A stretch of DNA of 64,000 nt from assembly GCA_013239625.1 (NCBI GenBank), contig MU053520.1, positions 524,934 through 588,933 of the forward strand, written 5' to 3'. Under the pieces are notes generated by a model. That model saw only the letters and a list, made by a program, of their open reading frames with translations. It did no database searches and was not told where the DNA came from. This DNA comes from Lama guanicoe. Its lineage: Eukaryota. Shown here one piece after another: positions 1 through 64,000 of the stretch. The position numbers and the translations under genes are program-made. Position 1 is the stretch's first letter. The number at the start of each line of letters is the position of its first letter.

Positions 1-1329
1 GAGTTGTTCTTATTCCATGATGATTAGAGGGATAGACATTCCTTGCACAAACGGGACGACTTATCTCATTCTACATTCAGGCCCTTCAGATAGTAAAGTT
101 ATCGTCAAAATTGAAAGAGGTCACTCTAGGAATGCTGTGACCGTGGTTTAAAGAGTTCAAGAAAGGACATGGCTTTATGTTTTATGCTATGAAATCCCAA
201 ATGGTAAATTTAACATGACTGGAAAATGAATTATTGTTCACATTTTCCTGAATAATTTGGATAAAATTGATTTGTGATCATCATCATCATCAAAGCAAAG
301 TAACAACCTTGAGGGAGTCATCTGAAGTCAATGGTCACTAGTGACAGGGTTGATGATGCATTATTTAACCAGCATTAAATAAATTATATTAGGAACTGCA
401 GAGGCAAAAGGATATATATTATTTCAACATAAACAGATTCCAAGGAGCTATGTTATTGTGAGTGATGACAGTATTGCTACCTGTATTGTGATAGGAGATC
501 TGAAATTAGCCAGAAACTGTGCAGTTGACAAAAAATAAAACAAAACAAAACAAACACAAAATAGAGATGGTTCCTAGACTAGACAGGAAAAGATGGTACT
601 TGGATACTGCAAAGATTCTTCATATGTACTTGCTAATAGGACAGTAAAAAAAGAAATGAATGCATGCCTTTTCTTTACCATTTTGCTAAGCGTTTATCAA
701 TAAATCACTACACCTCACATGGCCCATGAATTTTATGATGCACTGTTTAATTAAAGTGCTTGTGTATTGAAGGAGCCTTGGGGCCCAGCACACTCAAGAA
801 GTAGTCCTTTTTGTCCCTGTGCTGACTTCTATGCATAAATTCCAAAACAGCATATTTTTATGGCAGTCCTTGAGTACATCCAGTGTATGATGGTTTTGTC
901 TCTGGCTTAATCATTGAAGGAAAAGGAAGATTATCAGCTATGTTTCAGTTTAACCATTTATTCTTTAACAGAGAAGACAGAGGAGGATCACTTCCTTTTC
1001 CGTTATAAATGTCCTAGAGTTTGCTGTGGTTTGACATCTTGTATTTCACTGAAGAAGAAAACCACTATCCTTGTTAGAGAACCCTCTACTGACTTGTGAT
1101 GCTGGGGAATTATGAAAATGTGATCTCATTGGAGTTTTAACTAGATATTGTGTTGGACCAGATCCTGGTGCAGCTGTATGCAGAGTGCTCCTTCTCCAGG
1201 TAAAACACCACTTAATTACAATTGCATGAAGACTGTGATAGATGAACTCAGCAAAGAGATGTGTAGAAATTAGACAAGGTAAAATATATTAAAAAGCATT
1301 TAACTTCACAAGTAAAGCAATCTAATATA

Positions 1330-1930
1330 AAGTGTATTTTGCTTACTGCTTTGGCAAAGTTTAGTTTTTTAAATATTTATCATTGGTAAGCATGTGAGGA
1401 AATGGCCTCTGATTCATTGCAGGCAGGAATGTAAATAAGTTTTTGGAAGGGTAATTTGGATAAAGCTATCAGAAGATTTAAAATATACATATATTTTAGT
1501 TTAACAATTCTACTTCTAGGTAGATATACTCAGTGATATTTCTGTAAAAGTTGAGGTAACTATAATTAAATCAAATCCAAAGGAGAACTAATCTAAATGC
1601 CAAAATAAAATATTACTTATAAATTATATTTTCATACTATCAAGTTTTCTGCAGATATCAGAAATAATGTAAAAGTATCTGAAATTTAGGGAATATAATA
1701 TAGTTCAATAAAAATAGTGAGTTACACCAGTAAGACACATTATTAAAATATATGTGACATATATGTATATATATACAAAAATATTATTTAGCAAAATACT
1801 AACTGTGGTTTTCTCTATATGATGACATTGTGATTATATTCTATGATTATTTTGGTTGTGGGCTTTAAAATTTTTATTTTCTGAATTTTCTACAATGAAA
1901 ATATAGTACTTTTATAAACCAAAAAAAAAA
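1330..1930 (+). mobile_element. Ancient, highly diverged L1 3' end (L1M-type)
   Basis: Degenerate resemblance to the L1 ORF2 C-terminus/3' UTR (cattggtaagcatgtgaggaaatgg...attgcaggcaggaatgtaaa...acaattctacttctagg), ending in an A run at 1921-1930. Confidence 0.5.
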
Positions 1931-4454
1931 GCTATGGTTATAAAAACTTTTATAATCTAAGAAAACTATGTGTCATAATTCTTAAAGCCATTAACTTTTC
2001 CCTCATTCATCCAGGCGCATACATTATCTTCTAACACTGGTTTATATTTATATACTCTACTAATATATCAGTTTTATTAAGATGATCACATTAATGTTTA
2101 GGAAGATTCCAAAGTCATAGCAATTAAGTGATAATAAACTGCTTTCATAAAACATATTTTTTGAATTAGTAAGATAAAGATGCATAAATCTGAAGTCCTC
2201 TGCTCACTGAATTTTTTTATAAATAAATGACTCAGGTCAAGGTGTAAAGCAGTCCCATTACCTAGATCAAGACATAGAACATTCATGTCATCTCAGAAAG
2301 TCATTTCTTGTGATTTTCCACTCCATAGCCATCCCTAGCAGCTTCATTCATGATAGTTACAGAAGTAATAGCAAAATCTACCATTTATTTATCTCATGGC
2401 ATGTCCTTAATTCTGTGCTAGATCCTCTGATTATAATATCTCATTTAATCATACTAATTCTGATACACAATGAAGAAAGGGTGGACTTTTAATATTAATC
2501 AACTTGTCTAAAGTCACACGAACTATTAGTTGCAAATAGAACACAGTTATTTGGCCTCAAACTTGAGAACTTTATCCACATTTTGCAGGCTTTCATTACG
2601 TGGAACAGCGGAGTTTGGTAATAACCACATGCTCCAAATGATGGCTTGACAGTGAAACTAGTTGAGGCATCAAATAATGTAAAACTGACAGAGATTAACA
2701 CTGGAGACATTTAAATGCCCAGGGAGAGATTAATACTGAAGTGCTCTGCACACTCAGGGACTACCTTGGAGAGGTTTTAGGATTAGTCACTCTACTACAT
2801 CATATTATTCCAAGAGAGTCTAATCCTCAGAAAGATTACATGTCCTTCACAATTTCAGGGCAAAATTCTAGCTTTTAGAAAGTTTTGATTAAAAAATAAA
2901 ATAAAATAAACATTGTATGAGCCCAAATGTAAAACAAAATAATTCATCCAGAAATTTACAGAAAACTGCACTAGACAATGGTTAAATTAGCAGAGGTATA
3001 TGAATCTGAAACTAAATTAAAATTCATTTTAACAACTATGTACGTGCAAGTCCTCAGTTCATTACTTTCCAGATAGATTCATTACTCTGCAGAGCTGGAT
3101 GGAAATTTGCATTTCCCCAGGCTGTACTCCTCTGAGTGACTGACCAGGAGTGAGGCTGCTTCTGGACTCACAACATTAATGGACCACATACCAATTAGCA
3201 GCAGAGGAAAGTAGTCTTTACAATGCATGTAAATTAAGTATTCTATCAGCAGGCTTTTCTCTTACAACCGGTTCATGGGAAAATGCACTCTGGAGAACTT
3301 CTCTTTTCCTTTTGCAGCAGCAAAAAGAAAAAAAAAATTATATAGAAGTCAATTCACTCTCAATTCTGCCTCAGAGATAAATTAAAATGGCTATTTGTAT
3401 CAGGCAGGAAAAGGAAGGGTGATTTCCCACATCAGGGAATCGTCATTAAGGATTCAGAGCTCTATCCTCTGGCTGTATTACTCGTATTTATTTCCTGTGG
3501 GTTTAGAGAAGCAAGGATTAGACATGAATGGCATTCTTGACTGCTCATAAGGGATTTGCCTCTAGCCAAACTCCTGCTTTAACTTTACACAGTACCCGAG
3601 TCTCCAGACACTGCCTGTGTGACTCTGTCATCAGGAAAGTTCAGAGTTATGACAGACTCAGAAACAGTGAGACTGGGAAGTCACACAGGTTTGGAGGCAA
3701 AAAACAGCAAGATCAAACAAATACCAGGGGCCCAAGTAAACAAGATAATTCCAGGGGGTGGGGAGAGGGCATTAGGAAAAGAGGATGAACTATAAAGTTC
3801 ATTTTGCTTTCTTTGAACCATTGACAGCTCTCAGATGTAGTATAAAGGACCCAGCCCAGAATCAAAGCCAGACAGCTAATCAACCTCTGCACAGGATATT
3901 GCCCCTTTGAATAACATGCCCTTAATTCCAAAAATCAAAAGCTCATCTGTATTTCAGCTTAATCATATCCACAGAGGAAGCATTCTAGAGACTTGACCTC
4001 TGTTAGCATCAAGGGATCAGTCATGCAAATTAGCACTGGGCCTACAAGCCCTTAGCTAAATTGTACTCATACCAAGAGCAATGTTAAGGGGACCTGGAAA
4101 ATATTATAAATGTCTTTAATTATATCTACTTTTTCTTGAACCCTTTTATGAAGAGCTCTATGCAGAAACTGTACATGTAATTTCTATACTCTGGGCAAAT
4201 TTCAGATTGTAAAGAACTTTCACCCAAACTCTCCCTTCTCTCTCCCATTCTGCCCCCAAACCCAAATATTAGTAATCTACTCTTTCTTGAATATACCTCC
4301 TTTTCCAGTTCCTTATATCACTGGAAATTCTTGATTTAGCAAACTTAGAAGACTTTTTAAAATATTTTGTTTGGATCAGCGAAGGTGCTCTGCACTCTTT
4401 TCCAAAGTATTCTACAATTTACTCACTTAGCCTAGCCACTCTCTGTTCTGAGAA

Positions 4455-4638
4455 CAGTGGATCTCAATCCCGACCACACAGGAGAACCATCTGAAAAACT
4501 TGAGGGAAAAACCCATGCTTTTTTACTCAAGACCAATTAAAATACTCAAGACCAATTAAATCTCCAAGGATTAGGCCTTGACATTGTATCTTAAAAACTC
4601 CCCAGGTGACACTGATAATCATGTGTCAAGAACCCTGT
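4455..4638. mobile_element. MER5-like non-autonomous hAT DNA transposon
   Basis: cagtggatctcaa ... ctccccaggtgacactgat ... aagaaccctg resembles MER5 termini. Contains a tandem duplication of tactcaagaccaattaaa (4524-4560). Confidence 0.55.
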
Positions 4639-6359
4639 ACTATGAGTTTAATACTTACATCAGAGGAAAAGCGACAAAGAACAGAGACATTTCAAAGCTC
4701 CAGCTGATGGTTACCTGCTTCCTCTGTTAGAGGATGAAACTCTGATCAGAGATGAAACTCTGGACATTTTGAACAATTTCCTGTGGCAAGCTAAACAGGA
4801 TATAAGCAAGGGACTCAGTGCCAGGGCTCTAATCCCTGAATCACTCTGTGAGATTACAAACCATGCTTTTATCTCCTTGCAGATCCCTGCCCCAAAAAGC
4901 AATTTCGAGGAAGAAGCTTCAGAACAGAAGTAATCAAAATGCTGCAGCAGGAAATCTATTAGGAAACATACAGCACAAGAAGAAAAATATCAGGCAGCCT
5001 TCATTCAGTTCCCCAAAGCCCAGAGAAACACTGATTTGAAGACTAGAAAAATACCATCAATAACACTAGTGTATCTTCTAACCTGAAAGAAACTATTTGA
5101 GTGAATATGATGCTTGAATGCAGAGCCTCTGACTCTTGTTGTAAGGATACAGGTTGTCTAAAAAGACCTTGGAGTGCTTGTGGGCAACAATTTGATTTGT
5201 AAAACTTTTTACTTCCTACCCTCAAGCCTCTTATCCAGTGACTATCTAATGATGAATGCCATTTCCAAGGCTGTATGTTGACAGAGGAAGTGAGGGATAG
5301 ATTAAGTACAGATTAGTGATCAACAGCCTCAACTGAGCAGGCAATATTTCTGTGCAGTCTTTTCTATTTCTTGACACCTTGCTGGCCAACTCTCCACAAT
5401 GGCCATAGCAAAACATACACCTTCTCCTCAAATGTGTAATACCCCAAACTGCGCCTCTCACCACATAGCTTTTGTTCATTCAGAGTGTCTATTTCCTTAT
5501 AATTTTGGCTTGCTGATGGCCCATTGTGGCCACTCAGACCCCTCTTTATATCAGGACTCTTCAACCTCACTAGCAATGGAAAATTCCTCTCTCTCCCTTT
5601 CTCATTTTCTCCATATCTTCCTGCTTGTCTTTCTCTTCATATTTTTATTCAGCACTAAAGGGATCTAGTTGCTTCAGGTAATTTTTTTGACACCAGACCT
5701 CATCAAAAATCTCTGAGTCAGACTTTGTTCCTTGAGTATCTTCTCTGGGGGCAACACTTCTCTGTAAAAGATGTTTTAGGTAAGAATGAAACTGCATCAA
5801 ATCCTTTTCTGCTTTTATGGCTGAGCTATTATACCAGTCTTGCATTCTCTTTGAGTCCAAATAATTCTGCTATTCAGCAGGGATGAGACAATTTACTGAC
5901 AGCTTAATGCTTAGCTAGCATGGCAAAGTTCCAATTATGCTGGGTTGTCTTTTTCCAACATTACCATCAGAGGTTAACATTCTGGAAATATTGAGCAGAG
6001 TCTCATAGAACAACCTAATCAGGTTAACTTGCTAAGTAATTACTGTACATATAAATGCTTTTATATTTGAGAGTAACTTTATAAATGCATTTAAATTAAA
6101 GATTGTTGTTTTTAATTACACAAAAAAAGGATTTTCCATACATTAATGACTTCTTAAGCATCTAAAGACAAGTGAAAATAAGTGTTTGATGCGTTGGGTG
6201 CTGGGTGTATCGGAGTGGGAATATAGATCTTACAATTGCGTTCAACTTACTCAGCTTGTGCAGAAGGTAAACATGATTTAGTTCTTTAAAAGATAAAGAT
6301 GATTTGGTCAAAATCTATTATTCATTTATTCCCCTGGGAAGCCAGAGATTTTTGTTGAT

Positions 6360-8750
6360 TTTTTAAATGTATTTTAGATTTTTATTAGAATTATACAAGC
6401 ACACACATCATTTAAAATCCAAACAATGTTATCAGGCTCATAATAAAATGGAACAGCCCTCTTCCCATGGCATCCCAGTACGCAGACTTACTTCTCAGAA
6501 GCAACCATTTCTGTGTTTCAAAACTATTTGCTTACAGTGCTATTTGCATTAAAGTTTTTTAGATTTCATTCATGGCAGATAAGAGTTTAACTTTCTGACT
6601 CCCATCCCCATATTCTTTTATTCCCTTCCATGAACCTTCCAAACTTGACTCAATTTCATGGAATTTTTTTTATCATTTTGTAGTCATAATAGTATTATTC
6701 TTATTGGTAAATATTGTTCACTATTGCACCTAGTAATATAATAATGCTTCCATTCCTGTACATTTTGCTCTTCTTAGATTTTATTTATTTTTTTAATTGA
6801 AGTATAGTCAGTTTTCAATGTTGTATCAATTTCTGATGAATAGCATAATGTTTCAGTCATGCATACACAAGGATATATTCCTTTTCATATTCTTTTTCAT
6901 TATAGCTTACTACAAGATACTGAATGTAGTTCCCTGTGCTTTACAGTAGAAACTTATTGTTTATCTGTTTTATATATAGTAGTTAGTGTCTGCAAATTTT
7001 AAATTTCCAAGTTATTCCTCCCCATCCCCTTTTCTTCCCCTGGTAACCATAAGTTTGTATTCTATGTCTATGAGTCTGTTTCTCTTTGTTAAATAAGTTC
7101 ATTTGTGTCATTTTTTTTTTGATAGCACATATGAATGATATCATATGGTATTTTTCTTTCTCTTTAGAATAATGATCTATAATGATCTCCAAGTCCATCC
7201 ATGTTCCTGCAAATGACATTATTTTATTCTTTTTTTATATGGCTGAGTAGTATTCCGTTGTATAAATATACCACCCTTTCTTTATCCAGTCATGTGACGA
7301 AGGACATTTAAGTTGTTTCCATGTCTTGGCTGTTGTATATAGTGCTGCTATAAACATTGGGGTGCACATATCTTTTCAAATTAGAGTTCCCTCTAGATAT
7401 ATGCCCAGAAGAGGGATTGCTGAATCATAGAGTAAGTCTATTTTTAGCTTTTTGTGGAATCTCCATAGTGTTTTCCAAAATGGCTGTATCAAACTATATT
7501 CTCACCAACAGTGTAGGAGCGTTCCCTTTTCCCCACACCCTCTTGTAGCATTTCTTGTTTGAACGTTTTAATGATGGCCATTCTGGCTGGTGTGCGGTGA
7601 TACCTCATTGTAGTTTTGATTTGCATTTCTCTGATAATTAGCGATATTGAACATTTTTTCATGTGCCTATTGGCCATTTGTATGTCTTTTAGATTTTATA
7701 TTTGTTTCATTTTTAAACAACTATTCTATGTAAAGATTTAATGGTTTTATAAATCCCAAACATACTTTTCAAACACCTACTAGTATTATTTTCAAAATAC
7801 TCAAAATAATTTTGATTATGTATTCTCCAAATATTCAAATGCATCAAGAAACCTTTCATATCCATGTTTCCATGCATACATTTTTATTCTCTACCCTCTT
7901 GAACATCTCCCTAGAAGAGTGATCTATCTTTCTGCTACAAACTAATGAATAGATCTATAAGTCACAGCTATACAGTGTCTACTATGGATTCTTTATACCA
8001 TAAAATACATTATTCTCTGGGCAGCATGTCTATGTTAAGTGCCTTACTTCTTAGATCCTACATTTACTTCTTTCTTTGTTTATTTCTTAACTTTTTATAG
8101 TAGTTACCAATTATGGATGCATCGAGACAAAATTTTTGAGACTATTAATGTCTTAAAATGCCTTTGTCCCCTTCTTACATTTTGTTAATAATAGACTTGG
8201 TCAAGAGTTAGACTTTAGAAACTTCAGAATTTTGAGGTTATTGATCCATTGTCTCTTAACTTCCAATATTTATGTATGTAAGTTTAATGTAAAACTGATC
8301 CTTTTCTTTTTTTTTTTGTCTTTTTCAGGAATCTTTTAGCACTTTATCTAGTTGTAGAAAAATGTCACTGATGTGTTTTAACATTGGTCTTTTATTTTCT
8401 TTATGTAGTGTACTTGGCTCTCCCTGGAACCATAAGTATGCCCTTTTATTTTCATGCTTCATTAAATTTTAGAGAACATCCACCTTTTATTTTCTCTAAT
8501 CCCTGCTAGTTGATCTCTTAACTATTTTCTTAATTTTCATATATTTTATCTCTTATTTTTCATCTTCATTTTTATCTATGTAGTTCTACTTTATGGGAGA
8601 CATTCTTGATGTATCTCCTAATGATTTTACTAAAAATATTAAGCTTCAATTATGGGATTTACAAATTTTGACAGTTCTTATTCTTCCTTCTTTCTCTAAT
8701 AAAATGCTTGTTTTATAAATGTTAAATATGCTCATTTGTCTGAGCAATCA
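6360..8750 (-). mobile_element. Ancient eutherian HAL1/L1M-type remnant, split by a younger L1 at 6785-7688
   Basis: 6360-6780 resembles the HAL1 3' end and 8100-8720 resembles a decayed ORF1 region in antisense. Recognised by pattern only. Confidence 0.4.
6785..7688 (-). mobile_element. 5'-truncated L1 (ORF2 C-terminus, 3' UTR, poly(A))
   Basis: ORFs [27 protein letters not shown] and MSFAGTWMDLE are the L1 ORF2 C-terminus. 11-bp TSD ttagattttat at 6774-6784 and 7689-7699. Confidence 0.95.
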
Positions 8751-8878
8751 TTTGTTTTAATAGGTACAATTAAGTAAATATCACCATGCACCAAATGCTT
8801 TTCTAAGCACATTTTATAATCATCTTATTTAATTCCTGTGATCACTTTTAATGGTTTCAGAAATATTAGGAAAATTTT

Positions 8879-10282
8879 ATACTGTCCAAAGAAGTGTACA
8901 GATTTAATGCAATCTCTATCAAATTACCCAGGACATACTTCACAGAACTAGAACAAATCATAATAAAATTTATATGGAATCAAAAAAGACCTAGAATTTC
9001 CAAAGCATTATTGAAGAAAAAGAAAGAAGCTGGAGGAATAACCCTCCCAGACTTCAGACAATACTGTAGAGCTACAGTCATCAGAACAGCATGGTATTGG
9101 TACAAAAACAGACATATAGACCAATGGAACAGAAAAAAGAGCCCAGAAAACTTCTGGCCAACTAATCTTCGACAAAGGAGGCAAGAATCTACAGTGGAAT
9201 AAAGACAGTCTCTTCAGCAAATGGTGCTGGGAAAACTGGACAGCAGCATGTAAATCAATGAAGCTAGAACACTCCCTTACACCATACACAAAAATAAACT
9301 CAAAACATATCAAAGACTTAAATGTAAGACAAGGTACAATAAACCTCCTAGAACAAAATATAGACAAAACATTATCTGATATACATCTCAAAAATATTCT
9401 TGTAGAGCAATCTATCCAAGCAATAGAAATAAAGGCAAGAATAAACAAATGGGACCTAATGAAACTTACAAGCTTCTGCACAGCAAAGAAAACCATAAAC
9501 AAAACAAAATGGCAGCCTACAGAATGAGAGAAAATTTTTGCAAATGATGAAACTGACAAAGGCTTGATGTCCAGAATATATAAGCAGCTCACACAACTAA
9601 ATAAGAAAAAAAACAAACAACCCAATCCAAAAATGGGCCAAAGATCTAAACAAGCAATTCTCTAAGAAAGAAATATAAATGATCAATAGGCACATGAAAA
9701 AAATGCTCAATATCACTAATTATCAGAGAAATGCAAATCAAAACTTCAATGAGGTATCACCTCACACTAGCCAGAATGGCCATCATTCAAAGTCCACAAA
9801 TGACAAATGCTGGAGAGGCTGTGGAGAAAAGGGAATCCTCGGACACTGCTGATGGGAATGCAGTTTGGTGCAGCCACTGTGCAATACAGTATGGAGATTC
9901 CTCAAAAGACTAGGAATAGACTTATAGGACACAGTAATCCCACTCCTGGGCATATATCCAGAAGGAACCCCACTTTTTTTCAAAAAGACACTTACACCCC
10001 AATGTTCACAGCAGTACTATTTATAATAGACAAGACATGGAAAAGGCCTAAATGTCCATCAACAGATGACTGGATAAAGAAGAGGTGGTATATTTATACA
10101 ATGGAATACTATTCAGCCATAAAAATGACAACATAACACCATTTGCAGCAACATGGATGTCCCTGGAGAATGTCATTTTAAGTGAAGTAAGCCAGAAAGA
10201 GAAAGAAAAATGTCATATGAGACTGCTCATATGTGGAATCTTAAAAAAAAAAAAGGAAGAAAGAGAGAAAGGAAGAAAGAAA

Positions 10283-10340
<58 letters not shown>

Positions 10341-10678
10341 AAAAAAGGAAAAGAAAAAGACAAATGACCATAAATGCGAAACAGACTCATAGACACAGAA
10401 TACAAACTTGTGGTTGCCAAGAGGGAGGGGGTAGGGACGGACAGACTGGGAGTTTGAGATTTATAGTTACTGACAGGTATATATAGAATAGATAAACAAG
10501 ATTATACTGTATAACACAGGGAAATATATGCAAGATCTTGTGGTAGCTTATGGTGAAAAAGAATGGAACAATGAATATATGTATGTTCATGTATAACTGA
10601 AAAATTGTGCTCTTCCCTGGAAGTTGACACAACATTGTAAACTGACTATAACTTAATAAAATAAAATTAAAAAAAAGA
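8879..10678 (+). mobile_element. Young 5'-truncated L1 (3' third of ORF2, 3' UTR, poly(A))
   Basis: [11 protein letters not shown]...AGGITLPDF...[43 protein letters not shown]-rich tail. Candidate TSD core agaaatatta at 8859 and 10676. Confidence 0.97.
10243..10360 (+). repeat. (GAAA)n polypurine microsatellite in the L1 3' UTR
   Basis: Directly visible aagaaagaaagaaag array. Confidence 0.95.
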
Positions 10679-11179
10679 AATATTATGACCATTTTAAAGA
10701 GGAAGATATCAAGTCAAATCTTTTAAAATGTCAGTTAATCCTGATTATGAAAGTATTATTCACTTTTTACCAAGTAAGATAATTATGTTTTTAATTTATA
10801 CACAATTTTGTTGTTGATAAAGGCCAATGACAATTCAGTTTAATTGGAGATCTCAAACTCTGCTATCAGTTGTATGGAACTGCATACTACATGAGTGGAG
10901 GTGCTGCTTCATTATCTATACAGTTTTATACTTTTAGTTAATTTATTTTTGTGTATATCATATGGTCATTTTTTTCAGATTTCTTATATATCAGTCTTCT
11001 TAGAGAGGGCAAATTTTTATTTGCTTTGTAAATCAGTATCCATCTCAGTGGCTGGAAATGTAGTGGTTAAAAAATCATTGAAAATTGAACAAACTTTTGG
11101 TAAGCAAACAGTTGCTGCTAATTTTATCTTATGTGTCAATATCACCTTTTATAGTTTTAAGTTCTTCAGTTAAGACTAG

Positions 11180-11350
11180 GACTTATCTGTAGGGGAGGTA
11201 ATATTTGTTTCAATTATCTTATCCATAAAGAAGAGGTAATGATACTATATTCTTCCTGGAATTGTTGTAGAAATTAGAATATATTGCATGTATAGTGTTT
11301 AGCATACTGCACAATACATGTACAATACTCAGCAACTGTTCACTTCTACC
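11180..11350 (+). mobile_element. MIR SINE fragment
   Basis: ttatcttatccataaagaagaggtaatgatactatattcttcctggaattgttgtagaaattaga...gtgtttagcatactgc resembles the MIR core. Confidence 0.5.
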
Positions 11351-12504
11351 ATTATTCATTCTTGCCGTCATTATTCAAGATATAGGAATAATGCATTATT
11401 TTATTTGGGCTAGTTTAAGATAAAACCTGGTCTACATAAAGGAACTTTAATTACATAATAAAATGCATTATATGTCACTGTTTTAAGTATCATGCTGCCT
11501 CTAAACAATGTAATGCATTGTGACAGCTTTATTTTGAAAAGCAATTTAGGTCACTATTTGAAGCTTCTGAATAAATATTCTTTCAAATGTTATAATATTC
11601 AGAAATCCACGTATACTAACCTACTAGGAAATTCACCTATTATGTAAAGCATTATAAGCCTATAAATCTTTGGCTATTGTCTCTAATCTAAATTATTCCC
11701 CCATCTTCCTATAAAGCTATATGTAGCATTTTATTAAGTTTTTATTAAAATACCTATCACAATTATTTTCCATTCATTTATTGGTTTGTCTTTTCCTCCT
11801 TACTAGATTCAAAGCTCCTGTGTTAAAAGAGTATCTTTTATTACTCCCAGGGACTATAATCAGATCCAGCTATGGGGGCAACTTGAGAAATATTTGTTGA
11901 AGTGAATGTATAAGCACAAAATTAAGATTAAATTTATATATCACAGTTATATGGAACTATAGAGTAAAATTATTTTTCTGGGAACATACAAGTTTCCTTA
12001 TGCCACAATTCTTTGAAAATTACTATATTCCTCAAAATTAATGCATATGTGTCATTTGTGTGCAAGGCAAATGCTACTAAAAACAAAATGGTATATGTCT
12101 GTAATTGAGCCTTCAGTAGTGTTTACAGATTTTTATTGATCAGTCAAACCCTTTATGGTGTTCTAATGAACAGCAACATACATTTTTAGCATGGGCTCCA
12201 CTAAGATCATAAACACAGCAAAATTAACTAACCCATAAATGAATCAAATTCAGACTTTATCTAATAAGTAGTGTGATCTACTAGGGATGTACCCAACTAT
12301 GAGCTTTAAGTACTTCCTTAGAAAATTATTAGATCATCTCTCTTCTAAAGAAATGTTTATCCTATCATCCTTTTAAGACAAACTGATATGCAAAAACAAT
12401 CAGTGTTGCAAAACACAAATAAGATGGTGTTGCTAAGAAAACTCAAGTGAAAAACAAATGTTTTGTGTTTTTGTTTTGTCTCATTGAAATTTATTTTAAA
12501 ATTT

Positions 12505-14410
12505 CGGGCCCAAATGGGTCACTAATGAATTCCAATGGACAATTAAGGGAAAAATATATATATATACCAGTTCTCTATAATGTCTTCCAGAGTTTGAAGC
12601 AGAGGAAACATTTCTTAACCTATTACCTAATTACAATTTAATTACCTTATTGATCTACAGCTTCAATACAATTGGAATCAAAATTCCAGCAAATGACTGC
12701 AGATATTGAAATATTCATTCCAGAGTTTATATGGAGAGACTAAAGACAGAATAGTAAACACAATGTTGAAGGAGAGGAACAGAGTAGGAAGATTCACACT
12801 ACCAGGCTTCAAGATTAACTTGTAAAGCTACAGCAAATAAGATAGGGTGATGTTGGTGAAAGAATAAATAAACAGATCAATGGAACAGAATAAAGAGCTC
12901 AGAAATAGACTCCCATAAATAAAATCACTTGATTATTGACATTGGGGCAAAGGCAATACAACGAGCAAAGACAGTCCTTTCAACAAATGGTACTGGAATG
13001 ACTAGACATCACTATACAAAAAAAAGAAGAAGAAGAAGAAGAAAAGAAAGCAAAACACAGACATTATAACTTTAATGCCTTAAGAAAAAAACTGACTCAA
13101 AACAGATCATAAATATAAAATGCAAAACTATCAAAATCCTAGAAGGTAACATAGGAGAAAATATTTTATATGACCTTGGCTGTGGTGATGACTTTTCAGA
13201 TACAGTATTACCGAAGCATAATCCATGATAGAATTGATATGACTTTATTAAAATTTAAAAAAAAGGAAAACTTTTGCTCTACCAGAAGACATTGTGAAGA
13301 GAATGAGAAGATAAGCCACAGAATGGGAGAAAATATTTGCAGAAGACATATAAGATAAAAGATTGTTAGTTGATACAAAGAACACTTAGAATTCCACAGT
13401 AAGAAAGCAAATAATCTGATTAAAAAATGTACAAAATATCTGAATTCACATCTCACTAAAGAAGCTACACAGATGGAAAAGAAGCATATGGAAAAATGCC
13501 CCACATCACATGTCATTATGGAATTGAAAATTAAAACAATAACAAGCACAACTACATATCTATAAGAATGGTCAAAATTCAAACATTGACAATACCAAAT
13601 GCTGGTGAGGATGTGGGACTCTCATTTATTCCTCATGGGAATGCAAAATAGGCTAGCCACTTTGGAAGACAGACTGGTAGTTGCTTACAAAAGCAAACAC
13701 ACTCTTACCATGCATTCCAGCAATTGTGCTCCTTGACATTTGCCCAAATGAAAATAAAAACTAATGTTCGCACAAAAACCTGCACATTTGTTGTTTATAG
13801 CAGCTTCATTTATAATTGTCAAAATTTGGAAGCAACCAAGATATCCTCTAGTCCATAAGTGGATTAATTACTGTGGTACAACCAGACAATGGAATATTAC
13901 TCAGGCTGAAAAAGAAATGACCTATTGAGTCATGAAAATAGATAGAGGAAACTTAAATGCATATTACTAAGTTAAGCCAATCAGAAAAGGCAAGTTGGAA
14001 TCTTATATACAGTGGTAAGATTCCAACTACATAACAATCTGGGAAAAACAAAACTATGGCAACAAGAAAAAGATCATAGTAATTTCCAGTGTTTGATGGG
14101 GAGCAGGGAGACATAAACAGAACACAGAGGGCAGTGAAAGTATTCTGTATGCCACTACAATGATAGATAAATACCATTAGATATTTGTCCATATCCACCG
14201 AATATACAATACTAAGAGTGAATCCTAGTAAACATTATGGACTTTGGTTGATAATGAACAGTCAGTGTACATTAATTGATAGCAACTAATGTTATCTCTC
14301 TGGTGTGGGATATTGACAAGGGGAGAAACTTGGGGGTGGGATTGTCAGGGTCTATAAGAACTTTACATACATTTTACTAAGATTTTCTGTGAACCTAAGG
14401 CTTCTCTAAA
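12505..14410 (+). mobile_element. Old L1 (L1MC-like): ORF2 fragments and 3' UTR
   Basis: Degenerate GPNG..NEF...IPVLYNVFQ piece, then gatcaatggaacagaataaagagc and aacaaatggtactgg ORF2 motifs, then a long L1MC-type 3' UTR. Confidence 0.85.
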
Positions 14411-15589
14411 AATTGAGTATATTGGAGAAGCCAGGATAAACACACAAAAATTGAATTTAAGGTAAAAATAATAGAAAAATAGCAAGACAAGAACACATAC
14501 ACATTAAATATTGGCTTCTGATTGCTCTTAGAAATAGAGAAATTTAAATAGATAGAAGGAAGGCAGCTTGTGCTGCAGAAGAAGGGTTTTACAAATCAGT
14601 TTGTTAACTTTGAAATACGTCCCTCAACCCCCCAGCCCAAGATGTATAATCTATAGGCTTGGGTAAGACCTTCACTTGAGATCTGTTTATAGTTTTTCCA
14701 TACGAGCTTCTGTCACTCTACTTAGGTTCCATCAGCTGTAAATTTTCCGTTTGGAAAGACCTCTTGATTTCTGAACATGAAACCACTGCAAGCTATGGGC
14801 AGTTTGGGATTTCTTTTTCAATTTTCTCAAAACCAAGGAATACGCTGTACCACTTAGACTATAGCCATATATTAGCCATCTGCTGTTTCTGCCTTTGAGG
14901 GCTGACAGTTCAGTTGAGAGAAAATAGTATTTTGAAAGCTATGGGAATTTAATCATCAGCTATGCTCTCATAGGCTCTCTTCCAAGGTATTGGGCCTGAT
15001 TAATGAAAATGTTACTTTTGGAAGTGTGTATTGCTATCCAGACAAAGTCAAAAAAAAACAAAAAACAAAAACAGGAAGATAGTATTATGATCCATCCGTG
15101 TTCCATCTTAGCTATCCTGCATTTATCTAGTTGTTCATTTGTTTCCTTTCATTGTCAGAAGTGAGACTGTGTGTGTGTGTTGTGTATGTTGATATGTTTT
15201 TATGTTGGGAGTTACCAAATATAAAGTATACATATAACTGAATCACTCATTACATTTTTTTTAATTGTCAGAAGGCACCAAAAATAATTTAAAATACCTC
15301 TAGATGCAAAAACAGATGTGAGGCCAAATCCAGGATTTTTCTATTAAGACAGGAAGTAACAGAGTTTTTATAGATCCAGGAACAGAAGTCATGGCCCAGG
15401 ATTCACAGTTTAGATGTTTAAATATCAAAAAAGGAAAATGCCAACAATCCATGATTAGAGACTTACTTTCACTCACTAGTATTTGAGGAAATGGGGAAGA
15501 ATATAGGGCATAAAGTGTATTTAAAAAAAAAAAAAGATACGGCTACTTGACCTCAAATCAGCAGGCAGATACAGGCAAGTTTTTTTTTT

Positions 15590-18500
15590 TAATTGAAGTA
15601 TAGTTGACTTACACTATATTAGTTTCAGATGTGCACATTATATTAGTTTCAGGTGTGCAACATAGTGATTTGATATTTTTATACATCACAAAATTATCAC
15701 TATGAGGTCTAGTTACAATCTGTCACCATGCAGAGTTACTACAAAATTATTTACTATATGCCATATACTGTACTTTATATCCCTGTGACTTATTTATAAC
15801 TAGCAGTTTGTAACTCCTAATCTCCCTCAACTACTTCACTCGTTCCCCTACCCACCACCCCTCTGGCAACCACCTGCTTGTTCTCTGTATCTATGAGTCC
15901 AATTCTGTTTTGTTACATTTGTTTGTTTTGTTTTTCAGATTCCAGATATAATGAAATCATACAGTATTTGTCTTTCTCTGTCCGACATTTCATTTGGCAT
16001 AATACCCTCCATGTCCATCCATGTTGTTGCAAATGGCAATATTTCATTATTTTTATGGCTAATATTTCATTGTATAAACATAGCACATCTGCTATATCCA
16101 TTTATGTCAGTGGGCACTTAGGCTGCTTCCATATCTTGGCTATTGTAAATAATAATGTGATGAACATAGGGGTGCATATATTATTTTGAATTTTCATTTT
16201 TGTTTTCTTTGGAAAAATACTCAGAAGTGAAATTGCTGGATAGTACAATAGTTTTATTTTTAATTTTTTTGAGAAATCTTTATTATATTTTCCATAGTGG
16301 CTGAACTAATTTACATTCACACCCAGAGTGCACAGGATTCCTTTTTCTCCACATCCTTATCAACATTAATTATTTGTTGTCTTTTTGATGACAACTAATT
16401 TTACAGGTGTGAGGTAGAATCTCATTGGGGTTTTGATTTGCATTTCTCTGATAATTAGAGATGCTGAGCATTTTTTCATGTGTCTGTTGTCCATTTCTCT
16501 GTCTTCTTCAGAAAATGTTAAGATCCTCTAACCATTTTTATAGAATTATTTGTTTATTTGAGTAGAATGGATTCTTTGTGTATTTTGGATATTAACTCCT
16601 TTATCAGATATATCACTTGCAAATATTTTCACCCATTCAGTAGGTTATATTTTTGTTTTGTTAATAGTTTCCTTCACTTTGTAGCATTTTTAGTTTAATG
16701 TAGTTCCATTTGTTTGTTTTTGCTTTCCTTTCCCTTGCCTGAGGAGACATAAACAAAAAAATATTGCTAAGACCAATGTCAAAGAGAGGACTGCCTATGT
16801 TTTATTCTAGGAGTTTTATGGTTTTAGGTCTTAAATTTAAGTCTTTAATCCACTTTGAGTTCATTTTTGTATATGGTTTGAGAAAGTAGTACAGTTTGAG
16901 TCTTTTGCATGTAGCTTTCCAGTTTTCCCAGCACCATTTATTGAAGAGGCTGTCTTTTCCACGTTGTGTATTCTTGGTTCTTTTGTCATAGAATAATTGA
17001 CTATATAAGTTTGGGGTCATTTCTGGGCTGAATATTCTGTTCCATTGATCTATGTGTCTGTTTTTGAGCTAGTACTCATGACTGTTTTGATTACTATACC
17101 TTTATAGCATAGTTTAAAATCAGAGATTGTATTACCTCCAGCTTTGTTGTTCTTTCTCAAGACTTTTTCACTATTCACGGTCTATTGTTTTTCCATGTGA
17201 ATATTAGAATTCTTTGTTCTAGTTCTGTAAAAATGTCACTGGTATTTTGATAAGAATTTCATTTAATCTGTATATTTGCCTTGGGGAGTATGATTATTTT
17301 AACAAAATTAATTCTTCCAATCCATGAGCATGGTGTACCTTTCCATTTGTTTGTGTCTTCTTCAATGTCTTTCATCAATGTCTTACAGTTTTCTGAGTAC
17401 AGGTCTTTTACCTCCTTTGTTAAATTTATTTCTAGGTATTTTATCCTTTTTGATGTTATTTAAATGGAAATACAACAGGTTTTGTGTATGAATTTTGTAT
17501 CCTGCAACTTTACTGAACTCATTAATTAGGTCTAATAGCATCTTCAGTAGCATCTTTAGAATTTTCTATATATGGTAACATGTCATCTGCAAACAAAGAT
17601 AGTTTTACTTCTTTCTTTCCGATTTGGAATTATTTTATGTCTTTTTCTTTTCTGATTGCTCTGACTAGGACTTCCAATACTATGCTGAATAAAAGTGGAT
17701 AGAGTGGGAATTCTTGTCTTATTCCTGATCTTAAATGAAAAATACTTTCAGCTTTTTATCACTGAGTCTAATGTTGGCTGTAAGTTTTTCCTATGTCTTA
17801 ATTATGTTAAGGAATATTAATTTTACACCCAATTTGCTGAATTTTTGTTTAATCATGAATAGACGTTGAAACTTGTGAAAAGCTTTTTGCATCTATTGAG
17901 ATGATAGTATGATTTTTATTCTTCAATTTGTTACTGTGGACTATTCCATTAATTGATTTGCAAATATTGAATCATACATGTATCCCTGGATAGATCATAG
18001 TGTATAATCATTTTAATGTATTGTTGAATTCACTTTGCTAATATTTTGTTGAGGATTGTTGCATCTATATTCATCAGTGATACTGGCCTGTAATTTTCTT
18101 TTTCCATTTCTTTTTCATTGCTTGGTTTGGCATCAGGGTGATTCTGGACTCCTAGAATGAGTTTGGAATTGTTTTTTCTGCAGCTTTTGGAAATATTTGG
18201 GAAAGGATAGATGTTAACTCGTCTTTAAATATTTGATAGAATTCACCTGTGAAGCCATTTGGTCCTGGACTTTTGTTTGTTGGGATTTTTTGATTACTGA
18301 TTCAATTTCATTACTGGTAATCAGTCTTCTCATATTTTCTATTTCTTTTAATTTAGTCTTTGGGGATTGTACATTTCTAGGATTTTTTTCCATTTCTTCT
18401 AGGTTGTCTTTTATTGGCATATAATTGTTCATAGTAATCTCTTCTGATACTTAGTATTTTTCTGTGGTGTCAGTTGTAACAATTCCTTTTTCATTTCTGA

Positions 18501-21500
18501 TTTTATTGATTTGGTCCCCTCTCTTTACTTTTTGATGATTCTGACCAAAGCTTTATTAATTTTGTTTATCTTTCTAAAGAATCAGCTCTTAGTTTCATTG
18601 ATCTTTTCTATTGTTATTTTCTCTATTTCATGTATTTCTGCTCTGACTTGTATGCTTTCTTTCCTTCTACTAAGTTTGGGTTTTGTTTATTTTTCTTCTT
18701 CTAATTCCATTAGGTATAAGATTAGAGTGTTTGAGATTTTATTTCCTGAGGTAAACTTTTATCACGATAAACTCCCTCCTTAAAACTACTTTTGCTGTGC
18801 CCCACAGATTTTGGATTACTGTGTTCTCATTTTCATTTGTCTATGGATATTTTTTATTTCTTCTGATTTCTTCAGTGATCCATTAGCTGTTTGGTAGTAT
18901 CTGGTTTAGCCTCTATGTGTGTTTTTTGCAAGTTTTTGTTTCCTTATAGCTGATTTCTAGTGTCATACCATTGTGATCAGAAAAGATGCTTAATATGATT
19001 TCAATCTTATTAAATTTCTTGAGTCTTATTTTGTGGCTTAGCATGTAATCTTTTCTGGAGAGTGTTTCATGGCCCCTGAAAAGAATGTGTGTTCTGGTCC
19101 TTTTAGATAGAATGCTGTACCTTTATCTGTTAAGTCCATTTACTCTAATGTGCCCTTTAAGGCCAGCATTTCCTTAGTGATTTTCTTTCTGAATGATCTG
19201 TCCATTGGTGTAAAAGCCCCCTACTATAATTGTGTTACTATCAATTTCTCTTTTTAGAGGTGTTCCTATGTTTAGTGAATATATGTTTACAATTGTTATA
19301 TCTTCTTGTTGGATTGGCCCCTTTATCATAAAAAATGTCCTTTTTTTTCTCTTGCTACAATCTTTGTTTTAAAGTGCATTTTGTCTGATATAAGTGCTGC
19401 TACCACAACTTTATTTTCATTTGATTTTGTGTGGAGTATTTCTTTACTTTTTTTTTTATCCCTTCACCTTCAGCCTGTATATGTCTTTAGATCTGAAGTG
19501 AGTCTATCATAGGAAGCATACAGATAGGTCTTCTTTTTGTATCTATTCAGTCACTCAATTTCTTTGATTGGAGCATTTAGTTCATTTCCACTTAAAGTTA
19601 TTACTGATAGGTATGTACTACTTATTGCCATTTTGTTACTTGCTTTCTGTTTGTTCTTCTAGCTTTTCTCCCTTTCTTTTTTTTTGTGCTCTTTCCCCAT
19701 GATTTGATGGCTATCTTTAGTGTTATATTTGGATTCCTCTCTCTTTTTTACATGAGTTTCTATTATGGATTTATTGTTTGTGGTTATCATGAAGTTCATA
19801 TATAACAACTTATATATGCATATGTGTATGTGTATATATATATATATCAGCATATGTATATATCAGATATATATGTATACATATATATATCAGTGATTAT
19901 TTTAAATAGATGATCTCTTAAGTTCAAGTACATTCTAACATTCCTGAACTTTTACTTCCCCCACCAACAATGAATATTTTTGACATCATATTTTATAGTT
20001 TTGTTTTGTGTATTTTTAACCACTTATTGTTGATATAGATGATTTTACTACATTTGCCTTTTAACATTCCTACTAGCTTTATACATGGTTGACCTACTAC
20101 CTTTACTGTATTTTCACCTCTACTGATAAGATTTTTTTTTCTGTCATAATTTTTGTAATTCTAGACGTTGTTTTTTCTTTTCTGCTTACAGAAGTATTTT
20201 TAACATTTCTTTTAAAGCTAGTTAAACGGTACTTATCTACAAAACAGTTTATTTCTCATTCAAATCTGAATGATAGCCTTGCCAGGTAAAGTAGTCTGGG
20301 TAGTAGGATTTTTTTCCATCACTTTGAATATATTGTGCCACTCCCATCTGACCTGTAAAGTTTCTGCTGAAAGTCAACTCATAGTGATATGGGAGTGCCC
20401 ATGTATATAACTAGTTGCTTGTTTCTTGCTGCTGTTAAGAGTCTCTCTTTATCTTTAATTTTTACAGTTAAGTAACAATATGTCTTGGTATGGATCTCTT
20501 TAGCTAAATTTTATTTAAGACTGTGCTTCCTGGAGCTGGATGTGTTTCCTTTACCAGGTTAAGTAAGTTTTCAGCTATTTTTTCCTTTAAATAGTGTTTC
20601 TGCTCCTTTTTCTCTCTCTTTTCCATCTGGGACCCCTAAAATGTGAATGTCAGTGTGCTTGATGAGTCAAAGAGCTCTCTTGAACTATCCTCATTAAAGA
20701 AAAAAAAGTATTCTCTTTCTTTGTTTCTGTTCAGCTTGTGTAATTTCCAACTACTCTGTCTTTCGGTTTGCTGCTCTGTTCCTCTATATCATCTACCATT
20801 GATTTCTTCTAGTGTATTTTTTTAAAAATTTAGGTTACTGTTCTCTTCATCTTTGGATAGTCCTTCTTTACGTTTTCTAACTCTTTGTTAATCTTCTCCC
20901 TGTATAAATCCATCCTCCTGTGTTTGTTGAGCATCTTTATCATTATTACTTTGAACTATTTACTGGGGAGATTGTTCATCTCCATTCTGCTCAGTTCTTA
21001 TTCTCGGGCTTTGTCTTATTTCTTTACTTGGAACATATTCCTCTATCTCTTCATTTTACCTAATTCTTTGTGTCTATCTCAATGTATTAGGTAGTTTGTT
21101 TATGTTTACCATTCTTGGAGAAGTAGGTCTTAATAAAAGACATCCTGTGAGGTGAGTAACACACTCCCCTCTGGTCACCAGACCGGTGTGCTCTCAGATG
21201 CCCTCTCATATGGGCTGCATGGACACTTCTGTTGTGGTGGGGCCAGCTACCACGGGTGCACTGGTAAGCAGAGCTGGCCCCTGGCCTGATTGGTTGCCAG
21301 TCCTCCCTCATGAAGTAGCTTTCATCCCAATGATGTACAGATCTTTGTTCCAGTGCAGCTGGCTTCTCAACCCATGGAGTCCCAGAGCTGTTGCTGTTGC
21401 TGGCATGCTAATAGGTGGAGCTGGGTCACAGTGTGGCTGTTTGTGCTTCCTGGGGGCTCTCAGGGCTGGGGCTGACCAGCTGGTGGGTAGAACAGGTTCC

Positions 21501-21540
21501 TGGCATGGTTGGTTTTACAGCCTGGTGATGGCAAATATCT
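15590..21540 (-). mobile_element. Near-full-length degenerate L1 (partial 5' UTR, ORF1, ORF2, 3' UTR, poly(A))
   Basis: Poly(T) at 15589. [13 protein letters not shown] (16802-17020). ORF2 start MAISSTYLSVITL at 19631. ORF1 start near 21054 (MKR*RNMFQ). GC-richer 5' UTR at 21150-21540. Many stops and frameshifts. Confidence 0.95.
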
Positions 21541-22570
21541 TAATGGTATAAGAATATTTAGTGCTTATACATGGGAGACTCTGATTTGATTTGAGGGTAT
21601 CATAATTCAACCATCTTCAAGACATCATCCTCTGGAGACCATTGGTGGCTATCTCATCTCTGACTTTCTCATGCTGTTTCATACACTTCAAACTTAGCAT
21701 ACACCCTTTTTAGAAAGTACAGATTCTTCCCTGTCAAAAATTCCCATTGTAAATAATTAAATAATTAAATATTTAAACAACTTGGCATGATAGAATAACC
21801 AGTCCATGATCCTAAGTCATTAAATGGCTGAAATGCAATCTTCTATTGCAACATTTGTCTCAATCAGAGAAGCACCTCATGGAAGAACAGCAGAAATAAT
21901 TTGCTCAAAAAGCAAAAGAGAACATGATTCTTTTGATGTCTCTTTTTATGACAACAATTCTTGACAGAATAGCCATTTTTGTCACTAAATGAATTCCTAA
22001 AGGAGAAGGATATGGAATCTCTCTTTTTCTCTCTCTCTCTACATTTTGTTGTCATTGTTGTTCATAGAATCTTCACACATAGGATGAAATTTGGATTAAA
22101 AAATAATAACCCACAAAGAAGATGTCACAACAGAGCCATTTCATTTCCTTTTGCTAACACTATTTTTCCTGTCTAAAACTCCAGAGTGAAAGTAAAATAC
22201 AGCATTATTGCCAGGAACAGTAAAATAGTTTTCCCCTTCATGCTAGCACAGCACTAAAATATGATTTAGATGTAAATATAACATATTTCCAAATATTAAC
22301 TTCAGGGTGTAGTAAAGACCAGTTGTTCTCAGGAAATGTGTACTGCAGAAATATGGTTCAGTGTGAACTTCATCCTTGGTGTCCTGGTTGCCATAATACC
22401 TACAGCTCCACATTCCACAAGCAGAGAAAATAGAAATGTCATAAATGTCCCCAACAGACAGATCAGCTTTTGATTACTGGCATTCTTTAGGCTCATCCAA
22501 AACACAGGTTTCACAAACAAATTTCTCTTGGGTTTTAGGATGTATTCTACTTCTTTATTGAAGTTGGTTT

Positions 22571-23113
22571 TGTTACCCCAAAAGGGGAAGGGAAGAGACC
22601 CCACTAACTGTCTTACCCAAATAATAAGAATTCAGATGGGAGACAGTGCATTGTGTGGTGAAATGTTTTAAAGGATTTATTTAGGAAAGGAAAAGTATAC
22701 CCCCCCAAGAATGGGAGGTGAGCTGATTCAAGGGAGGAAAAAGTGGCAGTCTTTGACTGTCTTATACTTTCACTTAGAAGTTGTCTTTTGATTGACAGCT
22801 CTTGCCACCCCTGGAATGCTTAGTCATGTTTGTCCTATTTGGTTATATCCTTACCCATTATGCACCAGAAAATCCCATGGTGGGGTGCGTAAACCACAAT
22901 ACTAATTATATTCCAATAAGCACTGGGTCATGTCTGGTTAGGTCCTTCTTGCGATTGCTCAGTTGCGACTGTTAGATTCTAACTAGTTCTTGCAGGCACT
23001 AATTTAGAAGAGCTAAAGCCCTTTTATGCTGGAGGTGGGCATAACACCACCTTCTGGGACATTCGCCCTCTCTTCCACTTATCTTTTCGGTGACCCCACT
23101 TATCTACCTAGCA
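22571..23113 (-). repeat. 3' LTR of the provirus (called 'family X' here)
   Basis: tgttacccc...cctagca termini. Poly(A) signal (tttatt on +) near 22676. Homologous to 30061-30973 and 33605-34163. Confidence 0.92.
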
Positions 23114-23125
23114 TTCCCCACCTCT
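23114..23125 (-). promoter_or_regulatory. Polypurine tract (PPT)
   Basis: Minus strand reads AGAGGTGGGGAA immediately before the TG of the 3' LTR. Confidence 0.85.
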
Positions 23126-23199
23126 AGACATAGGACCCCAAATCTTTGGGACATAGAGGATGATGACTGCTTTAGCTACTTTCTGCTAGTTCAGGGCAA

Positions 23200-23690
23200 T
23201 GAGGGGGCTCATTGGGGTCCTAGACTATCTTATTATCCCTGGGCGCTCACTCAGTTGGTGAGTGGAGAGTTACTGTCCATTGAGGGGACTTGTCTTGGAT
23301 GATTGGTCAATTGCCTTGTTTCATAAACATCTGAAGTTTGATCAACTCTAGGCAAGAAGAAACACATTTTATAAGAAAGTAGAAAAGACAAGGGTTGAAT
23401 AGGTAGAGGAGAATGATCAATCCTAGCAAAGCGATGGAAGGGGCAAACTAGGGTCAGACTCAGCTAAACAATGAATGGTAAATGATTCCTGTGCTTTCTC
23501 TTTGTTTAGATTTTTTAGAAGACAGATGTTGGAGTGTCAGCCCAGTGAACCAGAGGAAGAGTAAAGATAGGGACCTTAACATTGGAGAAATGTTATTATA
23601 ATAGCTCAGTGGGGGCCTTGAAAGGAAAAGAGATTAAAGCCAGTAAATGTTTAGGAAAAAAGTCTACCCAAAAGGGATCCATAATCACCT
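23200..23690 (-). pseudogene. env: env remnant (possible N-terminus plus TM membrane anchor/cytoplasmic tail; most of SU/TM deleted)
   Basis: FAPSIALLGLIILLYLFNPCLFYFLIKCVSSCLELIKLQM at about 23325-23450 is a typical gammaretroviral TM anchor. Only ~0.6 kb separates the end of pol from the LTR. Confidence 0.8.
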
Positions 23691-23714
23691 TGGTCAACAG
23701 GACTGTCTTACCTG

Positions 23715-26700
23715 AGTGCTTCTTGAAAAGCAGTCTCAGATCACTAATAGGTTCACAAAAATATGTGGGATCCAAGATGTCTTGGGGTCCCAGGGCCTGG
23801 GTTTTCAATGGATTGGTCTTCCTGGGTGGACTTCCATGGCTTTATTTCGGTATGATGTTCCAGCTGGCAATCCCAGAAATCTTTACTGTAGTGGAGAAGG
23901 ATAGAAGAACAGGGTAAGGTCCTTTCTAAATGGTTTGAAGCTGGGAGGCTGGGGAGCCATCTTTCCACCTTAGTGCCAGGGGAATGTAAAGGAGCTCCTG
24001 TTGTCACCTGAGGTCCTGTTTTTAGCCCAGATTCCATCAGGTGTTTTAGATTTGATTAAGAGCCTGGGCATATGCTCTGAAAGACTTGATTGGCTTCATT
24101 ATCTATCAGTGTTTCCATTTCAATAAATGGCCTTCCAGAAGGAGCTTCATAAGGACTAAGGCCCAGTGCTACCTTGTGGGCTACCCTGGTTCATAAAAGA
24201 GCTATTGGTAGGACCTCTTTCCAACTTAAAGAAGTTTCTTGGGTGCATTTTCTAAGAGCTGCTTTAAAGATTTGATTGGCCCTTTCTACCTTTCCTGAGG
24301 ACTGAGGCCTCCAGGAGCAATGTTAATTGTATTTACATTGGATTCCCAAAGCTTTAGAAACAGATTGGACTATCAATGAGATGAATGAAGATCTATTGGG
24401 AGACCATATCTGGGAATTATCTTGTGGAATAGCTGTTTTTCCATCTCTGATGTTTTTCAATTCTGGTGGGATATGCTTCTATCTACCCACTGAATGTGTC
24501 AACAAAGACCAGTAGATATTTGTTACCTTGGTGAGGGGACATCTGAGTAAAATCAATTTGCCAGTTTCCTCCTGATAATTCTTTCTATGCTGAGCAGTCC
24601 AAAGCAATTGGACTCCCTGTGGGTTGTTAACAGCACAAATGGGGCAAGATTTGGTTACTTGGTCTATCATCATGGTTATTCCTTTTCCTTCAAATGCCCT
24701 TGAAATTAATGAGAAGTGGCTTCATGTAAGGCCTTCAGGACATTCCACTCAAGTTCCTGTGGCAAAAGTAGGATTTCCCCTTGTTGTGAGGAAGAAAAGT
24801 TAGGCAAAGATAAAACACCTGTTGCTTGCACTGTCATGCCATTGGCTTCTGTAATCTTGCTTGCTTCTGGTATCAGCCAGTAACAGCCATTGAGAAACTT
24901 CCTGCACTTAGCCCAGAAGTTCCCTAATACCTGAAAGCCTAACATGTACAAAAGGCTGTCAAAGCCTGAGCCGGGTGCTCAGCGCTTGGAGGTGATTTCG
25001 TTGAGCCAGCACTGGTGTGGAATAAACCAGTTTTTTCTGATCCTCCGTGTGTGTGCTGACTGTCTTTTCCCACCGGCAGAATTCTCCCATTACAGTTGTA
25101 ACCAGCCTGAAGGTCCCAGTAGAATTTTTTTCTGCTTTACCCAGGCTTCTTCCTCATGAATGTAATTTGGAGGAGTGTAGGTGGAGGCAAAGTAGACATC
25201 AGAGGGGAGGTTCTTGGATGGCAGCACCTTTGGCTGCTGCATCAGCTGCCCTATTTCCTTTTGTTACTTCTGAATCTCCCTTTTGATGGCCCTTGCAGTG
25301 AACCATGGCCACTTGCTGGGGAAGCTGAAGGGCCTCATTTAGACAGAGGATCTGAGACCCATATTTAATGGAGCTATTTTTGGTAGTTAAAAGTCTCCTT
25401 TCCTTCCAGATGGCTGCATGAGCATGTAGAACCAGAAAAGCATACTTTAAGTCTATATAAATGGTGACCATCTTTCCTTGGATGAGCTCCAAGGCTCATG
25501 TTAGGGCAATTATTTTAGCCAGTTGTGCTGAAATGCTGGAAGGCAATGGCTTCCTGTCTGTAATCTCATGGAGGGAGATGACTGAGTCTCTGGCCCTATG
25601 TCTTCCCTCTGTGACAAAGCCGCTCTCATCAGTTAACCAGATCTCATAAGGGTTTTTGAGAGGTTGGTCAGTGAGATCTGTTCTAGCTCCCAGGGAAATG
25701 GGTAGGGTCTCTTGACATTGGTGAAAGGGAACAGACTCATCTGGTGATGGTAATATAGCAGGTTTGAGTGTCCCACAAACAGAGAAAATAGCATGCAGGT
25801 TTTCCAAAAATAAGGCCTAATATTTAAGAAGCAGAGCATCTGAGAGGCAGAAACATCTCTTACCCTTTAAAAGATCAGAAAATTGGTGGCTAGTGTAGTC
25901 TTGTATAGGAGTTCCCAGAGTTAGCTTAAAATCTTCCTTCAGGAGGATGGAGAGGGCCCCCAACACTCTTAGACAAGAGGGCCAGCCTTGAGCAGTGGAA
26001 TCTAGGTGCTTGGAAAGGTGTCCCATGGGTGGTTGGGTAGGACCCAGTCATTGAGTAAGGACTCCCAAAGCTATTCCTCCTCTCTCATGGAAGGGACTCA
26101 TGGGATCTGGAAGCCCCAGAGCTGGGGCTCTCTTTGAGAGATTAAAAAAAAAAATTCTTCCATTGCTTCCTCCTGGGAAGGACCCCACTGGAGAGGTACT
26201 GAATCATCCTTACCCTTTAAACTGTCATAGAGGGGTGGGGCTATATACCCATAATTAGAAATCCAAAGCTTACAGTAAGCTGTTAGTCTGAGGAATGTCC
26301 TGAGCTGTTTTGGGGTAGTGGAATTGAGTTGTAGAATTCCCTGAATTCATTCAGAGGAAAGACTACAGTTTCCAAGAGTCACGATAACTCTGAGATGTTA
26401 CTTCTTCTTTGACTATCTTGGCCTTAGGCCTGGAAACCTTATATCCCAGCTCAGTCAAGAAGTCGAGCTTAGATTGCATGTTGAAGGCCTGTTCTTGGGT
26501 AGGGGAACAGATAAGCGAGTCATCCACATACTGGAAAATGGTCCCCTTTTCAAGCTGTTAGTCCTATAAATATTGGGCCAAGGCTTGCCTAAAGAGGTGA
26601 GGACAATTTCTAAATCCCTCTGGTAGCACTGTCCAGGTTAACTGGTGTTGATACCCATTGGGAGAGTCCCACTGAAAGGCAAATAATTATTAGGACCGGG

Positions 26701-27200
26701 ACTAAGGGGTATAGTGAAGAACATATTTTAGATAGAAGGTAGTATACCAATGGGTTCCTGGAGGTATAGGGAGCTAATCACTGGATGAAGAGGCATTACA
26801 GCCTCATTTATGATTCTCAAATCTTGGACCAGACAATAGATCCCATCCTTCTTAATGACTAAAAGGATAGGTGTGTTACAGGGGGGAAGTTAATAGGAAT
26901 CAGGAATCCACATTGTAAGAAGTTAGAAATTATTGGCTGAAGTCTCTTCCTGGCTTTGGGCTTTAAAGGATATTGTTTTCAGTTAGGGAAATGGGTAGGA
27001 TCGTTGAGGGATATGACAACAGGAGTAGTCATCTTTGTTCACCTTGGGATGCCTCGATCCCAGACAGTGGGATCAAATATGTTTTCCCAGGTTTCTGGGT
27101 CAGAAGGATTTTCTCCTTTCCCAGAGAGCAATGTGAGTTGTAGAGAAGTGAATGTTAGAAGGTTTTCTCCCAGGACAACTCAGATTTCCAATTTGTAAAG
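23715..27200 (-). pseudogene. pol: pol pseudogene (RT, RNase H, integrase)
   Basis: [23 protein letters not shown] at 26519-26530; RNase H HCKGHQKGDSEVTKGNRAADAAAK; integrase LHEATSH...CPIC and WRPQSSGKVER; C-terminal YFCEPISDLRLLFK. Multiple stops and frameshifts. Confidence 0.96.
24787..25094 (+). mobile_element. 308-bp solo LTR inserted antisense into pol
   Basis: TG...CA ends, AATAAA at 25021, perfect 4-bp TSD GTTG (24783-24786 and 25095-25098). Confidence 0.92.
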
Positions 27201-27224
27201 ATGATCTTGGTCTAAAAGGGGGAT

Positions 27225-27430
27225 AGGTCACTCCAGCATGCATTAGAAAAAAATATAAGAATGAACATTCCTCCCATAAGCCACAAAGGGGGTGAATAAA
27301 GAATCTTAGGTCCCATAATGATGCAGGATCTAGAGGAAAAGGGTCCAAAGAAAGAAATCAGGACAGAGTAGGTGGCTCCAGTAGCCAAAAGAAAAGTTAC
27401 TGTCCTACATGCCATGTCCATTTGCACTGG
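27225..27430 (-). pseudogene. pro: Retroviral protease remnant
   Basis: VTFLLATGATYSVL corresponds to the FLLDTGAxxSVL active-site motif with the catalytic D changed to A. Confidence 0.9.
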
Positions 27431-27499
27431 GCTTGAGCCCAATGATGACAATTTCTTGCCTTGGGGACAACTGGAGGGGGCTTTTTCAGTCCCCAACAA

Positions 27500-28690
27500 C
27501 CATCTGCAGGTAATAGCCCAGTTCTCCCCTGCTGGCCATTTGGCTCAAGGGACAGGGGACTGCCCAATGACCTTGTTTGTTACACCAAAAGCAGGCCGAT
27601 CGTGGAAGTTTGTCCTTGTGGGGACATTCCTTGGCCCAGTGACCAGGTCAGTGACAGATGTTGCATTCAGCACTGGGTTTGCCTCAGGCTGCTAGGGGCC
27701 AAGGACTTAGCCATAGTGACTGCCCTTGTAGTGTTGCAATCATTTGGGCATATCTGGCCTTCTTCCTTCTTTCCTATTCTTGAGACTTGGACTCTTGTAC
27801 CTGATCTTGATTATAGAAAAATGCAGCAGTGGTGGTCAGCATTTCATCAAGTGTTACCCAGGGTTCCTGAACCACCTTTTGGAAATTTTACCTAATATCA
27901 GAGGTGGACTGGGTGAGAAATTTACCCTTTAAGTTGATTTGTCCCTCACATGAGCTGAGGTCCAAATTCATATACTAAGTGAGTGCCTCACAGAGAGGCT
28001 GTAAAAAAAGTGGTGGGGTTGTCTCTGAGGTCCTTACTAACAGCCAACACCTTAGAATAACTGATAACCTTTTGTTGGGCTGCCCAGAGTCCTGCCTTAA
28101 CACAGACCAGAAAATGATCCCTTTCCCACTTCTGATTAGGGTCATTATAGTTCCATCTGGGTTCCACTGGGAAAACAGCTGTTTCCCCTATGGGATACTT
28201 GTCATTAGACAGTTGTAGAGTGTCTGCATGTTTTCTGGCTTCTCTGAGGACCCTTTTCTTTTTTGTATTGGATAGAGTCTGGGATGATAATATTAACATT
28301 TTCCTGGTGAGACTATATGCCAGAGTAATGTGCTGAACTGCCTCTATTTATTTATCTGGGTTGTCTGAATAGCTTCCCAGATCAGTCTTAATTTGCCTCA
28401 ACTCAACCAGAAAAAACAGCTTATGTATGAGCTGCAGACCAAATTCTCCACCCGTTTCCAACAGGAAAGATCTTAGCTATTGGAGGTGATAGAGGACCCA
28501 AAGGCAGTGACTTTCCTGGGTATGAGGGCAGTCAGAGCAGGGGAAGGCATGGGTTTAGGGGAGTCCCCCTCTCTAGGATGTGTCAGGGATTTTTTTTTTT
28601 TTAGGATTTGTGGGATAAAACAGTCCCAGTTGGCCAAGATGCAGCCCAGGGGAGTCCCAGCAGGGATCAACTGTTGCCTTTGCATCTGAA
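27500..28690 (-). pseudogene. gag: gag pseudogene (truncated MA, CA, NC)
   Basis: MA-like TPLGCILANWDCFIPQILKKK; CA-like AVFPVEPRWNYNDPNQKWERDHFLVC; CCHC knuckle CNICH*PGHWAKEC at 27621-27668. Confidence 0.93.
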
Positions 28691-30060
28691 AAATCAAGGG
28701 AAGGATACAAAGGGAAGGTGATGATTTCAGAGCTCAGTGTTTCAAGGTGAAAAATCCAGAGACTGTAGTCTGACATCTCAGCCTTCTACCTGTAACCAGA
28801 AGTATCCTGAAACCATGGACCAAATACAGCCTGGGATCCCAGGGTCATTGGTCCGGAGAGGGAGGAGCTGGCATCCTGGCCTCCACTCTGGAAGGGAAAA
28901 GAGGTTGCAGTCTTACCATGAGCTGGGACTCTCTGCAGTCTGATTGGGGTGATCTCTTTTTAGTTTAGCATGTGTCTGATCACCAAGGAGCAAGAGGGCT
29001 GCTCAACTGTGATACATGAAGAAAGGGGGAATGCGATAAAGAAGCAAATTAGAATTTGAGGGTCCATATGGAGGCTCCTGAATGAGAAAGCTGGCAGGAG
29101 CATAGAGCTTGTGCTAAAACTGCAGCAGCTAAATTTTCAAAGGCAGAGATGTTTCCTTGCCTGAGCAAGTCTCCCTGGAGGGATACAAAGCCAGTAAGGA
29201 GTTGGAAACATTGCAGCCCATGACTGCTGTCCATGGTGGTGCTTCCTGGAAAAGGCCCCCAAGGATGATGTCACTTGAGCCTGTACACATAGGAGGTAGC
29301 CAAACACTTGATGGCCAGTGAACAAGGCAACAGGGATGGTCATGAGTTCCAGGAGCACCACAGGTCAAAATACTTGCAACAAGGTATGTTGCCACATTAG
29401 GAAGCCAAGGAGAGCTCCCCAGTTTGAAGGGTAAGTTAGTAATAGCTCAAGAGGGAGGTAACCTCGTTGTTGGAGCCATAGGACCATGTGGAGGTCAGTG
29501 GGAAGAAGGAAGGTTAGAGACTGAAGGAGGGTGTTTTTCCAGAGAACCCCAGAGCAGAGATCAGAAAGAAGTGAGGATCCCCAGTAGAACAGAGACCAGT
29601 ATACAAAAGACACATGACCTTGAGATTGGACGTGGCTAGGGTAAGTGTTGTTCCCTGAAGTGTCATCTCAGGCAAAGGAACTGGGTACACTTGAAAAGGG
29701 CCATAGAGAGTCTTTGCTGGCCCTTTCAGCATTTGAAATGTGGCAGAGGAGTAGGAATTATACAGTAGATCAAACAGATGTAGCATGTATGAGCTAAGAA
29801 GTAACAGAAATTACATGGGGTCCTGAAGTCTGGTAAGTCAGATGCTGAATAACTTCGAGGTCTGCAGAAGAGAGTGGTTATGGAGAGACCATAATGAAGA
29901 CAAGTAGTCCAGCATAAGTGATCAGTGACCTGAGCCTGCTGTGGCTCTAGCGGGACACTGACCCCTACCACCCTGAGCTCTGGGAATGACTAGGGGGTGC
30001 CGGTCCTGGAGGAGGCAAAGCCATGGCCTGGGTGTCCCAGTTTGGATGCCTGCTGCAGGA

Positions 30061-30973
30061 GAGGAAAAGTACACCTCCAAAAATGGCAGGTGGGCTAGTC
30101 CAAGGAAGGAAAAGTGAGATCTTTATCTTTTCCTCTTATATCCTCCCTCAGAGGTGGTCTTTTGATTGGTTGACAGCTCTTGCTCCTGGAATGCCTAGTC
30201 ATGTTTGTTCTCTTCATGCATGCCTTTACCCATGAAACTGTTGACTGAAAGAAATGCACAGCCTAAAAGTTGAGAGTTATGTTTTATTTGGCAGAAGGAC
30301 TTGAGCCTGGCATGACAGCCTCTCAGATCTCTCTGAGGGACTGTTCCAAAGAGGTAAGGGAGGAGCTAGGATATATAGGAGTTTTATAACAAAGAGTCAG
30401 GTAGTTGGAACATTAAAAGATTACTTGTTAACTAAAGAAAATCAAGCATCTCAAGTTAAAGAATTTAGTGCTTTTCTAGGTATGGGAGGGAGCAAACACT
30501 TGGGCTCATTGAATTCATTCCTTTGATGAGCATCAGCTATCTAGGGCCAGTGTCCTGTCCTCTCTTATTCTGAGTCCCCTCAGAATGCACACTGTGAGCA
30601 GCAGCAGAGGCTGGGTTGCAGGCTTGTCTTCACTGGGGGGTGGTAGTAGCCACTGATGAATTGATGGCTTCAGCGTTCTTTGTTTATTGATATGGTATGT
30701 AGTACTTTTTGTTCATAATGCACACAGAAAATCTCATGGGAGGGCCTAAACTGCAATGGTAGTTATATTACAATGAGTATTGGGTCATTTCTGGTAAAGT
30801 CCTTCTGGGTACCATGCTTGGGGCTATTGAGTTCTAACCAGTTTCTTGCTGGCACTCATTTAGAGGAGGTAAAGACCCTTTCTGCTGGAGGCAGGCATAA
30901 TGCCATCTTCTGGACCATCCTCCTTCTCCTCCACCTATCTGACTGGTGCCCCAACTTATCTAACTACCTAAAA
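30061..30973 (-). repeat. 5'-side family X LTR, lacking its R/U5 end and interrupted by a nested LTR
   Basis: Aligns by eye to 22685-23113 once 30239-30717 is removed. Confidence 0.88.
30239..30717 (-). mobile_element. MER41-like (artiodactyl-type) solo LTR nested in the family X LTR
   Basis: tgttgactgaaa...aaagttgagagttatgttttatt...gttcata. Degenerate 4-bp TSD aaac/atgc (the uninterrupted site in the solo copy reads atac). Family name from recollection. Confidence 0.8.
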
Positions 30974-31889
30974 TATTTATTTCCTCTGTCAATCTTTATT
31001 TCCACTGATTCTACCTGACACTATGTTTTTATTTTTTTCCTGCCTTAACTGCTACAGTAGATTCACATTGATCTTTCCCCTACTCTCTCCTGGCTCCAAC
31101 ATCTCCTTTGCATCACAGACAGTAGCATTTTTAATGTGCAAATGTGACAGTTTCGCTGCTTTCAAATTTAAGTAAATGCATAAAATAAAATGGGCAAAAA
31201 AATAAAGTTTCACATCTCTTGAGGGGGCGGGGGTGGGGAGGTAGGCATGTGTGAAAAGACTTTCCATCATCTACTGCTTCAATGTATCTAATTCTCCTTT
31301 TGCCCTGGATAGAAATACATCTTCTTCCTTAGCCATATTTACTTACTAAACTGTTCTATAAATATATCACTGTCTTTTATCTTTCTATATCTTTGAGTAT
31401 TCTGTTTCCATAGGTAAGAATCTTTTCATCACTTAAAATTTACTATAACTCCTGTAAGCAAACTTTTCATGAATGGCCTTGGACCCTCACAAAAGTAACT
31501 AAGCCTCTTCTAGTTTGATATTGTTCCATAGCACATTGCATATCTTGTTTGGATTCATTTATCCCATTATTTAGTAGCTCAGCTGAATGGAAAGTTTGGA
31601 GCTATGTGTCAGGATGAATTATGATTATCAGAGCTGGGTCAACTTGATGCAGTGAAAATGCATTTAAGGTTAGATTTTCCTGAGTCCCTAATTCTAGAAT
31701 GTGGAGATTCAACTGCTTATGTTTTTCCTGCCTTAGTTTCGTACTGGTCATAAGGATTTGGCAGGTTGTAGGACAAAGCAATGAGTGAAAAAGATGACTT
31801 TAGTAGCTCAGAACCAAAGAAGGCTCTCATCTAGATCTGCACAAGAGAATATCTATTAAATGAACACCTCTTCCAGTCTTGACAGTAGT

Positions 31890-33250
31890 CTCCTGTAGGG
31901 GATGAGCCTGGCCTGAGCTCTGGATTGTCTCTCAAACCTTGGTGATTATGTAAACCCCTTTCTTTGTTCTTAGTGGCTCCCAGGAGTTGAGGATATGTGG
32001 AAGGCCTGCCAGTATCCCAAGGGAAGGATCTCAGTCAGCCTCTAAAGGTTTGCTAAATTAGAAGCCTGACCCTCAGGCAACAGAATTTAAAGTAGGCAAA
32101 TAGGCCTCTTTCATGGAAAGCCTGGGAGATGGGCATTTTTGTTTGTTCTCACTGTGTTGGCCCTGGGGGATTAGCCACAGCAAGTCCTCCCAAGCTCTTT
32201 TCAGAACTGTTTCTGTGTTTGCAAAATCTGGTGGGTCTCATGGACACAAGCTTTCAGAGCTAGGTGTTTTTCAGGTCAGTCCCTCATGTGTAGATCTTAA
32301 AAGATGGGGCAGCAGATGTTGGGTCTGAAACCCTCACTCTTCAAGGAGAAACTAACTGGGGGTTGTGAGTACCCTCCCAGTTGTGGGGTTTATGGACAGT
32401 GTGTTTCATCCTGGCTTACCCATTTCAATGTGGATATTTTCTCATTCACCTGTTGTGTATGAGTTGTTCAACCAGTTTCTGTACCTCTTTCAGATAGTAC
32501 TGCACTGTCCATAGCAGCAGATTTGTTGAGTTCCTGGGAGAAGGTGAGTTCAGGAGATTCCTATTGTTAGAGCAGGCAGATAGCTAGATGTGAGCAGAGA
32601 AAGGGGGGTGCAGACCATATGGCAGGAATTAGGCAGAAAGGAGGAGCACAGGCCAAATGCAAGGAACCATACATCATGTAAGCATCAGTGGTCCCTGGGC
32701 AGATAAAGAAAAGCAAGAACCTAGGGACCAATAAGTGGTCATATATTTTTGGGTCATGAGTGGCCTGGAGATGAACAAAGAAAGGTGAGGAAAGGCAGGA
32801 ATTTCTAGTGTCCAAATGTAACCTTTTGCTCATTATGCCCTCATTACAATAAAATCAGCCTTGCAGATTAGAAGTACCCATCATGCACCGACACCATGAC
32901 ACTTCTAATCCAGACTAAATAAGGACAAAAATCCCTCCTCCCTTTGGGAAGGTGAAGTTGAGATGATAATCAGAGAATACAGCCCCAAACCCTTCCCTCC
33001 CCAATGAACATTCCACCCACTAATTTTTACACCTTATGTAACTAATTTGCCAAAACAACTCAGGGCAGCTGCTCACCTGAGCCTGCCCGCAGTCCCCTTG
33101 AGAGTGTACTATCCATCCATTAATAAATTCTCACTTTACTTTTTTAACCAGTACGCCTTGTCTCTGAATTCTTTCTGGGATAGGACAAGAACCTGGAACA
33201 CTGGTTGCATCCACTGGCAACACTATGTCTCCATCTTGGACCAGAACTCT
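31890..33250 (-). mobile_element. L1 5' UTR fragment, interrupted by a solo LTR
   Basis: With the LTR removed, the minus strand reads ccaagatggagacataggaatctcctgaactcaccttctccc, a typical L1 5' terminus. Confidence 0.7.
32565..33222 (+). mobile_element. 658-bp solo LTR (ERV1-type)
   Basis: tgttag...gcaaca termini, AATAAA at 33122, perfect 4-bp TSD CTAT (32561-32564 and 33223-33226). Confidence 0.95.
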
Positions 33251-33389
33251 GAGAATATATACTGAATATTGTATCAGAAAAATGAATTTCAAATTTAAGC
33301 TCTATCAGTTACAACTCTAGTGACCATGAGCAATTTACTTACCTTCCCTAGGTCTTATTTTTTACAACTATAAAACAAGTTTAACAGTA

Positions 33390-34230
33390 TGTGAATGAAA
33401 ATATTGCCTGTCATGTCAGTAAACAAATGATGCTGCAACCATCAAGTCATCAGCCACAACCATAGGCCCAAACAGCTAACTAGAAGGAGTTCAGGATGGA
33501 GACAAACAGGCATCATCACTTCTGCCACTACCCACAGCAGTGCACCCTAAGGGTACTTGGGATGGGAAAGAACAGGATACTGGCCCCAGACATGCATATC
33601 AAAATTTTACCCCAGAAGGAAATGAGAAAAGACCCCAGTTCTTGTTATATTTGAAAGATAAGAATTCAGATGGGAGACAGAAAGTGTTGTGCAGCAAAAG
33701 ATTTTAAAGAATTTATTTAGGAAAGGAAAAGTACACTTCTAAGAACAGGATGTGGGCTGATCCAAGGGAACAAAAGCAATGTCTCATTTTTCCCCTTTCA
33801 CTCATAACCTCACTTTGAGGTGGTCTTTTGATTGATGTCTCTTGCTCCTGCAATGCCTAGCCATGTTTGTCCTCTTTGCTCATGTCCTTACCCATGATAC
33901 ACACAGAAAAACCCATGGGGGGACCTAAACCTCAATGCTAGTTATATTACAATGAGCACTAGGCCATGTCTAGTTAGGTCCTTCTCACTACTATACAGTT
34001 GTGGCTATTGGGTTCTAACCATTTTTTTGTTGTTGTTGGTGGTGATCATTTAGAGGAAGCAAGGTCCCTTTATTCTGGAAGCAGGCATAACACCATATTC
34101 TGGACCATTCTGTCTCTCCTCCATCTATCAGCCTGGTGCCTCCACTTATATAATTACCTAACAAAAGAAATAATTTTAATGAGCTCAAATTTTTGCATTT
34201 TCCCATATATAGGAAAATGATAAATTCTGG
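33390..34230 (+). mobile_element. MER41-like LTR, split by a family X solo LTR and cut off at the ORF1-only element
   Basis: 33390-33604 and 34164-34227 are collinear with the reverse complement of 30239-30717. Confidence 0.8.
33605..34163 (-). mobile_element. Family X solo LTR
   Basis: Full-length homology to 22571-23113 (e.g. aagaattcagatgggagacag, atttatttaggaaaggaaaagta). Flanks aaaa/aaag. Confidence 0.92.
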
Positions 34231-34235
34231 ACTAT

Positions 34236-36692
34236 GAGAGAGAAGCAAGATTGTGGAGTAGAAGGATGCTTATAGCTCACGCTTTCCCACAAATACACCA
34301 AAACTCACATCTACGGACCCACTCAGACAGCCAGCGCACCTGCCAAACTCTGACAGAACATTGCCCTCTTCAAAAAACAAAGACACCAAAAATCTGGTAG
34401 AAGAAAAGGAAAAAAGAAAGAAGAAAAAGCAAAACAGTGCAGCAAAGGAGGAATAGGACTTGTTCGCTGGGTCTCCTCCCTCCAATGGAGAGGCCAACGG
34501 GACAGAGGAGGAGCCTCCAAGGCCCAGAACTGCCCCAAGCACCTCTTGATGACAGAACTAAGTTAAATGGGCACAAAGGGTCTCCACAACATCCAGCCCG
34601 AGATAAGAGCTGGCAGCTGGGGGCTGGGACATGTTGCCAGAGCTGGGCAGAGGACCGTGGCCACTGCACTGAGGCAGCCCTGGGGGACTGCAGAGTGCTG
34701 CACACTGTGGCTGGGAGGGGATACAGAGCAGAACAACCTCGGTTCCCCATAAATTGTGAAAAAAGCAAAGCAACAAGGCAGGTGTGCCCTGGGGGCAGGG
34801 GCACCATAGCCTTTGTCTCCTCAGACCTGCGGTACCATTACTGGTGCTTCTCACGAGAAGAGAGGCAGGGTGCAGCCACAGCCGCTATCTCCTCCTGTGT
34901 GCAGTGCCTGGGCAGTGGCGGGGCCCAGCCCTGAATCCTCACCTGGGGGCTGTGCAACCTCCTAGGAAGGACTGAGACTTGTTTACAGCTGGAGGCAGAT
35001 AGGATCTTTCTGCCATGGAACCTCAGAGAACTTGCGCCACCAAGACCAACAAGGAGCTGAGATTTGGCACAGAACAAGGGCAGGGCTGTTCTGCTGTCTT
35101 CCCCGAGCCCGCTTACAGAGTGCCAATCTGAGGCGGAGCAGGCAGCTGTACAGAGCAGCGGAGCGACCAGTGCCTGGAGAGGGCAGGCAGCCACCCACCT
35201 TCCTGGCAGGAATGCATCACCTGACTGCGGTGCTGGGAGGGGGCGCGATCCACCCACCTGCCTTGCCCAAGTACAGCATCCAACTGCAGCATCAGGAGGG
35301 GGAGTGATTCGCCCACCACCAGCCACAGTGCCAGAGAGATATGAGCAATATAAAGAAGCAGAGGAACCACTTCCGATTAAAAGATAAAGAAAAATCCCCT
35401 GAAAGCACGATCAAGGAAATAGACATTGATGACCTACTAGATCAAGATTTCATAGAAGGAGTGATTAAAGTACTAAAGGAACTAAAAGAAATAGTGTTTA
35501 GAGATATAAAATATGCCAGAAATGAAATAGAAGCTATAAAGATGAACCAAGTAGAATTAGTAAACTGATTTGCTGAGATGAGAGCTGACCTAAAGAATGT
35601 TCAAAGCAGGCTGGATAATGCAGAGGAACGAATAAGTGACCTAGAAGACAGGACAACAGAAAGCACCTAATCAGAACAGCTAAAAGAAAAAAAAAATAAA
35701 AAACAATGAAAACAATATAAGGGACATATGGGATAATATAAAGCATGCCAATCTACGCATAATAGGAGTTCCAGAAGGGGAAGAAAGAACAAAGGGGATT
35801 GAAAAGATATTTGAAGAAATTATGACTGAAAACTTCTCAAACCTAAAGAAGGAATCGGATATCCCAGTACAGGAGGCTCAGAGGGTCCCAACAAGGAAGA
35901 ACCCAAACAGACCCACACCAAGACATATCATCATCAAGATGACCAGAGTCAAGGATAAAGAAATGATCCTAAAGGCAGCAAGGGAGAAACAAAGAGTGAG
36001 TTACAAGGGAACCCCCATAACGATCTCAGCTGATTTCTCTACACAAACACTACAAGCCAGAAGGGAGTGGCAAGATATATTCAAAGTCTTGAATGAAAAA
36101 AAGATGCAGCCTAGATTACTCTACCCAGCAAGGCTATCCTTTAGAATAGAAGGAGAGATAAAGAACTTCACAGACAAGCAAAAACTAAAAGAGTTTAGCA
36201 ACACTAAACCCATGCTAAAAGAAATATTGACAGGTCTACTCTAAATAGAAAAGAAGCAAGATGCTACAAAAATGAGAAACTCATAACTGGAAAGGTGATA
36301 ACTGCCATGAATTCCCAATAGAATAAACACAAAGTTGTAAAAGAAGACATCTAAATCATTAAGAATGGGAGAGGGAAGCAAGGAAAGCCACTGTGGGAAA
36401 CAGTATGGAGATTCCTCTAAATACTAGGAATAGACTTACCATATGACCCAGGAATCCTGCTCCTGCGCATATCCAGAAGGAACCCTACTGCAAAATGACA
36501 CCTGCACCACAATGTTCATAGCAGCACTATTTACGATAGCCAAGACATGGAAACAGCCTGAATGTCCATCAACAGATGACTGGATAAAGAAGATGTGGCA
36601 TATTTATACAATGGAATACTACTCAGCCATAAAAACCGACAACATAATGCCATTTGCAGCAACATGGATGCTCCTAGAGAATGTCATTCTAG
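34236..36692 (+). mobile_element. Non-autonomous ORF1-only L1 derivative (HAL1-like), copy 1, 3' end lost
   Basis: GC-rich ~1.1 kb 5' UTR, ORF1, ~140 bp spacer, then a direct join at 36387/36388 to the ORF2 C-terminal end. Confidence 0.92.
35341..36244 (+). pseudogene. L1 ORF1p (coiled coil, RRM, CTD), with two premature stops and a frameshift
   Basis: MSNIKKQRNH...; ENFSNLKKE; PTPRHIIIK; ARREWQDIF; YPARLSF. Stops TGA 35566 and TAA 35668 read TCA and CAA in copy 2. Confidence 0.95.
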
Positions 36693-36975
36693 GAATTCTT
36701 TAAATATGCTGCATACTAATTCTTTATAATACATATGATTTGCAAATACAGTATCTTAGGTTGTGGTTTATCATTACATTGTCTGAGGGGTGTATTTTAA
36801 AACACAAATCTTTATAGATTGAATGAAGTCCTCTTCATGACTTATTAGGGACTGTAATTTTTGTGTTATCTCTAAGAAATATTTTTCTAAAGCTAGGTCA
36901 CAATTATCGTCTCTCATTTTTTTTTATAGATGCTTTATAGTTTTAGCAATGTGATCCATTTGAGCTTAATATCCA
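36693..36975 (-). mobile_element. Old L1 ORF2 fragment
   Basis: gatttgcaaata...tttatagttttagc...tgatccatttgag are antisense ORF2 motifs. Confidence 0.6.
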
Positions 36976-37844
36976 TGCTGAGTATACTGGTTGGTGTGAC
37001 ACTAGGGATGAAGAAAATGGAACAAGTTGTTCCTGAGAATTGATTACCTTCATTCAAGTCAGTGCCCTGTATCTTGAAATTCTTAATTATTAATAAGGAG
37101 CAATTCATGTGAAAGTTTTAGAAACATTGTCTACTTTTCTGTCGGACATATAACTGGGACGTATGATGTAGGGATTGTGATTGAATTCTTCCTTTGGGCT
37201 CCTGAAATTTATCTAACCTAACAGAATTAAACTGTATCTAAAATGTGGCTAGGCAGCTCTTCAGACTGTCACTGAAATCACCATTAAGGTTCAATTATGG
37301 TACAGAATCTTTTAACGAGTGACAGACTATGCTTTTAGTTATAGAACCAGGGCTTATCACATTGAGAAACAATTGAAACTATTCAAATTCTCTCCTTGTC
37401 ACCTGTGGATAGAATTATTTTCACATCAGCTTTGTACTAACTACATGTACAAAACTGAAACACTGAAGACCAAGTTTAATTTGCTCATCCTAAGGTGGAG
37501 CATAAATACTATACATTGAGATATTGAATTCAAAAGTATACACCAAACCAAAATAGTTTGGTTTTATCTTTTATGCAGAGCACCATGATATATACAGATA
37601 TATAGCTATATATATAGATATCAAAGATATATTATTATTTCTGTCATATCTAAGGATGCAAAACACAGAAAATAGTTATGCCAACAATAATTTCTTTCAG
37701 TTCTTTCTATAAAGTAGCATGTGTATGTTTTAATGGACAAATTACAAGTTAAAATCCTTACATTCTGTCATTTTCAGTGTCAAATGTACCCAAAGCCAAA
37801 TATAGCAAGACCTGTCACATCATTATAAAATTATTGGTAAGATT

Positions 37845-38345
37845 CCATATTATTTTTCTATTGCTGCTGTAACAAATTACCACAGGGTTAGAAGTTTGCA
37901 GTGGCATCCATTTACTGCCTCACATTCCATGGTTAGAAGTCTCAGCAGAGTGCGTCTCAACTGAATCCTCTCTGCAGGGCCTCACAAGGTCTAAGCCTGA
38001 GTGAAGATGCCAGCTGACCGGCCTGTTAGCGTGAGGCTCTGAAGAAGACTCTGTTTCCACATTCATTCAGGCTGTTGGAAGAATTCCTTATAGTTGTAAT
38101 TAATTTGCAAGTAAACAGCAGCGTATTGAATCCCTGTTCTCTGAGTTTCTGACTTCCACTCCTGCTACCAGCTGGAGAAGAACCTTGCAAGGGCTAACAT
38201 GATCAGATTGATTAGGTCTACCCAGATAACCTAATATTTTATGGTCAAGTAACGTAATTCTAATTACATCTGCCAGGTCCCTTTTCCTGTATTCACAGGA
38301 CTAACATCAGGAAGCCAAGATTATGGGGGTCAAAGTTCTTCCTAT
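37845..38345 (-). mobile_element. MaLR (MLT1-type) solo LTR
   Basis: ctattgctgctgtaacaaattaccac...ttcattcaggctgttggaagaattc...taattacatctgc, typical MLT1 motifs. Confidence 0.8.
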
Positions 38346-39258
38346 TACTGGCTCTTAACTTGAAATGAATATATGATATTATTATATTGAACATGAAGCC
38401 CTTCCATTATTTTTAAAATTATTACCCCAGTAGCCAGTTGATACCAAAAATAGAGCTCAATGAAGCTTAAATTTACTGTGATCGCTTCTAGGCCCATTCT
38501 CCACCTGCTAATCTCCAGCAAGACATCTCTAATCCAAGAACGCAAATGGAGATACAGGATTTGATAATTACACTTTTTATGTACTAGTTAAGGATGTCAT
38601 CAATAGCTGTTGAACCACTGAGTTTTAGAAGTCATTACTCCCACTTGCTAATAGCTTTATGCAATTTTTTTAAATGTGAATTTTCAAACTTTGCCTTTAC
38701 ATTGTTAAAAATATATAGTGAGAACTTTGAAATTTTCTGTCCATCTAAGTATATTTAAATGCATGTATATAATTTTAAAAGCATGGTAAATGTGCTTTGC
38801 TCAAGTGAAAGTGTGATAATAAGCAACACTTGCTTATAAAAAGAAGAGAACATGATAATCAATAAAACATGAACTTAATTTATATTGAAATTTAGCATCT
38901 TAAAGATCCTTTCATATGCATCGCATATTTTCTGTTGAAGGCATAATCAATATCACTTAAAGATGAAGTTAGTTGAAGTTTGCTTCTTAATTTCTTGAAG
39001 TCCAGAAGTGTTAAATCAGACTGTTTAACATACATTATGCTATGTATATGTCCAGCACTCTGTAAGGCTGTTGAGTGTTTCTGAAACAAGAGAAATGTTT
39101 ACAGCACCTTTTGCTGTTACTAGTTAAAATAAGAAAATTTAGATTCAGGAAGTGGCAGACTTTGGATTTTAAATACTAAAGCCTAAATCTGTTTCATGCT
39201 AAGATTCCATTTTGCCTTCAGATTTGGAATTTAAAAAGCCTCAAAAAGAATTTAAAAA

Positions 39259-39716
39259 TTGGCTATTGTAAATAGTGCTGCTATGAGTGCAAAAATGCAG
39301 CAACATGGATGGACCTAAGATCATCATTCTAAGTGAAGTAAGCCAGAAAGAGAAAGAAAAATACCATGTGGTATCACTTATATGTGGAATCTTAAAAAAA
39401 AAAAAAGAAAAGATAAAGAAAAAGAAAAAAGAATACACTAACAAATGTATCTACAAAATAGAAACAGACTCACAGACAGAGTAAAAAAACTTATGGTTAC
39501 AGCAGGGGTGGGTAAGTACTGTATATAAAACAAATTTAAAAGGCAAATTTCTTCTGTATAGTGCAGGGAACCATATTAATAATTTGTAGTAACTTATAAT
39601 GAAAAAGAATATGAAAATGAATATATGTATGTGTATGCATGACTGAAACTAAATTATGCTGTACACCAGAAATTGATGCAACACTGTAACTGACTATATT
39701 TCAGTTAAAAAAATAA
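39259..39716 (+). mobile_element. Short L1 3' end with a 28-bp inverted 5' segment
   Basis: tgcagcaacatggatggacc...aagtgaagtaagccagaaagag...A tail. 39259-39286 is the reverse complement of tcatagcagcactatttacaatagccaa. Confidence 0.9.
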
Positions 39717-40382
39717 AAGTCTGCTGGATTTGGCCATTCGGAGATAATTAGAAAGCAAATTTAAAAAATAGATAAACAGTAAGGAAGAAAGCCAACCTGT
39801 GACGGCATAAGATTTTGCCTGAGTGAAATCTGGAGAAATGGAGCCATCAAGTGATCACTTACAAGAAGTTTAGAAGCTGTAAAACAAGTTGTAAGATGAA
39901 AGGTTGAGGAGAGAAGGAAAGGCACAGAAACATTTCTTGCTTTGCCGTTTTTTCATTCTAAGAATGAGCATTGTCTCAGAATGCTTGTAGCCAGAGAACA
40001 AGCAAAGGGAGGAGCAGAATTTTAAAAGGGTCAAAGATGGTGCAAAGTCAGGGAAGAGATAAAAGGGGATAAAATCAAGAAACAGGTGAAGATTTTTTTT
40101 TTTCAGAAAAGAGGATGAATATTGTCTCTTCAAAAGAAGAAAATGAGGCTGTGGGATTTGTCATTTTGAAGCACAGGAGGGTTAACTTGACAGCTTGCAT
40201 TGCATGACTACTATTTAGTTGAAGTTAAGAGGTAAGAAGATCTATGAAAACTGACTTTAGCAGTTCATAGAATCTAAGTGGTGGTGACAACTCCCATATG
40301 AAAATAAAAAAAAATGATTAGCTTATTAGTTACAAATTCAGGTATACAGTCAGAGTATAAATCCTGGCTCTACCATTTAAAC

Positions 40383-40940
40383 TCTATTGAGATAAAGTTT
40401 ACATACCCTAAAATTTACCCATTTAAAGTGTACAGTTCAATGTTTTTCAGTATATTTACAGAACTTTGAACCATCACTACCATCTAATTTTGTCATTTAC
40501 AACATTCCAGAAAAGAACCAAAGAGCAATCATTACCCGTTTTCCTCCCCTTTCCTGACGTCCAGACCTCAGCCCCGGGCAATCACTAATCTACTTTCACT
40601 CATTAAGGTTTTGTCTATTTATGACATTTCACATAAAAGGAATCATAGAATATGTAGTCTTCTGTGACTGCTTTCACATAGTGTAACGGCTTCGAGGTTT
40701 ACCGTATTATAGCATGTGTCGGTATTTGTTTTTATTCCTAAATAACATTCCATTGTATGAATATACCAGAATTTGTTTATCAGTTCACTAGTTGGTGGAT
40801 GTATAGATTTTTCCCAATTTGGGGGCTTTTATAAATAATACTGCTATGCACATTTGCTCTAAGTTTTGTGTAAGTATGTTTCATTTCTCTTGGACATATA
40901 TTCTTATAATTGAATTTCAGAGTCTTATGGTAACTCCGTC
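40383..40940 (-). mobile_element. L1MB-like 3' end inserted into a MIR (MIR halves at about 40345-40380 and 40955-41050)
   Basis: tattgagataaagtttacatac...cccatttaaagtgtacagttca. Flanks aaatcctggctctacca / ttatttaacatctctgag. Confidence 0.75.
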
Positions 40941-43900
40941 TATTATTTACTTTTGTACAGGTTATTTAACATCTCTGAGATTTATGTTCCCAGCATTAAA
41001 ATGGATGCAACAATTGGACCTATATCATAGGGTATGGGGGAAGATTAGATTACAAAAGAATATAAAACTTGACACATAAGTGAGGTAGAGATTAGTTTTA
41101 TTTTTACAACATGACTAGGTACAGTAACAACAAAACAGATCTTTGGTATCTCTGGTGTGTGTGCATGCATGTGTGTGTGTGTGTGTTTTGGAGACAGAGA
41201 GAGAGAAATTGAGACTGACGTTTGCCAGAAGGCAGTTCCAGTGTGAAATTCATGAGAGGGAAACTGCCGTGGCCCGTGCACACAATTTCCAATCATGTCC
41301 CTGTTGGATCATTGTATTTTAAAATTTTCTCTTTTACAATTTCTTACTGATCCAGATGTCTTTCAATTCTGAATTCACTGTTGTTGCCCCACTCATTCAC
41401 TCCCATCTTTGTTTCTCTCATAAACCTATAGTATTATAAACTAACCCACTGAGCCTCTGGTAACCACTCCCTTCCAGCAAGGAGTCTTTAGCTCAGCTGG
41501 CATCATAATAATGACAAACTCCCTCTGCTTTACCTTTTTCTGAGCATTGCCGTTTCCTTTTCTATACTGAACTGGTTTTAGCAAACAAACCACATCCCTG
41601 TTCTCCTCTTTTCCAGGCCACTCTTAAGAGATGGGAAACAGAATAATGCTTCAACCTTCACCATGACTAAAAGAAAATAAAATAATAACCAAACAAATGA
41701 ACAGGTCATGTTAAAAACATAAAAGCAGATTAAAGTTACTGAGTTATTTGTCCTTCTGTTTTCTTTGCCTTTGCTCAATCTAAAAGATTTCTCACAGGTT
41801 AGGAACTTAAGTCATTGTTAATGACTAATATGCTAAAAGATAATATACCTGCCCTGAGATTGTAATATTTTGATGTTGGCATCTACTGGAGTATGCCACT
41901 TCTATGCTTTGGTACTTTGGGGTATTTATATCACTAATATTCAAGCTCCTTTACCTAGTGAAGAAAACACTTTATGATCTTGCTTCTGTCTACTTTTCCT
42001 AGTTCAGACTTTCCTAGTCCATACTTTGACTGAAATGAAGAACTTTCTGCTCCTCCTCAGCACTGTTCCACGTTCTCCTCCTGTCCACAAGGTAGCAAAT
42101 GCTGCTACCTCTCCCAGGAATACCCTTCCTGGGGCTTAAACACCTTGACAGGGACTTTTCAAGTTAGGAGAAAATAAATTATTATAGCACATTAATTCAT
42201 ACCCATATTAAGGCATCACATAAGGTAAATTACATATCAAGTACCAAGCAAGTAACTACATAATATGTTATACAAGTTATGCCAAGGAACCCTTATTAGT
42301 ACATTCACTATTTTTCTTTTAACTGGGCCTGTTTAGCCTCCCAATTGTTCTCCTTTTCTTCAGTTACTTGCTCAATGTCCGTGCTCCACCCCTCCATACA
42401 CTGTTTCCTCCTTCTTATATGAAGGCATCAAAGGGATTGCTGTCCCCTGTTTAAGATCCTTCCATGGGCTCCCAGAAGCAATATAAACTTCTTGATGCAG
42501 CCACTCCACTCTTCATGATTTTGCTCCTATGTCAACCTTCAGCCTCATCTTTTACCACGTTCTATGTGCACACCGAAATTTTAGCCATATGGACCCCAAC
42601 CTTTTCTCTCCTGTGCCTTTGCACATTCTTCTTCTTCTTTCTAGAATCCCCCCACATGGTATCCTAAGTACCAGAGGTTTGCAGTAAATAAAACAAAACC
42701 TCTGTCATTTTGGTACCTGAATCAGTTACAAGGTCTCACTCTATCTGCCCAGATCACTTTACTGTATTTACTGATTTTTGACTCACTATGCTGTTTGTCT
42801 TTTTCTCTAGATGGGAGTTCCCAGAGTATGGGAAAGTTATGTTCTTTGTATCTTCAGGACTCATATATAGCCTGGCACATAATAAGCACTCAATAAAGGC
42901 TTACAAAGACAATGAATTAGGATTCCCAGCATCAATACTGGCTCAATCTAACTTGAGCTAATGCTTGAGTTAAGTAACTAACTAGATATTTAAGCCACAC
43001 AAGATGGTAGAATGAAGTTGGTTAACAAGGTCCTGCAGGCCTCAGGAAAAGGGGTCATGTGGCAAAATAGTCAGTGTGTCTAATTAAGGTGTATGCAATG
43101 TTTATTCTACCTTCTCAATGTCACCTCTGTGAGTGCATTTCCTCACAGAGTAAGAGAGTTTGAATTAGATGATCTCTTGCGTCTCTTTCATCTTTAATAC
43201 TGGCTAATAAAATGGATTAAAAAAGCATTCCATTGTTTCAAACTGTAAATTCAACTGACATATGTGAAAAAGAAAGTGTGCATTTGGGGCACTTGTAGAA
43301 ACACTGAAACAATCCATCCATTTTTTAGGGGGATGTAGGTTTGACAGAGATGCTCAAACACATCTCTTCTTTATTTTTTGGTATTCACAGACCACATGGG
43401 CATGAAATCATGAATTGTATGACACTAGAATTCAAAGCCACTTCTAAGTTGTACTGAGATAAAAGTAAAAATTAATCAAAACACATATGAACTTTTGAGA
43501 AAACAATGCATTAATAATTACTCTTTCCATTAATTAACTCTGGAGAATTTTTTTTCCTTGATGAAAGAATATTTGATAAGTTGTTAAAAACTTCTTATCC
43601 TAATATGTGTTCTCAACCCCCTACCCCAGCCAATGCCTTGTAATATAAAAAATAACCCAGTTGTTTTGTAGCCATAGGAATTTAGAAGGGCTAAGGACAG
43701 CAGAGATAGTTTGAACTCCCAGTCAAAGAAAACTTCCTATACAGAATCATCCTCTACATCTGTCCATTTAATTAATCCAGAAGTTAGGTCACAATCATAT
43801 GAGACATCAACTCAGTTTTAACAATTCTAACTATCATAAAGACTGTCTTTATATGGTGTCACAATGTGCTTTGCTGTATCTCTTGCCTATTGGTGTCACA

Positions 43901-44691
43901 ATTTCTCCTTTTTTTAATCTTAGATCTGTTCCATGAAAAGAGACATAATGTATCCAATTCTCTTTTCAAAAGACAGTCTGTCAAATATTTGTAAAAAGCA
44001 GTCACCCTTTTTTCTTCATTTTCTTCTTTATTTCAATAGAAATCCATTGAAGGCACAAATATTTTGTATAGACCTCTCCCTGTCTTGGCTAAAAATCTGG
44101 ATAGAGTGGCATAATCTAGGAAAACCCCTGTAATGTGTATTAACAGTAATTTATTGAGGGTTTTTATGTTAGCCAGTATAGTGCACATTCAAAGAGATAA
44201 GCATTAGGAATTTGACAACTTTGCTTGCAGCAGTCAGGTGGGGAACCATTTCATCCGCTTGAAATGGGCTAACTACTTAACAAGTTTAAACTGTTTCATC
44301 TGGGCAAAAGTATATTGCCATTAACTGAAATGGATAAACTGACAACCCTTTTATTATTAACTACTTGACAAAATATAAAGCATTGAATATCACGGACAGC
44401 GAAAATTTTTGCTCTAGAAGTGTTTAATCTAAATTGATCATTGATGTGAGAGCATCCAGGACAGATATTATAAACCACAGTGTGGCGTCAACAAAGTTGA
44501 ATATTAGGGAATACTCAGGATGTCATAAAAGCCAAAAGAAGTAAGAGCAAGAGACAGATGGGAATACAAGGGGAAAAAAATGACAGTATGTGTAAATATT
44601 GGAGACAGTAAATACTTCATGCATATGGCCTGTCTTTCACATTCAGGTGCCATAGTATGTGGCAAGGAAGATATTTTTGAAAAGCCCAAGA

Positions 44692-44960
44692 TAGTAAAAG
44701 AAATAAAAGGAATCCAAATTGGAAAGGACGAAATGAAACTGTTGCTGTTTATAGATGACATACTATATATAGAAAATCCTCAAAACATTCCCAAAATTGT
44801 TAGAATAAATGAATCAATATGGTTGAAGGATACAAAATTAATACATAGAAATCTGTTGCATTTCCATACACTAATAACACATTATCAAAAAGAGAAATTT
44901 TTGAAGTATAATTTACAATTGCATCAAAAATAATAAAGCACCTAGGAGCAAATCTAACAA
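44692..44960 (+). mobile_element. L1 ORF2 RT fragment
   Basis: [28 protein letters not shown] (the FADD motif region). Confidence 0.9.
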
Positions 44961-45534
44961 GACTATATCTGTGTTTTAAATGCTTTCAGGTCATGCTGTA
45001 TTTTTTCTTTTTTAGAACTTAACACAATTTTTTTTTCACTAAATACTTGTGTAATTTTTAATTGAAGCTCATTGCCCCTATTACACTATTGACTGTACGC
45101 AGGTGAAGACTAAATTATCTTTCTTTTCTCATTGCTAAAATTCTAGCACTTAGTACATATTTGAGGCCCCTAATAATGATCGAGTGAATAAAGGAATAAA
45201 TCCATTCATTGAGAGCTTTGCTAAATCTATTTTGTCTTAACAACACTAAAAAACACACAAACAAAAACTCACAAAGTACACTGTTTGATCTAAGTACTGA
45301 TACTGCTATTTCTAAAAGAAGAATGCCCTGAATCCCAAACTGAAATTTGAATCTGGCTGTCTGTAGATATCTTTTGAGCCTATATTCTTTCTTTTATTTT
45401 ATTTTCTCCCTATTTCTTCTTTATTTTTAATAAGCTGATATGTGATGGATTCTATTAGGAGAAACAAAAGAGAAATATGTATACAATCCCCAGGAGAACA
45501 GACAAAGGAAGTGATGCAAAAATCACAGTAGAGT

Positions 45535-45780
45535 GTAATAGATTTGGAATTGGATAGAGCTGGATTTAAGTCACAGCTCTCCCACTGGACTTTACTTAAT
45601 TTTTCCAAGCCTCGGGATCCTTACCAGTGAAATTAATATAAAACCATCAATCCCATAGCATTGTTTAAAGAATTTATTGTAATGAAGACTGATAAATGCT
45701 AGGTGCTTGGAATAGTACCTGGCATTCATCAAGCACTCAGTAGGTGGTTTGCAATTGCTGTTATCATTATTATATTAATA
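45535..45780 (+). mobile_element. MIR SINE
   Basis: gagctggatttaagtcacagctctcccact...ttacttaatttttccaagcctc...gtgcttggaatagtacctggca. Confidence 0.65.
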
Positions 45781-46953
45781 ATTTTAATGGAGAATGACAT
45801 TTCAATGGCTTCCATCTTGTCCATTGACCTGAGAGCCTTCTTTAAAGTCTGAGGTAAGAAATACAGAAGCAGAAGCTGCAAAAACTGTTATCTTGAAGTG
45901 CTCTGTATAATTAGAGGAGCAGGGTGGCAGAAAGCCAGGTGACAATGTAGGGCAAACTTAGGGAAAAATGTAATGTGTCCAGTTCAGCATGGAATCCAGC
46001 ATGCTCTGGAACCTTAAGGCCTTGCCTTGGATACTTATGTTTCCAGGTGAGGCCTTCTAAGAAAAGGAGTGAGCACAGGACTATCCAGAACACTTGAGAA
46101 ATCAACCTGAGAATTCTTAGAAAAAGTGGTTTCAAGTAAGGTAAGGGTGCTTCAGGGTGAGTAGAAGTTGGGCAAGGGATTGATAGCCTCTGTGCAGGTA
46201 GTGGGGCTCTGCACCATGCATTTAGGAAACCTATTAATAAATATTAATAAATTTATTAAAAAAGACTTGCTTACATATCTGCTCTACCAAGCCTGGTTAA
46301 CAATATGGTTGCATGCTAAATAAATGATGCAACTTGAAGAGAATTGGTCCACACCAAAAAGGAGGAATGGAAAGCTGAAAACACCAAGCAGGTCAATGTC
46401 CAGTAAGAAAAACACATTAGCATGGCAATGCTTGCTCTTTGGACTATGTGCCTCACAGCTTTGTCAAACACCCTCTTTTCTCCTACTACCGGCACCAAAG
46501 TCCACATGTTTGAGAGATAAATCTGAGTGCCAGACAGCATGCTGTTTCAGAATTGTCTCTCCCTTCATACAACTACTGTCTCAAGATAGTTTTATAATGA
46601 GCAAGGCTGTGCTGCTTGGTTCTCTATGCTGCTACATGGTCAATTCTCTCTTAAGAAGCATCTCTATCACTCTTGTAAAGAGGCTCCTGAATTGGTATTC
46701 CACCACTTAATTTATACTGATATTTGTGAAAAGGAGGGGTAGAAACTATTTAGAAGCAAACTGCAAAAACCTGCTTCAAAAATATTGGTTTTTCATGATC
46801 AATTTCATTCAAAATGTTATAATTCCTTCCCTTCATCAAAAAATAGCTCATGACAGGCACACTTTTGTTAACAAATGCTTGTTACTAATCTATTCCAAAA
46901 GACTTTTGTTAAAGTTTAGTTTAGATTAGATTAGAATAGAAAACATTGCTGAG

Positions 46954-48105
46954 GATAAATCTCCTAGAAGAAAACATAGGCAAAACATTATCCAACAAAT
47001 CTCCTCAATGTTCTTCTAGGGCAGTCTACTCAGGCAATAGAAATAAAAGCAAAAAAATAAACAAATTAGACCTAATTAAAATTATAAGCTTTTACAGCAC
47101 AGAAAAGGAAACCATAAGCAAAACAAAAAGACAACCTACGGAATAGGAGAAAATATTTGCACATGGTGAAATTGACAAGGGTTTGATCTCCAGAATATAT
47201 AAACAGCTCATACAACTTAATAAAACAAAAACAAAAATGAAAACAAAAACAAAAACAAACTACCCAATCCCAAAATGGACAGAAGACCTAAACAAGCAAT
47301 TCTCCAGTGAAGACATACGAATGGCCAATAGGCACATGAAAAAATGTTCAATATTGCTAATTATCAGAGAAATGCAAATCAGAACTCCATTAAGTTATCA
47401 CTTCATACTAGTCAGGATGGCCATCATTCAAATGTCCACAAATGATAAATGCTGGAGAGGCTGTTGAGAAAAGGAAACCCTCTTGCACTGTTGGTGGGAA
47501 TGTAGTTTGGTGCAACAGTAATGGAAAACAGTACACAGATTTCTCAAAAAGCTAAAAATAGACTTACCATATGATCCAGCAATCCCACTCCTGGGTATAT
47601 ATCCAAAGGAAAGCTTAATTCAAAAAGACACATTCACCTGAATGTTCATAGCAACACTATTTACAATAGCCAAGACATGGAAACAACCTAAATGTCCATC
47701 AACAGATGATTGGATAAAGGAGATGTGCTATATTTATACAATGAAATACTACTCAGTCATAAAACATGATAAAAGAATGCCATATGCACCAACATGGATT
47801 TCTCTGGAGAATGTCATTCTAAGTGAAGTAAGCCAGAAAGAGAAAGAAAAATACCATACAATATCACTCATATGTGGCATCTAAAAAGAGAGAGAGAGAG
47901 GGAGACTGAGATTTGCAGATACTGGTATATATAAAATAGATAAACTAGTTTATGCCATATAGCACAGAGAACCATATTTGATATTTGTAGTAGCTTATGG
48001 TGAAAATAATATGAAAAATAATATGAAAATATTTTGTGCTGTACACCAGAAACTGACACAGCATTGTAAAACTGACTACACTTCAATTAAAAAGGTAAAA
48101 AAAAA
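46954..48105 (+). mobile_element. 5'-truncated L1 (ORF2 C-terminus, internally deleted 3' UTR, A tail)
   Basis: [39 protein letters not shown]. Confidence 0.95.
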
Positions 48106-48929
48106 CCATAATAGGTTGTTTCATTTAAACTCTAGGTGTTTAAAAAATACATATAACCCTTGAGCCAACTACTTAAAACTCACCAATGCCTCTTCCCCTG
48201 GGCAATTATTGAAGTATGTTTGAAGATTCTATGATGTGCCAAAGAATAAGAACAATATTTGCTTGCTGTCTTTCCTGTAATTGCTGGTTAGCCTTTCTTC
48301 TCTAAGTTCAAGTTGCAAGTGAGACATTAGATGCCTCTTGCCATCCTTTATCTACAGTAATTAACCAGAGAGTGGCAGCTCCAGCACTTTCCAATTTCAA
48401 AGTCTTTGTTATAAAAATAAATGATACATTTGAGGTAGGTGGGGAAAGAGAGTTTGGGAGGCTGACTTAAAACTGGGATATTACTTGATGTAAACATTTC
48501 ATTTGAATCAAATAAACCAGTGTATGCGTAATATGTCAGTTGACAATATAAATATGAAAAAAATGCTTTGTGGAGAGAACAAGATGGACTACACTAAAGA
48601 GTTTCCTCTCACTCACACAAAATTACGTGATCTTATGTGTAAAACCAAACTCTGTCCTTTTTTAGAAGAGCAAAGCAATCACTGTGCAGAAACTAAACTG
48701 TCAGAAACAGGAGTGAAAATGCTGAATGAGAACTGAAATGTCAGCTCATAAAATACTGTATGACAAAAATCATCTTCCAAGCCTCTGAAAGCAAAAATGG
48801 TTACCAACTCCCTTTTGGGAAATGAAGCCCCTCTTTAATTCTTTCTGGGGGCTTAACAAAAGTCTTCAGCTACATCCTTGACTTAGTCTACTCCCAGGTT
48901 GTATCATTTTCAATCCACCACAAAGGCAT

Positions 48930-49490
48930 TAGAAGGTTTCTGGCTTTTATTGTGATTGATATTGGAAGTCAAAACAAGTTTTGAGCAGAAGACTCTTTTA
49001 AAAAAATAGCTCTGTTGTTGCTTAAGACTTGGCTTTCTTGGGGAAGGAAAGGGGAAGAATCAGGATTAGAAGCTAGGAATAAAATTAGGAATATATTAAA
49101 AATAATCCAAAATGAGAGAAAATGGTGGCTTAAACTAGGTTGGTAAATGTTTCAGTGGTAAGAATGAATATTGAATCTATTTTGAATTTAAATTCATTGA
49201 GTTTTGTCAATGGACCAGATATAGGAGAAAAAAGAAATGAGCTAAGGATGACTTCAAAGACTGTTGCCTGAGCAAAGAGAATAATAAAATTCCCATATAC
49301 TTAAGTAAGGAAATTGCCAGAAGGAGCTGTTTCTCTGTATGTGGTTGTAAAGATAGTGGTGGTAGGGCGAATTGGTGAACTTTAGGGATTAAGTATTGGA
49401 CATATTAAATTTAAGTCTCTCAGTTATTCAAGTGGAGATGTTCAGTGGATAGTCATCCTTATGAGTCTATTGTTCAGGGAAGATGCTGGG
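48930..49490. mobile_element. L2 LINE fragment
   Basis: tggcttttattgtgattgatattggaagtc...ttttgagcag; aaggatgacttcaaagactgttgcctgagcaa; attggacatattaaattt. Confidence 0.65.
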
Positions 49491-49519
49491 GACCTCTCTT
49501 TGATTTGCTTCCACATCTG

Positions 49520-50134
49520 GGAGACATAGTCTCATTCAAACAACAATCACCCTGGACAAGGTTGAACAGACAAGGAAGACTTCTTTGCAATAGGAAGAGA
49601 GACTAGAAATGAACTCCACTCTAACAAAGGGCTGAAGGGTTGTCAAGAGCTGAGGTGGGGATAGGGAGATGTTAGGCCATTTTTGTTTGTTTGTTTGTTT
49701 GTTATTGGCTCATTGATGTTTCCCAAAGGGTAAGTAAACATTCTTGTATCTTCATGACAGAAGGTAGTTTTACAACTCTGGGCAAGGCTCCCACCAAAAT
49801 TAGGTGCATACCCTCCCACTGAAGAGCTATCATCCTTGATAACTATATTTCAAAGGGATGTCCCGCAGACCCTTAAGAAAGACCTTCATGGGTTGTACAA
49901 CTGGCAAAAGACTTTGAAAAACGTTTACATCTCAAAGGGTCACAGAAATAATTTACAATTGTAAGTTTTCTAAAGTAAAAATTCTAAGAAAAAGGGAGGG
50001 GTGGGAATTCTGCAGTTAGGCCATCTGGATTCTCTAAGTGCAAGGAGATTGAGCCCAGGGCACGGGCTGAGGAAGTGGGAAGAAAACCATTTCAAGTTAG
50101 TCAAACTGAAGCAGACATTAAGGCTGTTTGTTCA
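49520..50134 (-). mobile_element. Old ERV1 solo LTR (MER34/MER39-like)
   Basis: gtatcttcatgacagaaggtagttttacaac...tttacatctcaaaggg...aagttttctaaagtaaa. Recognised by pattern; ends approximate. Confidence 0.55.
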
Positions 50135-51288
50135 GTCTTTAATAGGATGATCATATAATTTATTTCTTAAGTCAATACAGTCTGGAGTGAAAGAGGATGC
50201 TATTAATAATTAAACTGCATAATAATTGTAGAATAGAGCACCCTATCAAATGTGGATGGATGGTTTTTCTTTCTTTACATTCTTCACGCCATTTTTATGT
50301 AAGTTGGAGGAGAGGGTGTTATGAGATATAATATATCCATGAAGATAAGTAAAAATTATCTTAAAAATACTATCTGATTAAATTGCCAGGAAAACATGTG
50401 TTGACAAGTAAAGATTTGTGAAAGATCAATTATGGAGATGATTTGACCTGATTCCTCCTTCAAGATACAGCCCAGGAACCTCTGTCTCTCTTTTCAGAGC
50501 TCTCTCTTTGCTTCTCAAAAACAGGACTTGGCATTTTTCTGTTTACTTCCCCGCAGCACAACTTGAGGACATTGAGAACACTGACTTCCTCTTTAATCAT
50601 GGTTACTTTAACACTTAAAGGTGTATCTTGTATACGGTAAGTGCTCAATAAATTTGATTAAAGTAATGGTGAAGGTAAAAAAAAAAAGTCACGTTTGGCA
50701 CCAATATGTTAAGTTTCAAAGACTGCAAAACAGAAAGTTGTAAAATGAACAGAAATGAAAATAGCAAGAAATAAAGCCTGATGTTTTATTTCATGAGATT
50801 CAGATTATAGTATGCAGGTGAAAGAGAAGAGAAATTAATTCATTTACCTAGTGGTATCCATCAGACTATTCACTGCCTTCCACTTCATATATTCTCCCTG
50901 TAGAATGTGCTTATTTCCCATTAACGCTTCATGAATTAACCATAACTGCCACCACTGTAATTAAAATATTGATTGCCAAGAGGAAGTGAAGATTCAGCAT
51001 GAATTCATTCAATAAAACTAATAGAGTCTTATTATGTGGTGTTCCTTGCAATAAGCTCCAGGAAAAAAATATATATATATATATATATTAGCAAGTAATT
51101 ATCTTGGCTGCATGAACTTGGGGGTAGAGATGAATTATAAAATAGTACAAAATGTCACAAAATTTATGGCTCCAGACTCACCAAATACATTGCAAATTAT
51201 CATTTCTAACTATGGTTCTTCGCAATGGATACCATCTGAGATAGTTCACACATGGCATTTCAATGGATGTATGTGCTTCCCATGCCAC

Positions 51289-51951
51289 TGATGCAGGAAA
51301 AATGGATGTGGGACATGAGGAGGGCCCCATCCCAAGCCTTGGCTGAGCCCCTGGGATGTGCCCTGCCAAGTGTGGGCCCTTGGCCTCACACAGGAAAGAA
51401 TTCAAGAGAAAGTTACAGTTGAGTAAAGGCAGATTTGTTCAGAGAGATACATACTCCATAGAGTGTAGGCTGTTTCAGAAGGCGAGAGAAAAGCCACAAG
51501 GTATGGGGTTGGGTGCTCAGGTTAAAGTAAAAGTGGATACACACTCCATAGACAGAATGCAGGCCATCTCCAAAGAGGAGGGAGCAAAAAGAGCTGCCAG
51601 GAGGTGCCTGGTTGCCAGTTTTTATAGGCTTCCTAGATTTATATGCTAGTAAGTGGAAGGATTAGTCTAATTAACTGGGGAAGGGGCTGGGGTTCCCAGG
51701 AAGTTGGCCATTTCCCACTCTCTGACCTTTTGTGGCTAGCCTTGGGACTGTCATGGCATCAGTGGGCATGTTATTCACCATGTTAACATATTACAATGAG
51801 CATATAATGAAGCTCAAGTTCTACTTGAAGTCAGATCTCCCACCATCTTGAGACTCAAGGCCTACTGGGGGTTGAATCTTTTGCCATCCTGGTGTTAACT
51901 GCTTTAGTATTCCTTGAATCACTGTGCCCTGTCCTCTTCCTTCCTGTCTCA
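51289..51951 (-). mobile_element. ERV1-type solo LTR
   Basis: TG...CA ends, near-TSD ccac/tcac, caggaaagaattcaagag motif, tttttatagg (TATA on minus), and attacaatgagca shared with family X. Confidence 0.85.
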
Positions 51952-52860
51952 TCACTGTGCCATGGCGTCCTCTTAATGGGGCTACCCAAGATCTCTGCCA
52001 CTACCCAGAGAATCCAGAAGCTCCTGGCTGCACCCAGTGCCAATGCTGTGCCTATGCCTATTCCAGGATTTCCCCTTGTAGCGGAAATATTATTTATCTT
52101 TCCTTTAACCCCTTGCTGTCTTTTACTAGACCTCACTTGTGTTCACTATACCTGACTCTATCTCAGCATGGTGAATTCATTCCCCACTAGTGCAATGGTG
52201 AACCTGGTTTCTAATATTCATCATAGATCTCATTTATGGAGAATATGCCACATGATAGGCACTGTGATAATTTTTGCAATAACCCAGTGAGTGTGGCATT
52301 GCTGTCATCTAATTTATATACACAAGTTTAAGTCATTTCTCAGTATCAAACATTTCTACTCCAGAGCTCACATTCTTAAACGTGCTATATGCCCAGGAAT
52401 TTGTTGTCAGTCACTACAGCACAGTCATTATTTCTATCATCAATCCTAGTAATTTTACTAGGAATGTCCAAGTGAGCTCGCCACTGCTGCCTGCCAGAAA
52501 TACCCAGAAATGGCCTAATAGGTTGAATACGTACCGTAAGGCCCCATGCAGGGAACACCCTTGTAACACAGCTAGGAACAACACATCGACACAGAGCCCA
52601 GTGCCTTCAACAATATTGTCATACAATAAAGTGCACAATACTATTGAGAGCAAAGACACTGAGGCCTGCTGTTGTGGAGAATTTGTTATCCAATTAGAAT
52701 GAGGTATAGGTGGAGTGCTACAATTATAGAGAGGTTGGGAAGACGCTACTACCTAAAGAAGAGGCTGGAAAATTAAATTGAGGAAGATGGTCCAGTGCTT
52801 TGAAGGCCATGCTAGCATTTGGGCTTTATTGTGAAGCAATGAAAATGTGTTGAAGTCTAT

Positions 52861-52993
52861 GGGGGTAGGGTATAGCTCAATGGTTAGAGTTCACATTTAG
52901 CATTCATGAGGTCCTTGGTTCAATCCCCAGTACCTCCATTAAAATAACTAACTAAAGAAATAAACCTAATTACCTCCCCCCACCAAAAAACAA
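52861..52993 (+). mobile_element. tRNA-derived SINE (camelid Vic-1-like), inserted in an L2 remnant
   Basis: A box tagctcaatgg, B box ggttcaatccc, then agtacctccatt and an A-rich tail. Confidence 0.85.
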
Positions 52994-54659
52994 AGTGTTT
53001 AAATCTTTATATAATTAGATTTGTGTTTTTAAAGGAACTGAGAATGACTTCTCTAGTGGCAACGTGAAGGATGGAGAAAATCAGGATGCGCAGTTTGGCA
53101 TCTGTTTTAATCCCACAGGCAAGAGCTGATCTCGTGCAGTGACCATGGAAAGTGAAAGTAGGAAAGAACGAGGCAGAAGTCTCTGGAGTAGAACTATAGA
53201 ATTTAGTGATTGATTGAACATCAGGCATGAAGGAGAGGAAACTGTTAGCAATGCCTGAGATTCCTCACAAGAATTCCCAACAATGGATTCCTTATAGTGA
53301 CAGCAAACTCCTATACAATCTGGCCTCCAGTCACTTACTAGACCTCACCTAGTATCACCCTTACACTTTCCCTCCAGTGGTACTGCCCTTCCTCTTGGAT
53401 TACAGCAGACAAGCTGTCATCTGAGGACTTTTACACTTCTCTCCCCTTTCCTTGGAGTACTTTTTCCCCAGATATATTCAAGTTCAGATCATCATCTCCT
53501 TCAAGTCTGATTTTATTTGTAAATCCCTTATTGATTACGTACTTAAAATTGCACACACACACACACACACATCTCTACCTAACTTGCCACAGCCTAGCCA
53601 GTTATCTACATTATTTTTTCTCTAAGCTGTTAACATTACTTGACATACAATATGTTTTATTTATTCATTTTTGTATCTCTTTATTCACATGCTAATGCAA
53701 GCATGTTAAGACAGGATTTCTATCTGTTTTGTTTACTGCTGGTGTCTATAAGTGGGTCTTTAAATGCTAATTTAGTTTAATAAATTAATTCTAGATCAGC
53801 TGAGATGGTGGACCCTCTTTTTACAATGTTATTTTCTCCAATGTTTGATTTCTTTATTTTTTACCTCAAATGCCCAAATATCACATCCAACAAGTAAAAG
53901 CATATACAATGACTCACATATGCATATACACAACCACGGACTTAGACATACACACACATACACATGTGCACACATGAAATATTCCTACTTCCTGATGTCA
54001 TCTCTTGGGACAGGAAATGAATTTTGGTCTATAGCATTGAAATATCCATCACTGCTTGTGAATGTTTGATGTTGTATACAGCATCTGCCTTAATGCCCCA
54101 ACCTACTGCAGATAGTTTTCTATGGCATATTTGAAGTAAGCTACAGAAGTAGAATGGGACTTTGAAAGAACCGTGGTTACACCTATGAGATGGCAAGTCT
54201 TCTAACAGAGCTGATGCTCAAACCATAATGGGCATGGGGATAAAAACTGAATTGATGCAAGGGGGAGAAAATATATCAAAGACATGTTTTAAATACTCAA
54301 TTTATTTAAGCTCCTTTAGCAATCCCATCTGGGAGCATGACAATTTCAGCCACTGGCTCTTGAGTAGTTCTCTACCACAAAATAGGGATATCTGGGGTGT
54401 CATCTCTTTGTAATCTATCACTGACATGATCTGGAACCTCAAACAGGAGACATCCATTATAATTCAAATTGTCCCCCATTCATCCAGAAATCCAGCCAAT
54501 TTGCTGAAAATAAATTCACCAAACCAAATTACTGAAATTCATCTTTCCACAAAGTAAATCCACCAAAAATCAAACTTCCTAAAGAAAACTTTGTTAAATG
54601 ACTCATTAAAAAAACTATGAAATTTCATAATTATATATTTTAACAAATTAAGAGAAAGG

Positions 54660-56640
54660 GAGACAAGCAAGATGGTGGACTAGAAGGACGCTTGTAGCTC
54701 ACCCTTTCCCACAAATATACCAAAACTCACATCTATGGACCTACTCAGCCAACTAGAGCACTTGCCAAACTCCAACAGAACATTGCCCTCTTCAAAAGAC
54801 AAAGATGCTGAAAATATGGTTCCTCTGCTTCTCCATATTGCTCATTTCTCTCTGGCACTGTGGCTTAAGGAGTATCAGTTATCTAGTTCTCCTGAAGACT
54901 GTGTGCTCTTAAAAGATCAAGAGAAATTCCCTGAAAGCAGAATCAAGGAAATAGACATTGATGGCCTACTAGATCAAGATTTCATAAAAGGAGTGATCAA
55001 AGTACTAAAGGAACTAAAACAAATAATAGTGTTTAGAGATATAAAATATGTCAAGAATAAAATAGAAGCTATAAAGAAAAACCAAGCAGAATTAGTAAAC
55101 TCATTTGCTGAGATGAGAGCTGACCTAAAGGCTGTACAAAGCAGGCTGGATAATGCAGAGGAACGAATAAGTGACCTAGAAGACAGGACAACAGAAAGCA
55201 CACAATCAGAACAGCTGAGAGAAAAATTAATAAAAAAACAATTAAAACAACATACGGGACCTATGGGATAATATAAAGTATACCAATCTATGCATAATAG
55301 GGGTTCCAGAAGAGGAAGAAAGAACAAAGGGGATTGAAAAGGAATTTGAAGAAATCATGACTGAAAACTTCTCAAACCTAAAGAAGGAATCAGATATCCA
55401 AGTACAGGAGGCTCAGAGGGTCCCAACAAGGAAGAACCCAAACAGACTCACACCCAGACATATCATCATCAAGATGGACAGAGTCAAGGATAAAGAACTG
55501 ATCCTAAAGGCAGCAAGAGAAAAACAAAGAGTGAGTTATAAGGGAACCCCCACAAAGCTCTCAGTTGATTTCTCTACACAAACACTACAGGCCAGATGGG
55601 AGTGACAAGATATATTCAAAGTCCTGAATGAAAAAAAAAAGATGGAGCCTAGGATACTCTACCCAGCAAGGCTATCCTTTAGAATAGAAGGAGAGATAAA
55701 GAACTTCACAGACAAGCAAAAACTAAAAGAGTTTAGCAACACTAAACCCATGCTAAAAGAAATATTGACAGGTCTACTCTAAATAGAAAAGAAGCAGGAT
55801 GCTACAAAAATGAGAAACTCATAACTGGAAAGGTGATAACTACCATGAATTACAAATAGAATGAACATGAAATTGTAAAAGAAGACATCTAAATCATTAA
55901 GAATGGGAGAGGGAAGCAAGGAAAGCTGCTGTGGGAAACAGTATGGAGATTCCTCTAAAGACTAGGAATAGACTTACCATATGACCCAGGAATCCCACTC
56001 CTGGGCTTATATCCAGAAGGAGCCCTACTTCAGGATGACACCTGCACCCCAATGTTCATAGCAGCACTATTTACAATAGCTAAGACATGGAAGCAGCCTA
56101 GATGTCCATAAAAAGATGACTGGATAAAGAAGAAGTGGCATGTTTATATGATGGTATACAATTCAGTCACAAAAGCCAACAACACAACGCCATTTGAAGA
56201 AACGTGGCTATTCCTGGAGAATGTCATTCTAAGTGAAGTAAGCCAGAAAGAGAAAGAAAAATACCATATGAGTTCGCTCATATGAGGAATCTAAAAACAA
56301 AGAAACAAACAAACAAAAGCATAAATACAAAACAGAAACAGACTCATAGACATAGAATACAAACTTGTGGTTGCCAAGGGGGCGGGGCGTGGGAAGGGAC
56401 AGACTGGAATTTTAAAATGTAGAATAGATAAACAAGATTATACTGTATAGCACAGGGAAATATATACAAGATCATGTGGTAGCTCATAGCGAAAAAAAGT
56501 GACAATGTATATATATATATATATATGTTCATGTATGACTGAAAAATTGTGCTCTACACTAGAATTTGACACAACATTGTAAAATGACTATTACTCAATA
56601 AAAAGTGTAAAATAAAATAAAGTAACAAAAAGAAAAATAA
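54660..56640 (+). mobile_element. Non-autonomous ORF1-only L1 derivative (HAL1-like), copy 2, with both termini
   Basis: Same 5' end, ORF1, spacer and junction (55925/55926) as copy 1. Full 3' UTR and A-rich tail. Perfect 18-bp TSD aacaaattaagagaaagg (54642-54659 and 56641-56658), preceded by tttt. Confidence 0.95.
54909..55782 (+). pseudogene. L1 ORF1p of copy 2 (start codon inverted; frameshifts in A runs; one stop)
   Basis: LKDQEKFPES...SRLDNAEERISDLED; MTENFSNLKKE...TPRHIIIK. Confidence 0.93.
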
Positions 56641-57444
56641 AACAAATTAAGAGAAAGGTTTAAGCCCTTTAATGGGAACACTTTAAGAACTTAAGAATAT
56701 ACAGTTTTGGTAACTTCTCCTGCAATAAAACTTTATGAACATTACAATTCAAAGCATTAGTATTTGAATTTTAAATATATGCATATACTTATTTAAAATG
56801 TGAATTATAGATTCTATCATCAAAATTTCATTACTTTATATAAACAATTTTCAGGTTAATGTAATTTAACACAATAACAAAAATATTTGTTCCTTTTGGA
56901 TTTGTAATATTTAATAGTTTTAGGCTTCATTTGGCAATTTCAGGCAGTATTTTAAATTTCAATATCTGGAGATTAGTTGCCACAATTTATTATATGCAAT
57001 TTCATACATGATGTGGTAGCTCCTGTCACTTCCTTTTTTTTCTATACATAGAGTCCGTTATATTTTTCCCTGCAGGGCATCCATGTCCTGCTTCCAGTCT
57101 TGAATGCCTTCACTCTTTGGTATTGAATCTTTCTCCCAACAGCTAACTAGTCAATGTTTTCAATTTCCTACTGTTAGATACCCAAAATTTCAGCATTTCA
57201 TAAATAATATGAGTCTTTCAGTTTCTTCAGATTTCTATTAGAGGCTTTTGGATGTTATTTTTTACTTTCCAAATTTAAAGCAAATTAGGCATAATATGTT
57301 ATTTTTAGCAATTAACTGTAACTTTATTCAGGTTAAATTTAAATTTTGAAAAGTAAATATGTATATGTAGATATATGTGTGTGTATTTGCACATACATAT
57401 TTGTATGTGTTCTAAAACATTTATATACATTAATATATGTTTAT

Positions 57445-57586
57445 GTTTTTATTGAAGCAGAATCAGTTTACAATGTTGTATCAATTTCTAGTGTACAGCA
57501 TAATATTTCAGTCATACATGTACATACATATATTCATTTTCTTTTTTTTCACTATATATTACCACAAGATACTGAATATAGTTCCC
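57445..57586 (-). mobile_element. Short L1 3' terminal fragment
   Basis: Homologous to 6790-6935 (attgaag...cagtttacaatgttgtatcaatttct...caagatactgaatatagttccc). Confidence 0.85.
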
Positions 57587-59289
57587 AAACATGTTTTAAA
57601 TTTGTATGTATTTAAGTTATGCATAATATTTAAATACGTGTATTTCAAAACAGTTTTTGTATCAGCAGTGACCAAAAGTGTACTTTCTTGTGAAAGCTGT
57701 TAACAGACTCATCAAACTTGTTGAAAATCATTTTTGACAATTAGTATATTTGGGAAATTGGACAAAGACAATTAACTAATGACTTAGAAAATGGCCTGCA
57801 GCAATAAATTTTGCCTGAATTGATTCTTTATAAAATAGGTAGTTTTCAAGTTTCATTTCTGTGAATTGTTACAGTGATAGCATCCTGTATCATAACATGA
57901 CTGTGAACTTCAATAGAGGAAATTTGCTCAGGATTAGATACCTGATTCAAACTGAGAAAATCAGAATTTTTCTCAGAGCTTTGGTTACTGGGACCAATGG
58001 AAAATAAGACAGCCTCCTATCTGGGCCTATATCTTGACTACTGGTGAAATTCAGGTGAACTAAAGAAGATATGAGGCTTTCAAGAGAAAGCCAAATTGAA
58101 GAAAATAAACAAACTAGTCAGATAGGCATAAGAAAGCAGAAATAATGTAAGAAAAAATATCTTAAAAGTAACTGAGTGTTGGGCAAGTTGTTCTTAGGGC
58201 TTATCCTCATTTGCCTCTCAGAATGCCTTGGGTCAGGGACATGCTCCAGTGCACTAATGATAAATCTTCCTTTTTCATTAGCTGATTAGTTTTAGAGGTT
58301 TCTGTCACTTTCAAATGAAAGACATGAAACAGACTTTGGGCAAGTCACAGAATAATAGTAAAAGGAGCAGTGACGATGATGGTGACAATAATGATGATAT
58401 AGTTATTTTAAAAATGCCTTGTAGTTGTTTTATGTTCTTGGATAATCAATGTTTTGTAGATGTTTTCAGCAACTACTACATAGCAAGCAGTGAACTAGGT
58501 ATTGGGAATACATTTATGAAAATAAAAGTCTCTTCAAGACAGACAAGTAAACAAGCAAACATTACGTCTTATGACATAATGTATTCAGAATTCTAATACA
58601 GAGAAGATTAAGAGCTGACTTTCCTTAATCCTGTGCAGCAATATTTCTACTAACAAATGAGTATTTGATGCATTTATATCAACTCTAATAATATCTCAAC
58701 AGTCTCATTTTTATTAGATGCATCAAAATCTGTTGGTAAATAATATTCTTGAGTTTTATTCTTGAATTGAATATAACTCAACAGTTTCACATGTTTACAG
58801 TAATCAAGTTACATATTCTGATACTCTGTTTAAGATAAGAAGTGGATATTCTTTCTGCTAGAACTAGACAATTATTAATAATCCTTGATATTATAGAGTA
58901 GAGGGTTTATATTCAGCATTTTCTTCATGAAGTTATTAAACAATGTTTTATATGTATGAGCTCTAAGTATATGGAGATATGCATTAATTTTATCCTGTTA
59001 AGGAGAAATTAAAAGACAAAGTGAGCATGAGTTCATGGTGTTATACATAAAAAGACTGCTCCTTACCAAGTTCTTGGAAAAGATGGATTGGATGTGTGGT
59101 AAATATTAACCAAAATCCATTCTCAAAACCATAGTTTTCATACTTCTTTCTTGTTTTAAGAAAAGGAATTTATCTGATTCCCACATTTGAATGGACTTAC
59201 CTGATTCTGGATTCTTATTTTTGATTTTTGATTGCCTTAATATCAAGTTAATGAACATAAGATACTATTATAGTCTTTATTAAAAGACT

Positions 59290-59790
59290 TTATTAAAAAA
59301 AATACAAGTCCATGAATACTGAGACATATTCTTTCTACAAACTGGTAAAGCTTTTTAAAAGTGTTAATGTCCAGTGTTGTCCAAGGTACAAACAAGTAGA
59401 TACTAATAATCTATGTGAAATGCAAACTAGTAGAATATTTATATAGGGAAAGTTGGCAATATATAGCAATAACCATAAAACTTTCTTCATAAATTTTAGT
59501 CCAGAAATTCTGCACTATCTTTAGAAAATAATTATTAATGTGGACCGATATTTATACACCAGCATATTCATCTCATAATTTGTAATAGCAAATTGTTGGT
59601 AACCACCTAAGTGTCAAGTGATAGAGAAGCAATAAGGAAAAACAAAAATGGAGTATGTTGTGGCCAAGAAACAAAATATTTTTGAAGATTATTTAATAAC
59701 ATATGAATTTGTTTGCAATAGAATTTTTTGGTATAAATACAATATGTCTGCAAAATACATGTATATAAAAGGATCATTTTAATTATTGCC
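59290..59790 (+). mobile_element. Ancient L1 3' region
   Basis: Degenerate ccagtgttgtccaagg...aaagttggcaatatatagc...aaccacctaagtgtc. Confidence 0.5.
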
Positions 59791-60984
59791 ACTGCATCTC
59801 TATCAATATCAGGACAGGGCTCTAAGGTCCCAGGTTAGCATTGGCTTTAATTGTGCTAGAGGTTACCTGCGGTCACTGATAATGTGTCTAAATTTTCTTC
59901 CCAGGCAAACAAGAAAATGACATCTTCTAGTCTCCTTTGAAGTTAAATGTATCTTCACATTTCCTAACTTCCCTTTTCCACTGTCTTTGTGAAGTATTTA
60001 AAAAACAGTTTCATAATTTGTGATACTCATTGATTTTCTTTCCCACCCCCTTAATATCTGAATGGTTTTGCCCTTATTATCTGTCTTATCAGTTTGGATT
60101 CTATTCCCTATGATAATGCCACATGGCATTATCCTGCAAAAAAGCTTTATTTGATTAGTTTTGAGGGTTCATTGGGACCAGGCCATTCCCTTGATTGTAC
60201 TGCTAGTTTCCAATGAGTTAACATTAGTATTTTTTCCAGTAAGTTATACTTTAGTACATAAACATAATTACAGTGTATTAGTAAATTACATTAGGCTTCT
60301 CAGGATAAAAGGTCATCAAAAGTCCCCAAGTCTTATCTTCGTTTGCATGTGTACAGTCACTGATATTATGCAAGTCCTGTTGCCTTCAGTGGTTTGTTTC
60401 CAGTCAGTCATGTTTTTTGGTTTGTGGGAATGCTTAGTATTTATGTAGATATTGTTTTGGGGTTTTAGTTTTGCTGTCCTGTTTTCTGTTCAGTTTTATG
60501 GGGAAAAGCAAAAAAATTAAAACAACAATAAAATTATGTTGTCACAGCTTCCATCAGCACAGAATCCTGAACAAATTAATTTTGAGTCCTTAAAAGACAC
60601 AGCACTACTGTTGAAGAGGTGAAGATAGAGGAATTATGGAAATAAAAAAATAACACTATATGGTATTGTAATAGTCCATAGGACTACATAAGGAATGAAC
60701 AGGACATTGATCTAGACATCTGAGCTCTAACTTCAGATTAACCTTTAACTTTCATGTAATTTTTTGTAAGAAATCTTCCATTTTAGTTTCATGTTTCTCA
60801 TATGTTAAATAGTTGAATTTTTGTTTCCCTTGGATTAAATTTCTTATAGTTTTCTATAAGTGGGGCATACACTTTACATTACACATATATGGTCAGCCAT
60901 AGAGCTCTACTCAAAAACTTACAGAGGTTTTGCTTTCAAGAATAAAATCTAATTAACTTACCATGATGTTTAGCATCTAAAGAC

Positions 60985-62435
60985 AGAGACACTACCAAAA
61001 AAACAATAGGCCAATATTGTTGATGAAAAGAAATGCAGAAATCCTCAACAAAATGTTAGCAAACACAATCCAATAACACTTGAAAAAGATTATACACCTG
61101 ATCAAGTTGAGTTCATCAGAGACACAAGGCTGGTTCAACATACACAAATCAATCCAAATGATGCAACAAATCAACAAGAGAAATGACAAAAATCAGATGA
61201 TCATCTCAATAGATGCAGAAAAAGCATTTGATAAAATTCAACATCCATTTATATTAAAACTCTTACCAAAATGGGTATAGAGGGAACATATCTCAACATA
61301 ATAAAAGTTATTTATGACAAATCTACAGCCAGCATAATACTAAATGATAAGAAGTTGAAACACTTCCCACTAAAGCTGAAACAATACGAGGAAGCCACTC
61401 TCACCATTTCTATTCAGCATAGTATTGGAAGTCCTAGCCATAGCAATTAGATAAGAAAAAGAAATAAAAGGGATCCAAATTGGAAGAGAAGAGGTAAAAT
61501 TATCACTATATGCAGATGACATGATACTATATATAGAAAACACAAAAACTACTAGAGCTGATAAAAGAATTCCACAGGGTAACAGGATACAAGATCAACA
61601 TACAGAAATCAGTTACACTTTATTTTAACATTTTTTCTTGATTTACAATCATTTTACAATGTTGTGTCAAATTCCAGTGTAAAGCACAATTTTTCAGTTA
61701 TACATGAACATGTATATATTCACTGTCACATTCCTTTCTCTGTGAGCTACCATAAGATCTTGTATATATTTCCCTGTACTATACAGTATAATCTTGAGAT
61801 ATCACCTCACATAAGTCAGAATGGACATCATCAAACAGAATCAAAAGATAAAAGCTGGAAAGGGTGTGGAGAAAAGGAAACCCTCCTACAGTGTTGGTGG
61901 GAATGTAGTTTGGAGCAGCCATTATGAATAACAATATGGAAATTCCTCAGAAAACTAAAAATAGGCTTCATATGATCTAGCAATCCCCTTCCTGATTTTT
62001 AATTCAAAAAGATGCATACACCCCAATGCTCATAGCAGCAGTATTTACAATAACCAAGATATGGAAACAACCAAAATATCCATCAACAGATGACTGGATA
62101 AAGAAGTTGTGGTATATTTTTGCAATGAAATACTATTCTGCCATAAAAAATAATATAATAGAGCCATTTGCAGCAACATGGATAAACATGAAGATTGTCA
62201 TTCTAAGGGAAGTAAGCCAGAAAGAGAAAGAAGAAACCATACGATATCACTTAAATAAAACAGAACTAGATTTATAGATGTAGAAAACAAACTTATGGTT
62301 ACCAGGGTGAAAGGGTGGAGGGAGGGAAAAATTGGGAGTTTGGGAAATACGTATTTTCATGTATGAGTGAAGCATTACGGTGTACACCAGAAACCGACAC
62401 AACATTGTAAATTGACTGTACTCCAATAAAAATAT
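60985..62435 (+). mobile_element. L1 ORF2 RT region joined to the ORF2 C-terminus/3' UTR across an antisense insertion
   Basis: [26 protein letters not shown] and YADD (tatgcagatgac at 61508), then RYHLT and [14 protein letters not shown]. Confidence 0.93.
61618..61796 (-). mobile_element. Short young L1/HAL1-like 3' terminal insertion
   Basis: Reverse complement closely matches 56432-56615 (caagattatactgtatag...gacacaacattgtaaaatga). Confidence 0.9.
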
Positions 62436-62599
62436 ATATACAGAGAACAAAATTAGGACAAGAATATCAAATATATATTGTAAAGATATGAGATAATTTT
62501 CAATCATTTATCTCAAGTCCCATACTTTACAGCTGTGAACTTGACACTCTTAATCAGCAAGCCCCAAATAATACTTATGATTAATATATATGTGCAAAC

Positions 62600-63190
62600 C
62601 ATGTATCAATCACCCTGGTCCTGCCTATTGTTAGAATTACACAGATAGTCACCCAGTTTCTCAAGCCAAATGGCTAGGATGTTTTCATTAGATTTTTCTT
62701 ATGCTGTCCCTGCCTCTCCATTTATTCACCAGCAACCATTGTCTAGCATTTACATATATTCACCTCTACTCCAGCATTTCTCACTGGCCAAAAACAGCCT
62801 CTTCTTAACTGTTCATTTTTGCTCCCTACAGTCTGTTTTTTACATAGTACAACAACCTTTAAATAAATAAATTATATCACATATCCCTCTTAAAAACATC
62901 CAGTAATGTTTTCCTATTCTTTGAATATAATCTAGTCTTTTACTACATCCCACCATGCCCTGTAGAATCAGCACCCTGCACCTCTCTGAGCTACCCAACC
63001 AATGATTATTCCATCTGAACACTGTTTTAGCCACCATGGCCATATTTTCATTTCTCAAAGTCTCCAAGATTGTTCTTTCTTCAGAGTCTTTGAATTTTTG
63101 TTTCTTTTACCTAGAATACCTTTCTCAGGTTTCCTTAATGTGGAGATTTCTTATCAAGTAGGTCTCTGCTAATTCAGTTAACTTCAGCAA
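62600..63190. mobile_element. L2 LINE fragment
   Basis: agtcacccagtttctcaagccaaa...aacagcctcttcttaactg...ttttagccaccatggcc. Confidence 0.55.
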
Positions 63191-63385
63191 ATACTGATTA
63201 CACTATGCATATGCATACATATTATATATACTATATTATGCCAGACATATACATCTTGGGTGATTAAAAATAAACAAGATCCAGTTCTCATAAAGGTTGC
63301 AGTGGGACAAATATTGGTTGAATATCACAATTGTGGACATGAAACTATGAATCAGAATTTTTTTTTGGACTCCTTTTTGACCCTA

Positions 63386-64000
63386 TTTTTTTCTTCTTCC
63401 AGTTTTATTGAGATTTAATTAACATACAGAACTATGTAAGTTTAAGGTGTACACCATAAGTTTAGTAAATATCCATCATCTCATACAGACATGAGATAAA
63501 AAGAAATACAAAAATATATGTTTTCCTTGTGATGAGAACTCAGAATTTAGTCTCTTAACTTTCAAATATAAAATATGGCAGTATTAATTATATTTATCAT
63601 GTTGTACACCACATCTTTAGTAATTATTTATCTTGTAACTGAATATTTGTACCTTTTGACCACCTTCATCCAATTCTCCCTCCTCCTACCCCTTGCCTCT
63701 GGTAATCACAAATCTAATGTCTTTTTCTATATGTTTTTGTTTGTTTGTTTTGAAGTATACTTGACCAGTGTTTCCTGTTACACAACATAGTCAATATTTC
63801 TATACATTCCAAAATGATCATGACTGATATGTCTAGCTACCATCTGTCACCACTCAAATATATTACAAAGTAATTGATTATATTCCCACACTCGTCATTT
63901 CATTCTCATCACTCATTAATTTTGGAAATGGAAGTTTGCACCCCTTAATCTCCCTCACCTATTTCTCTTCTCTCCCCTCATACAATCACATGTTTTTTCT
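63386..64000 (-). mobile_element. L1MA-type 3' UTR, running off the window edge
   Basis: ttttattgagat...aagtttaaggtgtac...gtgatgagaac. 63750-64000 is similar to 15595-15850. Confidence 0.8.

What the first reader, a model, noticed from the sequence alone, without database searches (positions are those of the whole stretch)
34236..56658. Young ORF1-only non-autonomous L1 family: two dispersed copies share a nucleotide-identical ORF2 deletion
Seen in sequence: the elements at 34236-36692 and 54660-56640 both run 5' UTR - ORF1 - ~140 bp spacer - ...gagagggaagcaaggaaag|c(ca/tg)ctgtgggaaacagtatggagattcctc, going straight into the last ~0.3 kb of ORF2. The endonuclease and RT are absent in both, at the same junction. 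Their flanks are unrelated, so this is not a segmental duplication. Copy 2 has an A-rich tail and an 18-bp TSD at a TTTT/AA site, the hallmark of L1 target-primed reverse transcription. The two premature ORF1 stops of copy 1 read as sense codons in copy 2. Inference: a ~2.8-3 kb master element encoding its own ORF1p was mobilised in trans by L1 ORF2p, despite L1 cis preference. Established knowledge: HAL1 (half-L1) families have arisen independently in several mammals. I cannot tell from the sequence whether this lineage-specific family is already catalogued.
Basis: partly seen in the sequence, partly recalled or inferred. Interest (0 to 1): 0.8.

Follow-up and report, generated by a model that had tools for sequence, protein, structure and literature searches.

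The report
Twin half-L1 copies sharing one deletion
Two dead LINE-1 jumping-gene copies 20 kb apart lack their copying-enzyme gene at the same join and carry the same stop mutation, so both likely descend from one enzyme-less element, most likely of the known 'half-L1' kind that would borrow the enzyme from complete LINE-1s; how many copies exist is unmeasured.

Summary
The core observation holds. Copies at 34236-36692 and 54660-56640 run ORF1, 142 bp of spacer, then the last ~0.37 kb of ORF2 at one identical join; flanks are unrelated; copy 2 has an A-rich tail and an 18-bp TSD. Corrections: copy 2 keeps only 161 bp of 5'UTR, has its ORF1 start inverted and its own stops and frameshift; copy 1 has no tail or TSD; the copies differ by 7% (about 7-17 million years), so not young. 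New evidence: both share a stop codon in the ORF2 remnant, absent from 5 of 5 other L1 ends here, and undeleted relatives continue TA, not GT, at the break. This points to one already ORF2-dead ancestor and against recurrent splicing. Best reading: a HAL1-type family mobilised in trans (0.6). Live rival: local gene conversion between neighbours (0.25), given their proximity and a 142-bp identical run. Copy number was not measured. The host is probably a camelid (recalled, untested). Unchecked scan notes report similar elements, including another neighbouring pair, in this genome; whether the join is the same is unknown. No camelid HAL1 was found in print; Repbase and Dfam could not be checked.

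The parts
34236..35340 (+). Copy 1: 5'UTR of 1105 bp, 56% G+C, CpG decayed (observed/expected 0.25)
   Evidence: head matches copy 2's head at 86%
35341..36244 (+). Copy 1: L1 ORF1 (about 300 codons), broken by stops at 35566-35568 and 35668-35670 and a +1 slip in the A run 35687-35696
   Evidence: Pfam PF02994 E 5.7e-26 and PF17490 E 3.3e-25; 87% to the open 300-aa ORF1p P0001
36245..36386 (+). Copy 1: first 142 bp of the inter-ORF spacer, ending at the deletion join (36386/36387, 1 nt of microhomology)
36387..36692 (+). Copy 1: ORF2 3' remnant with the shared TAA at 36418-36420; the element stops at 36692 without 3'UTR, tail or TSD
54642..54659 (+). Copy 2: 5' target-site duplication, 18 bp; bottom-strand nick 5'-TGTT/AA-3'
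54660..54820 (+). Copy 2: first 161 bp of the 5'UTR
   Evidence: 86.3% to 34238-34398
54817..54865 (-). Copy 2: inverted 49-bp piece around the ORF1 start codon (equivalent of 35321-35369); 4-nt microhomology with the head
   Evidence: 93.9%
54866..54908 (.). Copy 2: 43 bp of unknown origin
   Evidence: no exact match of 12 nt or more elsewhere in the window, either strand
54909..55782 (+). Copy 2: ORF1 from codon 13, with stops at 55243-55245 and 55603-55605, a +1 slip in the A run 55232-55238 and two 3-nt insertions
55783..55924 (+). Copy 2: same 142 bp of spacer, same join (55924/55925)
55925..56293 (+). Copy 2: ORF2 3' remnant (about 0.37 kb; end read by eye) with the shared TAA at 55956-55958; heavily mutated at 56081-56215
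56294..56640 (+). Copy 2: 3'UTR and A-rich tail
   Evidence: 76% to the L1 3' end at 10340-10674
56641..56658 (+). Copy 2: 3' target-site duplication

Best explanation
Both elements are dead L1 copies that lack ORF2 at the same join and share a stop in its remnant, and they are likely two insertions of a HAL1-type (half-L1) family whose ~2.9-kb master would have made its own ORF1 protein and borrowed ORF2 protein from complete L1s. Steps: (1) an L1 lost the rest of its spacer and about nine tenths of ORF2 in one cut at 1 nt of microhomology (join shown; size inferred from pig L1 lengths in PMC6501411); (2) the unconstrained remnant then gained a stop (shared stop shown; order inferred); (3) the master kept promoter, ORF1 and 3'UTR and was transcribed (inferred); (4) its RNA, coated by its own ORF1p, was reverse transcribed in trans by ORF2p at A/T-rich nicks (TSD and tail shown for copy 2; the trans route inferred from the ORF1mneoI assay); (5) each copy then decayed on its own over roughly 7-17 million years (lesions shown, age inferred).
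For: Same join, unrelated flanks, own TSD on copy 2. Shared TAA where 5 of 5 other L1 ends in the window are sense (AAA four times, AGA once); 8 letters of the 306-nt remnant are shared by both copies and absent from the other ends, at 4 of them all five others agree, and they reach to 36636, 250 nt past the join. All four ORF1 stops are private. ORF1 differences lean synonymous: 19.5 of 56, omega 0.48-0.73. Both copies carry C at 36231, where only 15-16% of laid depth in three DNA runs is not A, so they belong to one sizeable sub-lineage. No rare (<3%) letter is shared in 36150-36383, which a conversion from an aged neighbour would have left. An ORF1-only L1 mRNA retrotransposes in trans and needs a working ORF1p (10.1101/2024.05.03.592410, passages); rat holds about 7500 HAL1 copies (PMC2241872, passage).
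Against: Only two copies of the join were seen; no genome was held and five collection scans were empty. Two copies within 20.4 kb need a large family: 0.1 such pairs expected for 100 copies, 2.5 for 500, 10 for 1000 in 2 Gb. Divergence is uneven: a 142-nt identical run at 36117-36258 (permutation p 0.0008) and low-divergence 300-400-nt windows reaching over the join (p 0.002-0.004). The synonymous excess is marginal (P 0.006-0.13 by kappa; about 0.05 at the observed ratio) and would also arise between two autonomous subfamilies. Both copies are +1 in the same A-rich stretch; two separate slips are the shorter path (2 events against 3), but a master with an already shifted ORF1 is not excluded. 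The five comparison ends are older L1s (67-86% identical), so shared letters other than the stop may be the parent subfamily's. C at 36231 was not linked to the join.
Confidence: 0.6

Rival explanations
1. Local ectopic gene conversion: two same-strand L1s of related subfamilies inserted 20 kb apart, one lost ORF2 by a one-off deletion, and repair of a break in the other copied the join and nearby letters across, leaving each copy's flanks and TSD in place.
For: Proximity and same orientation. 142-nt identical run, p 0.0008; 300-400-nt windows that include the join are less diverged than chance, p 0.002-0.004; non-CpG divergence 2-4% at 36096-36468 against about 8% in the head and most of ORF1 (crude CpG rule, segments pooled after seeing them). 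Omega below 1 fits two autonomous subfamilies.
Against: Windows centred on the join show no clear dip: 14 differences in 200, 20 in 300. The identical run ends 128 nt before the join. No rare letter is shared in 234 nt upstream: chance 0.03 if the donor had aged 1.5%, below 0.01 at 2%, yet the donor must have carried the stop. The tract would have to replace several kb of non-matching sequence (rarity recalled, not tested; search listed nothing on this case).
Confidence: 0.25
2. A single dead, ORF2-deleted L1 that happened to be transcribed was retro-copied a few times like a processed pseudogene; no lasting family and no selection on ORF1.
For: Explains join, shared stop and TSD with no further assumption; the selection signal is marginal and a shared frameshift is not excluded.
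Against: With 10 copies the chance of a neighbour within 20.4 kb is 0.0002; a control mRNA without ORF1 rarely moved in trans.
Confidence: 0.1
3. Recurrent RNA splicing (SpIRE-like) or two independent deletions from autonomous L1s produced the same join twice.
For: The 3' side resumes at a CAG in 3 of 4 other window copies and the joined sequence reads AG at the break.
Against: Undeleted relatives continue with TATAGAG and a T run beyond the break in 32, 31 and 16 contigs of three DNA runs, so the skipped part would begin TA (or AT), not GT. The shared ORF2 stop, about 112 codons before the end, would have to sit in an active parent (unlikely; recalled, not shown by the passages read). Caveat: contigs that match through 36383 are not listed as loose ends, so the exact parent's continuation was not seen.
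Confidence: 0.03

Closest known systems
HAL1 (half-L1) elements: Smit 1999; Bao and Jurka 2010 (not held; seen only through passages of PMC5753468, PMC5786205, PMC4859970, PMC13756887); rat RNHAL1 (PMC2241872 passage); pig HAL1_Ssc (named in PMC6501411 passage)
   Same: L1 5'UTR and ORF1 kept, ORF2 lost by internal deletion, L1 3' end, TSD and A tail; would need ORF2p in trans.
   Different: Own join and host lineage (probably camelid); keeps about 0.37 kb of ORF2 with a shared stop; only two, dead, 7%-diverged copies seen, whereas RNHAL1 has about 7500 copies and is 98% like active rat L1.
ORF1mneoI trans-complementation construct (10.1101/2024.05.03.592410, passages)
   Same: 5'UTR plus ORF1 mRNA moved by ORF2p in trans; needs RNA-binding ORF1p.
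   Different: Engineered human/mouse reporter; nothing was assayed for this element.
SpIREs of human L1 (Larson et al. 2018, PMC5860796, passages)
   Same: Several copies share one exact internal junction and carry TPRT hallmarks.
   Different: SpIREs arise by splicing in the 5'UTR or 5'UTR/ORF1 and keep ORF2; here ORF2 is gone, the skipped part would not begin GT, and a stop is shared.
Autonomous L1 of the same lineage (P0001, unnamed 300-aa ORF1p; pig ORF1p 70-74%)
   Same: ORF1p 87% identical over the last 186 aa; 220 of 279 compared residues identical in both copies and P0001.
   Different: Both copies differ from P0001 in the same way at 26 of 279 residues, so they come from another, likely older, branch.

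Membership tests
HAL1 | L1-derived 5'UTR and ORF1 with ORF2 deleted | tested here: met
HAL1 | Inserted by TPRT (TSD, A-rich tail, endonuclease-type site) | tested here: met
   copy 2 only; copy 1 has lost its 3' end
HAL1 | Copies descend from an already ORF2-less master | tested here: met
   shared join and shared stop, 0 of 5 other ends; conversion from a neighbour would mimic this
HAL1 | Many dispersed copies share the join | tested here: inconclusive
   2 copies, 20 kb apart; no genome; scans empty; no read count across the join
HAL1 | ORF1 open in the master and under purifying selection | tested here: inconclusive
   stops private, slips in neighbouring A runs, omega 0.48-0.73 with P 0.006-0.13
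HAL1 | Match to a named Repbase or Dfam HAL1 entry | not testable with these tools
   libraries not available; Bao and Jurka 2010 not held
HAL1 | Mobilised in trans by L1 ORF2p | not testable with these tools
   inferred from anatomy
SpIRE | Junction at a GT-AG intron of the parent L1 RNA | tested here: not met
   relatives continue TA at the break; exact parent not seen
SpIRE | Each copy arises afresh from an autonomous parent | tested here: not met
   shared in-frame ORF2 stop
Segmental duplication | Homologous flanks | tested here: not met
   no match in 2 kb each side; own TSD on copy 2

The most novel reading that the evidence does not exclude
An uncatalogued, abundant camelid half-L1 lineage (many hundreds to thousands of copies, perhaps the ~15% of ORF1 ends that carry C at 36231) that kept ORF1 under selection and swapped upstream ORF1 and 5' parts with autonomous L1s while its join-bearing core was inherited intact; this would explain the uneven divergence and give a natural test of why an ORF2-less parasite keeps its own ORF1p.
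Probability: 0.25. Interest if true: 0.55.

Novelty: new member of a known kind. Interest (0 to 1): 0.36.

Why it matters
If it is a family, it adds an independent origin of the HAL1 way of life in a lineage whose published repeat surveys (passages of PMC8605555 and PMC6675863) do not mention it, improves repeat annotation, and offers a dated copy set for testing selection on ORF1p in cis. If instead it is gene conversion, it shows a multi-kilobase deletion passed between neighbouring L1s, which would warn that a shared junction in two nearby copies does not prove a family. The mechanism class itself is known and has been reproduced in cell culture, so the surprise is modest.

Tried and rejected
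Own-genome search: no genome held. DNA pattern scans for the spacer found 0 loci in metagenome contigs, genome contigs and viral contigs; the P0001 scan of genome contigs gave 121 pattern matches and none confirmed. These are prokaryote and virus collections, so the blanks say nothing on copy number. Run search: 24 runs listed, 20 hold part of copy 1, none holds half of its words (best 0.46). Reads were laid only on 36150-36383, 4 of the 24 runs; depth there is no copy number, 40 of 53 variant rows and 24 of 502 loose-end rows were shown, and nothing was counted across the join. RNA run X15 holds the spacer, but as contigs, which do not show transcription. Splicing: first favoured because of the CAG, rejected. 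Segmental duplication rejected. The L1 3' fragment at 39295-39718 as copy 1's lost tail: rejected, 68% to copy 2 and no TSD. An older-subfamily donor for copy 2's mutated patch: not supported, it is further than copy 1 from every other end and keeps letters shared with copy 1. Scan look-ups by sequence, relatives, near place and one by words were empty. Literature on a camelid HAL1: searches listed no such description; term searches gave 0 hits for ORF1/ORF2 in PMC8605555 and 0 for HAL in PMC6675863; the one HAL1 hit in PMC6726744 is a 73-bp match to HAL1-3_ML. Bao and Jurka 2010 was not held and the supplements of PMC8605555 could not be read; either may already list this element.
Full report
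Observation. A self-comparison of the window gives one long match, 35377-36691 against 54909-56231, 91.3% over 1323 columns, and a separate 161-bp match of the two 5' heads. The long match runs through ORF1, 142 bp of spacer and, without a gap, into the 3' end of ORF2. Four other L1 copies in the window carry the same downstream sequence preceded by ordinary ORF2 sequence, so the join at 36386/36387 and 55924/55925 is a real deletion shared to the base. The ORF1 piece 35684-36241 hits Pfam PF02994 and PF17490. Two kb of flank on each side are unrelated. Copy 2 has an A-rich tail and an exact 18-bp TSD; the nick reads 5'-TGTT/AA-3' on the bottom strand. Adding copy 1's 5' part to copy 2's 3' part gives a length of 2867 bp.

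Corrections. Copy 1 stops at 36692 and has no tail or TSD. Copy 2 keeps only 161 bp of 5'UTR, followed by an inverted 49-bp piece with the ORF1 start codon, 43 bp of unknown origin, and ORF1 from codon 13. Its ORF1 has two stops and a +1 slip of its own. Both copies are dead. They differ by 7.0% in ORF1: 7 million years at the rate used in PMC8605555 (2.5e-8 per generation of five years; passage), 14-17.5 million at recalled rates of 2-2.5e-9 per year.

Host. No call names it. I recall the 3' end as camelid; unchecked scan notes on this genome say the same. Tools show only that the nearest ORF1p is an unnamed 300-aa protein at 87%, a second unnamed piece is at 86%, and named pig proteins are at about 70-74% by direct hit or cluster, and that DNA runs of four coded organisms hold 38-46% of copy 1's words.

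How the join arose. Because the 3' side resumes at a CAG in 3 of 4 other copies, I first suspected splicing. Contigs of three DNA runs laid on 36150-36383 show undeleted relatives leaving the reference behind 36382 and continuing through an A run into TATAGAG and a T run (32, 31 and 16 contigs; agreement 0.78-0.80). In register, the skipped part begins TA (or AT, with 1 nt of microhomology), not GT. Contigs that match through 36383 are not listed as loose, so the exact parent subfamily was not seen, and only 24 of 502 loose-end rows were shown. A DNA-level or reverse-transcription deletion is the better reading.

One ancestor. In the ORF2 frame both copies have TAA at 36418-36420 and 55956-55958, where the 5 other L1 ends aligned have AAA (4) or AGA (1). 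Eight letters of the remnant are shared by both and absent from the others; at four of them all five others agree. Those ends are older (67-86% identical), so some shared letters may be the parent's, but a stop about 112 codons before the ORF2 end is unlikely in an active L1 (recalled; the passages and section read in 10.1101/721357 show only that the C-terminal cysteine motifs are essential). Independent origins therefore fall to about 0.03.

Was ORF1 kept? All four stops are private. Against the frame of P0001 both copies are +1 in one A-rich stretch, but copy 1 in the first run (35687-35696) and copy 2 in the second (55232-55238); two separate slips need two events, a shared slip three, so a shifted master is less likely but not excluded. 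Over 279 codons 19.5 of 56 differences are synonymous, omega 0.48-0.73, P 0.006-0.13 depending on the transition weight: a hint, not proof.

Family or neighbour effect? This is the open question. Two copies within 20.4 kb need hundreds of copies genome-wide (2.5 pairs expected for 500, 10 for 1000), or a local process. For a local conversion: an identical run of 142 nt at 36117-36258 (p 0.0008) and low-divergence windows of 300-400 nt that include the join (p 0.002-0.004; 0.014-0.021 if the window may lie anywhere). Against: windows centred on the join hold 14 differences in 200 and 20 in 300; in 36150-36383 the copies share no letter rarer than 3% among the listed variants, only C at 36231 (15-16% of depth not A in DNA runs, 32% in the RNA run) and three letters at about 37%; a donor aged 1.5% would leave none with chance 0.03. 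I put the family at 0.6, conversion at 0.25 and a few chance retrocopies at 0.1. No whole genome was held, five scans of prokaryote and virus collections were empty, and no count across the join was obtained.

Mechanism. A master with promoter, ORF1 and L1 3' end would make RNA bound in cis by its own ORF1p and be copied by ORF2p from complete L1s. This is inferred here but shown for ORF1mneoI, which moved in trans only with an RNA-binding ORF1p, while a plain EGFP mRNA rarely did (10.1101/2024.05.03.592410, passages).

Comparison. It works like HAL1, a non-autonomous L1 derivative encoding only ORF1p that arose several times in mammals (PMC5753468, PMC5786205, passages); rat has about 7500 copies (PMC2241872, passage) and pig has HAL1_Ssc (PMC6501411, passage). 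Structure, TPRT hallmarks and descent from an ORF2-less ancestor are met; copy number and selection on ORF1 are inconclusive. It fails the SpIRE tests (PMC5860796, passages). Five searches and term look-ups in three camelid papers found no camelid HAL1, but Bao and Jurka 2010 was not held, supplements of PMC8605555 could not be read, and Repbase and Dfam were out of reach. All papers were seen as search listings and passages, plus one section of 10.1101/721357; none was read whole.

Earlier notes. The scan has unchecked notes of several ORF1-only L1s in this genome and other camelid genomes, among them another neighbouring pair with a shared join and shared lesions and a TSD-flanked element of 2834 letters. 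I could not compare their joins with this one; they are leads only. If they share the join the family is established; if each pair has its own join, a local process gains weight.

Verdict. Real feature, common descent well supported, family status likely but unmeasured, mechanism of a known kind. New member of a known kind; interest 0.36.

Noticed in passing
window 54817-54908: Copy 2's 5'UTR is replaced by an inverted piece ending 7 nt from where ORF1 resumes (twin-priming-like geometry) yet preceded by a sense 161-bp head; 4-nt microhomology at the turn, which falls on the GT at 34397-34398 of copy 1, about where unchecked scan notes place a splice donor of camelid mini-L1s. 43 bp of filler are unexplained.
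   Followed up: partly
window 56081-56215: Mutation cluster in copy 2: 21 private changes in 135 nt against 4 in copy 1 and 5 in the preceding 154 nt (Fisher p 0.0005 and 0.0003), mixed types with A>G most common. Error-prone repair or assembly error; unexplained.
   Followed up: partly
window 36117-36258 / 55655-55796: 142 nt identical between the two copies across the ORF1 end (permutation p 0.0008).
   Followed up: yes
window 36231; runs X1, X3, X5, X15: The letter shared by both copies changes an ORF1p residue (K to T against P0001); non-A letters are 15-16% of depth in three DNA runs and 32% in one RNA run. Contig depth is a poor measure; possible family marker.
   Followed up: partly
window about 22570-31000, minus strand: Decayed endogenous-retrovirus remnant: RNase H hit at 25202-25495 (E 6.3e-10) and a below-cutoff Gag p30 hit at 27991-28347, with related LTR-like repeats at 22573-23106, 30057-30238, 30714-30971 and 33607-34161 (72-77%).
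   Followed up: no
window 33607-34161: An LTR-like repeat ends about 75 bp upstream of copy 1's 5' end.
   Followed up: no
window 39295-39718: An older L1 3' end lies 2.6 kb after copy 1 and starts close to the position where copy 1 breaks off; 68% to copy 2, no TSD with copy 1.
   Followed up: yes
window 20248-20638, minus strand: Older L1 ORF1 fragment, 67% to copy 1; the window is L1-dense, with at least five other ORF2 3' ends.
   Followed up: no
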